Shown: one piece after another, positions 1 through 64,000 of the stretch
Position numbering within the stretch: the stretch's first letter is position 1
How the letters are laid out: every line of letters starts with the position of its first letter
DNA from: Candidatus Magasanikbacteria bacterium RIFOXYC2_FULL_42_28
GTDB lineage: Bacteria; Patescibacteriota; Patescibacteriia; Magasanikbacterales; GWA2-37-8
DNA: 64,000 bases
Reading direction: 5' to 3'
NCBI GenBank assembly: GCA_001784435.1
Contig: MFQZ01000005.1
Location: 25,015-89,014, forward strand
Translations under genes and position numbers: made by a program
Notes under the pieces: generated by a model
Databases searched by the model: none
The model's input: the letters and a program-made list of their open reading frames with translations, nothing else
What the model was told of the DNA's origin: nothing

Positions 1-1
1 A

Positions 2-37
2 AAAGGACCGCGCGCCATCAATGTCGCTCGCGCCTAA
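2..37 (+). CDS. 3' end of probable cold-shock domain protein (partial)
   Basis: Frame 2 reads KGPRAINVARA*, matching the CspA-family C-terminal KGPxAxNV motif; followed by a terminator. Confidence 0.6.
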   Translation, partial: KGPRAINVARA

Positions 38-50
38 TAATCGCAAGTTA

Positions 51-87
51 AAAAAATACCCTCTGGATTTTTCCAGAGGGTATTTTT
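51..87. terminator. Bidirectional intrinsic terminator
   Basis: AAAAAATACCCTCTGGA-TTTT-TCCAGAGGGTATTTTT between convergent genes. Confidence 0.85.
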
Positions 88-94
88 AATTCTT

Positions 95-748
95 TTACTT
101 TTTCTTCTTTTTTGTCACTTTTTTAGAAGCAACTTTTGTCTTTTCTTTTTTAGCCGGAGTATCGGCTTTAACTTCCGCTTCTACCGCTTTCACAGTAGCA
201 GTACTCGGCACCAAAATTTTCATTAATTTATCAAATTTGGCGTGCAATGCCTCTACTTGACGCAACAGTTCACCCGCGTCTTTGGCACCTGGTTTTTCAA
301 AACAATCATTGCAGAAAACCGGTTTGCCGGGCATGGGTTTAAATGGCACTTGGCATTCTTTACCGCATTTGGAACAGGTCGCGGTGTGAGGATCGGCCGC
401 ACCCAATCGGGCCGGGCGTTCGCGTCGGTCGTCGTTGAAACGCGGTCGGTCGCTACTAAATCGATTTGGTCGGGCATTACCCGGGCTGTCCTGCTGTTTA
501 CCAAAACAGGTATTACAAAATACCGGGCGTTCGCCAGTTGGCTTGAACGGCACTTGGCAATCATTGCCACATTCACTGCAAGTGGCGGAATGCATCATCG
601 GTCGGCCACCATCGCGACCACCTCCAAAAGAAGGTCGGCCACCAAACGATGGTTTACCTCCAAAACGACTGCCGCCACCGCCAAATGGTTTTCGGCCAAA
701 ACTGGGTTTGCCATGCGGACGGTCGCCGCCTCTGCTAAAATTTCCCAT
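95..748 (-). CDS. CxxC-x17-CxxC domain protein (two zinc-ribbon repeats, G/R/F-rich N-terminus)
   Basis: Two copies of ATCSxCGxxCQVPFKPxxxxPVFCxxCF. Confidence 0.85.
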   Translation of the reverse strand: MGNFSRGGDRPHGKPSFGRKPFGGGGSRFGGKPSFGGRPSFGGGRDGGRPMMHSATCSECGNDCQVPFKPTGERPVFCNTCFGKQQDSPGNARPNRFSSDRPRFNDDRRERPARLGAADPHTATCSKCGKECQVPFKPMPGKPVFCNDCFEKPGAKDAGELLRQVEALHAKFDKLMKILVPSTATVKAVEAEVKADTPAKKEKTKVASKKVTKKKKK

Positions 749-821
749 AGAGTTGTTAGTTATAGATTAGTTAAGACGCAAGTGTAGCACAGATTACGAT
801 AAAAATCAATAGCAGGGGCAT

Positions 822-2276
822 TTACAAATTCCCCAAATCCAATTCCGTCCCAAATTTAATTTTTTTCACAAAATCGGGCATGTGGCTGATTAGTATAATC
901 GCACCGTCAAATTCGTTGATGGCTTGGGCAATTATCGGAATGTGGCGAAAATTTATATGATTAGTTGGTTCATCTAACACCAGTAATCCCGGTTGCATGA
1001 GTACCAAACGCGCGAACGACAGCAGTCCCTTTTGTCCTTCGGACAAACTGCCGATTTTCAAACCCATCAGTTCACCGGTAATTAAAAATCCAGCCGCCAC
1101 CGAGCGCATTTCTTGTAAATCAAGGCCATCGGCCATCACACTTTGCAGTGAGTCAATCACCATTTGATTATAATCCAAAGTCGCAAAATCTTGGCTGTAA
1201 TATCCCACGCGTGTATCTTTTAAAATCACCGCGCCCTCGGACGCGCCACTAACAAGCGCGCGCAGAAGCGTACTTTTGCCAATACCGTTTGGTCCGGAAA
1301 TTAACAACCGGTCGCGTTGACGTAAAACAATATTCACTTCCTTATCAATCGGTTCGTGATTATGAATAATTTTTACAGAATTGATTTTTACCACATCACC
1401 AACAATTCCTTGAGAGGGGATGGTGAATCCGCGAATAGTTTTGTCTTCACGGCGCACCGCCACTTTATTTTCTTCCAATTCGGTAATTTCTTCTTTTAAT
1501 TTGCTCGCTAATTTTCGCATCTTACCACCTTTATTCGCGAAAAAGTTTACCTTTTCTTTGTTGTCCAAAATTTCTTTTTCCAATTGTGCATTCTTTTTTA
1601 TTTCTCTTTCAATTCGTAAATTTATTTCCTCGCACACGGAATAATAATCACCGACATAGGTCTCAATTTTTTTGGTAAACACGTCCAAATACACCACGCC
1701 CTCGGTAAAACAATTTAAAAAATCCGCATCATGCGAAATTACCATGACGGTTTTGTCATACATTACTAAAAATTGCACCAAGTGGTCAATGCCGGCTTTA
1801 TCCAAATTATTAGTCGGCTCATCCAAAAGTAAAATATCCGGGTTTTGGATTAAAGCGTACGCGAGCAAAATGCGCGCCTGTTGGCCACCGGATAAATCAC
1901 CAACTTTGCGATCAATCGGCACGGTTAAATTTACCGCGTTCAGGACTTTGTTGATTTGACTTTTGATATTGCCCGGGACTTCCAAAAACGCTTTGGAAAA
2001 ATATTCTTCCACGCTTAATCCTAAATCCGCTTTCGCGACCATTTGCGATGCCGTGGCGATGCTGGCACTATCGGTAATAAATACTTGCCCTTCGGTTGGT
2101 TTGTATTCACCGGTGATAAGTTTGAAAATAGTGGATTTGCCCGCGCCATTTTGCCCCATTAAAGTAATTTTAGAACCGCGCCGGACACCAAAACTAACCT
2201 CGTCTAAAACGGGCTTTCGTTCTTCATATTCAAATATTACATTGTCAAAACGGAGAATTACGTCGTCGTTGGGCAT
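822..2276 (-). CDS. ABC-F family ATPase
   Basis: Two ABC domains (GQNGAGKST and LSGGQ; GPNGIGKST and LSEGQ), DEPTN motifs, coiled linker, no TM segments. Confidence 0.9.
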   Translation of the reverse strand: MPNDDVILRFDNVIFEYEERKPVLDEVSFGVRRGSKITLMGQNGAGKSTIFKLITGEYKPTEGQVFITDSASIATASQMVAKADLGLSVEEYFSKAFLEVPGNIKSQINKVLNAVNLTVPIDRKVGDLSGGQQARILLAYALIQNPDILLLDEPTNNLDKAGIDHLVQFLVMYDKTVMVISHDADFLNCFTEGVVYLDVFTKKIETYVGDYYSVCEEINLRIEREIKKNAQLEKEILDNKEKVNFFANKGGKMRKLASKLKEEITELEENKVAVRREDKTIRGFTIPSQGIVGDVVKINSVKIIHNHEPIDKEVNIVLRQRDRLLISGPNGIGKSTLLRALVSGASEGAVILKDTRVGYYSQDFATLDYNQMVIDSLQSVMADGLDLQEMRSVAAGFLITGELMGLKIGSLSEGQKGLLSFARLVLMQPGLLVLDEPTNHINFRHIPIIAQAINEFDGAIILISHMPDFVKKIKFGTELDLGNL

Positions 2277-2286
2277 AGGGTGTTTT

Positions 2287-2375
2287 TGTCATTCCGACCG
2301 AGCCGCAGGCGAGTGGAGGAATCCCTTAAAGTTATTATTACGTAAAGGGATCCCTCGGCTACGCTCGGGATGACA
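2287..2375. repeat. Palindromic element family A (TGTCATTCCGA...GGAATC / GGATCCC...TCGGGATGACA)
   Basis: Terminal inverted TGTCAT/ATGACA with two arm hairpins; many related copies in the window. Confidence 0.9.
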
Positions 2376-2392
2376 ATTGAAAAATGAATTAA

Positions 2393-2415
2393 AACGAGCC
2401 CACGTGGGGTTCGTT
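2393..2415 (-). terminator. Probable terminator of the GIY-YIG gene
   Basis: AACGAGCC...GGTTCGTT stem with T-run on the minus strand. Confidence 0.55.
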
Positions 2416-2449
2416 ATTTGCTATATTATAGCACGATTTTGGGGTTTTG

Positions 2450-2698
2450 TCAATGTTTGGCGCCAATAATTTTTTGTTTTTGAGCGCGCGACATTTTTTT
2501 TATTTTACTTTCCGCTTTAGTCGCGAGCGATCGATTTTTAATTTTTTTGGAATAAACTAATTTTACCGGCCGACGGGCGCGGGTATATTTCGCGCCTAAC
2601 TTTGAGGTGTTATGTTCATTTACTCTGCGCTCCAAATTTACGGTGATACCGGCATACAGTGTTTTGTCAGCGCATTCAAGGATATATAAAAAATACAT
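2450..2698 (-). CDS. GIY-YIG nuclease family protein (UPF0213/YazA-like)
   Basis: YILECADKTLYAGIT...RRVNEHN...GAKYTRARRPVKLVY. Confidence 0.9.
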   Translation of the reverse strand: MYFLYILECADKTLYAGITVNLERRVNEHNTSKLGAKYTRARRPVKLVYSKKIKNRSLATKAESKIKKMSRAQKQKIIGAKH

Positions 2699-2706
2699 AC
2701 TTTAAT

Positions 2707-2813
2707 AATTTCAAAATCCAAATTTCCAATTTCCAAAATAATGTCAAAGTTCAAAATTTGGAATTTGTTATTTGAGCTTGATTGGAAATTGGATATTGGA
2801 AATTTGACATTTT
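2707..2813. repeat. Palindromic element family B (7-nt periodic AAATTTCC/GGAAATTT)
   Basis: ATTTCAAAATCCAAATTTCCAATTTCCAA...TTGGAAATTGGATATTGGAAATTTGACATTT; related copies at 12956, 20841, 22157. Confidence 0.9.
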
Positions 2814-2832
2814 GCCATAATTACAGGATTGA

Positions 2833-3231
2833 TTATTCTAACGAATGACGCAAAATTTTTAATCGTGAATGAATTTTCTTAGCTTCCAACCGTTTTATTT
2901 TCGAGCTGTAAGTCGGACGCGTCGGACGGCGTTTTTTGGGAATTTGTAAAGCGCGCGCGACCAAAGTTTGCAAACGCGCTACTGCCGTTGCCCGATTTTG
3001 CGGTTGTGACCGTTCTTCTTCGGCCATTATCACCACTTCGTCAAACCAATTTATTTTATTTTTTAATTTCGCGCGCACCCGTTCTTTTTGCTCGGCGCTT
3101 AAAACTTGCGATCGCCCCACCGACCAATGCAAAATTGCCTTAGTCGCGGTTTTATTAACATTTTGCCCACCCGCGCCGGATGAGCGCGCGTAGGTTATTT
3201 TGATTTCGTTTACAGGGATATGGACACCCAT
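2833..3231 (-). CDS. arfB: Alternative ribosome rescue peptidyl-tRNA hydrolase ArfB
   Basis: RSSGAGGQNVNK GGQ motif, ERSQxxNR, basic PKKRRPTRPT tail; start reassigned to MGVHIP. Confidence 0.9.
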   Translation of the reverse strand: MGVHIPVNEIKITYARSSGAGGQNVNKTATKAILHWSVGRSQVLSAEQKERVRAKLKNKINWFDEVVIMAEEERSQPQNRATAVARLQTLVARALQIPKKRRPTRPTYSSKIKRLEAKKIHSRLKILRHSLE

Positions 3232-3241
3232 AAAAAAATAC

Positions 3242-3430
3242 TTAAGGCAAATCCGTTTTCTTGCGCGTTCTTTTGCTCGCCCCCACCGGATCACGAAAAT
3301 TTCTTGGCGTCGCGCGCAATTTTTTCGCGTCAAAGCCTCGACCGCTCGCTGGTTTCGCCTCATCGGTTTTATCTTCTTTTGCTTTTGCGGATTTTTTAAT
3401 CTGATCTAATTGTTTTTTATACCATTTCAT
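3242..3430 (-). CDS. Small basic hypothetical protein
   Basis: 62-aa ORF MKWYKKQLD..., downstream of a minus-strand TGCTATACT extended -10. Confidence 0.55.
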   Translation of the reverse strand: MKWYKKQLDQIKKSAKAKEDKTDEAKPASGRGFDAKKLRATPRNFRDPVGASKRTRKKTDLP

Positions 3431-3547
3431 ATAAATTTGGTTTATATCCAATTAAGTATAGCAGTTTTATGGTAAGTTTACAATTAAAGTGGCGTAAACT
3501 ACCAACCTCTGCTATAATATGGGCAAGTTAATTCACATAGATATACT

Positions 3548-4165
3548 ATGAACGAAAACATCAAGGAAATCCTAGAAAAAATAAGTAATCTTAATAAGGA
3601 ACTATCCGCCAAATACGCCCAGCTTGCTGAAAAATACGGCTTTCATTTTGCCAATAAAAAAGTGGTCTTTTTGGAAGAATTTCGTAAGCGCAATCTAAAA
3701 TTTAGAATTCCGGTATGGAAATATGTTTTTCCGCGCAATTTTCGGCATTTGTTATCTTTGCCGTTTATTTACATGATGATCGTGCCGGTGGTTATTCTTG
3801 ATATTTTTATTACTATTTATCATACGGTCGCGTTTCCGCTCTATCATATTCCCAAAGTCAAGCGCGGTGATTTTATTGTTTATGACCGGAAATTTTTGGA
3901 TTATTTAAATATTATTCAAAAAGTCCACTGCATCTATTGCACCTATGTCAACGGCCTATTCGCCTACGCGGTCGAAATCGCCGGTCGGACCGAACGCTAC
4001 TGGTGTCCGATAAAATCCGCCCACAAACCCAAATTCCACCACGGCTGGTATAGCGAATTTGCCGATTATGGCAGTCCGGAGGAGTGGAAGGAGAAGTTTA
4101 ATGATGAAAAGGCGTTTGCGGGGTTGTGCGAGAACGATAAAAATAATAAAGACACACAATCTTAA
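3548..4165 (+). CDS. Conserved hypothetical membrane protein with HCxYCxY and RTExYWCPIK motifs
   Basis: Full ORF, one or two TM segments, upstream TGCTATAAT. Confidence 0.7.
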   Translation: MNENIKEILEKISNLNKELSAKYAQLAEKYGFHFANKKVVFLEEFRKRNLKFRIPVWKYVFPRNFRHLLSLPFIYMMIVPVVILDIFITIYHTVAFPLYHIPKVKRGDFIVYDRKFLDYLNIIQKVHCIYCTYVNGLFAYAVEIAGRTERYWCPIKSAHKPKFHHGWYSEFADYGSPEEWKEKFNDEKAFAGLCENDKNNKDTQS

Positions 4166-5409
4166 TCGTCGTCAAAATCTGCTAAAATCGCCACCCCCGC
4201 CAACCGCCCCGTCGCCCAGGCGGCTTGTAAATTAAAGCCACCGGTAAAACCATCCACATTTAAAATTTCGCCGGCAAAAAATAAACCCTCGCATTTTTTT
4301 GATTCCATTGTTTTTGGGTCAATTTCGGTTAATTCCACGCCACCGGCCGTGACAAATTCTTCACCCGCGCCATAGCCGACCGCGTGTACCATCGTATTTT
4401 TTAAAATCTCGGCCGACAAACTAATTTCGGCTTTGGAAATCTCGGCGTTTTTTTTATTTATCGGCAAATTAAATTCCAGCGCCAAACTTTCTACTAATTT
4501 TAGCGGTACAAATTGATGCAAAGTGTTTTTAAAATTTTTCTTTAATTCCGCTCGACAAGAATTTTGAATGGTATTTTTTAAATCTTCTATTTTTATCTCC
4601 GGCAAAAAATCAATGAAAATTGGCAGGGGATTTTTTGGGCTAAATAAGGTCAGAGCCGATAGGGAAGAGACCGCGAACACGGCTGGGCCGCTAATGCCTT
4701 TGTGGGTAAACAAAAACGGGCCGGTGCGCGAATTTGGTTTGGAGCAGTCGGCGCTAATCGTGGCCTTGACAAATGACATCCCCGCGAGCGTGCCCATCCA
4801 CGCTTCTTTCAAGACAAACGAATGTAAACTCGGGGCTAATTTAGTAATCGTATGGCCAAGCGCTTCGGCCAAAGTGTAGCCATCGCCTGTGGAACCGGTA
4901 TGGCGATAGGCCTGCCCGCCAAGCGCCAGCACGACCGTGTCTGCCAAAATTTCTGAACCATCTTTAAAAAATATTTTAAAAGTATTATTTTCTTTTTCCA
5001 TTTTTACCACCGAGCGCCCCAACACCACTTGAATCCGAGAACGCGCAAATATTTTTTTAAAAGCCCCCACCACATCTTCGCCGTGATCTGAAACCGGAAA
5101 AACCCGTCCGTCGTCTTCGCATTTTAACGGCACATTATGATCCTCAAACCAGGCGCGCACGGCGCGCGGTCCAAACGCGAACATTGCCGAAATTAAAAAT
5201 TTATTTCCGCGCGGATAATTTAACAAAACCTCTTTGGGATTTTCGGTACCAGTCGTCACATTGCACCGTCCGCCTCCGGAAATAATCACCTTGCGTCCTA
5301 AATCACTATTTTTTTCAATCAAAATAACTTCGGCCTCCGGATTGCCTTCACAAATTGTCGCCGCTGCCATCATGCCGGCCGCGCCACCGCCGATTATTAT
5401 TGTTTTCAT
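4162..5409 (-). CDS. HI0933/BaiN-family NAD(P)/FAD-dependent oxidoreductase
   Basis: IIGGGAAGMMAA, SGGGRCNVT, GSTGDGY, VTAGGV, TGGFNLQAA; start reassigned to MKTIII. Confidence 0.9.
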   Translation of the reverse strand: MKTIIIGGGAAGMMAAATICEGNPEAEVILIEKNSDLGRKVIISGGGRCNVTTGTENPKEVLLNYPRGNKFLISAMFAFGPRAVRAWFEDHNVPLKCEDDGRVFPVSDHGEDVVGAFKKIFARSRIQVVLGRSVVKMEKENNTFKIFFKDGSEILADTVVLALGGQAYRHTGSTGDGYTLAEALGHTITKLAPSLHSFVLKEAWMGTLAGMSFVKATISADCSKPNSRTGPFLFTHKGISGPAVFAVSSLSALTLFSPKNPLPIFIDFLPEIKIEDLKNTIQNSCRAELKKNFKNTLHQFVPLKLVESLALEFNLPINKKNAEISKAEISLSAEILKNTMVHAVGYGAGEEFVTAGGVELTEIDPKTMESKKCEGLFFAGEILNVDGFTGGFNLQAAWATGRLAGVAILADFDDD

Positions 5410-5425
5410 GGATTTAAATAATTTA

Positions 5426-6460
5426 CTATCGGCTTTTAAATTCTCCCACAATCGCTTCCAAGATATCGTGAAAACTAATAATTCCAACGACCTTATTTGA
5501 TATTTTTTCGGTGATGAGCGCGATACTAATTGACGATCCTTTTAGGCGTTCAATAGCCACAAGCGACGGCACATCCGCGTCAATGCGCATCACCGGTTGC
5601 ACAAGTGATTTTAAATTAATATTCTCCAAACCGCCATCAAACAAATGGGTCAAAATATCTTTGGCTTCTACTGCTCCCAAATTTTTATCAATCTCGCCCG
5701 CGCATACCGGAAAAACTGAGCGATCACTGCTGGTGATTTTTTTTCTGACAATCGCAATCGGGTCACCTATATCCAGCCAAACAACCTCGCCACTATTGGT
5801 CATAAAATCTTTGATCGGTCGATTGCCCAAATAGAAAATGCTTTCCACCATTTTTTGTTCCGATCTTTCAAAGACGCCATTTTCCGCACCCTCCGCTATC
5901 AAGAGTTTTATTTCTTCTTCGGTAACAAATTGCTCCGAGACCGGTTTTACTCGTAGTAATTTAAGCAATAGGGCGGTGGAATAAGTTAAAATTTTTACAA
6001 ACGGCGCGGCGATTTTCATTATTGTTTTTATGGGACCGGCTACTTTTAACGCTAATTTTTCCGGATTAGATAGGGCGATTTGTTTGGGAACAAGTTCGCC
6101 GATGATAAGGGACAAATAGGTGATAACAATGACAACTAAAATTACACTTAGCGATTCACTATAACCTGTAAAAAAATTAAATTGAGCAAAATAAATTTCC
6201 AAATGTTCAGCCACAGTCGCGCCCCCAAAAGCACCGGCGAATATTCCAATAATCGTAATGCCAATTTGAATAGCCGAGAGCATCTCCGGCGATTTACGCG
6301 TTAATGATAGGGCATTTTGCGCCTGCCTATTTCCTTGTTTTGCCAAATGGCGCAGGCGACTTTTTTTAACACTAAGCAGGGCGATTTCCGACAAAGAAAA
6401 ATAACCGTTTAGAATAATTAAGGCGATTATTAAAATTAGTTCAATGAGAATAGTGGGCAT
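5426..6460 (-). CDS. Hemolysin/CNNM (DUF21 + CBS) family protein
   Basis: LNGYFSLSEIAL, IQIGIT, GELVPKQIA, CBS pair; no C-terminal CorC domain. Confidence 0.85.
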   Translation of the reverse strand: MPTILIELILIIALIILNGYFSLSEIALLSVKKSRLRHLAKQGNRQAQNALSLTRKSPEMLSAIQIGITIIGIFAGAFGGATVAEHLEIYFAQFNFFTGYSESLSVILVVIVITYLSLIIGELVPKQIALSNPEKLALKVAGPIKTIMKIAAPFVKILTYSTALLLKLLRVKPVSEQFVTEEEIKLLIAEGAENGVFERSEQKMVESIFYLGNRPIKDFMTNSGEVVWLDIGDPIAIVRKKITSSDRSVFPVCAGEIDKNLGAVEAKDILTHLFDGGLENINLKSLVQPVMRIDADVPSLVAIERLKGSSISIALITEKISNKVVGIISFHDILEAIVGEFKSR

Positions 6461-6507
6461 AGCAAATTTACTTTTTGTTTAATTTTTTATCGTTTAAATA
6501 ATCATTT

Positions 6508-6864
6508 TTACTGAAATAATTTAAGCCAATTTACTACTTCCACATAAATTAACGCTAAAACAAAAAAAACACCAAGGCCGAGCAAAATTGCTTTGTGCGC
6601 GCCAATTTTAGATGAAAAATAAGCAACCGTGAGCATATATGGTATCCAAGAAATTATCGTGCCCCAAAGCACAAACCAGGCATGTTGTCCAACTGCCACG
6701 CCACCTTTGGATTCACCAATAAAAATGTATGCCACTAAAGTAAAAACCGGAATTAAAGTGGCAAATCCCGACAGTAGGCGGAAATTGTTCTCTTCCAGCA
6801 TTACAATAATAGTGGTAAAAATTCCGCCAGCGAGAAAATAAAACGTCAGATTAAATAAATTCAT
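6508..6864 (-). CDS. Small 4-TM membrane protein (GlpM/DUF3147-like)
   Basis: Four hydrophobic segments, FLAGG and SGFATLIP motifs. Confidence 0.5.
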   Translation of the reverse strand: MNLFNLTFYFLAGGIFTTIIVMLEENNFRLLSGFATLIPVFTLVAYIFIGESKGGVAVGQHAWFVLWGTIISWIPYMLTVAYFSSKIGAHKAILLGLGVFFVLALIYVEVVNWLKLFQ

Positions 6865-6869
6865 AAAAA

Positions 6870-7400
6870 CTAACTATTATTAAAAAACAACGAATAAACA
6901 AACGATGTAATTATATCCGCGTCCGGCCCGTGAGCGATTGCTCCACCCAGTGCTCCCGTAAAACTAAGTAATATCGCGCCCAGTATTGATAATAAAACAA
7001 GTATAGGTTGTTTCGTAATTATACCAACGATAGGGGATAGTATTTTTAAAATTTTCTGAACAAAAAAATTACTTTGCGCTAACGCCACTACCTTGGGCAA
7101 TTTTTCTAAAAATTGAATTGAAAACGCGCCGGCCAAGATTGCATAAACCCAAATTGTCGCTCCCGCGAAAGTGGCGTGCAGTTCCACTAAGGCGCGGTTA
7201 AATCTTCTGGTTTCTTCCAGACTATCGCCACTGGAAAATGCCAACAAAGCGCCGAGAACACCAATCACAAGCATTAAATATTTCCCAGCGTTAAGCTTTT
7301 CCCGATAACTTGGAAAAAATACCAAACCAAATTCTATTAAACTATAAACGACGAGTAGGCCAATAGGGATGTGGACTATGGCCGCGTGAAGTGGGCCCAT
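6870..7400 (-). CDS. DUF2231-like membrane protein
   Basis: PLHAAIVHIPIG N-terminus, conserved His, TGALGG near the C-terminus. Confidence 0.7.
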   Translation of the reverse strand: MGPLHAAIVHIPIGLLVVYSLIEFGLVFFPSYREKLNAGKYLMLVIGVLGALLAFSSGDSLEETRRFNRALVELHATFAGATIWVYAILAGAFSIQFLEKLPKVVALAQSNFFVQKILKILSPIVGIITKQPILVLLSILGAILLSFTGALGGAIAHGPDADIITSFVYSLFFNNS

Positions 7401-7428
7401 ATGATTTTATGTTTATTTTACCAATATA

Positions 7429-8622
7429 TTATCTTTTGGGGTCAAATAAATCAACACTCGCCGCTACACTCTCGGCACCTTCCATGCGGATTGTGTGACT
7501 TACATGACTTAAAAAATGTTTACCAAAAGATTGCTCAATCCTGTCCACTAATTCATCACGCGCTTCCGTTTTGGGTGTCGCAACGCCGTGTGCAGTTTCT
7601 GACTTATCCGAATTTTCAAAATATGCTCTCAAAAATAATTCTTCTGGTACATACTGTAATAATCTGGCAAATATTTGCCTCTCACTTGTATATGATCCCA
7701 CGTTATACCGCCTGTTACTGGGATGATCCATATCTTGGGCGATTTGTTCGGTTACCGCTTCATCCAACGAATCAAAATCTGCTAGCAAATTCAAACCTTG
7801 TTTATAATACACAAACGTGTTCGCTCGAGTTTTACTGATTACCCTTCCTGCGAGCACGTGAACCATCTCGTGATTAAAAATTTCCCCGCCATAATCCCAA
7901 GCTCGACTGGTAGTTGATGGTCTATCATATAAAAGACGAGCCACATTTGCTTGTAAATTATAATCGCCAATTTTTTCTCTATCTTTAACCAACACCAACG
8001 GATCGGCGATTACAACCGCTGGCTCCGACAATCTTCTGTTGACATATTCCTCACCGTCAGGGAACATATCTAATGATAGCGGATGCGCCTTGTCGTCTAA
8101 TAATCGTTGAAATTTTTTTCTAAAATCTGCAAACCTTTCTGGCATTTTAGCTTCACCTTCTTTGGACTTTTGCCTAAAAATTTCTTGGTGTCTTTTGAGT
8201 ATTGTGGCAATTACATCGTGGGGTAGTGCTTGATTTTCTAATGCTTCTAGTAATAATATCGGCGCATTAGGGTGGCCCGGCATATTACGGGTAATTTCGA
8301 GTATAACTGGATTATTGATAATTGCACGGTCGGTTAAAGCTTCTATAAATAATGAGCGTATTTCTTGCCGTCCAATTTGCCCACCTCTTGCGGCAATATT
8401 TTCTAAATCGTAAATTAATCTACGTAATTGTTCGTCGTTAACTTCGCCCGCTTCGTTAAAAACACCATTTCCCAGAACGCGATTGTCACGCATGGCCGAT
8501 TCTTTTTTAATTCGTCTATCTTCAATATAACATGGATCCAACTCAGAAATTATTTGAATTTCTTTTTGGTTAATGTGGAGATCAGAGGGTGGAATCCCAG
8601 CGTCAATATTTCTTCTGCGCAT
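7429..8622 (-). CDS. Hypothetical protein with HExxH zinc-metallopeptidase-like motif
   Basis: IFNHEMVH followed by LDEAVTE and YTSE (gluzincin-like spacing). Confidence 0.6.
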   Translation of the reverse strand: MRRRNIDAGIPPSDLHINQKEIQIISELDPCYIEDRRIKKESAMRDNRVLGNGVFNEAGEVNDEQLRRLIYDLENIAARGGQIGRQEIRSLFIEALTDRAIINNPVILEITRNMPGHPNAPILLLEALENQALPHDVIATILKRHQEIFRQKSKEGEAKMPERFADFRKKFQRLLDDKAHPLSLDMFPDGEEYVNRRLSEPAVVIADPLVLVKDREKIGDYNLQANVARLLYDRPSTTSRAWDYGGEIFNHEMVHVLAGRVISKTRANTFVYYKQGLNLLADFDSLDEAVTEQIAQDMDHPSNRRYNVGSYTSERQIFARLLQYVPEELFLRAYFENSDKSETAHGVATPKTEARDELVDRIEQSFGKHFLSHVSHTIRMEGAESVAASVDLFDPKR

Positions 8623-8678
8623 ATATAATTCAATTATTTAAATTTTTTTAGTGCTATGTTATTCTATCATAGTTTTTA

Positions 8679-8745
8679 GAGTTTGGGAATCGTAATTTGT
8701 GTATAAAAAAATTCCGCTTACTTTAGCGAAATTTTTTGACCGCTC
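8679..8745. repeat. Direct repeat copy 1 (tRNA-downstream terminator-like segment)
   Basis: TAAAAAAATTCCGCTTACTTTAGCGAAATTTTTTGACCGCTC nearly identical to 9389-9429, with weaker similarity extending ~25 nt upstream. Confidence 0.8.
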
Positions 8746-8877
8746 GTCGTATAGAACAATGCTGGAACGTTTTAAGAAGGCAGAACAGCACTATATTTAT
8801 AATATTGACTTTTTACAATAAAGATGTAATATAGTAATTGTATTCCAACCCCAACAAAAAGTGAAAGGTAGGTCTCA

Positions 8878-9156
8878 ATGCCTCGAGCGAAAACACATTG
8901 CCCAAGGCCGATGTGGCATGGAAGACGTAAGCCGAGAGGGTGGCGGAAACACGTTCGCACGTTGAAAGCCATGGCGAAGGGGATGGTGGTAAAAATCACT
9001 CCACCACCGCCTCCGCCTCCGCAGTGGAGATGTACCAACGTTGTCTACGGCTGGCGTAATGGATGGCAACCGTGTGGCCATTCCAACCCCAATAGCACCA
9101 ACTGCTGTGAGGAGTGCGGTGATTACCACGCACACACAGTAGCGCCGCGACACTGA
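8878..9156 (+). CDS. Small basic protein with poly-Pro linker and Cys4 zinc-finger-like C-terminus
   Basis: TTGACT at 8805, AAGGTAGG before ATG; WRC-x13-CGHSN-x6-CxxCG. Confidence 0.5.
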   Translation: MPRAKTHCPRPMWHGRRKPRGWRKHVRTLKAMAKGMVVKITPPPPPPPQWRCTNVVYGWRNGWQPCGHSNPNSTNCCEECGDYHAHTVAPRH

Positions 9157-9362
9157 CAAAAAATGTAATCGGAGGAACCATGAAACGCAAGGGAGATGGT
9201 AGTCTCCCACGTAGTATGGAGGGACGAATACAAATACATACCTCTCGGTTCGTCACTCCCTATGTTTATTATAATTTTTAGTAGATATAGGGAACGAACC
9301 GATGGATAATTAAAAAACGCTGATATATTATCGGTGTTTTTTGTTGAAATAATTTTTATAAA

Positions 9363-9442
9363 GAAGTTCGGAAACCATAATTTAGTAATAAAAAAATCCG
9401 CTTGTTTTAGCGAAATTTTTTGACCGCTCCCAGGGTCGGATT
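9363..9442. repeat. Direct repeat copy 2 plus 17-bp duplicate of the tRNA-Asn 3' end (att-like)
   Basis: GCTCCCAGGGTCGGATT at 9426-9442 equals 9534-9550. Confidence 0.8.
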
Positions 9443-9534
9443 TACCCCTACGCTACGCTTCGGGGCATAAACTTCTCATCCGTCTCACGGAATATAATTA
9501 AAAACAGGACAAAATGCCCTGTTTTTTAATTATG

Positions 9535-9606
9535 CTCCCAGGGTCGGATTCGAACCGACGACCAACTCGTTAACAGCGAGCTGCGCTACCGCTGCGCTAC
9601 CTGGGA
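9535..9606 (-). tRNA. tRNA-Asn (GTT), CCA not encoded
   Basis: TCCCAGG/CCTGGGA acceptor stem, CT-GTT-AA anticodon loop, GGTTCGAATCC T-arm. Confidence 0.95.
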
Positions 9607-9684
9607 ATAAAATGGGAATTTAAATTGTCTAAAGAACGTGGATATTATATTTAAAAAAAGGTATAATGTCAATAGGTTATACAC

Positions 9685-9948
9685 ATGATTATGAAAAAAG
9701 CGACTTTTAAAGAAAAAATACATAAAATCGTCGCCAAAATCCCCTCAGGCCAGGTTTTAACATACGCCGAAGTGGCCAAACGTGCCGGACGACCTAAGGC
9801 CTATCGCGCGGTGGGGAATATTTTGAACAAAAATTATGATCTAAAAATTCCTTGTCATCGGGTGATTCGTTCGGACGGGCAAAGCGGGGGATATAATCGC
9901 GGGGCAAAAGAAAAGGTTAGGAGATTAAAGGCCGAAAAGGCGATTTGA
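9685..9948 (+). CDS. MGMT family (methylated-DNA-protein-cysteine methyltransferase C-terminal domain)
   Basis: IPSGQVLTYAEVA, RAVG, IPCHRVI active-site motif. Confidence 0.9.
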   Translation: MIMKKATFKEKIHKIVAKIPSGQVLTYAEVAKRAGRPKAYRAVGNILNKNYDLKIPCHRVIRSDGQSGGYNRGAKEKVRRLKAEKAI

Positions 9949-10012
9949 TTAATATGATTGCCAAAATTAAAAATATCGTATAAAATATAATTGTTAATTT
10001 AATAGACGTAGT

Positions 10013-10288
10013 ATGTCAACGCTAGGACCAAAAGAAAGACCGCTGTCAGGTGTATCATCAGCAACACCAGATGGGGAAATGCGACGCAAAAAACGATTAA
10101 CAAGCCGTGAAGTAGATCCTATCATACAGAAATTAAGGACCGTAGTCGCAAACCCCAATACTGGTAGGACTAGTTTGCAGTCAGAGGTTCAAGCCCTATA
10201 CAGAGAAGGATATGTGATTGATGATATTATAAATGCTTTGCCTGATGGTTTAGAAGAGGAATTTTTGGAAGCAATGGGGTTGAGTTAA
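10013..10288 (+). CDS. Hypothetical protein
   Basis: 91-aa ORF followed by hairpin AAATCCTCC/GGGGGATTT plus T-run. Confidence 0.6.
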   Translation: MSTLGPKERPLSGVSSATPDGEMRRKKRLTSREVDPIIQKLRTVVANPNTGRTSLQSEVQALYREGYVIDDIINALPDGLEEEFLEAMGLS

Positions 10289-10435
10289 TAAACACAAACG
10301 ACAGAATGGCGATTTTTTACAAATCCTCCAACCGGGGGATTTTTTGTGATAAAGCATTGACTTTTTTTAAAATATGTGATATTTATTATATAGATTTTTT
10401 TAGTGCCATCAACCTTGTCTTTTTGGAGGACGCAC

Positions 10436-10714
10436 ATGGAAGTGGCAAAGTTGCCAACGATGGCAGAGATTAGAGTAGAGATCTCTGCCGATGAGAAAGT
10501 CACCGAGAAACCCAACAGGATCGCCAGGATGCGTCTGGCGATGTTGGAAGTGTACCTCATCAACGACGGGTGCAAAGAGCCAAGCAACGATTATCCTCGA
10601 CATGGTGCAAAAATCCGCGAAATCAGGGCAGCGCTAACCCAAAAACCAGCGCCTCGCCCCACCGTATCGCGTCGATTGCCGACGCGATCAATCGTGGCCA
10701 GAGACCCGAGGTGA
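10436..10714 (+). CDS. Hypothetical protein
   Basis: TTGACT upstream, GGAGGA SD 5 nt before ATG, downstream GCCCGCCG/CGGTGGGC hairpin. Confidence 0.55.
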   Translation: MEVAKLPTMAEIRVEISADEKVTEKPNRIARMRLAMLEVYLINDGCKEPSNDYPRHGAKIREIRAALTQKPAPRPTVSRRLPTRSIVARDPR

Positions 10715-10838
10715 TTCTCCGGTCCGCGCCCGAACCCACCACAATAGCCCGCCGTGTGTTTCACCGGTGGGCTTCTCTATTTATCGCTACAAAATTGCTT
10801 ATTAAATTACTTTATGATAAAATATATTCACTTATTGT

Positions 10839-11657
10839 ATGTTTTACGCTATAATTTTAGGTATTGTCGAAGGCTTCACCGAATTTTTGCCAATTTCTTC
10901 TACTGGGCATATGATTTTGGTTGGGATGTGGCTCGGCACGGTTAATTCAGAATTTTGGAAAAGTTTTGAGATTGCGATTCAGCTCGGCGCAATTTTGGCC
11001 GTGGTCGTTTTATATTGGAAAAAAATTTGGGATGTAAAAAATGTTTGGCCGAAATTGTTGGTGGCGTTTTTGCCGACGGCGGTAATTGGGCTGGCGCTTT
11101 ATAAAATTGTTAAGCATTATTTATTGGGGAATGGTATGGTGGTGTTGGGGGCTTTGTTTATCGGCGGTGTCGTGATTATTTTGTTTGAGAGATATTATGA
11201 GAAAAAACACGCTTCGGAGGCAAATCAAACTTTAAGGGATTCCTCGACTTCGCTCGGAATGACAATTGATAGTTTTGAAAAAATTACTTATCGCCAAGCA
11301 TTTTACATCGGCCTATTTCAATCGATCGCGATTATCCCGGGCGTATCGCGCAGTGCGGCGACGATTATCGGTGGGCTCGCTTTAGGATTATCACGGCCGT
11401 TAATTATAGAATTTTCTTTTTTATTAGCCGTGCCAACTATGGCCGCGGCCACCGGACTGGATTTATTAAAAAGTGGCTTTAATTTTTCCGGCACAGAGTG
11501 GGGGATAATGGCTGTAGGATTTACCACTGCCTTTTTAACCGCTCTAGTTGCAATAAAATGGCTTTTGCGGTATATTACTAAGCACGACTTTACTATTTTT
11601 GGATGGTATAGGATCGCATTGGTCATGCTATGGCTAATTGTAATTTTAACTTTTTAA
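10839..11657 (+). CDS. uppP: Undecaprenyl-diphosphate phosphatase (with in-frame repeat insert)
   Basis: VEGFTEFLPISSTGH, IQLGAILAV, PGVSRSAAT. Confidence 0.95.
   Translation: MFYAIILGIVEGFTEFLPISSTGHMILVGMWLGTVNSEFWKSFEIAIQLGAILAVVVLYWKKIWDVKNVWPKLLVAFLPTAVIGLALYKIVKHYLLGNGMVVLGALFIGGVVIILFERYYEKKHASEANQTLRDSSTSLGMTIDSFEKITYRQAFYIGLFQSIAIIPGVSRSAATIIGGLALGLSRPLIIEFSFLLAVPTMAAATGLDLLKSGFNFSGTEWGIMAVGFTTAFLTALVAIKWLLRYITKHDFTIFGWYRIALVMLWLIVILTF
11231..11264. repeat. Family A right arm, in frame inside uppP
   Basis: TTTAAGGGATTCCTCGACTTCGCTCGGAATGACA encodes LRDSSTSLGMT; matches the intergenic copy at 53931. Confidence 0.9.
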
Positions 11658-11659
11658 AA

Positions 11660-11722
11660 ATCGAAGAATAAAGATTAAAGATTGAATTAAAAAAAATCTT
11701 TAATCTTAAATCTTTAATCTTT
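11660..11722. repeat. Palindromic element family D (AAGATT(A/G) / (T/C)AATCTT heptads)
   Basis: AAGAATAAAGATTAAAGATTGAA...AATCTTTAATCTTAAATCTTTAATCTT; related copy at 21737. Confidence 0.8.
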
Positions 11723-11727
11723 CACTT

Positions 11728-12957
11728 ATGAAACAATCCCAACTATTCACCAAAACCACCAAGCAAATTTCCAAAGAAGAAGTTAGCTTAAACGCGCAAC
11801 TTTTACAGCGCGCCGGATTTGTAGAAAAACTAATGGCGGGTGCCTATACCTATTCACCGCTCGGCCTTAGGGTATTACGAAAAATTGAAAATATCGTGCG
11901 TGAAGAAATGAATAAAATCGGCGGGCAGGAAGTTTTGATGCCGATGCTCCACCCTAAAGAAAATTGGGTGACTACCGGTGGTTGGGATAGCATTGACATT
12001 TTATTTAAAGTGCCAAGCCGAACCGAAAAAGAATATGCTTTGGGCCAAAGCGAAGAAGAAATCGTAACGCCATTTGTAATGAAGCGGGTGAATACCTACA
12101 GAGAATTACCACTTGCCGTCTATCAAATTCATTGGAAATTTCGTGATGAATTACGCGCTAAATCAGGGCTGTTGCGCGGCCGCGAATTTCTGATGAAAGA
12201 CATGTATAGTTTTAATGAAGATCAAGCTGATTTTGATAGATTTTATGCTATTGCTAAACAAGCATATTTGGCCATATTCAAACGAATGGGGCTGACTGCC
12301 AAAGTTACCGAGGCCTCCGGCGGATCATTTAGTGAAAAAATTTCTTACGAATTCATGGTTTTAACAGACGCGGGTGAGGACGATATTTTATATTGTAGTG
12401 ATTGTGACTTTTGCGTGAACGTCGAAATTTCTAAACAAAAAATCGGTGAGACATGCTCGCGTTGTAATAAAGGTAAAATGGAGCGCGCGACCGCATCTGA
12501 AGTAGGCAATGTCTTTGACTTGGGCCAAAAGTATGGCAAGGCCTTTGATTTGGGTTTTATAGGGCGCGATGGCAAGAAACAATTTCCAGTAATGGGTTGC
12601 TATGGAATCGGAATTTCGCGCGCTATGGGTGTAATCGTTGAAAAAAATAATGACGCCAAAGGTATAATCTGGCCAGCATCGGTCGCGCCGTTTCAATATC
12701 ATTTAATTTGTTTGGGCGATGATGCGGAAGTTAAAGCGACAGCCGATAAATTATATGCCGATATGACCGCTCAAGGCAAAGAGGTTTTATATGATGACCG
12801 AGCCGACACAGGCGCCGGCGCGAAATTCGCGGACGCGGATTTGATTGGATTGCCGACGCGGTTAGTGATTTCAGCCAAGACATTAAAAGAAAATGCGGTG
12901 GAGGTCAAAAATAGAAATGAAGAAAAGGCGGAGTTATTGCCATTAAGCCAATTTTAA
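11728..12957 (+). CDS. proS: Proline--tRNA ligase (short form without editing domain)
   Basis: KFRDELRAKSGLLRGREFLMKDMYSF, MGCYGIGISR, GAKFADADLIG. Confidence 0.95.
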   Translation: MKQSQLFTKTTKQISKEEVSLNAQLLQRAGFVEKLMAGAYTYSPLGLRVLRKIENIVREEMNKIGGQEVLMPMLHPKENWVTTGGWDSIDILFKVPSRTEKEYALGQSEEEIVTPFVMKRVNTYRELPLAVYQIHWKFRDELRAKSGLLRGREFLMKDMYSFNEDQADFDRFYAIAKQAYLAIFKRMGLTAKVTEASGGSFSEKISYEFMVLTDAGEDDILYCSDCDFCVNVEISKQKIGETCSRCNKGKMERATASEVGNVFDLGQKYGKAFDLGFIGRDGKKQFPVMGCYGIGISRAMGVIVEKNNDAKGIIWPASVAPFQYHLICLGDDAEVKATADKLYADMTAQGKEVLYDDRADTGAGAKFADADLIGLPTRLVISAKTLKENAVEVKNRNEEKAELLPLSQF

Positions 12958-13064
12958 TTTCAAATTTCCAATATCCAATGTCAAATCAATGTCAAAGCCA
13001 AAATATCAAATTTGATATTGGGATTTTGGATTTGGTTGGAAATTGGGAATTTTGATTTTGACAT
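12956..13064. repeat. Family B element (reverse orientation relative to 20841)
   Basis: Near reverse complement of 20841-20950. Confidence 0.9.
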
Positions 13065-13089
13065 GATTAATATTTACAGCAGCAAACAC

Positions 13090-13118
13090 TTGACAGGATT
13101 TTAATTATATCATACTAT
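13090..13118 (+). promoter_or_regulatory. Sigma70-type promoter
   Basis: TTGACA-17nt-TACTAT. Confidence 0.75.
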
Positions 13119-13146
13119 ATAAGTATAGATTGGAATAATAATCATT

Positions 13147-13725
13147 ATGCCCTACGAAATTGTCTTTGATATTGAGACCCAAAATACCTTTGCCGACGTC
13201 AATAACGACTTTAAAAAATTATTAATTTCCTGCGTTTCTATTTATCGTTCGGATACGGACAGTTACCACAGTTTTGAAGAGAAAGAACTAGGCCAGTTGT
13301 GGCCGATTTTGGAAAAATGTGATCGGTTAATCGGATTTAACAGCGGACATTTTGATATTCCGGTTTTAAATAATTATTATTCCGGCGATTTAAGTAAATT
13401 CCCGCATTTGGATATTATGGATTCGGTTAAGGAAGCGCTCGGGATTCGGCTTAAACTGGCCGACATCGCGGCCGCGACTTTGGATAATGTTACCAAAAGC
13501 GCCGATGGCTTGCAGGCGATTCGCTGGTGGAAAGAGGGAAAAATTGAGGAAATAAAAAAATATTGCGAGCAGGATGTGCGCGTGACGAAAGAATTATACG
13601 ATTTTGGATTAGCCAACAACCAATTATTTTACAAAAGTTTTAAAGGAGAAGTTTTGCCGTTTGCGGTAAATTTTAAACCTCCCGCCACTGTGGCACAGGC
13701 GATAAATTATACGTTACCATTTTGA
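13147..13725 (+). CDS. RNase H-like (DEDD/YprB-type) domain protein
   Basis: VFDIET, GFNSGHFDIP, KYCEQDV. Confidence 0.8.
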   Translation: MPYEIVFDIETQNTFADVNNDFKKLLISCVSIYRSDTDSYHSFEEKELGQLWPILEKCDRLIGFNSGHFDIPVLNNYYSGDLSKFPHLDIMDSVKEALGIRLKLADIAAATLDNVTKSADGLQAIRWWKEGKIEEIKKYCEQDVRVTKELYDFGLANNQLFYKSFKGEVLPFAVNFKPPATVAQAINYTLPF

Positions 13726-13726
13726 T

Positions 13727-14116
13727 ATGTTTTCTCTCCGCCGCGAAACCGACTATGCCCTGCGTTTATTAAAAACGCTTTCCACCGCGCCCAAAGGCCG
13801 CGCCAGTTTGATGACTGTTTCTAACCAAACCGGCATTTCATTTTTATTTTTACAAAAAATCGCCCGCAAATTACGGATCGCCGGGTTAATTAAATCTACC
13901 AAAGGTGTGAGCGGTGGTTATGAATTAAAAATCAAACCCAATAAATTAAGTTTAAAAAATATTATTTCGGTAGTGGAGGGTGGTTGTGCGCTGTGGTCGT
14001 GTTGCGAAGGTGGTGGCGGGTGCGCGCAGGAAAAATGCGGTATTCGTAAACGCGCGAAAACGGTTAATAAAAAAGTATTGAAATTTTTAACGGATGTGAA
14101 GTTGAGTGATTTTTAA
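13727..14116 (+). CDS. Rrf2 family transcriptional regulator (IscR-like)
   Basis: TDYALR, GVSGGYEL, C-terminal Cys cluster; upstream of iscS. Confidence 0.85.
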   Translation: MFSLRRETDYALRLLKTLSTAPKGRASLMTVSNQTGISFLFLQKIARKLRIAGLIKSTKGVSGGYELKIKPNKLSLKNIISVVEGGCALWSCCEGGGGCAQEKCGIRKRAKTVNKKVLKFLTDVKLSDF

Positions 14117-14118
14117 TT

Positions 14119-15363
14119 ATGCCCTTACCAAAACTTAAAAAAGTTCGCGACGTTTATCTTGACCATGCGGCCACGACTTATGTAATTCCCGCAGTGGCCA
14201 AAGCGATGGCGCCGTACATTGAAACCAATTACGCCAATCCGTCTTCTTTGTATAGATTAGGACGAATTAACAACGGCGCGATTAATGACGCGCGCCGAAC
14301 GATTGCCCAAGGCCTTGGCACAATGCCAGACACGATTGTGTTTACGGCTGGCGGAACAGAATCTGACAACCTGGCGATTTTTGGTGTCGCCAAGGCCAAC
14401 GCTGACCGAGGCAAGCATATTGTTTCTATTGGCATTGAACATCACGCTGTCCTGCATTCTTTGCGCGAATTAAAAAAAGACGGTTATGAAATTACTTTTG
14501 TGCCGGTGGATGGCGAAGGGATAGTTAAAGTAGAAGATATTGTCGCCGCGATTCGTCCGGACACAATTTTAATTACGGTAATGTTCGCCAACAACGAAGT
14601 GGGCACAATTGAACCGATTGCCGACATCGGCCGTGCTATTCTAAAATATCGTCAAACCAATAAAACTATTTACCCATATTTCCACTCAGACGCCTGCCAA
14701 GCGGCTGGCTATTTAGATTTAGATGTTGAGAAATTGCACGTTGATTTATTAACAATTAACGGTGGAAAAATTTACGGACCCAAAGGCGTTGGCGCACTAT
14801 ACATTCGTCGCGGGGTAAAAATTCGCCCGATGATTTGGGGCGGAGGACAGGAACGCGCTATGCGCTCGGGCACGGAAAATATTTCTGGCATAGTTGGTTT
14901 CGCTAAAGCATTTGAGTTGGCACAAACGTCTCGTGAAAAAGAGTGGAAACGCGTTTTGGAAATTGCTAAATATCTGTGGGAACGAGTACAAAAAGAAATT
15001 CCCAAAGTGCGCCTGAATGGGCCACCTTTTGGCGTTAATCGTTTGCCCAACAATGTCAATATTACTTTTATGGATGTGGAAGGCGAGGCGATGCTACTCT
15101 ATTTAGATGAATACGGCATTATGGCCTCAACCGGCTCAGCTTGCACCTCAACTTCCTTGGAACCATCGCACGTAATCACCGGCATGGGCTTACCTTACGA
15201 ATACGCCCACGGCTCAATGCGTTTCACCTTTGGCAAACGCAATACCAAAGCGGACGTAGATTATTTAATGAAAGTTTTTCCGGAAATTGTACGGGTACTG
15301 CGCGAAATTTCGCCAGTGGTGTTGGAAGAGGGAAAAAAGCACGCGAAGATTCATCAAAGATAA
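14119..15363 (+). CDS. iscS: Cysteine desulfurase
   Basis: YLDHAATT, GGTESDN, KIYGPKGVG, RSGTEN, STGSACTS. Confidence 0.9.
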   Translation: MPLPKLKKVRDVYLDHAATTYVIPAVAKAMAPYIETNYANPSSLYRLGRINNGAINDARRTIAQGLGTMPDTIVFTAGGTESDNLAIFGVAKANADRGKHIVSIGIEHHAVLHSLRELKKDGYEITFVPVDGEGIVKVEDIVAAIRPDTILITVMFANNEVGTIEPIADIGRAILKYRQTNKTIYPYFHSDACQAAGYLDLDVEKLHVDLLTINGGKIYGPKGVGALYIRRGVKIRPMIWGGGQERAMRSGTENISGIVGFAKAFELAQTSREKEWKRVLEIAKYLWERVQKEIPKVRLNGPPFGVNRLPNNVNITFMDVEGEAMLLYLDEYGIMASTGSACTSTSLEPSHVITGMGLPYEYAHGSMRFTFGKRNTKADVDYLMKVFPEIVRVLREISPVVLEEGKKHAKIHQR

Positions 15364-15372
15364 AATTCACAT

Positions 15373-15470
15373 TGTCATTCCGACGACGAAGGAGGAATCT
15401 CTATCCCGTTAGTGATTTTACAGCCAAATGGAGATCTCCCGTCGGATGCGAATCCTCGCTCGGGATGACA
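15373..15470. repeat. Family A element between iscS and iscU
   Basis: TGTCATTCCGACGACGAAGGAGGAATCTC...CTCGCTCGGGATGACA. Confidence 0.9.
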
Positions 15471-15498
15471 AATGAATTGTTTAATTAATTAAAATATT

Positions 15499-16209
15499 AT
15501 GCCTACCAAAACAAAATCCAAAATAAAAATCACCAACAAAAAAGTGGTCCAAAAGAAAAATTTAAAAGAAGAAGTGGATGTGCGCACGCCCGATGGTGGC
15601 GGTTGGCTTTATTCTGATATTGTCAAAGACCACTTTTTTAATCCCCGCAATTTTATGCAATATGGGGAAGAAGAAAAGTTCAAATTTAATGGTATCGGGC
15701 GTGTCGGCAGTCCGGCTTGTGGCGATGAAATGGTTTTGTGGGTGCAAATTGATCCGAAAACTGAAAAAATCAGTCAGTGCCGTTGGCGCACCTTTGGTTG
15801 TGGCAGTGCAATTGCTTCCACGAGCGCATTGTCGGAAATGATTGTAGAAAATAGCGGAATGAAAATTGATGAGGCGTTAAAATTAAAACCACAAAATATT
15901 TTGGAGCGTTTGGGTGGTTTGCCTAACCGCAAAGTTCACTGCTCGGTGTTGGGTGACAAGGCCTTACAGTCGGCGATCAACGACTTTTTTCGTAATACCG
16001 CCCAACACAGCCGCGTTCAAACCGCTGGCGCGAAAGTAATTGATAAAGAATTAAATGTTACCGACCACGATATTGAAGAGGCGGTTTTGGAAGGCGCGCA
16101 AAATTTGGAGGACTTACAACATAAATTAAAAGTGGGGGTATTTAATAAAGAAGTAATCCCGCAATTGGAAGATTTACTTCGCTTTTACAATGAAAAATAT
16201 TATGGCTAA
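15499..16209 (+). CDS. iscU: Fe-S scaffold IscU/NifU-N with a Cys-less BFD-like C-terminal domain
   Basis: DHFFNPRN, GSPACGD, FGCGSAIAS, LPNRKVHCS. Confidence 0.85.
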   Translation: MPTKTKSKIKITNKKVVQKKNLKEEVDVRTPDGGGWLYSDIVKDHFFNPRNFMQYGEEEKFKFNGIGRVGSPACGDEMVLWVQIDPKTEKISQCRWRTFGCGSAIASTSALSEMIVENSGMKIDEALKLKPQNILERLGGLPNRKVHCSVLGDKALQSAINDFFRNTAQHSRVQTAGAKVIDKELNVTDHDIEEAVLEGAQNLEDLQHKLKVGVFNKEVIPQLEDLLRFYNEKYYG

Positions 16210-16525
16210 AAATATTGTACGTGTCTGTTGCGGTATGACCTGTGGTATTACCGGCTCCAGAAAAATAATGTCAAAATTAGAAGAATCAATGGGCTTAAAA
16301 GCCGGCGAACAGAACGAAGAAAATGACCTGGGTTTTTGCGGTTGCACGGGTTATTGCCATATGGCGCCCAATGTCGTGATTAATGATAACGAAATCCACC
16401 ATGTTAACCCTGATACCGTGACCAAGGATGTAGAGGAAGAAAAAAAGAAACCAGCCGGTTCGGAAAAACCGCCCGAAGCCACGGCCGAGGAAATTATGAA
16501 TTTGGATTTTTTGGGGGACCTTTAA
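16202..16525 (+). CDS. Thioredoxin-like [2Fe-2S] ferredoxin (NuoE-like)
   Basis: VRVCCGMTC...CTGYCHMAPNVVIN. Confidence 0.8.
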   Translation: MAKNIVRVCCGMTCGITGSRKIMSKLEESMGLKAGEQNEENDLGFCGCTGYCHMAPNVVINDNEIHHVNPDTVTKDVEEEKKKPAGSEKPPEATAEEIMNLDFLGDL

Positions 16526-16559
16526 TTTTAAATTTCAGATTTATAATCTCAGAATTGCG

Positions 16560-16590
16560 AACCTCAGCCTTCACTGGCTGAGGTTTTATT
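16560..16590 (+). terminator. Terminator of the isc operon
   Basis: AACCTCAGCC-TTCACT-GGCTGAGGTT-TTATT. Confidence 0.8.
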
Positions 16591-16633
16591 ATGATTATTT
16601 GCTTTTTAGCTTTCTTTTTGCTAAAATATACCC

Positions 16634-17395
16634 ATGGAAAAAGGCAAATTATACATCGTCGCCACGCCCATTGGGAATTTGGACGACATTACTTTACGCG
16701 CTTTAGCGACTTTAAAGAGCGTTGATTTTATTTTGTGCGAAGATACGCGCGTGACGAAAAATTTATTAGACCGGTATGAGATTGTGAAACCGACGATTTC
16801 GTATCATCAACATAGCGACGCGCGCAAGACCAAAGAAATTATTGAATTGTTAGAAAACGGTAAAAATTTGGCGTTAGTAACGGACGCGGGCACGCCGGGA
16901 ATTTCTGATCCGGGGAATTTGTTGATTGCCACCCTACTGTCATTTCGAACCCACGCAGTGGGTGAGAAATCTCCATCCCGTTCGCCCAACGACAATGGAG
17001 ATTCCTCGTCGCTTCGCTCGCTCGGAATGACAAATGACGACAAAGTACAAATTGTCCCCATTCCTGGCCCCTGCGCCGCTATCGCCGCCCTCTCTATTTC
17101 CGGCTTCCCAACTGACAAATATTTTTTCATGGGATTTCCGCCCCATAAAAATAAACGGCATAAATTTTTTCAAGAAGTTGCCACTGCCAAATACACTGTC
17201 GTATTTTACGAATCCGGCCATCGTATTACCAAATGCCTGACTGAATTACAAAAATTTTTAAAACCGGAACAAAAAATAATTATCGCCCGCGAACTTACCA
17301 AAAAATTTGAAACAATTTATCGCGGTACGGCTGGTGATATTGGTAATATGCAGGTGGAAGAACGAGGGGAGTTTACCGTGATAATTTCTAATTAA
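16634..17395 (+). CDS. rsmI: 16S rRNA C1402 2'-O-methyltransferase (with in-frame repeat insert)
   Basis: LYIVATPIGNL, CEDTR, DAGTPGISDPG, ARELTKKFE. Confidence 0.95.
   Translation: MEKGKLYIVATPIGNLDDITLRALATLKSVDFILCEDTRVTKNLLDRYEIVKPTISYHQHSDARKTKEIIELLENGKNLALVTDAGTPGISDPGNLLIATLLSFRTHAVGEKSPSRSPNDNGDSSSLRSLGMTNDDKVQIVPIPGPCAAIAALSISGFPTDKYFFMGFPPHKNKRHKFFQEVATAKYTVVFYESGHRITKCLTELQKFLKPEQKIIIARELTKKFETIYRGTAGDIGNMQVEERGEFTVIISN
16938..17032. repeat. Complete family A element in frame inside rsmI
   Basis: TGTCATTTCGAACC...GAGAAATCTCCAT...ATGGAGATTCCTCG...CTCGGAATGACA encodes LSFRTH...SLGMT. Confidence 0.95.
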
Positions 17396-17492
17396 CTAAT
17401 TCACTAATTTCTAATAAAATACTAAATTCAAAAGATACTTAAAGCATTGGTAATTTTATTAGTTAATTAGCGAATTAGGCCTTAGCGAATTT
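17390..17492. repeat. Palindromic element family C (CTAATT / AATTAG periodic)
   Basis: Reverse complement closely matches 63290-63390. Confidence 0.85.
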
Positions 17493-17504
17493 TAAAATAT
17501 TTTT

Positions 17505-19046
17505 ATGTCACAAAAGCAAAAATATTACCTCACCACCGCCATACCCTACGCCAATGCCGACCCGCACATCGGCTTTGCTTTGGAATTATTATACACCGAC
17601 ATCATGGCACGCTACCAACGTTTGCTTGGCAAAGACGTATATTTTTTAACCGGCACGGACGAACACGGCCAAAAAATGTACCGCACAGCTACGGCGCTGG
17701 GCGTAAAAGTGGAAGATTTTGCCGCGGAAAAATCCGCGCGATATTTAAAATTAGCCGACGAATGGAATGTTACTAATAACGATTTTATCCGTACAACCGA
17801 ACCGCGCCACGAGCAAAGCGTACAAAAATTTTGGAACGCATCGTTGAAATCCGGTGATATTTACAAAAAATCTTATACCGGATTATATTGCACCGGCTGT
17901 GAATCATTTAAAACCGAAAAAGATTTGGTAGACGGCAAATGTAGCGACCACAATAAAGAACCGGAGGAATTATCCGAAGAAAATTATTTTTTTCGCTTAT
18001 CAAAATATCAAGAACCCTTAAAATTTTTATTTGAGGAAGCCAATCCGGATTTTGTTTACCCCCCCAGTCGCGGTAAAGAAATGTATAATATTTTGAAAAA
18101 CGGATTAGACGATATTAGTATTTCTCGATCCAAAGAAAAATTAACTTGGGGAGTGCCGGTGCCTGACGACGACACGCAGGTGATGTATGTTTGGTTTGAC
18201 GCGCTTACCAATTATATTACGGCCTTAGGGTGGGGGAGCGACGACGAAACTTTATTCAAAAAATACTGGCCGGCAGACGCGCATGTAATTGGCAAAGAAA
18301 TTAATCGCTTCCATAGTTTACTTTGGCCGGCGATGTTAATGTCAGCCGGTGTGGAATTGCCCAAACAAATCGCGGTGCATGGTTGGATGACGGTGGACGG
18401 ACAAAAAATGAGCAAAACTATCGGCAATGTCATTGACCCGTTAAAATTAATTGAACAATATCCGTTAGAAGCGGTGCGTTATTTTTTGGCGCGCGAAATT
18501 CCGTTTAATAATGATGGTGATTTTTCCGATACCAAATTCCGCGACCGCTATGCCGGCGACTTGGCTAATGGTTTGGGAAATTTTACCAGTCGAGTATTAT
18601 CAATGATTGAAAAATATGCCGAGGGGGTCGTGCCGAAAGTGGAAAATATAAATACTGATTTAAATAAGTATTTAAATCATGATATCTGGCCGGCTTATAC
18701 GAGCGCGATGGATAAATGGGATTTTTGCACCGCTCTCACCATTACCAATAAATTTATCACCCATTGCGACCAGATGATTTCCGATCAGCAACCATGGGCA
18801 ATGGCGAAAGCGGGTAAAATGACCGAGGTAAGTGATTTACTCTACCATTTGGCCGAGGCCTTACGCCACATCGCGATTATGATTTGGCCGGTGATGCCGG
18901 AGACATCAGAAAAAATTATCACGCAATTGGGATTAGATACCGCGATTGAATTTGCGAAACCGCTTGACGAATTAAATCAATGGGTGGATTTAACCGTTGG
19001 TAATAAAATTAACAAGGGGGAAATTTTATTTCCTCGTTTAACATAA
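17505..19046 (+). CDS. metG: Methionine--tRNA ligase
   Basis: PHIG (HIGH), TGTDEHGQK, YVWFDAL, KMSKT. Confidence 0.95.
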   Translation: MSQKQKYYLTTAIPYANADPHIGFALELLYTDIMARYQRLLGKDVYFLTGTDEHGQKMYRTATALGVKVEDFAAEKSARYLKLADEWNVTNNDFIRTTEPRHEQSVQKFWNASLKSGDIYKKSYTGLYCTGCESFKTEKDLVDGKCSDHNKEPEELSEENYFFRLSKYQEPLKFLFEEANPDFVYPPSRGKEMYNILKNGLDDISISRSKEKLTWGVPVPDDDTQVMYVWFDALTNYITALGWGSDDETLFKKYWPADAHVIGKEINRFHSLLWPAMLMSAGVELPKQIAVHGWMTVDGQKMSKTIGNVIDPLKLIEQYPLEAVRYFLAREIPFNNDGDFSDTKFRDRYAGDLANGLGNFTSRVLSMIEKYAEGVVPKVENINTDLNKYLNHDIWPAYTSAMDKWDFCTALTITNKFITHCDQMISDQQPWAMAKAGKMTEVSDLLYHLAEALRHIAIMIWPVMPETSEKIITQLGLDTAIEFAKPLDELNQWVDLTVGNKINKGEILFPRLT

Positions 19047-19055
19047 TTTTGTCAT

Positions 19056-19580
19056 ATGCCATATTTTGACATTGGTCTTATTATCATAATCGGAATTTTT
19101 GGATTAATTGGCCTTGCTTTTGGCCTTGTCCAGACCCTAGGCTCTCTATTGGGCATGATCTTGGGCGTATTTATTGCGGCGCGTTACTACGAGGTCGGCG
19201 CCGAGTGGATTACGAGTTTTACCGGCTGGGGAGGGAATTTCCCCAAAGTACTTATTTTTATCATTGCTTTTGTCATCATAAACCGATTAGTTGGTTTGGT
19301 ATTTTGGCTGATCAATAAAATACTTTCTATCGTAACCAGACTCCCATTTATTTCCAGCATCAATCGTCTTTTGGGGTTGGTGTTCGGAGTATTAGAGGGT
19401 GCCATCGGCCTCGGCATTATTTTATATTTTGTCGCCCGTTTTCCACTTGGAGAAACTTTTATGGGTGCGCTCGGTGCGAGCAGAATCGTGCCAATACTCG
19501 TGCATATGGCCGGAGTGTTAATGCCACTTGTACCGGAGGGCTTGCGAATTTTGCAAAGTACGATTGAGAGTTTGAGGTAA
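19056..19580 (+). CDS. CvpA family membrane protein
   Basis: DIGLIII N-terminus, NRLLGLVFGVLEG. Confidence 0.85.
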   Translation: MPYFDIGLIIIIGIFGLIGLAFGLVQTLGSLLGMILGVFIAARYYEVGAEWITSFTGWGGNFPKVLIFIIAFVIINRLVGLVFWLINKILSIVTRLPFISSINRLLGLVFGVLEGAIGLGIILYFVARFPLGETFMGALGASRIVPILVHMAGVLMPLVPEGLRILQSTIESLR

Positions 19581-19582
19581 TT

Positions 19583-20515
19583 ATGATTATTGACACGCAC
19601 TGCCATATTCAATTTCGTGGTTATGATAACGACCGCGCCGAGGTTATTAAACGTTGTCGCGAAAAAGACGTAATAATGAACGCCGTCGGCACGCAAATTG
19701 ATACTAGTCGCGCCGCCGTGGAGTTGGCCGAAGCCAATCCGGATATTTACGCTACCATTGGTTTGCACCCCATTCATTTATTTACGACACGCGTGGACGA
19801 AGAAGAATCATCTTTCTTAAGTCGCGAAGAAAATTTTGATTACGACGCGTATAAAAAATTAGGGCAAAGCGAAAAAGTAATCGCAGTGGGGGAGTGCGGT
19901 TTGGAATTATTTCATATTCCGCCCGAAGCCGACCGGGAAGCGATTTTAAAAAAACAAAAAAACGTTTTTTTGTTACAAGTTAAACTGGCCCAAGAATTAA
20001 ATGTACCACTAGTCATCCATGTCAGAGATGCCTATGACGAGATGCTGGAATTGCTATTGTCATTGCGAGGAGCGCAGCGACGCGGCAATCCCACCGTTAA
20101 ATTGCCACCCTACGGGTGGTCTGCCGTAGGCATGACTTCGCCTTTGGCTCGCAATGACATTAAAGGCGTCGTCCACTGCTATTCCGGCAACTGGCGCCTG
20201 GCGCAAGGATTTTTGGACTTGGGATTATATTTAGGGTTTACTGGTGTGATCACTTTTCCACCCCGCAAAACCAACCCACAATCAACTTTGGATTTGCTGG
20301 AAGTCGTCAAAAATGCTCCACTGGATAGAATTTTAATAGAAACTGACTCACCCTATTTAGCCCCTCAAGCATATCGTGGTCAAAGAGCCGAACCGTGGAT
20401 GGCTATTGAAAATTTGCGTAAAATCGCGGAGATTAAAGGATTGGATATGGCCGAAGTAACTGAAGCTGTCTTAAATAACACAAAAAAAATATTTACAAAA
20501 ATCAAAAACTGTTAA
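19583..20515 (+). CDS. tatD: TatD family hydrolase (with in-frame repeat insert)
   Basis: IDTHCH, GLHP, AVGECGL, IHVRDA, VHCYSG, IETDSPYL. Confidence 0.95.
   Translation: MIIDTHCHIQFRGYDNDRAEVIKRCREKDVIMNAVGTQIDTSRAAVELAEANPDIYATIGLHPIHLFTTRVDEEESSFLSREENFDYDAYKKLGQSEKVIAVGECGLELFHIPPEADREAILKKQKNVFLLQVKLAQELNVPLVIHVRDAYDEMLELLLSLRGAQRRGNPTVKLPPYGWSAVGMTSPLARNDIKGVVHCYSGNWRLAQGFLDLGLYLGFTGVITFPPRKTNPQSTLDLLEVVKNAPLDRILIETDSPYLAPQAYRGQRAEPWMAIENLRKIAEIKGLDMAEVTEAVLNNTKKIFTKIKNC
20058..20159. repeat. Family A element (TTGCGAG subtype), 102 bp, in frame inside tatD
   Basis: TGTCATTGCGAGGAGCGCAGCGACGCGGCAATC...CTCGCAATGACA encodes LSLRGAQRRGNP...PLARND. Confidence 0.95.
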
Positions 20516-20525
20516 TAACCTCCCC

Positions 20526-20563
20526 AAAAATCCCTTGACTAAATAGGGATTTTTTAGTAAAAT
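20526..20563 (+). promoter_or_regulatory. atp operon promoter overlapping a terminator hairpin
   Basis: TTGACT(20535)-17nt-TAAAAT inside AAAAATCCCT...AGGGATTTTT. Confidence 0.7.
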
Positions 20564-20592
20564 ATGGGCGTCTTTAAAAATTCCATTTTTCT

Positions 20593-20841
20593 ATGGAAAA
20601 TAAGCCAAAAACAAGCGACCGCGCTTATTATCTCTTTGCTTTGCGCATAGTTGGCGATTTTGGCGCATCCATTGCCGTGCCGGCGGTTTTAGCCGCTTTG
20701 GTTGGCAATTGGATTGATGAAAAATTTAGCACCTATCCGTTATTTGTCGCGTTATTTTTACTTGTCGCTGGTTTACTGACAGCTAAATCCATAATGAAAA
20801 AGGCGAAAAAATACGGAGAAGAATACGACCAATTAAAATAA
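20593..20841 (+). CDS. AtpZ/AtpI family protein
   Basis: Two TM segments, GNWIDEKFSTYP motif, first gene of the atp operon. Confidence 0.85.
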   Translation: MENKPKTSDRAYYLFALRIVGDFGASIAVPAVLAALVGNWIDEKFSTYPLFVALFLLVAGLLTAKSIMKKAKKYGEEYDQLK

Positions 20842-20950
20842 TTTCAAAATCCAAATTTCCAATTTCCAATCAAATCCAAAATCCCAATATCAAATTTGAC
20901 ATTTTGGCTTTGACATTTATTTGACATTGGATATTGAAAATTTGACATTT
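20841..20950. repeat. Family B element between atpZ and atpB
   Basis: Heptad palindrome containing four TTGACA hexamers. Confidence 0.9.
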
Positions 20951-20959
20951 CGTTCAACT

Positions 20960-21736
20960 ATGCATATTCCAACATTAGCACCGGAAATACTATTTTATCT
21001 ATACGGCTGGCCGATAACCAATACTATTATCAACGCCTGGCTCGCGATACTGATTTTTTTGGCGCTGGGAATTTTTATCAAACGAACGATTAAACTCCGC
21101 CCGGGCACTTTGCAAAATGGCGCGGAATATTTTTTAGAAATTTTATTGGGATATTTTGACCAAGTGACCGGCGACCGCAAACGCACTCTGAAATTTTTAC
21201 CAATTGTCGGTTCGGTCTTCTTTTTTATTTTACTTTCTAACTGGCTCGGTCTGATTCCCGGCACCGGCAGTATCACTTATAAGCACGAATTTTTATTGCG
21301 TCCGGCCAACACGGATTTAAATTTGACAGTGGCAATGGCGCTCGTGGCCGTGGTGTCTTCGCATTTGTTTGGTTTGTTTACCGTCGGAATTTTCACGCAT
21401 TTAAATAAATTTATTCAAATTGGCACGTTTTTTAAAAGTTTAACGAAAGGCCCAGTGGCTATTCTCACCGCGATAATTGAATTGGGTGTGGGATTGATTG
21501 AGATAGTATCGGAAATTGCTAAAGTGGTTTCATTGTCCTTGCGGTTATTTGGAAATATTTTTGCCGGCGAAGTTTTGATGACGGTAATGGCGAGCTTAGT
21601 TGGGCTATTATTACCGACACCATTTATGTTATTGGAGTTATTGGTCGGATTAATTCAAGCCGCGGTATTTACGATGTTAACGCTGGTTTATTTGACCGTG
21701 GCGACGACCGATCCGCACGCCGAAGAAGCGCACTAA
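20960..21736 (+). CDS. atpB: ATP synthase Fo subunit a
   Basis: SNWLGLIPG, SLSLRLFGNIFAGE, IQAAVF; start reassigned to MHIPTL. Confidence 0.95.
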   Translation: MHIPTLAPEILFYLYGWPITNTIINAWLAILIFLALGIFIKRTIKLRPGTLQNGAEYFLEILLGYFDQVTGDRKRTLKFLPIVGSVFFFILLSNWLGLIPGTGSITYKHEFLLRPANTDLNLTVAMALVAVVSSHLFGLFTVGIFTHLNKFIQIGTFFKSLTKGPVAILTAIIELGVGLIEIVSEIAKVVSLSLRLFGNIFAGEVLMTVMASLVGLLLPTPFMLLELLVGLIQAAVFTMLTLVYLTVATTDPHAEEAH

Positions 21737-21815
21737 AAATTGAAGACTGAAGATTGAAGATTAAAAAAAATACTTACACCAATCTTCAATCTTCGATCTT
21801 TAATTTATAAATTTC
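21737..21815. repeat. Family D element between atpB and atpE
   Basis: GAAGACTGAAGATTGAAGATT...AATCTTCAATCTTCGATCTT. Confidence 0.8.
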
Positions 21816-21883
21816 GATCAAACCCCGAATTAAAAATAATCCAAACAAATTCGGAGGTGAAAATCGAGGAAAGATAATATAAT

Positions 21884-22105
21884 ATGGAACACGAATCAAT
21901 CGTGGCGATGTCAAAAGCATTCGCTATGGCAGTGGGTGGCATGTTTCCGGCGTTGGCCATTGGCCGACTGGTAGCAAAGGCCATGGAGTCAATCGGACGC
22001 AACCCAGAATCAGCTGGTAAGTTGTTTGTCCCGATGTTGCTCGGCGCCGCGTTTGCCGAAGCGATTGCGATTTACTCGCTGGTGGTCGTATTTACTCTCA
22101 AGTAA
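21884..22105 (+). CDS. atpE: ATP synthase Fo subunit c
   Basis: IGRNPES loop, AFAEAIAIY with the essential Glu. Confidence 0.95.
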   Translation: MEHESIVAMSKAFAMAVGGMFPALAIGRLVAKAMESIGRNPESAGKLFVPMLLGAAFAEAIAIYSLVVVFTLK

Positions 22106-22107
22106 TT

Positions 22108-22147
22108 CTACTCATCGGATTTATTTTTTTAAGTCCGATGGGATAGG
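22108..22147 (+). other. Stem-loop immediately after atpE
   Basis: CTCATCGGATTTA...TAAGTCCGATGGG; no clear U-tail. Confidence 0.6.
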
Positions 22148-22156
22148 ATTGTTTAA

Positions 22157-22266
22157 AATTTCAAAATCCAAATTTCCAATTTCCAATCAAATCCAAAATC
22201 CCAATTACAAATTTGACATTTTGGCTTTGACATTGATTTGACATTGGAAATTGGAAATTTAACATT
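22157..22266. repeat. Family B element between atpE and atpF
   Basis: Near-identical to 20841-20950, same orientation. Confidence 0.9.
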
Positions 22267-22279
22267 AATCACTAAAACT

Positions 22280-22822
22280 ATGTCTCAAAATCTCACTACT
22301 GAAACCGTCGAGGAAACAACCGCTGATGCCGGCGTCCTCGCTTCGCTCGGCCTAAATGGCCAACAATTTACTTACCAACTTATCAACTTCGCCGTCGTAG
22401 CCGTAATTATTTGGTATTTAATTTTAAAGCCTTTAACCAAAAAATTATCCGAACGTCAAAAAATGATTGACGACAGTATTGAAAATTCCAAAAAAGTTCA
22501 GGAAAATTTAACTAAGGCCGAACGCGATTATCAAAAGAAAATTGATGATGCCAAAGCGGCCGCCGGGAAAATTTTAGACGATGCTAATTCCGAAGGTAAA
22601 AAATTAGGCGCGGATTTAAAAGATCAAGCAAAAAAAGAAATTGAAAATTTGGTCGTACAGGCCAAACGCAATATCCAAATTGAACAACAAGAAATGGTGG
22701 TAAAACTAAAAGGGGAAACAGCGAATTTAATTATTGCCGCGCTTGAGAAAATTTTGGAAGAAAAAATGGATGATAAAAAAGATAAACAGTTGATAGAGAA
22801 TGCAATCAAAAAATTGCAGTAA
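22280..22822 (+). CDS. atpF: ATP synthase Fo subunit b
   Basis: QLINF, KPL...ERQKMI, coiled coil; start reassigned to MSQNL. Confidence 0.9.
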   Translation: MSQNLTTETVEETTADAGVLASLGLNGQQFTYQLINFAVVAVIIWYLILKPLTKKLSERQKMIDDSIENSKKVQENLTKAERDYQKKIDDAKAAAGKILDDANSEGKKLGADLKDQAKKEIENLVVQAKRNIQIEQQEMVVKLKGETANLIIAALEKILEEKMDDKKDKQLIENAIKKLQ

Positions 22823-22828
22823 TTTTTT

Positions 22829-23221
22829 ATGAAAAAAAAACGCAGCGCCAAACAATACGCCGTTGCCCTCCACGAATTAACTGAGGGAGCCAGCGGTAAA
22901 AAATTAGACGCAACTTTAAAAAAGTTCGTGGAAATTTTGGCGCGCGATCGTAAATTAAAAAAAGCGGAAAATATAATGAAAGAATTTGAAAAATACGCGC
23001 AGAAAAAAGCGGGGACTACGGCACTGACAGTTTACTCCGCGCGCGCGCTCGCAAAATCGAGTTTAGATAAGATAAATGATGCTTTCGGAGGAAAAACAGC
23101 GATCACGACCGAAGTGACACCGGAAATTCTCGGAGGCATAAGAATAAAAACAGAAGATAAAATTTTAGACGCCAGTTTACTAAAACAATTACAAATTTTA
23201 AAACAAAAAATTACCAAATAA
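22829..23221 (+). CDS. atpH: ATP synthase F1 subunit delta (short)
   Basis: QYAVAL, ILGGIRI...ILDASL; operon position. Confidence 0.85.
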   Translation: MKKKRSAKQYAVALHELTEGASGKKLDATLKKFVEILARDRKLKKAENIMKEFEKYAQKKAGTTALTVYSARALAKSSLDKINDAFGGKTAITTEVTPEILGGIRIKTEDKILDASLLKQLQILKQKITK

Positions 23222-23229
23222 ATAATTAA

Positions 23230-24726
23230 ATGAATATGTCCAATAACCAAATTGTCAACGAACTAAAAAAACACATTGCCGAATTTGAAAAAACCGTTGA
23301 AGTCGAAGAAGTCGGAACCGTAATTGAAATTGGCGATGGTATCGCGCGCATGAGCGGTTTGACCAAATGCCAATCCCAAGAAATGTTGGAATTTCCCGGT
23401 GGCGTATTTGGCGTCGCTTTGAACTTGGAAGAAGAAACCATCGGCGCGGTGGTATTGGGTGAATACAAAAAAATTAAAGAAGGGGATACGGTCAAACGCA
23501 CCGGTCGCATTTTGTCCGTACCGGTTGCCGACAGTATTATCGGTCGCGTGGTTGACGCGCTCGGTGAACCAATTGATGACAAAGGCCCAATTAAAGCGGA
23601 GAAGTATTATCCTTTGGAAAAAATCGCTCCGGGCGTAATGGCGCGCCACCCGGTGCATGAGCCGGTACAAACCGGCATCAAAGCGATTGACGCCATGATT
23701 CCAATCGGTCGAGGTCAGCGCGAACTTATCATTGGCGACCGTCAAACTGGTAAAACCGCGATTGCCGTGGACGCGATTATCAATCAAAAAGGCCAAAACA
23801 TGAAATGCGTGTATGTCGCAATTGGTCAAAAAGAATCCAAAGTTGCCCGTATTTATGCCAAACTGCAAGAAGCGGGCGCCATGGAATATACTACTATCGT
23901 AGTAGCGGGCGCGTCTGATCCGGCGGCGATGTCATTTATCGCGCCTTACGCGGGCGTGGCGATTGCGGAATATTTTGCTGATAAAGGTGAGGATGTTTTG
24001 GTAATTTATGATGATTTGACCAAACAGGCCTGGGCCTATCGCGAAATTTCTTTATTACTTCGCCGTCCACCCGGTCGCGAGGCGTATCCGGGCGATGTTT
24101 TCTATTTACATTCTCGTTTACTGGAACGCGCTTGCAAATTAAATGAAGAAAATGGCGGAGGATCAATTACGGCCTTACCAATTATCGAAACTCAAGCCGG
24201 CGATGTTACCGCTTACATTCCCACGAACGTAATTTCCATTACCGATGGTCAAATTTTCTTGGAGACCGATTTATTTTATCGCGGTATTCGCCCAGCATTA
24301 AACGTTGGTATTTCCGTATCTCGCGTCGGTGGCTCCGCCCAATTGAAACCAATGAAAAAAGTGGCCGGTAAATTAAAATTGGCCATGGCACAGTTCCGCG
24401 AGCTGGAAGCGTTCGCGCAATTTGCTTCGGACTTGGATCCGGAAACAAAAAAACAAATTGATTTGGGTCAACGCATGACTGAATTATTAAAACAACCGCA
24501 ATACAGTCCGATGGCGGTAGATGAACAGGTGGCAGTAATTTATGCCGTGAGTAATGGTTATTTCAATCACATTGAAGTAAAAAATGTCAGCGAAGCTGAA
24601 ACGAAATTTTTGGTAATGATGAGATCTGGTGAACGCGCTTTACTTTCTAAGATTGCAAAAGGGGATTGGGATGATGCGATTGAGGGTGAATTGAAAATTG
24701 CTTGCGAAAAATTTAGTAAGAATTAA
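23230..24726 (+). CDS. atpA: ATP synthase F1 subunit alpha
   Basis: [31 protein letters not shown]. Confidence 0.98.
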
Positions 24727-24733
24727 TTTTTAT

Positions 24734-24855
24734 TGTCATTCCGAACGAATGTGAGGAATCTCCATCCCAATCACAAACCGAATGGAGATCCCTCGCTCGC
24801 CTTGGCGAAGCCTATCGGCGAAGCCAGGTCGACGCGAGTCTCGCTCGGGATGACA
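24734..24855. repeat. Family A element with nested extra hairpins between atpA and atpG
   Basis: TGTCATTCCGAACGAATGTGAGGAATCTCCAT...ATGGAGATCCCTCG...CTCGGGATGACA. Confidence 0.9.
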
Positions 24856-24874
24856 GTTGAGTATATAATACACT

Positions 24875-25840
24875 ATGGCCGTAAACACCAAAGCCATCAA
24901 ACGCCGCATCAAATCTGTTGGTAATACTAAAAAAATTACCAAAGCCATGGAAATGGTCGCGGGCGCAAAAATGAGAAAAGCCGTGGAAAGCGCGATTAAT
25001 ACTCGCACCTATGCCACGCTGGCTTGGGATTTGCTTGTGAAATTATCCAAACAACAAAAAGTAAAATTACCATTATTGCAAGTACGTCAAGTAAAAAAAT
25101 TATTAGTTGTATTGATTACTTCCAACCGCGGTTTGTGCGGAAGTTTTAACGCCAATATTATTCGCAAAACTGCTGAACAATTAAATAATCCGGTAAATAT
25201 CGGCCGTCAACGCGCCAAAAACGGCCATTTGGAACCGGTAAAAGATTTAGCAATTGATGTTATTGGTGTTGGTAAAAAAGGCGCGGACTTTGCTCGCAAA
25301 ATGAAATATAACTTAATTGCATCATTTTCTGAATTTTCCGATACGCCAAAATTGGATGATATTTGGCCGATTAGCAAAATGGTTTTGGAAGAATACGAAA
25401 AGAAAAATTATGACAAAGTAATTGTCGCTTATACCGATTTTAAATCAGCCATTACTCAAACCGCGAAATTGCGTCAGGTTTTGCCGATTTCCGAAGTGGA
25501 TTTGGAAAAAATGTTGCGCGACTTAGGAGAGCATGGAGATGACGCGACCGATATTGCTGTCGTTGAACCAAAACTGGAAATTGATGAATATTTATTTGAA
25601 CCAAACGCACAAACGGTGCTGTCAATAATTTTACCAAAATTAGTAGAAACGCAAATTTATCAAGCGACTTTGGAATCCGCCGCGTCCGAACATAGCGCTC
25701 GGATGATGGCAATGAGAAACGCTTCCGATGCCGCGCGCGATATGATTAAAGAATTAAATTTGAATTTTAATAAAGCTCGCCAAGCCGCGATTACGCAAGA
25801 AATTGCGGAGATTGCGGGTGGAGCGGCGGCGTTAGGATAA
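24875..25840 (+). CDS. atpG: ATP synthase F1 subunit gamma
   Basis: KKITKAMEMVA, RGLCGSFN, ARQAAITQEIAEI. Confidence 0.97.
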   Translation: MAVNTKAIKRRIKSVGNTKKITKAMEMVAGAKMRKAVESAINTRTYATLAWDLLVKLSKQQKVKLPLLQVRQVKKLLVVLITSNRGLCGSFNANIIRKTAEQLNNPVNIGRQRAKNGHLEPVKDLAIDVIGVGKKGADFARKMKYNLIASFSEFSDTPKLDDIWPISKMVLEEYEKKNYDKVIVAYTDFKSAITQTAKLRQVLPISEVDLEKMLRDLGEHGDDATDIAVVEPKLEIDEYLFEPNAQTVLSIILPKLVETQIYQATLESAASEHSARMMAMRNASDAARDMIKELNLNFNKARQAAITQEIAEIAGGAAALG

Positions 25841-25878
25841 AAATATTTATAAATTTTTAAAAAAATATTAAACATTGA

Positions 25879-27258
<1,380 letters not shown>

Positions 27259-27278
27259 ATTTAAATTTGGTAGTTTAC

Positions 27279-27404
27279 ACGCGACGTATGGGTTTGCCTC
27301 TCGCCACCGGTGTCGTCCCGACCTCGGTCGGAACGCACCTACCGCTCAGATTTATGCGAATAAATCTTCCGCGAGTTGACTCAAGGCAAACCCATACGCC
27401 GCGT
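27279..27404. repeat. Structured element copy 1 (long closing stem, conserved core)
   Basis: CGCGACGTATGGGTTTGCCT...AGGCAAACCCATACGCCGCG; core shared with the inverted copy 2. Confidence 0.8.
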
Positions 27405-27426
27405 TAGCTGGTCTATAAAATAACTA

Positions 27427-27534
27427 GCAGATATATTGGCTTACCTTGAAGCAACTCGCGGAGCCGAGGCGAGCGGTAGGTGCGGCCGGTCGCAGGGACG
27501 ACACCGGTGCTGAAAGGTAAGCCAATATAGCTGC
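27427..27534. repeat. Structured element copy 2 (inverted relative to copy 1)
   Basis: GCAGATATATTGGCTTACCTT...AAGGTAAGCCAATATAGCTGC; its reverse complement shares CACCGGTGTCGTCCC, CGCACCTACCGCTC, TCCGCGAGTTG and TCAAGG with copy 1. Confidence 0.8.
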
Positions 27535-27550
27535 GTAAAATAATCACGCT

Positions 27551-27988
27551 ATGGGAACATTACACTTCAAAATCGCCACACCGGAAAAAGTTGTCTATGA
27601 AAAAGATATTTTTCAGGTTTCTATTCCAACCACGATGGGGGAGATAACAATTTTACCTCACCACATTCCGTTAGTATCGGTTTTACAAACCGGGGAAATG
27701 CGCGTAAAAGATGCCGAAGGTGAACACTTAATTGCGATTGCGGGTGGGTTTATGGAAGTGCGCGGTAAAAATGAAGTTGTTGTTTTAGCAAGTAATGCGG
27801 AATTGGAGACTGAAATTGATTTGGACCGAGCGGAAAAGGCGCGCCAAGCGGCCATTGACCAAATGGCGAGAGCAAAAGCAGGCGAAGATATTGATTTTGC
27901 GCGACTTCAAGCCACGGTTGACCGCGAAATGAACCGCTTAAAAATCGCCCGAAAATACCGCAAATTACCCCCACCTAAAGAAAATTAA
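27551..27988 (+). CDS. atpC: ATP synthase F1 subunit epsilon
   Basis: IATPEK, GEITILPHHIPL, IAGGFMEV. Confidence 0.95.
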   Translation: MGTLHFKIATPEKVVYEKDIFQVSIPTTMGEITILPHHIPLVSVLQTGEMRVKDAEGEHLIAIAGGFMEVRGKNEVVVLASNAELETEIDLDRAEKARQAAIDQMARAKAGEDIDFARLQATVDREMNRLKIARKYRKLPPPKEN

Positions 27989-28015
27989 AACTGGGGATAA
28001 GTGCTTGACAAATCC

Positions 28016-28042
28016 AAACCGGCTGTTCCAGCCGGTTTTTTA
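28016..28042 (+). terminator. atp operon terminator
   Basis: AAACCGGCTG-TTC-CAGCCGGTTTTTT. Confidence 0.8.
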
Positions 28043-28076
28043 TTATGGTATAATAACAGTGTTTAATAACATCAAT

Positions 28077-28208
28077 ATGGATGAAAAATGCACTTCTTGC
28101 GCCATCACCATGGATGACCAAGAACAAACTTGCTCCTGCAACGATTCTTTGTGTCGGCGTTGTTGTGATTGTGAGAATGGGTGCGGATGTGAATGTAAAG
28201 CCAAGTGA
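28077..28208 (+). CDS. Cys-rich metallothionein-like peptide (43 aa, 11 Cys)
   Basis: MDEKCTSC...CSC...CRRCCDC...CGCECKAK; extended -10 TGGTATAAT about 25 nt upstream. Confidence 0.65.
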   Translation: MDEKCTSCAITMDDQEQTCSCNDSLCRRCCDCENGCGCECKAK

Positions 28209-28264
28209 AAACAAAGGAAATCCGCGATTGTGCCTAAGCGGTAGTTAAGTTTACACTTTTAATT

Positions 28265-30037
28265 ATGCGAATTGACCAAGGACAATTCCTACAAGTGGGA
28301 GAACGGGCTGGAGTCAAAAATCATGACATCGCTAAAATCTTAGCGGATATAGAAGGTGAAACGGGAGAGAAAGTAAAGCCGGAAGTTGCCCGCGCGATTT
28401 TGAGAATGTTATCTGGCAAAGAATTGAAAGGCGATGACGCCAAAACTCTTCTCAGAGAAATCAACGCTGAATTGTATGATGTTGGAGTTAGATCAGCATC
28501 GCAAAACCCAGACCAAAATGCCGAAGTGTCCTGGACAAAAGATAAAAGAGATAGTGTTAAAATATTGGTGGCCGCTTTAGAAGGATGTTTATTTGACGGC
28601 CAAATACTTAATATCAAACCGGAGCACTACTCCTTGTTTGCTTTTTTGGTTAATCGCTTGGCTAAAATCGGCGAAACTCAAGTCCGGGCTGGCGGCGAAC
28701 TACTAGTGGCCGATTATAATAAAGAAAAATTAGAATCCTTTGTACGCGACGTAGAACAATTCGCCCAACAATTCCTTACTCCAGATAATCTGGAAACCGA
28801 AGAACAAAATTGTAAAATAAACATAGAAGAAAATAACCGTCAAAGCTACGCGTTGGCAGAGACAGTAAAAAATAAAGAACTTCAAGCCCGACAAAAAGAT
28901 GATGCTAATCCTCAACTGACAAAGCAACGTAAAAAAACAGAGGAAAGTCGACGGTATTTTTATGATTATAAAAATGATAACGAACGGGCCCTACACAACG
29001 AGCTCGGTGAGATCATTAACGAAATAATTGAAAGATTGGAACAAATGAAAGAAGAGTATACTCCCGCCAGAGAAGAATTGGGGCGAGATACTCGACATAA
29101 TTATAAATCAGCAGTCCAGACGATGTTGGCAACATTAATAAAAAAAAGAAAAGATATCATTGATAAAATAATCAACAATATCGCCGGGGGTGAATGGAAT
29201 AAATTTTCTTTGGGGACAGTTCTAGAAGATGATCACTTCGCGTTAGAGGGAGAAGAGCGGGGAACTCATCATGCCTTGTCAGTTTTGTTGTGGGAACTGG
29301 AGCGTAGGCATCAAGCCGCCACTTCAAAAGCTGTTCAACCAAAAAAAATGGCGACGCCAAAAGCAGTGCCTAAAACAACACCAAAAATACAGGGTAAAGG
29401 TTTCGGGGCATTAGCTCAATTGAAGGATGCCTTACCAGATAACCCGACAAAAAAGCCACAAGAAAAATCGCTCTTAAGTTTGTTATCAGAGGATCTACCG
29501 GAAGGAACGCACATGCAAACTTTGCTTAGATTGAGAGACAACCTTATAGCCGACAAAAGACACGGGGAAGCGATGGCCACAAAAGTAGACACGGAACAAG
29601 AAAGAAAACAGCGCTACCAACTTGAAACAGAGCGAAGAGTATTATCTATACAATTAGGAAGCATAGAACGCCTAAAACAAGCATCGCCCCAATTAATTAT
29701 CGATAGTGGCAGTAGAATCAGGGCGAGTATTAAAACTAATCCGGGATCAGGACTATATTTGTTAAAAAGCATGATAGTGGCGTTAAAAGTTATGTTGGAT
29801 GAATATAATCTTCAAGATAATCAAAAACCAAGTGCCTCCATTGCTATTGATCTGGCTTTAAAAAAACGGCCGAGTAATGGACAAAAAACAGGACAAATCT
29901 TCATGGGACCTCGTGGTGGATTTGACAGCAGAAACCCAGCCGGTAATAATTATGAAACTGTCCATTTTCCTCCTGAACATCTGCCTTTTGCATTGGCGGC
30001 GGTTGCTTACGCCTTAAAACAAAAAGACGCGGAGTGA
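28265..30037 (+). CDS. Large hypothetical helical/coiled-coil protein
   Basis: 590-aa ORF, E/K/Q-rich, no recognised motif. Confidence 0.75.
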   Translation: MRIDQGQFLQVGERAGVKNHDIAKILADIEGETGEKVKPEVARAILRMLSGKELKGDDAKTLLREINAELYDVGVRSASQNPDQNAEVSWTKDKRDSVKILVAALEGCLFDGQILNIKPEHYSLFAFLVNRLAKIGETQVRAGGELLVADYNKEKLESFVRDVEQFAQQFLTPDNLETEEQNCKINIEENNRQSYALAETVKNKELQARQKDDANPQLTKQRKKTEESRRYFYDYKNDNERALHNELGEIINEIIERLEQMKEEYTPAREELGRDTRHNYKSAVQTMLATLIKKRKDIIDKIINNIAGGEWNKFSLGTVLEDDHFALEGEERGTHHALSVLLWELERRHQAATSKAVQPKKMATPKAVPKTTPKIQGKGFGALAQLKDALPDNPTKKPQEKSLLSLLSEDLPEGTHMQTLLRLRDNLIADKRHGEAMATKVDTEQERKQRYQLETERRVLSIQLGSIERLKQASPQLIIDSGSRIRASIKTNPGSGLYLLKSMIVALKVMLDEYNLQDNQKPSASIAIDLALKKRPSNGQKTGQIFMGPRGGFDSRNPAGNNYETVHFPPEHLPFALAAVAYALKQKDAE

Positions 30038-30127
30038 GCCGTATAAAATGTAACATTTCCCCATATTTTACGTCTACTACCATATAACCCCCCCATTTGG
30101 GGGCAATTTGCGTATTTTGGGATATTT

Positions 30128-31900
30128 ATGAAAACGGAATTAAAAAATTACACTAAAACGACTTTAAAAATATACTGGAAATTTACCAAAAAATATCCGG
30201 TGCTTTTGACGTTGATGATTTTAGGCGTAGTAGTTGGCGCCGCCACAAACGCTATTATCCCGCTTTACTTCAAGCGGTTGTTTGATGCTTTAACCACCCT
30301 ACCGCAAAATTTGGAATCAGCCGCATTTCTGGTTGAGATTCTAATACTTATCGCTATTGTTGAATTGATACATTGGTTTGCCTGGCGCGTTTCCGAATTT
30401 TCCGCTTCGCTGTCTGTCTCCAGAATTATTAAAGAATTATCCGACTACTGTTTTGCTTACTTGCACAAACACTCTTTAACTTTTTTTAACAATAACTTCG
30501 GGGGCTCTTTGACCAAGCGCGTTAATCGCTTTTCTCGATCTTACGAATCTATCACCGACCGCGTTCAATACGATTATATCCCTTTGGTTGTCAATGTAAT
30601 TTTAATAGTGGCAATTTTGATGGCGCGTAATGTCTATATTGGTCTGGGAATGATGCTGTGGGTGCTAATATTCACCACCATCAATATAATCTTCAGCCGT
30701 TACAAATTGCCATATGATCTGGAACGCAGTAACGCCGACACGGCCACCACCGGCATTTTGGCCGACACTATTACCAACCACAATAACGTTAAATTGTTTG
30801 GTGGATATGAAAGGGAAATAAAAAACTATGGGCACGCGACGGATAAATTACGCCGCCTACGTTTATTAACCTGGATAATGGGTTCGGGATTTTTCGCCTT
30901 CCAAGGACTATTCATTACGGCACTCGAAATCGCTTTATTTTACTTCGCCATCAAACTTTGGGTAATGGGGCAATTTACCATCGGTGATTTTGTTCTTATT
31001 CAATCATATATTATTATCGTTATCGGCAAGGTGTGGGATTTCGGCCGCGTGATTCAGCGCACTTACGAAGATTTGAGCGATGCCAATGAAATGACGGAGA
31101 TTTTAGAAACACCACACGAAATTGCTGACATTCCCGGAGCCAAAATGATAAAAATAAAAAATGGAGAAATTAAATTTGACAATGTTAAATTTTGCTACAA
31201 CGAAACGCGAACGGTGTTGGATAAATTTAATTTAACCGTAACGCCGCAAGAAAAAATCGCATTGGTTGGCCCTTCGGGCGCTGGAAAATCCACCATCGTG
31301 CGTTTAATTTTACGCCAGCACGAATTAACCGCCGGAAAAATTTTAATTGATGACCAGCCCATTGAAAAAATCACTTTGGAAAGCTTATGGAGCGCGGTGT
31401 CGCTGGTGCCACAAGACCCGATTTTATTTCACCGCACTTTGGCGGAAAATATCAGCTACGGCAAACCGAATGCCACCAAAGCCGAGATTGCGAAAGCGGC
31501 AAAATTGGCGCATTGTGATGAATTTATCAAGGACTTGTCCAAGGGCTACGACACTTATGTGGGCGAACGCGGGGTCAAATTATCTGGTGGCGAACGCCAG
31601 CGCGTGGCCATCGCGCGCGCTATTTTGCACAACGCGCCGATATTGGTGTTGGATGAAGCCACTTCCAGTTTAGATTCGGAATCCGAACGCTTGATTCAAG
31701 ATGCTCTTGGCAAATTGATTGAGGGAAAAACCGTGATAGTGGTGGCGCACCGCTTGTCCACGATTATGAAGATGGACCGCATTATCGTAATTGATGCCGG
31801 TAAAATCGCGGAGCAGGGGAGCCACAGCGAGCTTCTCAAAAAACCAAATGGTCTTTATCGGAAATTATGGCAGGTGCAAGCGGGAGGGTTTATTGGGTAA
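30128..31900 (+). CDS. ABC exporter, fused permease and ATPase (MsbA/MdlB type)
   Basis: N-terminal TM domain, GPSGAGKST, LSGGERQR, LDEATS. Confidence 0.95.
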   Translation: MKTELKNYTKTTLKIYWKFTKKYPVLLTLMILGVVVGAATNAIIPLYFKRLFDALTTLPQNLESAAFLVEILILIAIVELIHWFAWRVSEFSASLSVSRIIKELSDYCFAYLHKHSLTFFNNNFGGSLTKRVNRFSRSYESITDRVQYDYIPLVVNVILIVAILMARNVYIGLGMMLWVLIFTTINIIFSRYKLPYDLERSNADTATTGILADTITNHNNVKLFGGYEREIKNYGHATDKLRRLRLLTWIMGSGFFAFQGLFITALEIALFYFAIKLWVMGQFTIGDFVLIQSYIIIVIGKVWDFGRVIQRTYEDLSDANEMTEILETPHEIADIPGAKMIKIKNGEIKFDNVKFCYNETRTVLDKFNLTVTPQEKIALVGPSGAGKSTIVRLILRQHELTAGKILIDDQPIEKITLESLWSAVSLVPQDPILFHRTLAENISYGKPNATKAEIAKAAKLAHCDEFIKDLSKGYDTYVGERGVKLSGGERQRVAIARAILHNAPILVLDEATSSLDSESERLIQDALGKLIEGKTVIVVAHRLSTIMKMDRIIVIDAGKIAEQGSHSELLKKPNGLYRKLWQVQAGGFIG

Positions 31901-31913
31901 AGGCAGGGCGATT

Positions 31914-32040
31914 TGTCATTGCAAGCGAAGCGATCTCTCGTCAATTGTCATTTCGAATCCCCGTCGCAGGGGTGAGAAATCTCTGTCTTAAATAATTTTA
32001 CTAACCGGACAGAGATTCCTTCTTCGTCGTCGGAATGACA
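31914..32040. repeat. Family A: truncated TTGC-subtype arm (31914-31938) plus complete element (31946-32040)
   Basis: TGTCATTGCAAGCGAAGCG..., then TGTCATTTCGAATC...GAGAAATCTCTGTC...GACAGAGATTCC...TCGGAATGACA. Confidence 0.9.
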
Positions 32041-32047
32041 ACAAAAT

Positions 32048-32081
32048 AAAAATATCACGAAATTAATCGTGATATTTTTTT
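32048..32081 (+). terminator. Terminator-like hairpin of the recurring ATATCACGA/TCGTGATAT type
   Basis: AAAAATATCACGA-AATTAA-TCGTGATATTTTTTT. Confidence 0.7.
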
Positions 32082-32154
32082 ACCAATGGTTACCACATAG
32101 CACATTTTTGCCTTTTTGTCAATGGTGAGATATAATACCTGTCATTAACAAAAT

Positions 32155-35100
32155 ATGCTTAATAATACCCTCAACCCCGCCCAACTCGAAGCCATAAAAC
32201 ACACCACCGGCCCACTTTTGATTGTCGCCGGGGCTGGTACTGGCAAAACTACCGTGATTGCGGAAAAAATCGCTTATCTTGTTAATACCCAAAAAATTCC
32301 AGCCAAAAATATTTTAGCTGTTACTTTTACCGAAAAAGCCACTGCCGAGATGTCCGACCGCGTGAGCGCCTTATTGCCGGACGGGGGATTGGACGCGACG
32401 GTTTGCACCTTTCATTCTTTGGGACGTAGAATTTTGGAAACGCATGGATTGGAAGTGGGGTTGCCGAATAATTTTAAAGTGTTAAACGATATTGAAGCGT
32501 GGTTGCTTGTACGCCAAAATTTAGAAAGATTTAATTTGGATTATTATCGACCGCTGGGTAATCCGGCAAAATTTATTCACGCGCTTTTAAAACATTTTGG
32601 CCGGTGTAAAGATGAGTTGATTACACCGGAGAAATATTTAGCGCATGCGGAAAATTTACAGTTGGATGGAGATTCCTCGTCGCTCCCGCTCGCTCGGAAT
32701 GACAATGACGGTGAAAGCGATGCGCTTATCCAAAAACGCACAGCCGAACTATCCTCGGCTTACCACTTGTATAATCAAATCTTATTAGAAAACGACTGCT
32801 TGGATTTTTCCGATTTAATTTTCTATACAGTTAAACTTTTACGCGAACGGCCAAATATTTTAAAAATTTATCAAAACATTTGGCCGAATATTTTGGTAGA
32901 TGAATTTCAAGACACCAACTGGGCACAATATGAATTAATAAAATTATTGGCCAAAGGGCGCGAAGATACGGTTGGCCTAACGGTGGTAGGTGATGATGAC
33001 CAAAGTATTTATAAATTCCGCGGTGCTAGCGTCGCCAATATTTTACAATTTTCAACTGACTTTCCAAAATCCAAACAAGTGGTGCTGACCGAAAATTACC
33101 GCTCTGGCCAAACAATTTTGGACTATGCGCATAATTTTATTACCTTAAATAATCCGGACCGACTGGAAGCAAAATTAGGGTTAGATAAAAAATTAATTTC
33201 CGCTACTAAAAAATTTGCCACCGTAGAATTTAGCAATCCAACGAGTGCTAGTGCTGAGGGTGAGGAGATTGCCAAAAATATTCTGGCACTAAAAAAGAAA
33301 AACGATTTGGGGTGGTCGGACTTCGCCGTTTTATGTCGCACCCACCAGATCGTTGACCAAATTTTGCCATCTTTAACCAGTCGCGGTATCCCAACGGTAA
33401 GCGCGGGCGCATCCGGTTATTTACGCACTGGCGCGGCCTTAAACTGCTTGGCGGCTTTTAAATTGGCGGATAATTATCACGAATCACCGGCCGTCTATCG
33501 CTTATTAAATTCCGTGATTTACGATTTACCTTATGAAGACGCGTCTAAATTGGCATTGTTTGTTAAAAGAAAATCAGTATCACTTTACCAAGCGGTTAAA
33601 GCCGGAGTAAATGGAGAAATAAAATTAAGTACCGCTGGACAAATTTGCACTGCTAAATTTTTGGCCGATACTGCTAAATTATCCGTGGACGCTAAAACCG
33701 AACCGGCAATTAAGGTGTTGTATAATTTCTTAGAAAATTCCGGTTATTTAAAAAAGTTGGCGGACGCGCCGGAAAAAAATTATCGCGATATTATGGCTTT
33801 GCAAGCGCTGTTTGATTATTTGGAAAAATTCCAAAGTGATAATCCGGATACAGGCGTCGGCGCGTGGCTTAAATATTATGAATACGCGCTGGAGGCCGGG
33901 GAAACAGGGGAGGCCGAAGCCGATAGCGCCGATGGCGTGCCAGTTTTGACTATCCACAGCGCCAAGGGACTGGAATTTGAATATGTCTTTATTCCGTCAC
34001 TCGTGGATTTGCGTTTTCCAGCGGTGAATCGTTCGGAAGCGATTGAATTGCCGAGCGAATTAGTTAATGAAAAAGTTTTGCCAGAAGACGACGCGCATTT
34101 GGAAGAAGAGCGACGTTTGTTTTATGTGGCACTAACACGCGCCAAAAGCGGGGTATTTTTATCCGGCGCCAAGGACTACGGCGGGGCGCGCGAGAAAAAA
34201 TTATCACGATTTGTTTCCGAATTGGAAAAAACGAATAAGGTAAAATTGAACGACCACTCCCTCACCCCCTCCTCCGAGAGGCGGGGGAAGGCGACGATTT
34301 CCCCTCCTGCCCGAGGAGGGGACGAAGGGGCGGTAAGAGCAATTACCACCCCTCAAACATTTTCCTTTTCTCAGATCTCAACCTACCAATCCTGCCCCTG
34401 GCAATATCGCTATAAATTCATTTTGCATATTCCCACTTTGGGCAAAGGCGTGTTTAGTTTTGGCCACACCTTGCATCTTACCTTACAAAAATTTTACGAA
34501 CGACTAATCGCGTTAAATTCCGCGCGCCAAGGCGAACTGTTCGACGCGCCTCACATTTCTCCCCCTGCCCGAGGGGGAGACGAAGAGGGGGTGGGAGCAA
34601 TCACAGTTGCCAGTTTAGAAGAACTACTGGAATTATATCGCGCTAACTGGCAAGATGATTGGTTTTATAGTGCGGAAAATAAAGCCCGCTACCGTGCCGA
34701 AGGGGAAACAATCTTAAAAAACTTTTACGCAATAAACACAAAAGCCGGCTGGACAATACCGCTGGGTTTAGAAACCGGTTTTCGATTTAAAGTGGCTGGC
34801 GCTGATTTCAAAGGTCAAATTGATCGCATTGACCGCCAAGCCGATGGAAAAATCCGCTTAATTGACTACAAAACCGGCCGACCAAAAACTACGCTTACTT
34901 TTAACGATAAATTACAGTTATTAGTTTACCAATGGGCCGCCACGAGTATTTCGGCGTTAGCTCAAATGGGGGAAATCGGCACACTTTCGTATTTTTATTT
35001 AAATGATGGCACCGAGATGGATTTTATCGGCGCAGAAAAAGATTTAGCCAAAACCGCTGCGACTGTGGAAGAAATAATTAAAAAAATTCAAGCGCGCGAT

Positions 35101-35172
35101 TTTACATCCACGCCCGATAAAGAAACCTGCGCGAATTGTGATTTTCGCGATATTTGTGAATTTAGAAAATGA
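32155..35172 (+). CDS. UvrD/PcrA-family helicase fused to a C-terminal PD-(D/E)XK nuclease with an Fe-S-type Cys motif
   Basis: AGAGTGKT, VDEFQD, GDDDQSIYKFRG, TIHSAKGLEF, EERRLFYVALTRA, GQIDRID...IDYKTG, CP...CxxCDFRDIC. Confidence 0.9.
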   Translation: MLNNTLNPAQLEAIKHTTGPLLIVAGAGTGKTTVIAEKIAYLVNTQKIPAKNILAVTFTEKATAEMSDRVSALLPDGGLDATVCTFHSLGRRILETHGLEVGLPNNFKVLNDIEAWLLVRQNLERFNLDYYRPLGNPAKFIHALLKHFGRCKDELITPEKYLAHAENLQLDGDSSSLPLARNDNDGESDALIQKRTAELSSAYHLYNQILLENDCLDFSDLIFYTVKLLRERPNILKIYQNIWPNILVDEFQDTNWAQYELIKLLAKGREDTVGLTVVGDDDQSIYKFRGASVANILQFSTDFPKSKQVVLTENYRSGQTILDYAHNFITLNNPDRLEAKLGLDKKLISATKKFATVEFSNPTSASAEGEEIAKNILALKKKNDLGWSDFAVLCRTHQIVDQILPSLTSRGIPTVSAGASGYLRTGAALNCLAAFKLADNYHESPAVYRLLNSVIYDLPYEDASKLALFVKRKSVSLYQAVKAGVNGEIKLSTAGQICTAKFLADTAKLSVDAKTEPAIKVLYNFLENSGYLKKLADAPEKNYRDIMALQALFDYLEKFQSDNPDTGVGAWLKYYEYALEAGETGEAEADSADGVPVLTIHSAKGLEFEYVFIPSLVDLRFPAVNRSEAIELPSELVNEKVLPEDDAHLEEERRLFYVALTRAKSGVFLSGAKDYGGAREKKLSRFVSELEKTNKVKLNDHSLTPSSERRGKATISPPARGGDEGAVRAITTPQTFSFSQISTYQSCPWQYRYKFILHIPTLGKGVFSFGHTLHLTLQKFYERLIALNSARQGELFDAPHISPPARGGDEEGVGAITVASLEELLELYRANWQDDWFYSAENKARYRAEGETILKNFYAINTKAGWTIPLGLETGFRFKVAGADFKGQIDRIDRQADGKIRLIDYKTGRPKTTLTFNDKLQLLVYQWAATSISALAQMGEIGTLSYFYLNDGTEMDFIGAEKDLAKTAATVEEIIKKIQARDFTSTPDKETCANCDFRDICEFRK
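32666..32704. repeat. Family A right arm in frame inside the helicase gene
   Basis: ATGGAGATTCCTCGTCGCTCCCGCTCGCTCGGAATGACA encodes GDSSSLPLARND; near-identical to the rsmI arm. Confidence 0.9.
34253..34334. repeat. Family E element (CCCC/GGGG double hairpin) in frame in the helicase-nuclease linker
   Basis: ACCACTCCCTCACCCCCTCCTCCGAGAGGCGGGGAA...TTCCCCTCCTGCCCGAGGAGGGGACGAAGGGGCGGT. Confidence 0.85.
34558..34596. repeat. Family E arm in frame in the nuclease domain
   Basis: TCTCCCCCTGCCCGAGGGGGAGACGAAGAGGGGGTGGGA encodes SPPARGGDEEGVG. Confidence 0.85.
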
Positions 35173-35173
35173 T

Positions 35174-35464
35174 ATGCAAACCCTTGGCTCACTCTTAAAC
35201 CGTCCCAATCAAAACCGTCCGCTTTTAAAACAGGTGCGTGCGGCGATGGTGGTGGAAGCGGCCAATGAATTTATCAGTAAGACATATGGCCAAGGCGCGG
35301 AAAATCAAGCGCGCGCTCTTTACTTAAAAAATGGAATTTTAACCATCGCTTGTTTAAGTTCGGTGTTGGCCCAAGAAATGCGCTTACGAGAAAAGGAATT
35401 ATTGCGAGCGGTTAGTGCTAAATTTAGTCCAGATACCATAAAAAAAGTCCGTTATTTGGCTTAA
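35174..35464 (+). CDS. DUF721/DciA family protein
   Basis: LKNGILTIACLSSVLAQEMRL motif; start reassigned to MQTLG. Confidence 0.75.
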   Translation: MQTLGSLLNRPNQNRPLLKQVRAAMVVEAANEFISKTYGQGAENQARALYLKNGILTIACLSSVLAQEMRLREKELLRAVSAKFSPDTIKKVRYLA

Positions 35465-35526
35465 AATCAACAGTTGCCAAACTCCAAAAAATAGAGTAAA
35501 ATACCGTCATAATACTCATTTCAAAT

Positions 35527-35913
35527 ATGACTTTAAAACAGTACTTAATTTTGATGTCCGTCGCCACGGCTGTTTGTTGGCTCGCGTGGCTGTTTGTAAT
35601 TTTTAATCTTGACCCAACTACCGCCGGCGCTTTGGGGTTATCATTTTTTTATTTTACTTCATTTTTTGCTCTGATTGGAACTTTCGCCACACTGGGATTT
35701 TGGATGCGAGAATTATTTTCTAAAACCGACGAGGTAGAATTCCGAATTGTTAAAAAAACTTTTCGACAGGGGATAGTGCTGTCGGGATTTATTATACTCA
35801 TGTTATTTTTACAACAAAAAGAAATGTTAAATTGGTGGACCGGAACAATTATTTTATTAATGTTATTTATTACCGAAGGTCTGGTGTTTCAATTTAAATC
35901 GCACGCTCAATAA
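35527..35913 (+). CDS. Hypothetical 4-TM membrane protein
   Basis: Four hydrophobic segments, FRQG motif. Confidence 0.7.
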   Translation: MTLKQYLILMSVATAVCWLAWLFVIFNLDPTTAGALGLSFFYFTSFFALIGTFATLGFWMRELFSKTDEVEFRIVKKTFRQGIVLSGFIILMLFLQQKEMLNWWTGTIILLMLFITEGLVFQFKSHAQ

Positions 35914-35918
35914 CAAAC

Positions 35919-35985
35919 TGTCACCCTGAGCTTGTTTCAGGATCTCCTGGATAACACGGGATGCTGAAATATATTCAGCATGACG
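35919..35985. repeat. Family A-related element (CCTGA/TTCAG subtype)
   Basis: TGTCACCCTGAGCTTGTTTCAGGATCTC...GGGATGCTGAAATATATTCAGCATGAC; same two-arm architecture. Confidence 0.8.
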
Positions 35986-35996
35986 ATTAATTAATT

Positions 35997-37037
35997 ATGT
36001 TTGACAATATTTTAAACAGATTTCGCAAAGGGCTGGGAATTGATCTTGGCACGGCTAACACGCTAATTTACGTCAAAGGCCACGGTATCGTAATTAACGA
36101 ACCGTCGGTGGTGGCGGTCAATACTAAAACCGAACAAATTTTAGCAGTTGGCAATGAAGCGCGTGAAATGTTGGGTAAAACTCCGCCCCACATCCTAACC
36201 ACTCGTCCACTGTCCGGTGGCATTATTTCGGACTTTGAGGTGGCGGAAAAAATGTTACGCTATTTTTTTGATAAAATTAACGAAAGCGAACGACAGAAAT
36301 TCGCCCGCCCGACGGTTATTATCGGCGCGCCACTGGAAATTACCGAGGTGGAACGCAAGGCCATTTCGGACGCGGTAATCAGCGCCGGCGCGAAAAATGT
36401 TTGGGTAGTAGAAGAACCAATGGCAGCGGCGATTGGCGCCCGCATGCCGATTCGTGAACCGATTGGTAATATTATCGTCGAAATTGGCGGTGGTACTACC
36501 GAAATCGCGGTAATATCATTGAGCGGAATTGTTAAATGGCGATCAATTAAAATCGCGGGCGATGAACTAAATCGCAATATCATGCAATACGCGCGCGAGC
36601 ATTTTAATTTACTTTTAGGTGAAAAACAAGCCGAAGACATTAAAATTCAAATTGGTTCAGCCGTGGAAATTCCCCAAAGCGCTCAATACCCCATGCGTGG
36701 CCGCGACTTGGTAACCGGACTGCCCAAAGAAATTATGATTAGTGATAGCGAAGTGCGTGAATCAATGGTAAAATCATTACGCACAATTGTGGAAAATATT
36801 AAAGCCACCTTAGAAATATCACCACCGGAGTTAGTGGCCGACATTCACGAACGTGGCCTGCTTTTATCCGGCGGAGGAGCGCTACTTAAAGGACTGGACC
36901 AATTGATAGCGCGCGCGACGGAAATTCCCGTGCGTGTCGCGGACGATCCTCTAACTAGCGTAGTACGTGGGACCGGTATTTTACTGGATGAGCCGGAACT
37001 TTTATCCGAAGTAACCGTACTCACGACCAAACACTAA
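35997..37037 (+). CDS. mreB: Rod shape-determining protein MreB
   Basis: GIDLGTANT, EEPMAAAIGA, IGGGTTE, GGGALL. Confidence 0.95.
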   Translation: MFDNILNRFRKGLGIDLGTANTLIYVKGHGIVINEPSVVAVNTKTEQILAVGNEAREMLGKTPPHILTTRPLSGGIISDFEVAEKMLRYFFDKINESERQKFARPTVIIGAPLEITEVERKAISDAVISAGAKNVWVVEEPMAAAIGARMPIREPIGNIIVEIGGGTTEIAVISLSGIVKWRSIKIAGDELNRNIMQYAREHFNLLLGEKQAEDIKIQIGSAVEIPQSAQYPMRGRDLVTGLPKEIMISDSEVRESMVKSLRTIVENIKATLEISPPELVADIHERGLLLSGGGALLKGLDQLIARATEIPVRVADDPLTSVVRGTGILLDEPELLSEVTVLTTKH

Positions 37038-37041
37038 ATCT

Positions 37042-37830
37042 ATGGCCAATAATCGTCGCTCCAATCGAAATATATTATCTTTCGCCTTTTTGGCGATAAT
37101 TTTTTTGGCTCATATTTTTGGCTTGTTAAAACCGATGGAATCAAAAATTCGCCTGCTATTGTCGCCACTGTTGGCTAAAATATACGGATCCACTAATCCT
37201 GAACTTTTTAAAATCAGCAAACAAGAACTTTACGGGCAGTACCAACAGTGCTTGGCTGTTCAAAATGAAACCGCGTATTTTCGCGCCCAAACAGAAATGT
37301 TAAAAATTGAAAATCAAAATTTGCGCCTTGCTTTAAAATTTTCCGAACGTGCGCCTTATAAATTAATAACCGCGCAAGTAATCGGACGCAGTATTGATTT
37401 GTCCGAACAAACGCTCTTAATTAACGTTGGACAAAATTCGGGTCTGACAGTAAACCAACCGGTAATTGTCGGCGAGGGGCAGTTAGTGGGAAAAATTACT
37501 AATTTAGACGCCAATTCCGCTTGGGTGCGCCTCCTCTCGGACAGTCGCAGTAAGATAGCGGCCCTAATTTTAAATGATGAAAAAAGCGGTGGCGTCGTTG
37601 AGGGTGGTTATGGATTAAGCATAAAAATGGAATTTATACCGCGCAATGAAACAGTTAAAATCGGTGACCAAGTGATTACCTCCGGACTGGAATCAAATGT
37701 ACCGAAAGGATTATTAATCGGAACAGTGGCGGCGCTTGAAAATGAGGCCTACAAACCATTTCAACAGGCGATTATTACCCCAGCCGGGAGTTTGGAAAAA
37801 ATTGATATTGTGAGTGTAATCATCAATTGA
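37042..37830 (+). CDS. mreC: Rod shape-determining protein MreC
   Basis: ENQNLR coiled coil, GDQVITSGL, PKGLLIG. Confidence 0.9.
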   Translation: MANNRRSNRNILSFAFLAIIFLAHIFGLLKPMESKIRLLLSPLLAKIYGSTNPELFKISKQELYGQYQQCLAVQNETAYFRAQTEMLKIENQNLRLALKFSERAPYKLITAQVIGRSIDLSEQTLLINVGQNSGLTVNQPVIVGEGQLVGKITNLDANSAWVRLLSDSRSKIAALILNDEKSGGVVEGGYGLSIKMEFIPRNETVKIGDQVITSGLESNVPKGLLIGTVAALENEAYKPFQQAIITPAGSLEKIDIVSVIIN

Positions 37831-37836
37831 CAACCT

Positions 37837-38382
37837 ATGTCTTGGTATCATAAATTTTTAATATGGATCATCGCCCCCATCATTCTCGCCACTTTACAAA
37901 TTATTTGGCGCTGGTATTGGCCGGAACCGATTAACCACGCGCAAATAATTTTTGCCGGATTAACAATTTGGCTTTTGTACTCACCCACGAAAACTAACCT
38001 TTTTTGGATGATATTTTTGATATACTGGTTGCTTGACTTAGTATCAGCCCTGCCATTTGGCATAAATACCATTAGCGCGTTCTTAAGTTTTTTATTGCTT
38101 TATCGCTTGTCTACTCGAGTGTTTACCGGACACTCAATTTCAACCGCATTTTTATTAACCGCTATCGGCAGTGTCGCTTTTAGAATAATTTATCTTTTAA
38201 CGGCGCTACTCTGGGGATTTATTGACCTGACACAGATTGTCGGACAAAATAGTTCGCTAATGTCAATTATTTGGGAAATAACACTGACAGCAATCGTGGC
38301 GGTAATTATATTTTTGGCGTCAGTTTTTGGAACACGTCGTTTTAATCCGCGCTATATTTTAGTGGATAATATTAATAAATAA
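37837..38382 (+). CDS. mreD: MreD-like membrane protein
   Basis: Hydrophobic, LLDLVSALPFG, between mreC and mrdA. Confidence 0.7.
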   Translation: MSWYHKFLIWIIAPIILATLQIIWRWYWPEPINHAQIIFAGLTIWLLYSPTKTNLFWMIFLIYWLLDLVSALPFGINTISAFLSFLLLYRLSTRVFTGHSISTAFLLTAIGSVAFRIIYLLTALLWGFIDLTQIVGQNSSLMSIIWEITLTAIVAVIIFLASVFGTRRFNPRYILVDNINK

Positions 38383-38385
38383 AAT

Positions 38386-40350
38386 ATGGCGGATCTCTGG
38401 CGTAATATTAATGGGACTAGTGATGCTAATTTAACCGGAAAATACCGCCATAAATGGGTGGAGGAAAATTTTTTGCCACCCAATAAAGGCGCTGAAACAA
38501 TTTCAACTGGCACACGAAATTTTTTAGGGCGCGCCTTACCGGAAAGACGACTTAAAATTTTTGCCGGCATAATGATTTTGGGATTTCTAATCGTGATTGC
38601 AAAAACATCGTATTGGCAAATTTTTAACGGCGAAAAATATTTAGCGCTGTCTGAAAATAATCGCATTCGCATCAAACCTATTCCGGCCGAACGGGGCGTG
38701 ATAGTTGACAAATTTGGAAAACAACTTGTTCAAAATGTACCTAATTTTTCTTTAAATATCGTTCCCCAAGATGTGCCCCGCGAAGGGATAAAAAGGCGCG
38801 AAGTGGTAGAAAGCGTCGCTACTACTACCGGTTTATCTTATGAAGAAATCGAGGCCTTACTTTATAAATATCGTTTTCACCGCCTGGAATCAATTACTGT
38901 CAAAGACAATTTAGATTACAGCGCCGCTTTAAAACAATACATTAAAAATGCGGAATTGCCCGGGGTAAATATTGAGAGTGGTACTAGGCGCAACTATGAA
39001 TTCACTAATTTTGATAATCCAAACAAGGCCTTAAGCTTGTCCCATATTTTAGGGTATTTAGGTAAAATAAACGATGCCGAGTTGGAAAAACTAGGGGCGA
39101 ACGGTTATCTAATATCCGATAACATCGGACGCACCGGTTTGGAAAAAATTTATGAAAAAGAACTACGCGGAATTTATGGTAAGAAAAAAATTGAAGTGGA
39201 TGCTTACGGCCGAGAACAAAATATCGTTGCGCAGGAAGCACCCGTTCCCGGAAAAAATCTCTATTTGTCAATTGATTTAGAAGCGCAACAACAATTGGAA
39301 AAATTTATTTCCGCGGGCGCGACTAAAGAACACCCCCGTTTGGCCGCTGTCGCCTTAAATCCCCAAACCGGCGCGATTTTGGCAATGGTATCTTGGCCGG
39401 CGTATGACAACAATAAATTTGCCGGCGGTATTAGTCGCGATGATTACGCCACGTTATCAACTGACCCCGACCAACCGCTGTTTAATCGCGTTATTGCCGG
39501 CTCTTATCCATCGGGCTCTACTATTAAACCGGTAATGGTCGCGGCCGCGCTGGAAGAAGGAGTGATAACCAAAAATACCACCATTATGAGTGTGGGTGGA
39601 ATTTATGTGGGGGACAGATTTTTTAGGGACTGGCGCGTCGGCGGACACGGCGCCACTAACGCGCAGAAAGCGATCGCGCAATCTATTAATAGTTTTTTCT
39701 ACTATATTGGCGGTGGCTATCGCGATTTTGAAGGGCTGGGAGTAGAACGAATAGCGAAATATTTAAAAAAATTTGGACTGGGCGCGATAACCGGAATTGA
39801 TTTAACCGGAGAAGCGCCCGGGCTGGTACCCGATCCAACTTGGAAACAAGCGAATAAAAAGGAACAGTGGTATATTGGCGATACCTACAATCTATCAATT
39901 GGACAAGGTGATTTGCTCGTAACTCCGCTTCAAGTAGCCGTTTGGACAGCGGCCATTGCCAACGGAGGACGAGTGGTGCACCCGCATTTAGGAGAAAAAT
40001 TAGTCGATCCCGCCACCAACACGATAACTACATTAGGAAAAGAACCAACTGATCCGGTAATTTCCGCTCCGTCGGTTAATCTGGCCAAGCAAGGAATGGG
40101 GGAATGTGTAAAAACAGGTAGCTGTCACCTGTTAAGTTATTTGCCTTTTACTGCTGGTGGCAAAACCGGCACCGCTCAGTGGAGCGCGACCAAAAATACT
40201 CACGCCTGGTTTACGGCGTTTGCCCCTTATGAAAACCCGCAGGTGGTAATTACCGTCTTAATGGAGGAGGGCGGGGAGGGTGGCGTGGTGTCAATTCCAA
40301 TCGCGCGTGAATTTTTGGCCTGGTGGGGAAAAAAATATTTGACACAATAA
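38386..40350 (+). CDS. mrdA: Penicillin-binding protein 2
   Basis: PAERGVIVD, GSTIK (SxxK), SIN (SxN), KTGTAQ. Confidence 0.92.
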   Translation: MADLWRNINGTSDANLTGKYRHKWVEENFLPPNKGAETISTGTRNFLGRALPERRLKIFAGIMILGFLIVIAKTSYWQIFNGEKYLALSENNRIRIKPIPAERGVIVDKFGKQLVQNVPNFSLNIVPQDVPREGIKRREVVESVATTTGLSYEEIEALLYKYRFHRLESITVKDNLDYSAALKQYIKNAELPGVNIESGTRRNYEFTNFDNPNKALSLSHILGYLGKINDAELEKLGANGYLISDNIGRTGLEKIYEKELRGIYGKKKIEVDAYGREQNIVAQEAPVPGKNLYLSIDLEAQQQLEKFISAGATKEHPRLAAVALNPQTGAILAMVSWPAYDNNKFAGGISRDDYATLSTDPDQPLFNRVIAGSYPSGSTIKPVMVAAALEEGVITKNTTIMSVGGIYVGDRFFRDWRVGGHGATNAQKAIAQSINSFFYYIGGGYRDFEGLGVERIAKYLKKFGLGAITGIDLTGEAPGLVPDPTWKQANKKEQWYIGDTYNLSIGQGDLLVTPLQVAVWTAAIANGGRVVHPHLGEKLVDPATNTITTLGKEPTDPVISAPSVNLAKQGMGECVKTGSCHLLSYLPFTAGGKTGTAQWSATKNTHAWFTAFAPYENPQVVITVLMEEGGEGGVVSIPIAREFLAWWGKKYLTQ

Positions 40351-40406
40351 AATATTACCGCTATAATTATTAGATTGAAAATTAGAAAAATTAAAAAACA
40401 TAATTT

Positions 40407-40877
40407 ATGATAGATGACCAACCAATCCACTACCTTACTCCCGCCAGTTTAGAGAATTTAAAAAAAGAAAAAGAAGAGGTCGAAAATATAAAAATTCCGG
40501 AGATTGCCAAACGCATTGACGAAGCCAAACAGCAGGGCGACTTATCGGAAAACGCCGAATATCACGCCGCGCGCGAAGAAATGTCCTGGGCGCAAGGACG
40601 TTTGGCCGAAATTGACCGAATTTTACAAAATTCCCAAATTTTTAACAAGTCAGCTAACAAAGATGAGGTTCAGCTCGGTTGTACGGTAGTTGTTAAAGTT
40701 AATGGTAAAGAAAAAGAATTTACGATTGTCGGACCCCAAGAGGTCAACCCGGCCAAAGGATACATTTCCAACGAGTCACCACTGGGAGAGGCCTTACTGG
40801 GGCATGCCAAGGGGGATAAAGTCACCATAACAACTCCAGCAGGCAAACAGGTGTATGAAATTGTGAAGATAAAATAA
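40407..40877 (+). CDS. greA: Transcription elongation factor GreA
   Basis: GDLSENAEYHAA, ISNESPLGEAL. Confidence 0.95.
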   Translation: MIDDQPIHYLTPASLENLKKEKEEVENIKIPEIAKRIDEAKQQGDLSENAEYHAAREEMSWAQGRLAEIDRILQNSQIFNKSANKDEVQLGCTVVVKVNGKEKEFTIVGPQEVNPAKGYISNESPLGEALLGHAKGDKVTITTPAGKQVYEIVKIK

Positions 40878-40888
40878 ATAGCCAGACC

Positions 40889-40919
40889 AAAATATCCCGA
40901 TTTAATCGTGATATTTTTT
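40889..40919 (+). terminator. greA terminator (recurring ATATC..GAT/ATCGTGATAT hairpin)
   Basis: AAAATATCCCGAT-TTA-ATCGTGATATTTTTT. Confidence 0.65.
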
Positions 40920-40994
40920 GTTTAATTAAATTTTGACGATTTATTTGATTTAAGGTATAATATCTGGGTCAATTTTCTTAAAAAATTAATTTTT

Positions 40995-42455
40995 ATGACG
41001 GAAAATTTAAACGAGGAAGCTGTGCGCTTAGAACACTTAAACGCCATTAAAACTGCCGGAACCAATCCCTATCCGGCCAAATCCGACCGCACCCACACCT
41101 TGGCGGTCGCACACGCGAGCGCCACTGATACCGCGGTAACAGTAGTCGGCCGAATTATGACTATGCGCACCATGGGCAAATTGTGTTTCGCTCATTTGCG
41201 TGATGATAGTGGAAAAATACAAATCGCGGTTTCGGAAAAAGAATTAGGCGCGGACAAATTTAAATTTTTTACCAAAAATTTGGAGATGGGGGATTTTGTG
41301 CAAACGGAAGGAACGATTTTTACCACACACAAAGGAGAAATTTCCGTGCTCGTAAAAAATTATACTGTTTTGGCCAAAACTCTTCTGCCATTGCCGGAAA
41401 AATTTCACGGGCTGTCTAATGTGGAAACACGCTATCGACAACGTTATTTAGATTTAATATCCAGTGACGAAGCGATGCGTATCGCCAAAGTCCGATCACT
41501 ACTGGTGCGCGAAATTCGTAATTATTTTGACGCTGAAGGATTTTTTGAGGTAGAAACGCCGATTTTACAAACACTTTATGGTGGCGCTTTGGCCAAGCCA
41601 TTTGTTACGCACCACAACGCGCTGGATATTCCTTTGTATTTGCGCATTGCACCGGAATTGTATTTAAAACGATTAATAGTTGGCGGTTTTGAAAAAGTTT
41701 ACGAAGTGGCACGCTGTTTTCGCAACGAAGGCATTGACCATAACCACAATCCGGAATTTACGCAAATTGAATTTTACTGGGCTTACGCCGATTACAATAA
41801 ATTAATGGATTTTGTGGAAAAGATGTTACCACATATTATTACGGCCGCCGATTTGCCTTTGAAATTTACGGCCGAAGGCCAAGAGGTTGATTTCACACCG
41901 CCATATCCGCGCGTTTCAATGCGAGAGTTAATAAAAAAATACGCAAAAATTGACATTGAAGATTATTCGGATCAAGCGAGTATGTTCGCGTTAGCGAAAA
42001 AATTAAATGTAGATGGTGTAGATCCGGGAACCGGACGCGGGAAATTGATTGATGAAATTTATAAAGCGTACGCTCGGACAAAAATTATTAATCCGATATT
42101 TATGATTGATCATCCGGTGGAATTATCACCTTTGGCCAAGAAAAAATCCGATGACCCGCGTTATGTGGAAAGATTTCAATTGCTGTGTGTAGGTGGTAAC
42201 GAATTGATGAACGCTTTTTCGGAATTAAACGACCCGATTGACCAAGAGGAACGACTTAAAGAACAAACGCGTTTGGCCGATGCCGGCGACGAGGAGTCAA
42301 TGCCCTATGATGAGGATTTTGTGACTGCTTTGAAACACGGGATGCCGCCGACGGCTGGCCTTGGTATGGGTATTGATCGGCTAGTCAAATTATTGGTTAA
42401 CGCCGATAATTTGAAAGAGGTGATTTTGTTTCCGACTTTGAAGCCGAAGGAGTAG
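40995..42455 (+). CDS. lysS: Lysine--tRNA ligase (class II)
   Basis: RYRQRYLDL, LRIAPELYLKRL, FRNEG, GMGIDRL. Confidence 0.97.
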   Translation: MTENLNEEAVRLEHLNAIKTAGTNPYPAKSDRTHTLAVAHASATDTAVTVVGRIMTMRTMGKLCFAHLRDDSGKIQIAVSEKELGADKFKFFTKNLEMGDFVQTEGTIFTTHKGEISVLVKNYTVLAKTLLPLPEKFHGLSNVETRYRQRYLDLISSDEAMRIAKVRSLLVREIRNYFDAEGFFEVETPILQTLYGGALAKPFVTHHNALDIPLYLRIAPELYLKRLIVGGFEKVYEVARCFRNEGIDHNHNPEFTQIEFYWAYADYNKLMDFVEKMLPHIITAADLPLKFTAEGQEVDFTPPYPRVSMRELIKKYAKIDIEDYSDQASMFALAKKLNVDGVDPGTGRGKLIDEIYKAYARTKIINPIFMIDHPVELSPLAKKKSDDPRYVERFQLLCVGGNELMNAFSELNDPIDQEERLKEQTRLADAGDEESMPYDEDFVTALKHGMPPTAGLGMGIDRLVKLLVNADNLKEVILFPTLKPKE

Positions 42456-42457
42456 TT

Positions 42458-42883
42458 ATGACAAAGGTAATGTTATTCGGCACCTTTGACATCCTGCACC
42501 CCGGACATGAATATGTCTTTAAGCAAGCGCGACGTTATGGTGACCATTTAACAGTGGTAATAGCACGCGACGCGACGGTTTTAAAAATAAAAAAACATTG
42601 TCCGGTAAATTCAGAAAAGGAGCGCGTTAAAAATTTAAAAAAGACCGGTTTGGTTAACAAAGTGGTTTTGGGAAATTTGGGCGATAAATTGGTGGTAGTA
42701 AAAAAAGCCAAACCAAACATAATTGTGCTCGGATACGACCAAAATAATTTTATTGACGAATTACGTGCCGAATTTCCCAAAATAAAAATCGTGCGTTTAA
42801 AATCTTATTACCCCAAAAAATACAAAAGTTCGCTAATGACGAATTATGAAAAAAATTCCGCTACTCATCGCCACCACCAATAA
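42458..42883 (+). CDS. Cytidylyltransferase-family protein (RibL/FAD synthase-like)
   Basis: FGTFDILHPGH, IARD, LGYDQ, YKSS. Confidence 0.8.
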   Translation: MTKVMLFGTFDILHPGHEYVFKQARRYGDHLTVVIARDATVLKIKKHCPVNSEKERVKNLKKTGLVNKVVLGNLGDKLVVVKKAKPNIIVLGYDQNNFIDELRAEFPKIKIVRLKSYYPKKYKSSLMTNYEKNSATHRHHQ

Positions 42884-43880
42884 ACACAAGGCCAAAGAAA
42901 TGCTAAGTTTCCTGGGCGATTTGCCGTTTAAATTTTTGACTTTAAATGATTTAAAAAATGTTCCCAAAGCCCCGGCTGAAGCCGGAAAAACATTAGAGGA
43001 AAACGCGATTTTAAAAGCACGCTATTACGGCGAAAAAACCGGACTGATCTGTTTGGCGAATGATACCGGGCTATTTATTAACGCTTTAAAGGGTTGGCCG
43101 GGTGTAATCAGCGCGCGCGTAGGCACCTCGGGAAAAGACCGAAGGGATAGGGTGCTAGCTAAAATGAAAAATACTAAAAACCGCCAAGCCGAATTTAGAG
43201 CTGTTTTGGCAATTTATGACCCCAATGCGGAAAGCTTGCATACTATGGGAGGTTCCACCAAGGGAAAAATAACGAAAGTACCGGGATTTGATAACGGCTT
43301 TGACTATGATATGATTTTTTCTGTATCAGAAAAAAATAAAATTTACTCTGAAATGACCGTAACGGAAAAAAATGCTGTTAGCCATCGTGGCAAAGCGTTA
43401 ATTAAAATTAAATATCTTTTGCAGAATATCTATTGCGCCAAACACATTGTAGTGCCGGTAGCAATTATAATAAAAAATGGTAAAATCTTAGTCACAAAGC
43501 GCAACGATCCTCACCGACCGGAATATCACGAAAGATGGGAATTCCCAGGCGGCTCAATGGAGATGGGCGAGACTATCGAAGAAAATTTAATCCGAGAAGC
43601 TAGCGAAGAAGCGGGTTATATAATTGAACCACTCGAACAATTAAAGCAGATCTACATAAAAGAGCAACGATACCCAACCTGGAGTTATCAGGTATATTTA
43701 ATACCGTATATTTGCTCAATATCTGGTGGGACTGGACGATATAACGATGCCGAAGTATTGGACGCGCGCTTCATAGAACCTGAAGAAATGGGAGAAATGA
43801 AATTTGTTGATAAAAATGAAGCAATGTTTAAAAAATTTTTACCAGAATTAAAACAATTGATTAAAAAATATCATTTATAG
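42846..43880 (+). CDS. RdgB/HAM1 non-canonical NTP pyrophosphatase fused to a NUDIX hydrolase
   Basis: ATTNKHK, ENAILKA, EKNAVSHRGKA; WEFPGG-x5-E-x7-REASEEAG. Confidence 0.85.
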   Translation: MKKIPLLIATTNKHKAKEMLSFLGDLPFKFLTLNDLKNVPKAPAEAGKTLEENAILKARYYGEKTGLICLANDTGLFINALKGWPGVISARVGTSGKDRRDRVLAKMKNTKNRQAEFRAVLAIYDPNAESLHTMGGSTKGKITKVPGFDNGFDYDMIFSVSEKNKIYSEMTVTEKNAVSHRGKALIKIKYLLQNIYCAKHIVVPVAIIIKNGKILVTKRNDPHRPEYHERWEFPGGSMEMGETIEENLIREASEEAGYIIEPLEQLKQIYIKEQRYPTWSYQVYLIPYICSISGGTGRYNDAEVLDARFIEPEEMGEMKFVDKNEAMFKKFLPELKQLIKKYHL

Positions 43881-43881
43881 T

Positions 43882-44301
43882 ATGACAGAAAAAAGAAAAT
43901 TCACACCAAAATCTGCAATAGCACTAGAGTCAGAAAATGAAATGACCCCAGAAGAATTGGCGGAACTTATAAAAGTTGAACTTATCCCCTTCTCAGATGA
44001 TGTCCATAGTGTAACAACCCAGAAAGAGGCTGCGGGAAGTTACATAGCATTCAATGGATTCAAATGGATGATTGATAAAAAAAATTACAATTTAAAAATT
44101 TGGCCTAGTAGTACGATACCACCTTTAGATCACGTGATGGTTGATCGTAAATTATATTTTGAGGGCACCTATGGAAATATATCTAGAAGTTCTGGCCTTG
44201 AATTTAGGCAGAGACAAAACTTCACAAGGACAGAGACTGCCGCAATTAAATTAGCACTGGAAAAATTTTTTGGGGTAGAAATTACTTACTTTATTAAATG
44301 A
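43882..44301 (+). CDS. Hypothetical protein
   Basis: 139-aa ORF tightly packed in the operon, AT-richer codon use. Confidence 0.65.
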   Translation: MTEKRKFTPKSAIALESENEMTPEELAELIKVELIPFSDDVHSVTTQKEAAGSYIAFNGFKWMIDKKNYNLKIWPSSTIPPLDHVMVDRKLYFEGTYGNISRSSGLEFRQRQNFTRTETAAIKLALEKFFGVEITYFIK

Positions 44302-44302
44302 T

Positions 44303-45556
44303 ATGTTAGACATAAAATTTATTCGCGAAAACGCGGAGTTAGTAAAAAATAACTGTTTAAAAAGACGAGTTAAAATAGATATTGACAAATTGCTTGCAAC
44401 AGATGAAGAACGTCGTTCAAATTTAAGAAGAGTAGAGGAATTACGTGCTTTACGCAATCAAAAATCCAAAGGCAAGCCAACCGAAGATGAAATTACCAAA
44501 ATGCGCACAATTGGAGATGAAATAAAAAGTTTAGAGAGCGAGTTGACGGAAATTGAAAATGAATATCATGCGCTTTTATTGGCCGTGCCAAACTTAACTA
44601 ACGAGGAGACACCAGTGGGGGGCGAAGAGGATTTTAAAGTCGTAAAAACCGTTGGTAAAATTCCCAAATTTGATTTTCCGGCTTTAAACCACGAAGAACT
44701 TTTGATTAAGAATGACCTGATTGATTTTGAACGCGGAACCAAAGTAGCAGGCGCGAAATTTTATTTTGTCAAAAATAATTTAGTACGGTTGAATCAGGCG
44801 CTTATAAATTATGGTATAGATGTCGTGACGGCTCACGGCTACACGCTCGTGGAAACGCCGGATTTGGCTAAAAATGAAATACTATCCGGTATTGGTTTTA
44901 ACCCGCGCGGTGAGGAAACCCAAGTGTATTCAATAGAAAATACCGATTTGAGTTTAATCGGCACAGCTGAAATAACCATGGGCGGGTATCATGCCAATGA
45001 GGTATTGGATTTATCAAAAGGCGCAAAAAAATATGTCGCTCTATCACATTGTTTCCGCACCGAAGCCGGTGCTTATGGCCGAGAGTCCAAAGGTTTATAC
45101 CGGGTCCACCAATTTGCAAAATTAGAAATGTTTATCTATTGCAAACCGGAAGAAAGCGAAAAATACCACGCCGAACTTTTGGAAATTGAAAAAGAAATTA
45201 TTGACGGCCTAGAATTGCCCTATCGCGTAATTGACATTGCCTCTAGTGATTTGGGTGGTCCGGCTTATCGCAAGTTTGATATTGAGGCCTGGATGACCAT
45301 GAAAGCGGGGGATGGTAAAACTGGCGACTATGGCGAAATTACCTCTACCAGTAATTGTACTGACTACCAAGCGCGCCGTTTAAATATAAAATACCGCAAA
45401 GAGGACGGTGGAACCGAGTATGTCCACACCTTAAACGGCACGGCAGTGGTGTTAAGCCGCTTCCCATTGGCAATTGTAGAAAATTACCAACAAGCCGACG
45501 GCACGATAGCAGTGCCAAAAATATTGCAAAAATATTGCGGATTAAAAAAACTTTAA
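44303..45556 (+). CDS. serS: Serine--tRNA ligase
   Basis: MLDIKFIREN, CFRTEAG, YRVHQF, SNCTDYQARRL. Confidence 0.97.
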   Translation: MLDIKFIRENAELVKNNCLKRRVKIDIDKLLATDEERRSNLRRVEELRALRNQKSKGKPTEDEITKMRTIGDEIKSLESELTEIENEYHALLLAVPNLTNEETPVGGEEDFKVVKTVGKIPKFDFPALNHEELLIKNDLIDFERGTKVAGAKFYFVKNNLVRLNQALINYGIDVVTAHGYTLVETPDLAKNEILSGIGFNPRGEETQVYSIENTDLSLIGTAEITMGGYHANEVLDLSKGAKKYVALSHCFRTEAGAYGRESKGLYRVHQFAKLEMFIYCKPEESEKYHAELLEIEKEIIDGLELPYRVIDIASSDLGGPAYRKFDIEAWMTMKAGDGKTGDYGEITSTSNCTDYQARRLNIKYRKEDGGTEYVHTLNGTAVVLSRFPLAIVENYQQADGTIAVPKILQKYCGLKKL

Positions 45557-45559
45557 ATT

Positions 45560-46675
45560 ATGCACACTTGGGTAGAAGTTGATTCCAAAGCGATCAACTA
45601 CAATTTGGCGCAATTTAAAAAAAAAATTGGACCGGATAAATTACTGATGCCGGTTGTTAAAGCCAATGCTTATGGGCATGGCATAGTTGAAATTGCTAAA
45701 ATTTGCGATTCTAATAGGGGAGTGAACAGAATTTGTGTCGTGAATGACGACGAGGCATTTTTACTTGTAAAATCCAACATTAAAAAACCGATAATGATTT
45801 TAAGTTTTTATGATTGTAGTGATGAACACAAAATGTATTCACTGGCTAAAGCGGATGCAATATTCGCGGTTTATCGAGATGACCAAATTAAATTATTAAA
45901 TAAAGTAGGGGAGAAGGCTAATGTCAAAATCCGCGTTCATCTAAAAGTTGATTGCGGGACAGGGAGAATTGGGGTATTGCCAGTTGACGCTGTCAGAGTT
46001 GCCCAAAAAATTGTCGCACAGAAAAATTTACAATTGGAAGGGTTGTGGAGCCATTTTGCCAGCAGTGAAACAGATAAAATTTATACAAAAAAACAGCACG
46101 AAATTTTTCAAAAAACTGCTGCTCAAATTGAAAAAGCCGGAATTAAAATTCCAATTAAGCACATGGCCTGTTCGGCCTCGACCGTTCTATTCCCATTAAA
46201 CCAATACACCGCCGCGCGCGTAGGGTTGAGTACTTATGGTTTACATCCGAGCCAAAATACTAAGCCCAAAATTAACCTTAAACCGGCTTTATCTTGGCAC
46301 ACCCGCATAATTCAAGTCAAAACCCTCCCCAAGGGCTCTAAAATCAGCTACGGTGGCACTTACACGGCCAAAGCACCGATAACCTTGGCCGTACTGCCGG
46401 TAGGGTATTATGACGGTTATGACCGGAGTATGTCTAATGTCGCCGAAGTGCTTATTAAAGGCCAAAAATGCCCAATTCGTGGCCGAATTTGCATGAATTT
46501 ATGTATGGTAGATATTAGTAAAGTAAAAAATGTAAAAGTGGGAGATGTGGCAACATTAATTGGCACACAAGGCAAAAATAGCGTGTCAGCCGATCAGTTA
46601 GCCAAATGGGCAAATACTATTAACTACGAAATTGTAGACAGAATTAATCCGCTTATACCCAGAATTTATCGGTAA
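45560..46675 (+). CDS. alr: Alanine racemase
   Basis: VVKANAYGHG, GYYDGY, GRICMN, TINYE. Confidence 0.95.
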   Translation: MHTWVEVDSKAINYNLAQFKKKIGPDKLLMPVVKANAYGHGIVEIAKICDSNRGVNRICVVNDDEAFLLVKSNIKKPIMILSFYDCSDEHKMYSLAKADAIFAVYRDDQIKLLNKVGEKANVKIRVHLKVDCGTGRIGVLPVDAVRVAQKIVAQKNLQLEGLWSHFASSETDKIYTKKQHEIFQKTAAQIEKAGIKIPIKHMACSASTVLFPLNQYTAARVGLSTYGLHPSQNTKPKINLKPALSWHTRIIQVKTLPKGSKISYGGTYTAKAPITLAVLPVGYYDGYDRSMSNVAEVLIKGQKCPIRGRICMNLCMVDISKVKNVKVGDVATLIGTQGKNSVSADQLAKWANTINYEIVDRINPLIPRIYR

Positions 46676-46689
46676 CATACCAGGGAGGC

Positions 46690-47679
46690 ATGTCAAAATT
46701 TTTTTATTCGGAAAATAGCCACAAACAACATCAACCGCCAGACAGTTTTTGGCGGCGATTTTTAAAGTATCGCCAGAAAAAAAAAGCGCAAGCCGATCTA
46801 AACAACTACTCAAAATTAAGAAATCCATATCGTAAAGAACCAAAACAGCAGCGTAAATTTCATTTAGTGCCGATTGGGCTGGGCCTCTTATTTATCGTTT
46901 GGCTGGCAATTATGGTCTATTTGCCATTTTTCCAAATTTCAAAATTATCATTTACCGGACTCAAAACAATTAAACAGTCGAAAATTGAAAACACCGTATT
47001 GGCCGAACTTAATCAACGCCAATGGCTTCCTTCGGCTAACTATTTTTTGGTCTCCACAAATAAAATAACCTCAAAATTACAAGAAAATTTTCCTTTACAG
47101 TCAATTACCATTACCAAAATTTTTCCCAATGAATTAAAAATTGCGGTGGCAGAAAAAATTTCCAGCATTGTCTATGACAACAGTAAATATTATTACTTAT
47201 TGGACGAATCAGGGGCGGTAATGGAAATATTAGGGCCGGTCGGGGCAGGATCGTATATAAATCAACAGATGACCTCAACAACAGTCAGCTCAACGGCAAT
47301 TTCGACGACAACGGTGGCTATCCACCTACCGGAATATCAAAAAATAACAACTGACTTTGGCGCGTATCCAATTTTGTATGATTATACCGCGCCCGAAAAT
47401 ATCAATTTAAAACAAATTGTTTTAACCAAAGAAATCATCGCGACTACCATTGAAGCGAGTGAAGAACTCGAAAAACAGGGGATAGGGCATTTAAAGTATT
47501 TTGTCATGGAAAGCCAGACGGCCGGCCTAAAGGCCATCACTGACAAAAAATTCCAAGTTCTGTTAAGTTTCTTTAATCCGGTTAAAGATCAAATCGCAAA
47601 CGCCGCGACAATTTTACGGACAAACCGTCCGAACGAGTATGTTGATGTTCGTTTTGGCGAACGGGTGTTTTGGAAGTAG
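46690..47679 (+). CDS. FtsQ/DivIB-like POTRA protein
   Basis: Single TM, KIFPNELKIAVAE, C-terminal EYVDVRFGERVFWK. Confidence 0.75.
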   Translation: MSKFFYSENSHKQHQPPDSFWRRFLKYRQKKKAQADLNNYSKLRNPYRKEPKQQRKFHLVPIGLGLLFIVWLAIMVYLPFFQISKLSFTGLKTIKQSKIENTVLAELNQRQWLPSANYFLVSTNKITSKLQENFPLQSITITKIFPNELKIAVAEKISSIVYDNSKYYYLLDESGAVMEILGPVGAGSYINQQMTSTTVSSTAISTTTVAIHLPEYQKITTDFGAYPILYDYTAPENINLKQIVLTKEIIATTIEASEELEKQGIGHLKYFVMESQTAGLKAITDKKFQVLLSFFNPVKDQIANAATILRTNRPNEYVDVRFGERVFWK

Positions 47680-47684
47680 GGGGT

Positions 47685-47729
47685 TGTGGATAAGTGGGGT
47701 TTGACATAATTTAAGTATTAATATATAAT
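47685..47729 (+). promoter_or_regulatory. DnaA-box-like site plus consensus sigma70 promoter
   Basis: TGTGGATAA (47685), then TTGACA(47701)-17nt-TATAAT. Confidence 0.75.
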
Positions 47730-47770
47730 TGAGTATAATAACTCTTACACTCAATTATAAATATCACATT

Positions 47771-48493
47771 ATGCCCACAATTTCAAGATTAACCGCCGCC
47801 TCTATAATACTCCGCGAACCTGCTGAAAATTTGATATTTCAATTGCACAAAAATAAAGTGAGTCCAGAAAATATTGTTAATGAGATATACAAAAAAACTA
47901 AGATCCATATCAACCCGCGAACTATTCAAAAAATTCTCAAATTGCCAGTAACTGCCGGATCGCCAAACACTAATAATCAAAATTTGCTCTATAAAAAACC
48001 GATTGGCAAAGGCGAAGTCATATCGATAATACTTAATCAACCATTTAACGAATTACTAAAAAACCTATATATCTCGCAAAATATGACGGCGGCCGAAATA
48101 TCTGACGAGTTATTTAAAAAAACAAAAATACTAATTACAAATAGATCGATTGCTCGAAATTTAAAAAAACTGGGATTAATCAGGACACTAAGTGAAGCTT
48201 TTAATTTGGCAATTAAAACTGGGCGTAAATCCTACGTGCATCTACGAAGAACTAAGAAATCGATAGAACTACGCAAAGGTGTGCAGCTTAAAATGCGCTA
48301 TAACGTACTTCAAAGAGACAAATTTAGATGCGTATTATGCGGTAGAGACGCGAAAGATGATCGCCTTGAAATCGACCACATCGTCCCCGTCGTCGCCGGT
48401 GGTACGAATGACATAAAAAACCTTCGGACATTGTGCGCGGAATGTAATAAAGGCAAAATGTTGTTGGAGGAAAGACATATCATTGCACTATAA
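47771..48493 (+). CDS. HNH endonuclease with duplicated N-terminal HTH-like modules
   Basis: RDKFRCVLCG...LEIDHIVP...GGTN...NLRTLCAECNKGK; start reassigned to MPTISR. Confidence 0.85.
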   Translation: MPTISRLTAASIILREPAENLIFQLHKNKVSPENIVNEIYKKTKIHINPRTIQKILKLPVTAGSPNTNNQNLLYKKPIGKGEVISIILNQPFNELLKNLYISQNMTAAEISDELFKKTKILITNRSIARNLKKLGLIRTLSEAFNLAIKTGRKSYVHLRRTKKSIELRKGVQLKMRYNVLQRDKFRCVLCGRDAKDDRLEIDHIVPVVAGGTNDIKNLRTLCAECNKGKMLLEERHIIAL

Positions 48494-48498
48494 CTAAT

Positions 48499-49440
48499 AT
48501 GACCATAGAATTACCACACCTAGATGACTTTATCCTAAATCTAAAAGCCAACAACTTTTCCGATGAAACTGCCTATAACTATGAACGCGATCTAAATACT
48601 TTTGAAGATTTTTTAAGAGACGATATTAAGCAAAATTTTGAAAAAATTACAAAAACTGATATTTTGCGATACAAAGCATACCTGACCTCTACTGACAGAA
48701 AAACGGCAGAAAATCATAAATCTGAACAGAAATTAACGAGTTACTCAATAAACCGTGTTTTATCTGCTTTAAGATCATACCTAAAATTTTTGGAAGACAT
48801 GGATTATGACTCCCCTATTTCAGCTAATGCAATCAAGCTGTTAAAAACAGAAAAAAAACACGCTCGTGTACCGGAAATCAATGAAGTTTTAAAAATCTTA
48901 GAAGCACCGACAAAATACGAAGACAATTTGCAAGTTGGCATGCGTAATCGCGCCATGCTTGAAACTTTGTTTGCCACCGGTATGCGTATTTCAGAACTTT
49001 TATCACTTAAAGTTAATCAGATCGACAAAACCGGACGGGTATATGTGATGGGTAAAGGAAAAAAACAAAGATTTGTATATTTAACACCACGTGCTCTCAC
49101 TCACCTATCCAATTACCTAAAAATTCGCAACAGTACCTCTGAAATGCTATTTATCCCCTATCGCGGCAGAAATAACCAAGAAAAAAATAAAAGGATATCT
49201 ACAAATTATTTACAGTTTAAAATAAAAAGATATCGTGAATTATTAGATATCAATTTACCGGTAAGCGCGCATACTTTGCGCCATTGTTTTGCGACATATT
49301 TAGCCGAAAATGGTGCGAATCCGGCTGCTATTCAAATTTTATTGGGTCACGAGTCGCTTGATACCACCACGCGCTATGTTCACGCCTCTGATCGTTACGC
49401 TGAAAAAATTCACAATCAATTTCATCCTTTATTTAAATAA
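48499..49440 (+). CDS. XerC/XerD-family tyrosine recombinase
   Basis: TGMRISE (R), GKGKKQR (K), HTLRH, LLGH, TTTRY catalytic residues; SAM-like N-terminal domain. Confidence 0.92.
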   Translation: MTIELPHLDDFILNLKANNFSDETAYNYERDLNTFEDFLRDDIKQNFEKITKTDILRYKAYLTSTDRKTAENHKSEQKLTSYSINRVLSALRSYLKFLEDMDYDSPISANAIKLLKTEKKHARVPEINEVLKILEAPTKYEDNLQVGMRNRAMLETLFATGMRISELLSLKVNQIDKTGRVYVMGKGKKQRFVYLTPRALTHLSNYLKIRNSTSEMLFIPYRGRNNQEKNKRISTNYLQFKIKRYRELLDINLPVSAHTLRHCFATYLAENGANPAAIQILLGHESLDTTTRYVHASDRYAEKIHNQFHPLFK

Positions 49441-49452
49441 TAAACGAAAAAA

Positions 49453-49475
49453 TAATCCGCCTCTTCGGCGGATTA
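49453..49475. terminator. Terminator between the convergent xer and dnaJ genes
   Basis: TAATCCGCC-TCTTC-GGCGGATTA. Confidence 0.8.
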
Positions 49476-50594
49476 AATTTCACTTTTTAATTCTTCCAAC
49501 TTTTTCCGCGTCTCGCGCGAAATTTTTCTGGGCACGCGGATTTTTATTTTAACATAATGATCACCACGCGTGGTTCGACCTAAATGCGTGATGCCATGAC
49601 CTTTTATTTTTATTAATTGGCCGGATTCAACTCCTTCGGGAATCATTAAATTCACTGATCCGTCCAAGGTATTGACCGCGACTTTGTCACCCAATACGGC
49701 TTGGCTAAAATTTATTTCTAAATCAGTATAAACATCAAAACCCTCGCGATGAAAATTTTTCTGTTGGCGAATATGCGCGCGCACGTACAAATCCCCTGTT
49801 CCACCACCATGAGGAGCGGCTTCGCCATAACCGGTTAAACGAATAGATTCACCTTCGTCTATGCCAGCCGGAATTTTTACATTTATTGTCGAAGATTTTG
49901 CCAAAATTCCATCGCCACCGCAATGTTTGCAGGGCTTGCCGGGTTTTTGGCCACGGCCTTGGCAATTCGGACACGCAGCTACGGTTTGCATCACGCCCAA
50001 AAAAGTTCGCTGTTGTTGGACAACTTGGCCTTGGCCTTTACAAGTGGCACAAGTATCTAATTTACTACCCGGCTCGCTACCAGAACCATTACAAACATCG
50101 CAGGCGCTTTGTTTTCGTAAAGAAATTTCTTTTTCAATTCCAAACGCCGCTTCTTTTAAATCCAATTCAACATCAACTTGTATGTCACGACCACGTGCTT
50201 GCCCACCGCCACGACGAGAACGGCCACCGCCACCAAATCCAAACATATCGCCAAAAATATCACCGGCATCTTGTCCGCCAAAATTAAAAGAAAATCCGCT
50301 GTCGCCCCCGCCTTGACCGCCCCGACGAAACGCATTCATTATATCTTCCCAATTACCACCAGACGCGCCCCAACCACCTTGAGATTCAAAATCAGAACCA
50401 AATTGATCGTATTTGGTTCGTTTATCAGCATCGTTTAAAACTTGAAAGGCCTCGTTTATTTCTTTAAACTTTTTTTCATCACCACCCGGTCGGTCCGGAT
50501 GGTGCGTCATGGCCATTTTTTTAAACGCTTTTTTTATTTCATCGGCCGTGGCATTTTTTTCCAAGCCGAGTATTTTATAGTAATCTTTGGGCAC
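49473..50594 (-). CDS. dnaJ: Chaperone DnaJ (GTG start)
   Basis: HPD motif, G/F region, four CxxCxGxG repeats. Confidence 0.97.
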
Positions 50595-50629
50595 AAAAAT
50601 AAATCAAAAAACTGTAAAAAAAGTAACTA

Positions 50630-51055
50630 CTAAATGGACAGCTTACTTTCTAAATCACGAACCATATCAAGTGCTTCTTGTTTGTCACTATCTTCTTTCA
50701 GATTAAAACTTTCAAGCGCCAACGGAGTAGTTATTGCGTTATTCACCCAAGCATAAAAACTACCAACCCCATCTTTCATACCATTAACCGTGCTTACTGC
50801 TGTTACCAGAGTGTTCATGTGCACTATTAAAGCTGCGGAATTGCTAAGGTCAGCCGTATCAACCATAACCCTTAATTGGCGAACTACGCTCTTCATTTTT
50901 TGCCACATCAAATACTCTTTCGATGACAACTGATCCGGATCTATATGCGTAATATTTTTATTTTTACCAGCGGCAAAATCTTTCATAGCCTGAATTTCCA
51001 TACGAAAATTAGCCAGCTCCTGTTCGCTAATTTCACGAGGCTCTTGATCTGTCAT
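50630..51055 (-). CDS. Hypothetical protein between dnaK and dnaJ
   Basis: 141-aa ORF, co-oriented. Confidence 0.65.
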   Translation of the reverse strand: MTDQEPREISEQELANFRMEIQAMKDFAAGKNKNITHIDPDQLSSKEYLMWQKMKSVVRQLRVMVDTADLSNSAALIVHMNTLVTAVSTVNGMKDGVGSFYAWVNNAITTPLALESFNLKEDSDKQEALDMVRDLESKLSI

Positions 51056-51070
51056 AAAATTATAATTATT

Positions 51071-51096
51071 TATATCATGATTTAAATCATGATATA
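51071..51096. repeat. Perfect 26-bp palindrome after dnaK
   Basis: TATATCATGATTTAAATCATGATATA. Confidence 0.75.
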
Positions 51097-51113
51097 TTTT
51101 ACCACAAATTTAA

Positions 51114-53015
51114 TTATTTCACTACCTCGCCTTCGATTGGTCCATCGTCCTTCTTTGGCTCTTCACCACCTGGTTGCGCGCCCGGCTGACCACCTTGGGG
51201 TGGCTGTTGGGTTTGGTACATTTTCTGACCAACAACTTGCGCGGCCTTAGACAACGCCTCGGACGCTTTTTTAATCGCCTCCACATCATCCTTATCCTTT
51301 ACCTCTTTCACCGCCTTCAAACCCTCTTCCACATTTTTCTTTTCTTCATCGGTAATCGCAATTTTTTTCTCTTCCACTTCTTTCATCATTTTTTCCGAAG
51401 TGTACACCATCGTATCGGCCAAATTGCGGGTCTCAATTAATTCTTGCTTTTTCTTGTCTTCATCCGCATGCGTTTCTGCTTCTTTTTTCATTTTTTCAAT
51501 TTCTTCTTTTGATAATGCGGTTGAAGCAGTAATAGTAATTGACTGCTCTTTGTTAGTGGCTTTATCTTTGGCTTTTACCGATAAAATGCCATTAGCATCA
51601 ATATCAAAACTTACTTCAATTTGAGGCACACCACGCGGAGCTGGTGGAATACCATCTAACATAAATCGACCCAAAGTTTTGTTGTCAGTGGCCATCGGAC
51701 GCTCGCCTTGCAACACGTGAATTTCTACGCCCGGTTGATTATCAGCCGCGGTGGAAAATGTTTGCGTTTTGGAAGTTGGGATCGTGGTGTTGCGTTCAAT
51801 TAATCTGGTCATCACACTGCCCATTGTTTCCAAACCCAAAGACAACGGTGTCACATCTAACAACAAAATATCTTTGACATCGCCCCGCAAAACACCGCCT
51901 TGAACCGCCGCGCCAATCGCGACCACTTCGTCCGGATTCACACTGATGTTTGGTTTTTTATTGAAAAACTTTTCTACGGCCGCGAGTACCATTGGCATGC
52001 GTGTCATCCCGCCGACCATCACGACTTCGTGCAAGTCCCCTACTTTTAATTTGGCGTCATCCAATGCCTTTTGCACCGGACCCATAGTTTTGGCAACTAA
52101 ATCCCCTACTAATTCTTCTAATTTAGAACGGGATAATTTCATTACCAAATGTTTCGGACCATCTACGCCGGAAGTGATAAACGGCTGATTGATTTCGGTT
52201 TCTTGCGAAGTGGATAATTCAATTTTGGCTTTTTCGGCCGCTTCTTTTATCCGTTGTAAGGCCAAATTGTCTTTACCCAAATCAATTCCTTGATCTTTTT
52301 TAAATTCATCCAAAATCCAGCGAATTAAAATTTGGTCAAAATCATCACCGCCCAAATGCGTGTCGCCGTTGGTAGACAAAACCTGAACATTGTCCGGCGC
52401 TACTTCCAAAATGGAAATATCAAAAGTGCCGCCACCCAAATCATACACCGCGATTTTTTGTTCAATTTTTTTATCAAAACCATAAGCCAAAGCCGCCGCC
52501 GTTGGTTCGTTCACAATACGCAAAACATTCAAACCGGCAATCGCGCCCGCGTCTTTGGTGGCTTGGCGCTGGGCATCATCAAAATATGCTGGTACGGTGA
52601 TTACCGCATCAGTAATTTTTTCACCAATACGTTCTTCGGCATCAGCTTTCATCTTTTGCAAAATCATTGCAGAAATTTCTTGCGGGGAATGATCTTTGTC
52701 ACCCATTTTAATTTTTACCCCATCACCGGATTGAACAATTTTGTAAGGCATCAATTTTAAATCACGCTGAACTTCGGCATCGGTAAAACGACGGCCGATA
52801 AGACGTTTGATAGAATACAAAGTGTTTTCCGGATTGGTAACGGCCTGCCGTTTGGCTAATTGCCCAGCCAGTCGTTCGCCGGATTTGTTAATCGCAACCA
52901 TAGATGGCGTGGTGCGCGCGCCTTCTTTATTTTCCAACACCTTGGGCTGGCCACCTTCGATAATGGCCATGCAAGAGTTAGTGGTGCCGAGGTCGATGCC
53001 GAGTACTTTTGACAT
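51114..53015 (-). CDS. dnaK: Chaperone DnaK
   Basis: [28 protein letters not shown]. Confidence 0.98.
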
Positions 53016-53030
53016 ATGTGTTTATGTTAA

Positions 53031-53660
53031 TTAAATATTAATTAAATTATTTTTTTTAGTATTCAAAATTTTATGTTCTGTACGAATACTTAATAAGTTT
53101 AATGATCTATTAGTGCTAATGGAGTCTAACAAAATTAATAAAAATATTGGTAATAAATACAATGGATAAAATATTGAATAAAAACCTATTATAAATAATA
53201 AACCGTCCAAAAATATATAGTGGTAATTAAGTCTGTCTCTATGTGTTTGCAAAATTATATTATTTGATATGTATTCAAATTCATCACAAATAGTAATTTC
53301 ACTTTGTCTAGTTGTAATTATCGCAAATTCTTTATTTTTTACATAATAATTTCTCAATCTAACAAGAGTGCCTGGCCCCAATCGGACTAGAGCATCTAAT
53401 GAAATCACAAAACGCGAAATTTGACTACCAAATGCCGATGCTAATCTTCCAATAGAATAAGATATTGATATATAAAATATAGTGACTAAAAATGGCTGAA
53501 ATGGACTATCTTTAAATAATAAATAAACTAAATTACTAGGTAGCAAATTTAAAAATAACAGAGAAAAAATAATAACATTCCCTATAATAAAATACAAAAC
53601 ATCTATAAAAAAACCATGGGGTTTTAAATAGTTAGCCACATCTTTAATTTCTTGATTCAT
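53031..53660 (-). CDS. AT-rich hypothetical membrane protein
   Basis: About four TM segments, visibly lower GC than flanks. Confidence 0.7.
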   Translation of the reverse strand: MNQEIKDVANYLKPHGFFIDVLYFIIGNVIIFSLLFLNLLPSNLVYLLFKDSPFQPFLVTIFYISISYSIGRLASAFGSQISRFVISLDALVRLGPGTLVRLRNYYVKNKEFAIITTRQSEITICDEFEYISNNIILQTHRDRLNYHYIFLDGLLFIIGFYSIFYPLYLLPIFLLILLDSISTNRSLNLLSIRTEHKILNTKKNNLINI

Positions 53661-53664
53661 AAAA

Positions 53665-53901
53665 TCATTTTTTATTTTTATTCATCCCGAAACTAAAACC
53701 AGTTATTAAAGCAAAGTATGTAAAAAATAACCACCCCCAGTAATCTGTATCGCCCCAATATAAAATATCAGAATTGCGCGATAAACTCTGAAAAACTCCA
53801 GCCCAAATTGCGGATGCCAAGTAAAATCCACCCCATTCTTTCAAGTGGTGTTTGAATACCGCCCAGATGGCAACCAATATATCTATAAAAGTTTTAAACA
53901 T
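53665..53901 (-). CDS. Small membrane protein
   Basis: 78 aa, two TM segments, Trp/Phe-rich. Confidence 0.6.
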   Translation of the reverse strand: MFKTFIDILVAIWAVFKHHLKEWGGFYLASAIWAGVFQSLSRNSDILYWGDTDYWGWLFFTYFALITGFSFGMNKNKK

Positions 53902-53930
53902 ATACTAATAAATTTCTCCAATTTAACCAC

Positions 53931-53973
53931 TTTAAGGGATTCCTCGTCGGCGCGAGCCTCGCTCGGAATGACA
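53931..53973. repeat. Family A right arm, intergenic
   Basis: TTTAAGGGATTCCTCGTCGGCGCGAGCCTCGCTCGGAATGACA. Confidence 0.85.
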
Positions 53974-54020
53974 GTCGCCACCCCCTTAACAAACCTTCTT
54001 TTTCTTGATATACTATATTT

Positions 54021-54135
54021 ATCACGATGAGAGGAGGTTCATAAGGTTTCGTCCTTATGTAATTGCCTCTCCAATCGAATTATCATCATAAGAGGACCAC
54101 CAAAGGGTTTTATCCCGCGGGAATGCCTCTTTTTT
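54021..54135 (+). ncRNA. Candidate structured small RNA (unassigned)
   Basis: TACTAT at 54011; nested stems GAGG/CCTC and CATAAGG/CCTTATG; AAGAGG...CCTCTTTTTT end. Confidence 0.35.
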
Positions 54136-54631
54136 ATTTTTCTTCTCTTCCATTAACATACGCCCTGATTATACCTGAATCATCCTTGGTAAAATAAGTT
54201 TCATCGTCATCAAATCCTTCGCTGTTTGTCGCTTTATTTCCCATCTTCCACCGCGCGCTAATTGCAATCCCACCGCGCGTATTAAATATCACTTCCACTT
54301 CGCATTTTTTTGGTTTTACAAACTTTACAAAATCATTGCCAATGTCCACGGCCAAATGTTCGTGGAACACGCCCACTTCGCGAAATGTTTCCAGATATAA
54401 TTTCATTGACTTTGATTCTACCACATATTTATTCGGCACATAGGTAATCAAAATTTCGGCGTAATCTGGCTGACCCGTCAAAGGACAACGACAGGTAAAT
54501 TCGGTGCAGTGCAATTCCACTTCCAAATTTTGCCCGGAGTGATTGGGAAAAACTTCGAGCGTCCGTGCCGGTTTGGCACTGCCTTTGCCTAATTGAGTTA
54601 ATTTTTTTAAATCTTCTTTGGTTGTTGGCAT
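54134..54631 (-). CDS. queF: PreQ0 (7-cyano-7-deazaguanine) reductase, type I
   Basis: EFTCRCPLTGQPD, VESKSMKLY, FHE, NTRGGI. Confidence 0.9.
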   Translation of the reverse strand: MPTTKEDLKKLTQLGKGSAKPARTLEVFPNHSGQNLEVELHCTEFTCRCPLTGQPDYAEILITYVPNKYVVESKSMKLYLETFREVGVFHEHLAVDIGNDFVKFVKPKKCEVEVIFNTRGGIAISARWKMGNKATNSEGFDDDETYFTKDDSGIIRAYVNGREEK

Positions 54632-54634
54632 ATT

Positions 54635-55300
54635 TTAAAGTGCTAACGGATTAAATTTAGTTTCAGTGTCGTAAACATCAACACCTTCTTTTTTCTTTAG
54701 CAAGCTGACAAAATAATAAGTGAACGGCGTGGAGACTGTTTCAAATAAAACTTTAAAAATCCATTGCGTCAAAATCAAACCGCCCAAAACTCCGACCGGC
54801 ATCACGCCCCAAAAAGCCAAACTGATAAAAATCAAAGAATCCAAACCTTCACCCACGACAGTAGAACCAATCGTGCGCGCCCACAAATGTTTACCTTGGG
54901 TTTTAATTTTCATTTTGGATAGCAACATTGAATTGACAAATTGGCCGACTAAATAGGCGCTAAACGAAGCGACGAGTAAGCGCGGAGTAAATCCTAAAAT
55001 TTGCTCAAAGGCGGTCTGATTAGCGAAAAACGGCGCGGACGGAATTTTAATACTGATATAAATGGCGACGACCGCGAGTAAATTACAGGCAAAACCGGTC
55101 CAAATGGCGCGCCGCGCGGCCGCGTAGCCATACACTTCGGTTAAAATATCACCAATTATATAGGTAATGGGGAATAAAATTACGGCCACCGGTAAAAAAT
55201 AACTGCCGAACGCGCCGATTTTAACGGCGATGATGTTGGAAATAATTAGACAGGTAACAAAGAGCGCGGAAATTAACTGATAAAATTTTGAATTGGACAT
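54635..55300 (-). CDS. yhhQ: Queuosine precursor transporter (YhhQ/VUT family)
   Basis: SNIIAVK, GDILTEVYG, RTIGSTVVGE.LDS. Confidence 0.88.
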   Translation of the reverse strand: MSNSKFYQLISALFVTCLIISNIIAVKIGAFGSYFLPVAVILFPITYIIGDILTEVYGYAAARRAIWTGFACNLLAVVAIYISIKIPSAPFFANQTAFEQILGFTPRLLVASFSAYLVGQFVNSMLLSKMKIKTQGKHLWARTIGSTVVGEGLDSLIFISLAFWGVMPVGVLGGLILTQWIFKVLFETVSTPFTYYFVSLLKKKEGVDVYDTETKFNPLAL

Positions 55301-55314
55301 AGATTATTAATAAA

Positions 55315-55905
55315 TTATTTAGTAATAATTACTCTAGCGACTTTCAATACTTTGCCGCCGATTATATAGCCACCATCTACTTCTCTTAAAATTTCACCAT
55401 GTTCTTTGTCCTCAATTTCTTCATCACCCACGGCTTCATGTTTAGTCGGATCAAATTTTTCACCGACTGTTTTTATTTCTTCCACACCGTGCGCGGATAA
55501 AACATCCCCAAATTGTTTTTTGATATATTCAATTCCTTGCGCCCAACTCTCCCACCCCCTCTTTATCTCCCCCTCGGGCAGTGGGAGAGAGCCACTGACC
55601 GCGAACGCTTTTTTAAAATTATCGTAAACCGGAATAAACTCTTCCAAAATTTGCGCTTCGCTCATTCGCACCCATTCACCGCGACGCTTTTCCGTTTCAG
55701 TTTGTAAATTTTTGTAATCAGCCAAAGCGCGTTGCCAACCGAATTTATATTCGTCGCGCTCTTTTTCTAATCCTTCGCAATTTTGGCATTTTTTATGAAA
55801 AAAAGATTTTTTGATTGGCTCTGGTTCGGCCACAGCTTCGTCTTGAACTATATCAATTTGTTCTGCTTGTTCTTCATCTTTTTCGATTTTTGGTTCGTCA
55901 GACAT
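55315..55905 (-). CDS. grpE: Nucleotide exchange factor GrpE (with in-frame repeat insert)
   Basis: RALADYKN, FDPTKHEAV, GYIIGGKVLKVARV. Confidence 0.93.
   Translation of the reverse strand: MSDEPKIEKDEEQAEQIDIVQDEAVAEPEPIKKSFFHKKCQNCEGLEKERDEYKFGWQRALADYKNLQTETEKRRGEWVRMSEAQILEEFIPVYDNFKKAFAVSGSLPLPEGEIKRGWESWAQGIEYIKKQFGDVLSAHGVEEIKTVGEKFDPTKHEAVGDEEIEDKEHGEILREVDGGYIIGGKVLKVARVIITK
55549..55590. repeat. Family E arm in frame inside grpE
   Basis: Reverse complement TCTCTCCCACTGCCCGAGGGGGAGATAAAGAGGGGGTGGGAG matches 34558-34596; encodes SLPLPEGEIKRGWE. Confidence 0.9.
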
Positions 55906-55908
55906 ACA

Positions 55909-56589
55909 TTAAATTAATTCCTTAATTTTATTCATTAACGCGTAATTGCGGGCGTAATCCATGCGCATGGGCCCGAGTAGTATCAATAAGCTTTCATCAC
56001 CAAAGCGAAACGCCGCCACGGACAATAAATTACCAAAACCATGCTCGGGGCCAAAAAAATATTTTATTTCGGTGGTTACTTCGTCCGAAAAATTTTCCAA
56101 ACAATCTTCACAGTGGTCAAAAATTTGCGTTACGTCAGCAACAAGCGCCAACTCGGAAAATTCCGGCTGAGAAAATAAATTGGAGAGACCGGTATAATAC
56201 ACCTGATCGGGAGAAAATGCCAATATCGCCGTAGCGTTGGAAAGCGCTGTTAAATTTTTTACTAAAACTTTTTGCGCGTTTTCTTTATCCGTGTCCGCCG
56301 AAACGCTCATCCCAAAAACATCGTTGTCTTTTTTGGTTAATTTTGCGCGTGCTAAATCCAAATTTTTCAAATAATAGCGATAGCCCTTTTCGGTTGGGAT
56401 TCGGCCGGCTGAAGTATGGGGATGTCTTAGATACCCCTGCTCTTCTAACTCGCGTAGTTCGTTGCGCACGGTGGCCTCTCCCCTGCCTAAATCACACTTT
56501 TCTACCAAAAAACGCGAGCCAATTGGTTCGGCCGTTTTAATATGGGTTTTAATGACGAGGTTTAAGAGTTCAGAGAGACGTTTTTCCAT
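55909..56589 (-). CDS. hrcA: Heat-inducible repressor HrcA (short form)
   Basis: AEPIGS, ATVRNE, PHTSAGRIPTEKGYRYY, LGPMRMDY. Confidence 0.9.
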   Translation of the reverse strand: MEKRLSELLNLVIKTHIKTAEPIGSRFLVEKCDLGRGEATVRNELRELEEQGYLRHPHTSAGRIPTEKGYRYYLKNLDLARAKLTKKDNDVFGMSVSADTDKENAQKVLVKNLTALSNATAILAFSPDQVYYTGLSNLFSQPEFSELALVADVTQIFDHCEDCLENFSDEVTTEIKYFFGPEHGFGNLLSVAAFRFGDESLLILLGPMRMDYARNYALMNKIKELI

Positions 56590-56615
56590 ATTATCAGCGC
56601 ATTTTCGCTAAAAAA

Positions 56616-56642
56616 TTATCACTCATACTGTATGAGTGATAA
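56616..56642. promoter_or_regulatory. CIRCE operator variant
   Basis: TTATCACTC-N9-GAGTGATAA versus canonical TTAGCACTC-N9-GAGTGCTAA, directly upstream of hrcA. Confidence 0.85.
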
Positions 56643-56669
56643 TATATACCTATTTAAATTTTTCGTCAA
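56641..56669 (-). promoter_or_regulatory. hrcA operon promoter
   Basis: TTGACG-17nt-TATATT abutting the CIRCE; DnaA-box-like TTATCCACA at 56678. Confidence 0.7.
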
Positions 56670-56686
56670 GAAGGAAGTTATCCACA

Positions 56687-56836
56687 GCGCTTCGCCTTCG
56701 GCTACGCCCTGTAAACTTTACTCTATATTTAATTTATTAGTAGTATGGTTTACCGGGCGCAACGCAGTGAAGCCGGGCCCTGTAAACTTTATATTCCAAA
56801 CAAAAAATTTATGGTGCGTAGCGTAGCGAAGAATCC
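56687..56836. repeat. Composite palindromic element (GCCCTGTAAACTTTA twice, GGTTTACCGGGC, TTTATGGTGC)
   Basis: Internal 15-bp direct repeat; ends CTTCGCCTTCGGCTACGC / GCGTAGCGTAGCGAAG are complementary. Confidence 0.65.
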
Positions 56837-56837
56837 A

Positions 56838-57413
56838 TTAATTCATCGCAATCTGCGAAATCTCGCTTAACAAGCAGTTTTCAACATAAATACCGCGCGC
56901 GTAAAAAATGCGTTCTAACTCGTTTTTTAATTCGGTTTCTACCGCGTCACGTTTTGGGCCGATAATATCAGTGTAATCAAACCGTGAAAATACCATGCGC
57001 ATACGACTTCTGATTGTCGGACGGACAATTTTGGCCACAAAATCTTCGCCAATAGTTTGCCAAATACTCGGAATCTGGTGCACATCTAAACGCAATAAAA
57101 TTGTGCCTTCCACGGCCACGCGCTTGCCATCTTGCGTAACAGCCGCGGTTGGAATATCACCCAAAGCCCGTTCATTTTCCGGTTTAAATTGGCGGTTAAT
57201 GCCGTATTCCAAGGTCTGGACATTAAACAATTTGGCCTTTTGCCAAAATGGAATTTTTAAATGCAACCCGGGGGTCAAAACCTTTTTTAGCACTCCTCTG
57301 CCCATATCATAAACACAGGCCACATAGCCCGGCGGGACGTAAATAAAAAAACCTTTTAAAACATCTTCGACGACGAAAGAATACATTAATTTGTCAAGAG
57401 AATCACCGGCCAT
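56838..57413 (-). CDS. SPFH/band-7 (prohibitin) domain protein
   Basis: VPPGYVACVY, PGLHLKIPF, IVRPTIRS, RGIYVEN. Confidence 0.85.
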   Translation of the reverse strand: MAGDSLDKLMYSFVVEDVLKGFFIYVPPGYVACVYDMGRGVLKKVLTPGLHLKIPFWQKAKLFNVQTLEYGINRQFKPENERALGDIPTAAVTQDGKRVAVEGTILLRLDVHQIPSIWQTIGEDFVAKIVRPTIRSRMRMVFSRFDYTDIIGPKRDAVETELKNELERIFYARGIYVENCLLSEISQIAMN

Positions 57414-57432
57414 ATATAAAATATTTATTTAC

Positions 57433-57507
57433 TGTCATTCCGATGAAAATCGGAATCTCTGTTGACTTACAAATTGGACAGGGATCCCGATTTTCATCGG
57501 GATGACA
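57433..57507. repeat. Family A element (CCGATGAAAATCGG subtype)
   Basis: TGTCATTCCGATGAAAATCGGAATCTCTGT...ACAGGGATCCCGATTTTCATCGGGATGACA. Confidence 0.9.
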
Positions 57508-57520
57508 ATTAATTGGATTA

Positions 57521-58228
57521 TTAATGATGTGATTTGGCTTCTTTTTTACCGGAAAAAAACAAACGGACGATTATCTCTATTATACTCGAAAACACCATTG
57601 ATGTCAAAATGAAAAGCGATTTGACCATTGGCAAGATCCACAAAATGTAGAAAGTGAAAAGGGGAAATAAAAACAAAAATATCGCTTCGCCGGGTGTCCA
57701 TTTTTTACCGCGCTGTTCCAAAATAATGGTGGCAAATAAATATAACGCACAAATGCCAGCCCATAAAGTATCATAACGCGCGCCAATATCAAATCCGTAA
57801 AAAATCACATTAATTTGACCTGGTAACTCAATAAATGGATACAAAATATGCGCAATACGTTCACCGGTAATTCCTCGAACGAACACCTGATAAAGTAAAA
57901 CTAATACGAGCAATTGAATAACGAGCGTCGCCACTTTTGCCCATGGAGAAATTTTGTGCTTTTTCATTATTTTACGAAACGCGTCTTTCATTAATACCGG
58001 ATCACCACGAAATGCCTGCGATTTTTCCTCAGCTTCGGCTTCAGCTCGTTCTTCACGGATTATATTGCGCTCGGAAATAATAGAAAGTGGCAAAAGTAAG
58101 ATACGCAAAAATACGGTGAGCCAAATAACGGCCCAGCCCAAGTTAAAATCAGCCACATTGGAATAAATCCAAACTAAGGCATTAAATAACGGCTGGTATA
58201 AAAAAGTAAGCCAAAAATACGAGAACAT
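57521..58228 (-). CDS. yidC: YidC/Oxa1 family membrane protein insertase
   Basis: LYQPLFNAL, GWAVIWLTVFLRILLLPL, KKHKISP, LLYQVF. Confidence 0.75.
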   Translation of the reverse strand: MFSYFWLTFLYQPLFNALVWIYSNVADFNLGWAVIWLTVFLRILLLPLSIISERNIIREERAEAEAEEKSQAFRGDPVLMKDAFRKIMKKHKISPWAKVATLVIQLLVLVLLYQVFVRGITGERIAHILYPFIELPGQINVIFYGFDIGARYDTLWAGICALYLFATIILEQRGKKWTPGEAIFLFLFPLFTFYILWILPMVKSLFILTSMVFSSIIEIIVRLFFSGKKEAKSHH

Positions 58229-58280
58229 ATATTATACGTAGTATAACACAAATTCAAGCAAAAAACAACGGCTATTCACA

Positions 58281-58985
58281 CTATTTTCTAGTCATCCAAT
58301 GTTTACGCCTTTTTAAAGGCATTTTTTCAATAGAATACCGCAACATTGTGCGAGGCATTTTGGCTACATTTCCACGCAAAAAATCTTCTAAAATCTTGAC
58401 CGAACACCTCTTCCCTACCTCACGCAACATCCAACCAACCGCTTTATGAATTAAATCGTGTTTATCTTTTAATAAAATTTTGGCAATTTTTATAGTGTCT
58501 GCTGATTGACCATTATAGATGAAAGCAAAAGTCGCGAGTATGGCAATTCGCCGTTCCCACAAATTTTTTGACTTTGCTAACTGATACAAAATCTTTCTTG
58601 ATTTATCTAATAAATACACGCCCACCACTCTCGGTACGGTCACATCCACCAAATCCCAATTATTTATATAACGAATATTTTTTAAAAAAATATTATACAC
58701 GCGGGTTTTATCCGCCTTACTCCCCTCTTCGAATTTTTTTACCAAAATTAATAACGCAACCATCCGCTCTTCGTGCCACGGTGAATGCAATAATTTTTCC
58801 GTATCCGCAAAACTCAGATCTTCCCAATATTTTTCCACAACTGAACGTGTCTCAGGCATCGTTAACCCCAAAAATTTATCCCCCTCGCCGTACTGCCCCG
58901 GGCCAGTTTTAAAAAAACGCAAAGAAAGCTTAGCTCTCGTCGGATTAGCCAAGCTACGAATTTCTTTTTTAATTTTATTTAACAT
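58281..58985 (-). CDS. DNA alkylation repair protein (AlkD family)
   Basis: FFKTGPGQYGEGDKFLG, NNWDLVD, KAVGWMLREVGK. Confidence 0.9.
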   Translation of the reverse strand: MLNKIKKEIRSLANPTRAKLSLRFFKTGPGQYGEGDKFLGLTMPETRSVVEKYWEDLSFADTEKLLHSPWHEERMVALLILVKKFEEGSKADKTRVYNIFLKNIRYINNWDLVDVTVPRVVGVYLLDKSRKILYQLAKSKNLWERRIAILATFAFIYNGQSADTIKIAKILLKDKHDLIHKAVGWMLREVGKRCSVKILEDFLRGNVAKMPRTMLRYSIEKMPLKRRKHWMTRK

Positions 58986-58990
58986 GAAAA

Positions 58991-60895
58991 CTAAATTTTC
59001 AAAATCCTCTCAATATCTTCCACGGTAAAATAATTCTCCCCACGTAAAACCGTGGCGCGCCAGTCATTTTTTTTGCCAAATAAAACACAGTAATCATTAT
59101 CCGCCACCTGATCATAAATTTTCCGTATTTCTTTACAGGTGTCAAAATACAAAAAATGTTCGCTGGAAGAAACGTTATCCAAATAAGAAAAAAATAAACT
59201 GCCCATTGTGTCAAATTTAAAACGTAATTGGGTTTCCAAATCCCGGCCCACTTCCACTAAAACCGGTAATTTAAATGTCCGGCCATCAATGTTTACACTT
59301 TTGTTTGAAACACTGCTTAAAGCAAACTGCTCAATTTTAGGAAATTTCCAAAGCCCAGTCACTTCCGCCCGCCACTTACGAACATTATCACGAATAAATT
59401 TTGTTTCGGTGGCCGTTGAAGTAGCGTCGGACAATAAATTCCGCCCCAAACCAATATCACCGGAAAAACCTAAAAACGGCAACACCGTCGAGCCGGTATC
59501 CAAAGTTGACCCGGGCACGCCAATCTCTTGTGGTAAGGCGGACGGAGGCAAAATCATCAACCGATTGGTCCGTTTTTGTTTTTCCAACAGTTTCGTAGCC
59601 ATATTTTCCAGACCCAAATGATCAGACGCGAGCACAATCACAGTGTTAGCGCCATAAGGCGACGCGCGTAATTTTTTTACAAATTCTCCCACTAAATAAT
59701 CAGAACAATTAACCGCGTTTAACATCGGATTTTTGCCATCAGTATAAACCCGACCGGCGCAAGCCCGATTAACATGGCCTTTGGGATGGTGAGTATCGAG
59801 CGTAATTAAAAATAATCCAAAATTATTCGTGCCAGCAGACAACTGTTCAAACCGATCATAAGCCATTGGTAAAAAACTGTCGTCATAAATTCCCCACCCG
59901 CTCACATAATTTTTATCAGCCAAACGCGGACGCAAATCTTCATATCCCAAAAATTCATCAAAGCCGTGGGATTTATAAAACAAATCTTTACCGGCAAATT
60001 CCGCACGTGCCCCGCCATAATATGACAAATAATATCCTTGCTCATGTAATAAATCACCCAAACAACGCGCGCCAACAAAAAATTTATCCATACCAGACAT
60101 AGAATTACCGCCCGACGGCGTCATGAGCGGTATACCACATTGGCTCGCCACCATCCCGCCCATCGTAAAGCCAGTGCTATACACCTGGGTAATGTCATTA
60201 AAAACAATCGCTTCATTTTTTAATTTATTCAATTCCGGCGTTAGCCCGGGAAAAGTTTTGCCATCAGAATAAGTTTGTTCAAATCCTTCCAAATAAATAA
60301 AAACTAAATTAGGGTGAGTCTCGCTGATTGGAACAAGCGATGAATTGTGGTATAGCGCTTCGAAACTAAACGGATCAAGAGGAATAATTTCCGTGGTCGT
60401 AGCGGTGGTAATAAAATTCGTTTCCGGCTTGTTGGTAAAAGCTACGGCCGCAGGCATGATGCCGGCGAGATATTCTTCTTGAGTTATTTGATACCACGAC
60501 AACGATGACGGATTGGAAATAATTGAAAGAGTAAATAATAACAACGACAAAAGAGAATATGAAAATCGTGGTTCATTTTTACGCGAGGCACGGATAATAA
60601 AACCTAAAATAATAAAACAAGCCACTAAAAACAACGCGCTCCCAACAATCAAATACCGATATTCAAAAAATCCGGCGCCAGCCAAACCGTATTTAAGATG
60701 ATACACCACGGCTTCGGTAATGCCTTCTCCGGTAAAACGATCAGCGATATAATATGACAGGGATAGAATTACGATCACCAAAAATATCAAACCAAAAAAA
60801 ATATTCCCCAACCAAGTGGACTTACTTTTAGTAAAAAAATATAGGCCGAGCAAAAATAAAGGTACGGCCAATAAAAACGATGAAATCTCCGGCAT
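58991..60895 (-). CDS. Phosphoglycerol transferase I-like (MdoB/OpgB, LTA-synthase/sulfatase fold)
   Basis: FTGEGITEAV, VFIYLE, TMGGMVASQCG, TLDTHHPKG, ASDHL; start probably MPEISS. Confidence 0.8.
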   Translation of the reverse strand: MPEISSFLLAVPLFLLGLYFFTKSKSTWLGNIFFGLIFLVIVILSLSYYIADRFTGEGITEAVVYHLKYGLAGAGFFEYRYLIVGSALFLVACFIILGFIIRASRKNEPRFSYSLLSLLLFTLSIISNPSSLSWYQITQEEYLAGIMPAAVAFTNKPETNFITTATTTEIIPLDPFSFEALYHNSSLVPISETHPNLVFIYLEGFEQTYSDGKTFPGLTPELNKLKNEAIVFNDITQVYSTGFTMGGMVASQCGIPLMTPSGGNSMSGMDKFFVGARCLGDLLHEQGYYLSYYGGARAEFAGKDLFYKSHGFDEFLGYEDLRPRLADKNYVSGWGIYDDSFLPMAYDRFEQLSAGTNNFGLFLITLDTHHPKGHVNRACAGRVYTDGKNPMLNAVNCSDYLVGEFVKKLRASPYGANTVIVLASDHLGLENMATKLLEKQKRTNRLMILPPSALPQEIGVPGSTLDTGSTVLPFLGFSGDIGLGRNLLSDATSTATETKFIRDNVRKWRAEVTGLWKFPKIEQFALSSVSNKSVNIDGRTFKLPVLVEVGRDLETQLRFKFDTMGSLFFSYLDNVSSSEHFLYFDTCKEIRKIYDQVADNDYCVLFGKKNDWRATVLRGENYFTVEDIERILKI

Positions 60896-60912
60896 GTTGA
60901 TATACACAAAAA

Positions 60913-60960
60913 GGGGGAACGCTAAGCGTCCCATAACCCACGCTTAGCGTGGGGGTTGAA
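60913..60960. repeat. Double hairpin resembling IS200/IS605-type subterminal palindromes
   Basis: GGGAACGCTAAGCGTCCC and CCCACGCTTAGCGTGGG. Confidence 0.45.
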
Positions 60961-61022
60961 ATATATAACCAATAGGTATATAATATCATAAATTACACTT
61001 ATCCACAATTTAAGATGTATTT

Positions 61023-63266
61023 ATGGCATATAACATTTTAGAAAAAAATGACTGGGAAAAGCTAAAAACCGCCGAACCGGCGCGTTTTGAAAATCAGATG
61101 GCGGGCGGAGAGTATTTAAATTTACAAAAATTGGATTTAGCCGTTTTACCCGGAATTGATACCGATAAACTCAATGATTTAGCCCGCATTATGCGTGGTT
61201 TTATTTTTGCTATGGTTGAGGCGGCGCGCTCTGGTCACCCGGGGTCAAGCGCCAAAGCGGAGATGCTGTTGGCAATGGTCCTATCCGGCGTGATGGGATT
61301 TAATCCGCTTGATCCAAAAAATAATGGGCGCGATCGATTGATTTGGTCAGCCGGACATTGTACCCCCGCTCTCTACGCGATTTTGACGGTAATTTACGAA
61401 TCCTTAAAATTAACCGGTCAAAATTTTGACGAGGATAAATTACACGCGGTCTTGGCCAAACATTTACACCGTTTCCGCCGACCGGACGGCCCGCAAGGAC
61501 ATGTTGAGGCGTACAGTCCTCTAGCTGACTTTGGAACTGGCCCGTCCGGGCATGGTTTATCCGGCGCGTCTGGTATGGCCGCGGTGCATAAGTCCTGTGG
61601 ATTAGACACTAAAGTTTTTGTAATCATGGGCGACGCCGAAAGCGAAGAAGGGATGAGTTATGAAGCGCGCAACGTGGCCGTGTCTTTGGGGCAAGATAAT
61701 CTGATTGTCAATTTGGATTATAACCATTTTGGCATTGACGGCGACATCAACGAAGTAATCGCCACGCCTTATATTAATCATTGGTTAGGATTGGGTTGGA
61801 ATGTAATTGAAGTAAATGGTCACGATGTTTTGGAATTAGTTTATGCCTATCGCAAAGCATCGGAAGGTTTTGGCAACAAACGCCCAACCTGCGTATTAGC
61901 GCACGCTTTCAAAGGTAAGGGTTATGGCAAAATGGAAAACACAGCCGAATCACACGGCACACCAGCTAAATTTCCGGACTATGTGGAAATAATGAAAAAA
62001 TTGGGCTTTGATATTCCAGGTGTAGAAAAAGAAACTACCAAAGATATCGAGGTGGTGCTAAAACAATTAACGCCCGAATTAGCGCAATATGTTTGTGAGC
62101 GTTTAAAAATTACTACTGCCAAAATTAAACCAGAAAGCGAATTAATAACAAAAATGACAACGGCTTTAACCGGTCGGGCCATCGTTAATCCGACTGACAT
62201 CAAACGACCGGAAACTTTGCCGACGGAATTAGTATTTGAACAGGGTGCCAATGTCGCTACCCGCAAAGCCACTCAGGCCTGGTTTGACTGGCTGATGAAA
62301 CAAACCGCATTTTTTTATGCTGGCGCCGGTGATTTGGCCAAATCAGTTTTAACTGCCAAAGCAGAAAATGTTTACGGGGTGATTACTCCTAATAATCCGT
62401 TGGGACGAGGTGTGCGTTTTGGCATTGCTGAACAAAATATGGCAATGTTTGGCACGGCGATTACGACCGACCGCTTGCCGGGTGGATTCGCACCCGTATC
62501 TGTTTTTGCTTCTTACGGCGTGTTCACCTCCATGATGACGAACTGCGTGCGTCTGACTTTGATCAACAATCATTTATATCCCGAACACAAAGGATTTTTT
62601 ATCGTACTCGCCGCGCATGATGGCCCGGAAACCGGCGAGGATGGTCCAACTCACCAAGGCATGTTTTGGATGAGCATGTATAACGCTTACCCGGGCATAA
62701 AAGTTTACAAACCAATGGACGCGAACGAAACGATTGAAATGTTATTTTACGCTTTGGAAAAAGGCGAGCCGATTGCGTTGTCGGTGGCGCGACCGGATAC
62801 GGTGGTATTTAAACGTGGCAATGGCGTGCCCGAAGCGCGCGAGGCGGTAAATGGCGCGTATGTATTTAAAAATTATTCGGAAAATGGCGGACGAAAAATT
62901 GCATTGGCGATTTGTGGGGCGCAGGTGCTGGCCAATACCTTGGAAATTGTACCGGAATTAGAAGCGGGCGGATTGGATGTAAAAATTATTGCCGTCACAT
63001 CGCCGGAATTATACGAGGACTTACGCAAAACTAATCCGACCAAGGCCAATGAAATTTGTTCGGACGAAGACCGCGCTCGCGTGGTCGCGATGCACAATGG
63101 CTGGAAAGGATTTTTATATCCATTTTTATTGCCGAGCGATTATGATAAACGAACGATTGCGATTGATACTTATTTGACTTCAGGAAATCCGAAAGAGGTG
63201 TATGAGGTGGCTGGGTTTACGGCCAAGGATTTATTGAAAAAAATTATAAATTCAAATTTAAAATAA
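61023..63266 (+). CDS. tkt: Transketolase (TPP-dependent)
   Basis: SGHPG, SAGH, GDAESEEG...N TPP motif, FGIAEQNM, TGEDGPTHQ. Confidence 0.85.
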   Translation: MAYNILEKNDWEKLKTAEPARFENQMAGGEYLNLQKLDLAVLPGIDTDKLNDLARIMRGFIFAMVEAARSGHPGSSAKAEMLLAMVLSGVMGFNPLDPKNNGRDRLIWSAGHCTPALYAILTVIYESLKLTGQNFDEDKLHAVLAKHLHRFRRPDGPQGHVEAYSPLADFGTGPSGHGLSGASGMAAVHKSCGLDTKVFVIMGDAESEEGMSYEARNVAVSLGQDNLIVNLDYNHFGIDGDINEVIATPYINHWLGLGWNVIEVNGHDVLELVYAYRKASEGFGNKRPTCVLAHAFKGKGYGKMENTAESHGTPAKFPDYVEIMKKLGFDIPGVEKETTKDIEVVLKQLTPELAQYVCERLKITTAKIKPESELITKMTTALTGRAIVNPTDIKRPETLPTELVFEQGANVATRKATQAWFDWLMKQTAFFYAGAGDLAKSVLTAKAENVYGVITPNNPLGRGVRFGIAEQNMAMFGTAITTDRLPGGFAPVSVFASYGVFTSMMTNCVRLTLINNHLYPEHKGFFIVLAAHDGPETGEDGPTHQGMFWMSMYNAYPGIKVYKPMDANETIEMLFYALEKGEPIALSVARPDTVVFKRGNGVPEAREAVNGAYVFKNYSENGGRKIALAICGAQVLANTLEIVPELEAGGLDVKIIAVTSPELYEDLRKTNPTKANEICSDEDRARVVAMHNGWKGFLYPFLLPSDYDKRTIAIDTYLTSGNPKEVYEVAGFTAKDLLKKIINSNLK

Positions 63267-63289
63267 TTAATTAATACTAATAATTCTCA

Positions 63290-63390
63290 AATTAACTAAG
63301 TCCTAATTCGCTAATAAAATTCCCAATACTCAAAATATTTTATAATTGAGTATTTTATTAGAAATTAGTGAATTAGCGAATTAGTTAATT
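63290..63390. repeat. Family C element (inverted relative to 17390)
   Basis: CTAAGTCCTAATTCGCTAATAAAATT...GTATTTTATTAGAAATTAGTGAATTAGCGAATTAGTTAATT. Confidence 0.85.
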
Positions 63391-63399
63391 TACAACTCT

Positions 63400-64000
63400 A
63401 TGTCCCTCCCAAAATTTCTTACCGACAAAAATTTAATTCCCAATGTTACGATTAACCCGGCTTTAAATTACCTCGGCACAGAAAGTGCTTTTGATTTCGG
63501 CGCCAAAGTAATGGAAGTAGAAAAATCGGGAAAATTTCCCCAGATTTATAAATTTCATGTTGGTGATACTGGACCAAAAACTCCCCAGCCGATTATTGAT
63601 GTCGCGATTAAAGCCCTGCAAGACAAACAGACCAAATACGGACACTTTGCCGGTTATCCACAGGTGCGCGAGAACATTGCCAAACACTGGAACAAAACCC
63701 GCGGAATTAACATTACTAAAGATAATGTTTTGTTACAACCAGGCGGAAAACCGGCGATTGAAATGAGTATTCAGGCACTCGTAGCGCCGGGCGACAAAAT
63801 AATTGTCCAAAACCCGGGCTATCCGATTTATGACTCGCTCGCTAATTTTTATAATCACGGTAATGTTTTAAATTGGAGCGCGCGCCGCGATGAAATCAAA
63901 AACACTTTAGAATTTGATGTAGAAGATTTGAAAAAATTATTGGAAGAAAATACCCAAGTAAAATTATTGATGTTAAACACTCCTCAAAACCCGACCGGCA
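63400..64000 (+). CDS. Class I/II PLP-dependent aminotransferase (partial, runs off window)
   Basis: Manual translation MSLPKFL...PGGKPAI...PGDKIIVQNPGYPIY...LNTPQNPTG. Confidence 0.88.
   Translation, partial: MSLPKFLTDKNLIPNVTINPALNYLGTESAFDFGAKVMEVEKSGKFPQIYKFHVGDTGPKTPQPIIDVAIKALQDKQTKYGHFAGYPQVRENIAKHWNKTRGINITKDNVLLQPGGKPAIEMSIQALVAPGDKIIVQNPGYPIYDSLANFYNHGNVLNWSARRDEIKNTLEFDVEDLKKLLEENTQVKLLMLNTPQNPTG

Follow-up and report, generated by a model that had tools for sequence, protein, structure and literature searches.

Palindromic elements inserted in frame in genes have been considered most typical of Rickettsia, and REPIN/RAYT systems consist of GTAG REPs together with a Y1 transposase. 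RPE-1 is described as having a length of about 150 bp and a single conserved peptide (Ogata et al. 2000, 2002, as cited in PMC10969869 and PMC3733652). The CGTC-REP families CGTC-1 to -4 include RPE-6 and RPE-4 of R. conorii and dRS3 of Neisseria, and the survey which defined this grouping already reported CGTC repeats inside genes and left their mover open (Di Nocera, De Gregorio & Rocco 2013, PMC3733652). Its supplement 3 has at least 27 rows for R. conorii, including QueA, UvrC and RsmA (PMC3733652). Chenal et al. (PMC11893778) showed strand-specific cleavage of single-stranded DNA upstream of the NTS repeat and modulation of transformation by SsnA/NTS in N. meningitidis, and raised the mobilisation by Ssn of its own repeats only as a hypothesis; CPR and Patescibacteria have 0 mentions in that paper.

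The DNA analyzed here is a 64-kb window (the whole stretch, 64,000 nt) of a CPR genome with Candidatus Magasanikbacteria as its closest named relatives, in agreement with the host that had been proposed. The original prediction was of an independent RPE-like system. In-frame palindromic inserts in variable loops, with RPE-like behaviour, were indeed found, but the independence has to be given up since the CGTC/TGTC tag and the ATyyC stem are those of the CGTC REPs of Di Nocera (R. conorii RPE-4/RPE-6, Neisseria dRS3), and relatives encode the R. conorii intragenic CGTC-1 peptides VIPAKAGI, CHSRESGNP, DSRFRGND and SFPRKRES. The explanation we favour, with a probability of roughly 0.7, is that these hairpin repeats occupy about 37 housekeeping genes without breaking the frame, would be tolerated there as floppy loops, and that Ssn-type nucleases move them.

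In-frame inserts in four genes of the window

Two of the four genes carry a single hairpin. The uppP gene (10839-11657) has a TGTC-type insert at 11231..11264 (+ strand), made up of a unit at 11238-11264 plus a head extension and corresponding to residues about 131-142, and the UvrD-helicase/PD-(D/E)XK gene (32155-35172) has an in-frame insert at 32664..32704 (+ strand, residues about 171-184). Tails-out doublets, which carry no strand assignment, were found in rsmI (16634-17395) at 16938..17032, with units at 16939-16971 and 17000-17031, and in tatD (19583-20515) at 20058..20159, where the left unit lies at 20059-20090 and the right arm is degenerate. Although the coordinates, peptides and open frames predicted for the four elements were confirmed, the full TGTCA...TGACA pair expected in each was present only in rsmI and tatD; the inserts in uppP and UvrD are each a lone right-hand hairpin with the left arm absent.

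All four host ORFs are uninterrupted, and their families were recognised by NCBIfam/Pfam (UppP, RsmI and TatD over cut-offs; UvrD/PcrA plus PD-(D/E)XK). TatD retains its invariant residues (H6, H8, E104, H146, H198 and D255). Comparison with orthologues revealed that the loops are short, of ancestral length, in relatives and that each of the four is a true in-frame insert placed in a variable loop. Leaving out relatives with unparsed motifs, the RsmI motif spacing was 59 aa here vs 27-30 aa in 19/22 relatives that parsed, the TatD spacing 56 aa vs 28 aa in a genome of the same genus (G001), and the UppP segment 58 aa vs 41-48 aa in 5 relatives. In UvrD the segment measured 61 aa vs 46-52 aa in 9/11 relatives. 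The net gain is 10-17 aa in UppP, about 13 aa in UvrD, 30 aa in RsmI (between helix 93-103 and strand 139-143) and 28 aa in TatD (between helix 151-166 and strand 195-198). The uppP site is filled in G001 too. Mapped on AlphaFold models, the TatD and RsmI inserts are low-confidence helix-strand loops: in TatD (pLDDT 92.5; TM 0.88-0.91 by target length against TatD crystal structures) the dip is confined to blocks 161-190, and in RsmI it lies at 109-133. As judged from sequence and models, the inserts are likely translated as floppy surface loops.

This is a metagenome assembly containing repeats, with identical patches common to G001, and either assembly artefacts or pseudogenes could be suspected. 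A Logan contig of run X1 covers 16500-20086 with 0 differences over the whole rsmI insert; X1 is possibly the source sample, and this contig is a separate assembly and not independent data. A contig of X2, from another study, bridges the right junction of the same insert with 0 differences, and no insert was covered by runs X4 and X8. Outside the inserts, pN/pS against G001 was 0.24 in host genes (n=33) and 0.26 in other genes (n=623; p=0.25), and host genes are under normal purifying selection. Pfam matches were obtained in 31/34 scanned hosts. Further hosts include ValRS, ArgRS, CysRS, PheT, SecA, PolA, PGK, MnmA, TsaD and TsaE. Most hosts have no second copy; of those named here only ValRS gave a second match, a distant one (24-27%). 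As inserts also recur in many other genomes, artefacts or pseudogenes are highly improbable, and we are confident that the inserts are real, presumably translated, and tolerated.

The repeat unit and its distribution in the genome

The unit combines a TGTC tag with a 5-bp stem (ATyyC/GrrAT), an interior rich in purines and a head specific to the family, and often occurs as a tails-out doublet. The element is thus a single hairpin, frequently doubled, and not a fixed TIR element. A loose search returned 175 units in the 1.147-Mb genome vs 7-20 in 5 shuffles; with the first base of the tag left free, TGTC was found in 163 of these and CGTC in 5. A pattern without any pairing requirement gave 156 matches vs 0 for the reversed control. 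Conservation is at the DNA level, as had been claimed, and 152/156 stems are perfect ATyyC/GrrAT pairs of four co-varying types. Interiors open and close with GA in 87/156 units, Watson-Crick pairing continues beyond the stem in about 36/156, and a CAGTCG head is present in 4/156. GNA/GNRA loops lie exclusively on the tag-first strand in 40 vs 8 distinct interiors.

All 40 oriented doublets in this genome are tails-out (0 tails-in), and a doublet folds as a long hairpin (z -3 to -8). With Watson-Crick DNA rules, single units showed no folding advantage over shuffles (z 0.5, 1.4), and a G.A fold of the unit is for this reason an assumption. Target duplication was not clearly above shuffled pairs in 90 doublets (k=2-8, three offsets; lowest tail 49/500), a test in which old insertions could have lost the duplication, and stem extension into host flanks was below the shuffled expectation. 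Doublet length gave no multiple-of-three signal (genic 2/11, intergenic 8/24) because junction bases are replaced.

Six intergenic sites had been predicted in the window and all are real. Five are doublets, at 2287..2375, 15373..15470, 24734..24855 (between atpA and atpG), 31946-32040 (with a degenerate unit at 31914-31940, the whole spanning 31914..32040) and 57433..57507 (a near-perfect long hairpin), but that at 53931..53973 (+ strand) is a single unit and not a pair. Genome-wide, 156 units, left from 159 once three that looked like chance matches had been dropped, fall at 108 loci, 43 of which are in frame in 37 called genes; in G001, 30/121 loci are genic. Locus density was 4.2 per 100 kb in coding vs 52.6 in non-coding DNA, i.e. 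12.5-fold lower per base in genes. Split genes were found at 0/65 non-genic loci here and apparently at 2/91 candidate loci in G001, one of which is accounted for by tandem paralogues. Single units make up 30/43 genic loci, and their enrichment in genes gave no consistent signal (p=0.047 here, p=1.0 in G001).

The right arm had been said never to be read in the third frame, which was taken as filtering for stop-free frames. Genic right arms are in phases 1 or 2 in 23/23 cases, but as evidence this is circular because every unit has TGA in its third phase (0/86 non-genic units are open there) and an open ORF could not show it. The filtering is upheld instead by the genic depletion and the lack of split genes. 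Genic copies are read in five phases and yield unrelated peptides. A preference for the Val-Ile frame was dropped, as the counts were 22/5/6 in this genome but 9/7/7 in G001, and no other frame is open so often. Two further, unrelated repeat families also lie in frame in genes here, and with the TGTC units they occupy 58 of 1,088 called genes (about 5% of proteins).

The long hairpins formed by doublets might allow the RNA to lose the inserts or translation to skip them, leaving proteins of normal length. Most genic loci, however, are single units which barely fold, the frame is open in every genic copy, which would be unneeded if the insert were removed, and the junctions have lost host bases to replacement, which means that excision would not restore the ancestral loop. 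Di Nocera et al. (PMC3733652) also refer to RPE-1-bearing Rickettsia proteins being expressed in vivo. We consider RNA-level removal very improbable and treat the repeats as probably translated and tolerated.

Ssn-like nuclease genes and the spread of the repeats

A small GIY-YIG gene at 2450..2698 (- strand) lies 75 nt from the 2287 doublet. It was rejected as the Ssn and is probably not one, because its product shows only 29% identity to the Neisseria protein flanked by NTS, and units lie on one side only. Outside the window, two Ssn-like GIY-YIG genes of this genome (G000:C9:33624-33920 and G000:C10:91094-91390, both - strand) have units on both sides, and their proteins share 52% and 42% identity with a GIY-YIG protein of Neisseria that has 6 flanking NTS copies and that we took as SsnA from its context. 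Among 28 loci examined, two-sided flanking of ssn-like genes was seen in 9 genomes; around some ssn-like genes no unit lay closer than 400 nt. Class-wide, a count in which kin are not independent, an Ssn-like gene was found in 38/51 genomes with at least 20 units vs 12/66 with three or fewer. A Y1 transposase/RAYT as mover was ruled out, with 0 PF01797 matches in this 97%-complete genome.

Translated and tolerated repeats might also spread without Ssn catalysis, through recombination and conversion or another enzyme, with ssn genes sharing or exploiting the motif. The published SRM consensus fits 6/158 units, and these variants may thus not be Ssn substrates; the NTS consensus gave 2 copies with one mismatch and 1 with 3. 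An Ssn-like match is absent in 13/51 repeat-rich genomes, interspecies recombination patches are frequent, and several shared sites (uppP, Mur ligase, RsmA) have the same tails but another interior, which resembles conversion. Against this, units closely flank the ssn-like genes of the 9 genomes, repeat load follows the presence of Ssn (median 13 vs 3 units), conversion alone would be unable to seed new sites and the Y1 transposase is lacking. Spread without Ssn is in our judgement unlikely, and the odds that Ssn itself moves the repeats are about even.

With Ssn as mover, the tag-first strand would fold as single-stranded DNA with sheared G.A pairs and GNA loops, and Ssn would bind the folded unit and nick a few bases outside the tag, like SsnA in Neisseria. 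Repair with a repeat-bearing strand might then place one unit or a doublet at a new site, in many cases overwriting a few host bases, and insertions would persist only where the frame is open and the fold tolerant. Independent events would as a result be funnelled into the same few loops.

Recurrence in the same loops and relation to known systems

Among 46 TatD orthologues (rows 1-46 of the 100 aligned) the loop is occupied by TGTC doublets in 5 cases and by another hairpin family in 3 (8/46 filled). Five changes on the TatD tree are needed for the five TGTC carriers, and a single clade was rejected (p-AU 0.0003). The RsmI loop has different doublets in G016 and G018 and a heptamer array, not ancestral sequence, in G001; the UvrD loop of G001 holds a different doublet, of CGTC-1 type, in the same place. 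These repeated independent hits in TatD, RsmI and UvrD loops point to selection on loop tolerance, not targeting. A narrow pattern with a unit just before TatD GxxHC matched 2/400 other genomes of the phylum, neither unit-like, and the one inspected was due to chance; the TatD recurrence is therefore shown for this family only.

Exact DNA runs of at least 60 nt common to this genome and G001 number 262, indicating that alleles move between the two (or that the assemblies cross-talk) and that G001 is not a clean outgroup. Identical inserts in ValRS and TsaD were rejected as proof of long conservation or homing because they lie within near-identical patches found genome-wide, most of which are far from units. 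The same observation bears on the proposal that genic copies are selected, either as Ssn targets tuning ssDNA uptake or recombination at essential genes or as loops with a gained function. The effect of SsnA/NTS on transformation (PMC11893778), the larger genic share here than in Neisseria and the fact that about 21/38 hosts act on tRNA, rRNA or DNA would fit such selection. It is opposed by the depletion in coding DNA, the rapid turnover with unrelated families replacing one another in the same loops, and the unrelated peptides from five phases, and is improbable. We retain the reading of tolerated loops.

More broadly, and with considerable doubt, we put forward that Ssn nucleases may be the missing mobiliser of CGTC REPs and RPEs in repeat-rich Patescibacteria, acting by nick-and-overwrite with no target duplication and, together with two unrelated families, repeatedly altering the same permissive loops in about 5% of proteins. 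If so, these genomes would serve as a naturally replicated map of sites that tolerate insertion, and would steadily supply new peptide loops. The two unit-flanked Ssn-like genes and matching units make the mover of CGTC repeats directly testable in vitro. CPR protein alignments and trees include repeat-derived segments and call for caution. No earlier report of in-frame CGTC-superfamily repeats in Patescibacteria was found in the literature searched.

Classical MITEs differ in that no target-site duplication was found here. REPIN/RAYT systems are alike in their tagged hairpins and inverted doublets flanking a small cognate nuclease gene, but have another tag, and here PF01797 is lacking and the flanked gene encodes a GIY-YIG protein. 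With RPE-1 to -3, as far as the sources consulted describe them, the present elements share in-frame palindromes at fold-compatible sites of unrelated housekeeping proteins in a reduced genome; they differ in their length of 24-120 bp and their five reading phases. The rsmI and tatD insert peptides had no NCBIfam match at E<=10 in a library which presumably contains RPE models, and with no single conserved peptide, identity with RPE-1 to -3 was rejected. NTS/Ssn (Chenal et al. 2025, PMC11893778) shares the repeat-ssn-repeat layout, proteins of about 95 aa and strand asymmetry, but the genic share is 2% for NTS in N. meningitidis and 40% of loci in this genome, and most units here are outside the SRM consensus.

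The CGTC REPs share the CGTC/TGTC tag, an AT-opening stem, mostly outward doublets with no transposase nearby and in-frame copies in DNA-repair and tRNA genes. QueA, UvrC and RsmA are hit both here and in R. conorii, and identical peptides occur in G001 and G018. The host phylum is outside the five listed for CGTC repeats, in which orthologues are hit at different sites except recB (PMC3733652), whereas the same loops recur here. The form of CGTC-1 to -4 (8-9-bp stem, 4-5-nt loop, CCA tail) is found in a minority of units; most have a 5-bp stem and a GA...GA interior that can reach 54 nt, with TCTGTC, TCCATC or CCTTAA heads. The unit is for these reasons a TGTC-tagged member of the CGTC-REP/NTS superfamily and mostly not of a named CGTC family, and this genome and its relatives place the same superfamily in Patescibacteria with a genic load equal to or higher than that in Rickettsia.

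In-frame inserts in four genes of the window

The host genome, Candidatus Magasanikbacteria bacterium RIFOXYC2_FULL_42_28 (G000), is 1.147 Mb and 97%-complete, with Candidatus Magasanikbacteria as its closest named relatives; the window corresponds to G000:C5:25015-89014. Genetic code 11 applies, since its long genes terminate with TAA, TAG and TGA alike. The four ORFs were identified as UppP, RsmI, TatD and a UvrD helicase with a PD-(D/E)XK domain. The original prediction had located the inserts correctly (uppP 11231-11264, rsmI 16938-17032, tatD 20058-20159, uvrD 32666-32704), and the reading frames run uninterrupted through them as it had stated. The TGTCA...TGACA pair that it described in all four genes was found in rsmI and tatD, while uppP and uvrD each contain a single right-hand hairpin.

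Alignment with orthologues, proposed at the time as a check, revealed shorter loops in relatives at all four sites. The RsmI motif spacing was 59 aa vs 27-30 aa in 19 of the 22 relatives parsed, the TatD spacing 56 aa vs 28 in the same-genus relative G001, the UppP segment 58 aa vs 41-48 in five relatives and the UvrD segment 61 aa vs 46-52 in 9 of 11 relatives. TatD retained every invariant metal-site column (100-row alignment), and the pN/pS of carrier genes against G001, insert excluded, was 0.24 (n=33) compared to 0.26 for 623 other genes. Mapping on structure models, also suggested earlier, placed the TatD and RsmI inserts in a low-confidence segment between a helix and a strand. The TatD AlphaFold model, which resembles TatD crystal structures, had a pLDDT of 92.5 and was confident except for blocks 161-190, located between helix 151-166 and strand 195-198. 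The RsmI model was of low confidence only at ~101-140. This segment connects helix 93-103 to strand 139-143, and its counterpart in solved RsmI is four residues long. A separately assembled contig from sequencing run X1, possibly the source sample, spanned the rsmI insert with 0 differences, a contig from another study's run (X2) bridged its right junction, and the tatD insert was covered by two contigs with a 26-base overlap. We infer that the inserts are translated. The feature is genuine, with good support, and of a kind already known.

The repeat unit and its load in genes

Each unit consists of TGTC, a 5-bp ATyyC stem, a 9-54-nt interior, GrrATC and a subfamily head (TCTGTC, TCCATC, CCTTAA or others). 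A loose pattern search of the whole host genome returned 175 units, and five shuffles returned 7-20; the filtered census contained 156 units at 108 loci. Doublets were tails-out in 40 cases and tails-in in 0. The stems fell into four co-varying types with perfect pairing in 152/156 units, and GA was present at both the start and end of the interior in 87/156. Forty distinct interiors had GNA/GNRA loop motifs on the tag-first strand alone, and 8 had them on the other strand alone. Sheared G.A pairs are a motif class, and we infer that the units adopt a strand-specific ssDNA fold containing them. Standard DNA folding supported the doublets (z -3 to -8) and gave no support for a fold in two single units.

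Using genes from our own gene caller (1,088 genes, 89% coding), 43 of the 108 loci lay within 37 genes, a density of 4.2 per 100 kb in coding vs 52.6 in non-coding DNA. Two of the genic copies are N-terminal and probably reflect mis-called gene starts. Of 34 further carriers scanned, 31 received a Pfam name; among them were MnmA, ArgRS, ValRS, CysRS, PheT, QueA, Tgt, MiaA, TsaD, TsaE, TruB, RsmA, PGK, UvrA, UvrC, PolA, MutM, SecA, YchF and two Mur ligases. By a raw count, the products of approximately 21 of the 38 carriers work on tRNA, rRNA or DNA, and the list contains no gene for a ribosomal protein, RNA polymerase or ATP synthase. None of the 65 non-genic loci split a gene. In G001 the sole unexplained candidate among 91 loci was a unit at G001:C19:9403-9426, in what could be a gene that is split or mis-called. 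Filtering had been argued from the third frame never being used, a circular argument because the third phase carries TGA in every unit (0/86 open). The non-circular evidence for filtering is the depletion in genes together with the absence of broken genes.

Recurrence in the same loops and other repeat families

TGTC doublets of differing sequence occupied the loop in 5 of 46 TatD orthologues, and hairpins of another family did so in 3 (G017, L208 and L214). In a TatD tree made without the insert the carriers were scattered, four of them having strongly supported empty sisters or clade-mates; the five TGTC carriers needed five changes and a single clade was rejected (p-AU 0.0003). Searching 400 further genomes from the phylum with a narrow TatD pattern produced no genuine match, so this recurrence is shown for this family only. 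Other doublets occupied the RsmI loop in relatives G016 and G018, and another the UvrD loop in G001. When 46 host sites were compared with G001, 11 were also filled, 23 were shorter, 10 lacked a unit at equal length and 2 were without an orthologue, these labels including some alignment-edge cases. The two genomes have a median protein identity of 74% and have 262 exact DNA runs of 60-797 nt in common, grouped in multi-kb patches (e.g., C1:283267-286172, C7:5068-13044, C9:50388-54331), the product of either recent interspecies recombination or cross-assembly; their near-identical ValRS and TsaD inserts therefore reflect allele exchange or cross-assembly.

The second family in the TatD loop, CCCCTC-loop-GAGGGG hairpins giving SPPARGG peptides, is unrelated to the TGTC units and also in frame. 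Strict hairpins of this family were genic in 20/27 cases, in 18 host genes, 6 of which also hold a TGTC unit. Window copies lie at 34297-34346 and 34555-34604 (uvrD) and at 55549-55588 (within the grpE ORF, 55315-55905). A third family comprises AT-rich palindromes of degenerate heptamers, found in the window at 2704-2812, 11653-11734, 12956-13065, 17387-17498, 20840-20949, 21736-21811, 22157-22266 and 63283-63384; 13/47 such arrays in the host lie within ORFs. A short ATP synthase subunit c-like ORF (~21884-22105, + strand) between atpB and atpF, below our 90 aa ORF cut-off, is bracketed by two AT-rich palindromes. The G001 RsmI loop is itself a heptamer array, and since this sits at the ancestral loop length it suggests overwriting rather than insertion. 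By hand count, a repeat from one or other of the three families is present in ~58 of the 1,088 genes.

A candidate mover and relation to CGTC REPs

No Y1 transposase was found in the host genome. Two small genes (G000:C9:33624-33920 and C10:91094-91390) among its five GIY-YIG matches have units on both sides. Their proteins share 52% and 42% identity with a Neisseria protein that we take to be SsnA, of the GIY-YIG ssDNA nucleases (Ssn), and that has six copies of the repeat NTS around it. The window's GIY-YIG gene, at 29% identity to that protein, was set aside. Another small GIY-YIG gene (L003, G000:C4:14683-15043) has a tRNA-like gene on one side and, on the other, a partial duplicate of that gene's 5' end. 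Units were present on both sides of a GIY-YIG gene in 9 genomes, among 28 loci examined. At locus L130 (G018:C29) the ssn-like gene (6075-6356) is preceded by an array of at least 7 units, spaced ~39 nt apart, and followed by 4 more. Across 200 genomes of the class, 51 had at least 20 units and none reached the host's 156; Ssn-like genes were detected in 38 of these 51 vs 12 of 66 with three or fewer, kin not being independent.

Chenal et al. 2025 (PMC11893778) show that SsnA cleavage is confined to the tag-first ssDNA strand, at a position a few bases upstream, and mention mobilisation by Ssn as a possibility that they do not test. By analogy, an Ssn nick on tag-first ssDNA followed by repair would move units to new sites, a route to which we give about even odds. 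There was no target duplication in 90 doublets, and ~18 host bases were replaced at the TatD insertion site. The SRM (Ssn-related motif) consensus of that paper fits just 6/158 units, which counts against the nick-and-repair route.

The system had been proposed to be independent, which was not borne out. Di Nocera et al. 2013 (PMC3733652) already define CGTC REPs, note a TGTC variant, equate R. conorii RPE-6 with CGTC-1 and RPE-4 with CGTC-4, and describe copies in frame within repair and tRNA genes, the R. conorii in-frame peptides being identical to those of G001 and G018. The host units belong to the CGTC REP superfamily, and the rules on stem and loop place most of them outside its four named families. 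A search of the literature outside subscription journals turned up no paper on such repeats in Patescibacteria. Our analysis extends the known kind to a new phylum and adds a high load in genes, divergent subtypes rich in GA, a link to Ssn that can be tested, and the repeated occupation of the same loops by as many as three repeat families.

Follow-up and report, generated by a model that had tools for sequence, protein, structure and literature searches.

Two adjacent copies of an interspersed three-way-junction repeat, probably a non-autonomous mobile element, between atpD and atpC of a Patescibacteria genome

REP, REPIN and BIME sequences are extragenic, non-autonomous hairpin repeats that occur in many copies and in patchy numbers, form inverted doublets and mosaics, and keep their hairpin while the stem sequence varies (PMC3337134), and in all of these respects they resemble the repeat family described here. 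In the part of that source drawn on here, however, REPs are simple palindromes of ~20-40 nt whose mobile unit is the doublet (PMC3337134), whereas a single junction unit of ~115 nt is usual in the present family. A Y1 HUH (RAYT) transposase belongs to REPs; the present repeat has no association with one. The bcr1 repeat of the Bacillus cereus group is likewise mobile, ~155 bp long and branched in a cruciform-like manner, with compensatory changes, and the passages on bcr1 in PMC3184786 that we rely on name no linked enzyme, just as none was found here. According to the same passages bcr1 has 5-bp direct repeats and a transcribed RNA fold (PMC3184786), whereas the present family has no consistent direct repeat, a fold that is mostly antisense and a closing stem that is free in sequence. 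ERIC/IRU, Correia, RUP and other MITEs are comparable as 100-160-nt stem-loops located at the 3' ends of genes with filled and empty sites, but are described as having conserved terminal inverted repeats and a target-site duplication (TA for ERIC; PMC3184786), neither of which is present here. Rickettsia palindromic elements (RPEs), compared by their description in that source, are palindromic repeats of 105-146 nt in bacteria with reduced genomes (PMC3184786). The NTS/SRM repeats related to the GIY-YIG ssDNA nuclease Ssn are oriented single-strand hairpins that are common in symbionts; as portrayed in the sections of PMC11893778 used here they are simple hairpins of 20-50 nt, in contrast to a branched unit of ~115 nt, and the SRM pattern given there matched 0 of 84 copies of the present repeat and nothing in the atpD-atpC gap.

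Two further systems share formal features with the repeat. Retron ncRNAs are accompanied by a linked reverse transcriptase gene, whereas the present family has neither a link to nor a co-occurrence with such a gene. In integron attC sites one strand folds to the recognised form, with conserved unpaired bases, variable stems and a position after a stop codon; attC sites are linear hairpins, whereas the present unit is branched, does not form accessory-gene cassette arrays and has no nearby integrase. The repeat appears to behave like REP/REPIN/BIME, bcr1, ERIC and RPE but lacks their defining features (RAYT, conserved termini, duplication, SRM pattern), and the family is apparently undescribed. 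No description was found in the literature outside subscription journals and supplements. The main text of one recent preprint (bioRxiv 10.64898/2026.10.21.760802) contains none of the terms Patescibacteria, CPR or three-way; unlabelled clusters of large intergenic surveys such as this one could include the family.

The window, which is the whole stretch of DNA analysed, comprises 64,000 nt of contig MFQZ01000005.1 from Candidatus Magasanikbacteria bacterium RIFOXYC2_FULL_42_28, a genome of 1.15 Mb with CPR-type gene content. The gap between atpD and atpC is 292 nt long and contains the only two copies of the repeat in this genome (Table 1). The original prediction, made from this DNA alone, had pointed to four blocks shared in the same order by the two copies, to closing stems that are unlike in sequence yet both pair, and to exchangeable small hairpins between the blocks. 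All four blocks were found in both copies and their coordinates confirmed, the closing stems are 95% (copy 1) and 89% (copy 2) paired, and the small hairpins are present in both copies as described. With up to two mismatches allowed, the 14-mer block has 2 matches in the whole window against an expectation of 0.11, and 0 of 100 shuffles reached 2. Folding z-scores relative to shuffles for the four single strands range from -6.0 to -10.7 as RNA and from -6.4 to -8.7 as DNA. Each copy is a complete element of ~110-125 nt. The predicted structure is therefore real, but it had been quoted on the wrong strand: the fold common to the family lies on the minus strand of copy 1 and on the plus strand of copy 2, so the folding strands of the two copies diverge. 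The doublet is unlikely to be an assembly artefact because a contig from another study matches positions 27237-27387 with 0 differences and the whole doublet is also present in one related organism. Groundwater relatives, one of which spans the whole doublet, show compensatory changes at 27303/27380, 27348/27367, 27351/27364 and 27353/27362.

Table 1. Positions in the window of the doublet, its parts and the flanking genes
Feature	Position	Strand	Remarks
atpD, F1 beta subunit	25882..27258	+	Upstream host gene; copy 1 begins 20 nt past its stop
Copy 1 of the three-way-junction repeat	27279..27404	-	Conserved fold on minus strand
Copy 1 closing stem P1, left arm	27279..27299		Partner 27384-27404
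Copy 1 core block, 15-mer	27305..27319	-	3' side of P4 with bulged A, 3' side of P2
Copy 1 variable hairpin of arm P4	27314..27335	-	
Copy 1 core block, 14-mer	27334..27347	-	Internal-loop GA, 3' side of P3, junction linker, 5' side of P4
Copy 1 variable hairpin of arm P3	27348..27367	-	Three compensatory changes in related organisms
Copy 1 core block, 11-mer	27368..27378	-	Bulged A, 5' sides of P2 and P3, internal-loop GGA
Copy 1 block, 6-mer	27381..27386		
Copy 1 closing stem P1, right arm	27384..27404		Partner 27279-27299
Spacer between copies 1 and 2, 22 nt	27405..27426		Kept in part in related organisms
Copy 2 of the repeat	27427..27534	+	Conserved fold on plus strand
Copy 2 closing-stem arms	27427..27453 / 27508..27534		Pair (89%); P1 arms about 27427-27447 and 27514-27534
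Copy 2 block, 6-mer	27444..27449		
Copy 2 core block, 11-mer	27452..27462	+	
Copy 2 minimal P3 hairpin	27463..27470	+	
Copy 2 core block, 14-mer	27471..27484	+	
Copy 2 core block, 15-mer	27495..27509	+	
atpC, F1 epsilon subunit	27551..27988	+	Downstream host gene; starts 16 nt past copy 2

Other features were observed in and beside the atp operon. A TGTC-tagged inverted repeat of SRM/REP type occupies the atpA/atpG gap (24733-24858), and the atpE/atpF gap contains an AT-rich periodic inverted repeat (22150-22275) that resembles gene-less hairpins of IVS type. Directly past the atp operon terminator is a 43-aa ORF with 10 cysteines and no Pfam hit (28077-28208, plus strand), whose product we take to be metallothionein-like from its composition, and a 590-aa ORF at 28265-30037 (plus strand) also has no Pfam hit.

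On the folding strand the elements follow in the order closing stem P1, TT, tandem GA, a short bulged P2, a two-armed junction and a return through GA-(A/G)A to P1. Arm P3 is made up of CGC, the GGA/GA internal loop and a hairpin that varies from 8 to 60 nt. A 3-4-nt linker ending in A connects to arm P4, in which a bulged A and another variable hairpin are found. Among 54 non-redundant copies the loop A and GAG are invariant (54/54), the bulged A is present in 53 and the linker A in 52. The covariation that had been predicted around a conserved multiloop was borne out: 91.5% of cells pair and double changes occur in 35 of 39 pairs in an alignment of 33 copies, and the corresponding values for 48 copies outside model building are 91.0% and 38 of 39, these counts being taken from model-fitted alignments and hence biased toward the model; in slid-alignment controls pairing was below 49%. 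Wobble pairs reveal strand specificity, with G.T outnumbering A.C by 113 to 18 in the 54 non-redundant copies and by 52 to 11 in 32 more. The folding strand also has the lower folding energy in 49 of the 54 copies with RNA parameters and in 51 with DNA parameters. Structural variants include two G107 copies with an extra hairpin in P2 and a G107 copy apparently inserted in arm P3 of a second, truncated one (L260:3661-3830, G107:C21). A likeness to group II intron domain V or 16S rRNA helix 23a was ruled out, as the pairing in question is not common to both copies.

The closing stem is fairly fixed in length (median 20 bp in 82 copies) and free in sequence. Among 13 copies in G016, median identity is 0.86 in the inner part and 0.50 in the arm, and their stems differ by 609 double versus 142 single differences, with 219 of 234 pairs being Watson-Crick. 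Two G107 copies (L188 and L245) are 99% identical inside and have different arms. Wobbles within the closing stem favour the folding strand over the mRNA strand (G.T 23 versus A.C 2). Such paired turnover fits arm-to-arm copying by template switching better than stepwise compensation under selection. Template switching perfects inverted repeats, as set out in the part of PMC7202029 consulted here, and covariation in the long closing stem is therefore weak evidence of function; better evidence comes from the unpaired core bases that do not vary. Derivation of the closing stem from the target was considered and rejected because copies at different sites in G110 and in G287 share nearly the same stem. 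Direct repeats at the stem ends measure 0-1 nt in 62 of 82 copies, 2 nt in 14 and 3 nt or more in 6, giving no consistent target-site duplication in the 82, where the ends were set by the extent of the stem and a short duplication within it could escape. The termini are the most variable columns of the alignment, and the conserved part is internal.

Covariance models were used to trace the family, a search of CPR genomes that the original prediction had proposed. A first model, built from four copies (the two of the doublet, the metagenomic copy L071 and a copy in G005), gave matches in 10 of 151 genomes of the order. A second model, built from 33 copies, found 1-20 copies each in 20 of the 100 genomes scanned from the source genome's own family (the source genome counted) and matched 12 of 151 genomes of the class and 4 of 151 of the phylum (the source genome counted in both). 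Four GC-rich non-CPR genomes had no covariance-model match (0/4). About 130 copies were examined (84 + 48, with two of the 48 doubtful and three clipped at contig ends), a sample drawn with two models of limited breadth, in which distant subtypes are under-counted. Copy numbers are 20 in G107, 15 in G016, 10 each in G023 and G110, and 16 in G287 (E up to 0.01). They range from 0 to 20 among close relatives, and genera are patchy, with 4 of 12 genomes carrying copies in g19, for example.

Searches by sequence were far less productive. BLAST with the doublet gave no match in 60 relatives, among which the covariance model finds copies in G005, G006, G016, G019, G022, G023 and G032, so sequence search is blind to this repeat family. 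Pattern scans recovered one real member in 116 metagenome loci (L071, in which the copy follows the stop codon of what is presumably a lysS-like gene) and one, that in G005, among 240 genomes of the order. An exact-pattern scan of genome contigs returned 8 matches, all attributable to chance, and was uninformative because its pattern included a position later found to be variable. Viral contigs yielded no member by the model (best score 21.5 bits) among loci supplied by pattern scans, the last of which covered 16 of 64 parts, and BLAST against phages and plasmids gave no match. A weak and much diverged match of 29.6 bits was noted in the delta-alpha gap of another genome's atp operon (L443:3018-3179, G016:C4).

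A typical copy begins a few to 30 nt past a stop codon. The neighbours are, we assume, housekeeping genes; their names are our own assignments from sequence, save for atpC, atpD, comEC and neighbours with Pfam matches. In 81 copies the folding strand is antisense to both flanking genes in 45, sense in 13, between convergent genes in 10, between divergent genes in 4, undetermined in 5 and within an ORF in 4; the corresponding numbers for 48 more copies are 19, 3, 15, 3, 7 and 1. Pooled, 64 copies are antisense to both flanks versus 16 sense (p 6e-8, with kin not independent), a bias that argues against a cis-acting role of the conserved fold in mRNA. Two copies translate in frame inside genes that we take to be uvrA-like and dnaX-like; the remaining in-ORF calls are unconfirmed. 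RPEs also occur in frame inside genes and are not known to have an invariant strand-specific junction.

Congeners differ in which sites are filled. Of six congeners compared at queA, four have no copy and two, G023 and G107, have one each, in opposite orientations. Against a purely transient presence, congeners have some old copies in common at identical sites (those of pnp, aspS and a 333-aa gene), which equally fits retention for host use. G023 and G107 share two sites at which core identity is highest to a paralogue in the same genome (best 0.82-0.95) and lower to the orthologue (0.74-0.76), which points to homogenisation or re-insertion.

Taken together, we conclude that the pair between atpD and atpC consists of two complete units, side by side, of a Patescibacteria interspersed repeat; the repeat is probably non-autonomous, mobile and selfish, and an enzyme probably recognises it as folded ssDNA. 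In this scheme one strand would be extruded, forming a three-way junction atop a stem of ~20 bp, and a trans-acting protein would read the junction (the GGA/GA loop, the bulged A and the TT-GA/GA-AA stem base). The same protein would copy the unit into short intergenic gaps, the tolerated sites in compact genomes, and insertion would often occur beside an existing hairpin, producing mosaic doublets like the present one. The closing stem would only have to pair: when one arm changed, fold-back template switching would carry the change over to the other, which would account for the turnover in pairs. Conversion or re-insertion would keep the cores of one genome alike, and the antisense bias would most simply be put down to the loss of copies that have the more stable fold in the mRNA. 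By analogy with the biology of REP, SRM and attC sequences, ssDNA is clearly favoured over RNA as the active form. A bolder reading, unlikely though worth stating, is that the repeat represents a new selfish class, a T-shaped single strand defined by its internal junction that rebuilds its ~20-bp stem by fold-back synthesis while spreading. Such an element would have no terminal sequence and no target duplication, would be served by an enzyme or by host replication and repair proteins alone, and might pass through a cDNA step from mRNA carrying the reverse complement.

Candidate mobilising enzymes were sought in the genomes and beside the copies. A Y1 transposase is found in 3 of the 20 genomes that carry the element and in 17 of the 80 that do not (p 0.76), these being draft genomes in which repeats and enzymes are often unassembled. 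None is present in the source genome, G107, G023 or G110, and no copy adjoins any of 9 Y1 loci checked. GIY-YIG genes occur in all 33 genomes tested, whether or not the element is present, and one lies near a copy in one of about 130 cases. Among 47 small or unrecognised neighbour proteins there is no recurring enzyme; 16 have no Pfam hit.

The alternative that survives best, itself improbable, is that RNA is the active form, either as an antisense structured RNA or ribozyme of the folding strand or as an mRNA copy that is reverse-transcribed to cDNA before insertion. RNA would accommodate the G.U wobbles and the tandem GA pairs equally well, and the ~20-bp stem of free sequence resembles RNase III stems and the a1/a2 repeats of retrons. 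In the source genome, reverse transcriptase and Avd-like genes occur together at two loci of DGR type, L045 (G000:C3) and L046 (G000:C6), the reverse transcriptase of the latter being split over two frames. Neither locus has a copy of the repeat, however; reverse transcriptases occur in 11 of the 20 genomes with the element and in 34 of the 80 without it (p 0.33), and none was found in G016 or G023 with their 15 and 10 copies. No promoter-like site was found near copies, and the wobble bias of the closing stem lies on the folding strand. The original prediction had not recognised the family, and the Rfam comparison that it proposed agrees: no family reached the gathering threshold, Rfam 15 giving only sub-threshold miRNA hairpin matches on the window and none on the elements in 13 member loci, and no known ribozyme family matched. 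Hairpin tips were also compared. On the folding strand cGNAg tips number 28 of 108 against 8.6 expected, and 13 of 56 against 2.9 in a second set, while the mRNA-sense strand has 15 UNCG and 9 GNRA tips among 108, and 11 of each among 56 in the second set. The cGNAg loop is stable in DNA, and since it reads cUNCGg on the opposite strand, the tip loops do not separate DNA from RNA.

Very unlikely is a second alternative, in which the copies are attC-like sites of gene cassettes used by a short Xer-type recombinase. The strand-specific fold with its extrahelical bases, the position after stop codons and the core exchange at shared sites would be expected of such sites, as would an array in G110, where four near-identical copies in the same orientation occupy consecutive gaps. 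The genes between the G110 copies, however, keep their order in five congeners without copies, and the neighbours are housekeeping genes rather than accessory cassettes. In the congeners, three of the four G110 sites were measured (the sua5 gap being left out), and these have gaps of 0-17 nt or contain unrelated AT-rich hairpins. G107 and G023 have one gene each of the tyrosine recombinase/integrase family, and none of 9 integrase loci scanned has a copy.

The original prediction had offered the doublet as the two ends of a non-autonomous element lacking its enzyme. The first part of this proposal, a non-autonomous mobile repeat, is the reading that we favour; the second part, that a transposon or hairpin-bounded cassette lost its enzyme gene and left the copies as its two termini, is highly improbable. 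Divergent doublets do recur in G287, where 5 of 14 inspected copies have an inverted three-way-junction partner 30-70 nt away and two of these doublets combine an identical spacer with different neighbouring genes; a related organism has the present doublet too; and a metagenome contig of 1098 nt has an inward-pointing copy at each end with 988 nt between. Against this, each copy is complete, most of about 130 copies are single, and inverted doublets were seen in the source genome and G287 only. Copy pairs with a gene between them, a comparison that the original prediction had suggested, flank comEC, groEL and a metG-like gene, which are housekeeping genes, and no small neighbour gene recurs. 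Five other G287 copies adjoin an unrelated rod-shaped repeat, and G367 has a direct tandem pair. We conclude that the doublet joins complete units into a mosaic, units that can sometimes move together, and is not a pair of ends. The rod-shaped sequences form a second repeat family of ~90-110 nt with internal loops (G287, L243:2780-2900 and 4160-4279, L220, L238, L453).

The atpD-atpC gap is at most 60 nt long in 21 of 29 relatives, and 22 nt in a genome of the same genus. No copy of the repeat lies at this position in any of the 29, the 8 longer gaps holding other hairpins or an ORF. The gaps of L018, L030, L032, L033, L034, L039 and L040 contain several unrelated hairpin insertions, and the gap is thus a tolerant landing site. 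The least probable reading has the pair acting as a cis-regulatory RNA of the host on atpC expression or mRNA stability, akin to the ncRNA pair inside the atp mRNA that had also been suggested: the position inside the operon, the very stable predicted fold of the atp transcript with the doublet (about -135 kcal/mol) and the ability of repeats of such kind to alter mRNA decay, mentioned in the portion of PMC3184786 drawn on here, speak for it, but the repeat is absent from this site in all 29 relatives and the identical core lies beside many unrelated genes, mostly antisense. The doublet is most likely a passenger at the atp operon, and any effect on atpC expression incidental.

How repeats like REP, ERIC, RPE and bcr1 spread without a linked transposase is an old open question, for which the present family offers a clean test case: an invariant core that could serve as protein bait, a swappable stem, filled and empty sites, and a strand rule. 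The strong covariation of its long stem is of a kind that can mislead ncRNA screens. For the organisms themselves, the finding means that streamlined CPR genomes carry structured repeats that are actively turning over.
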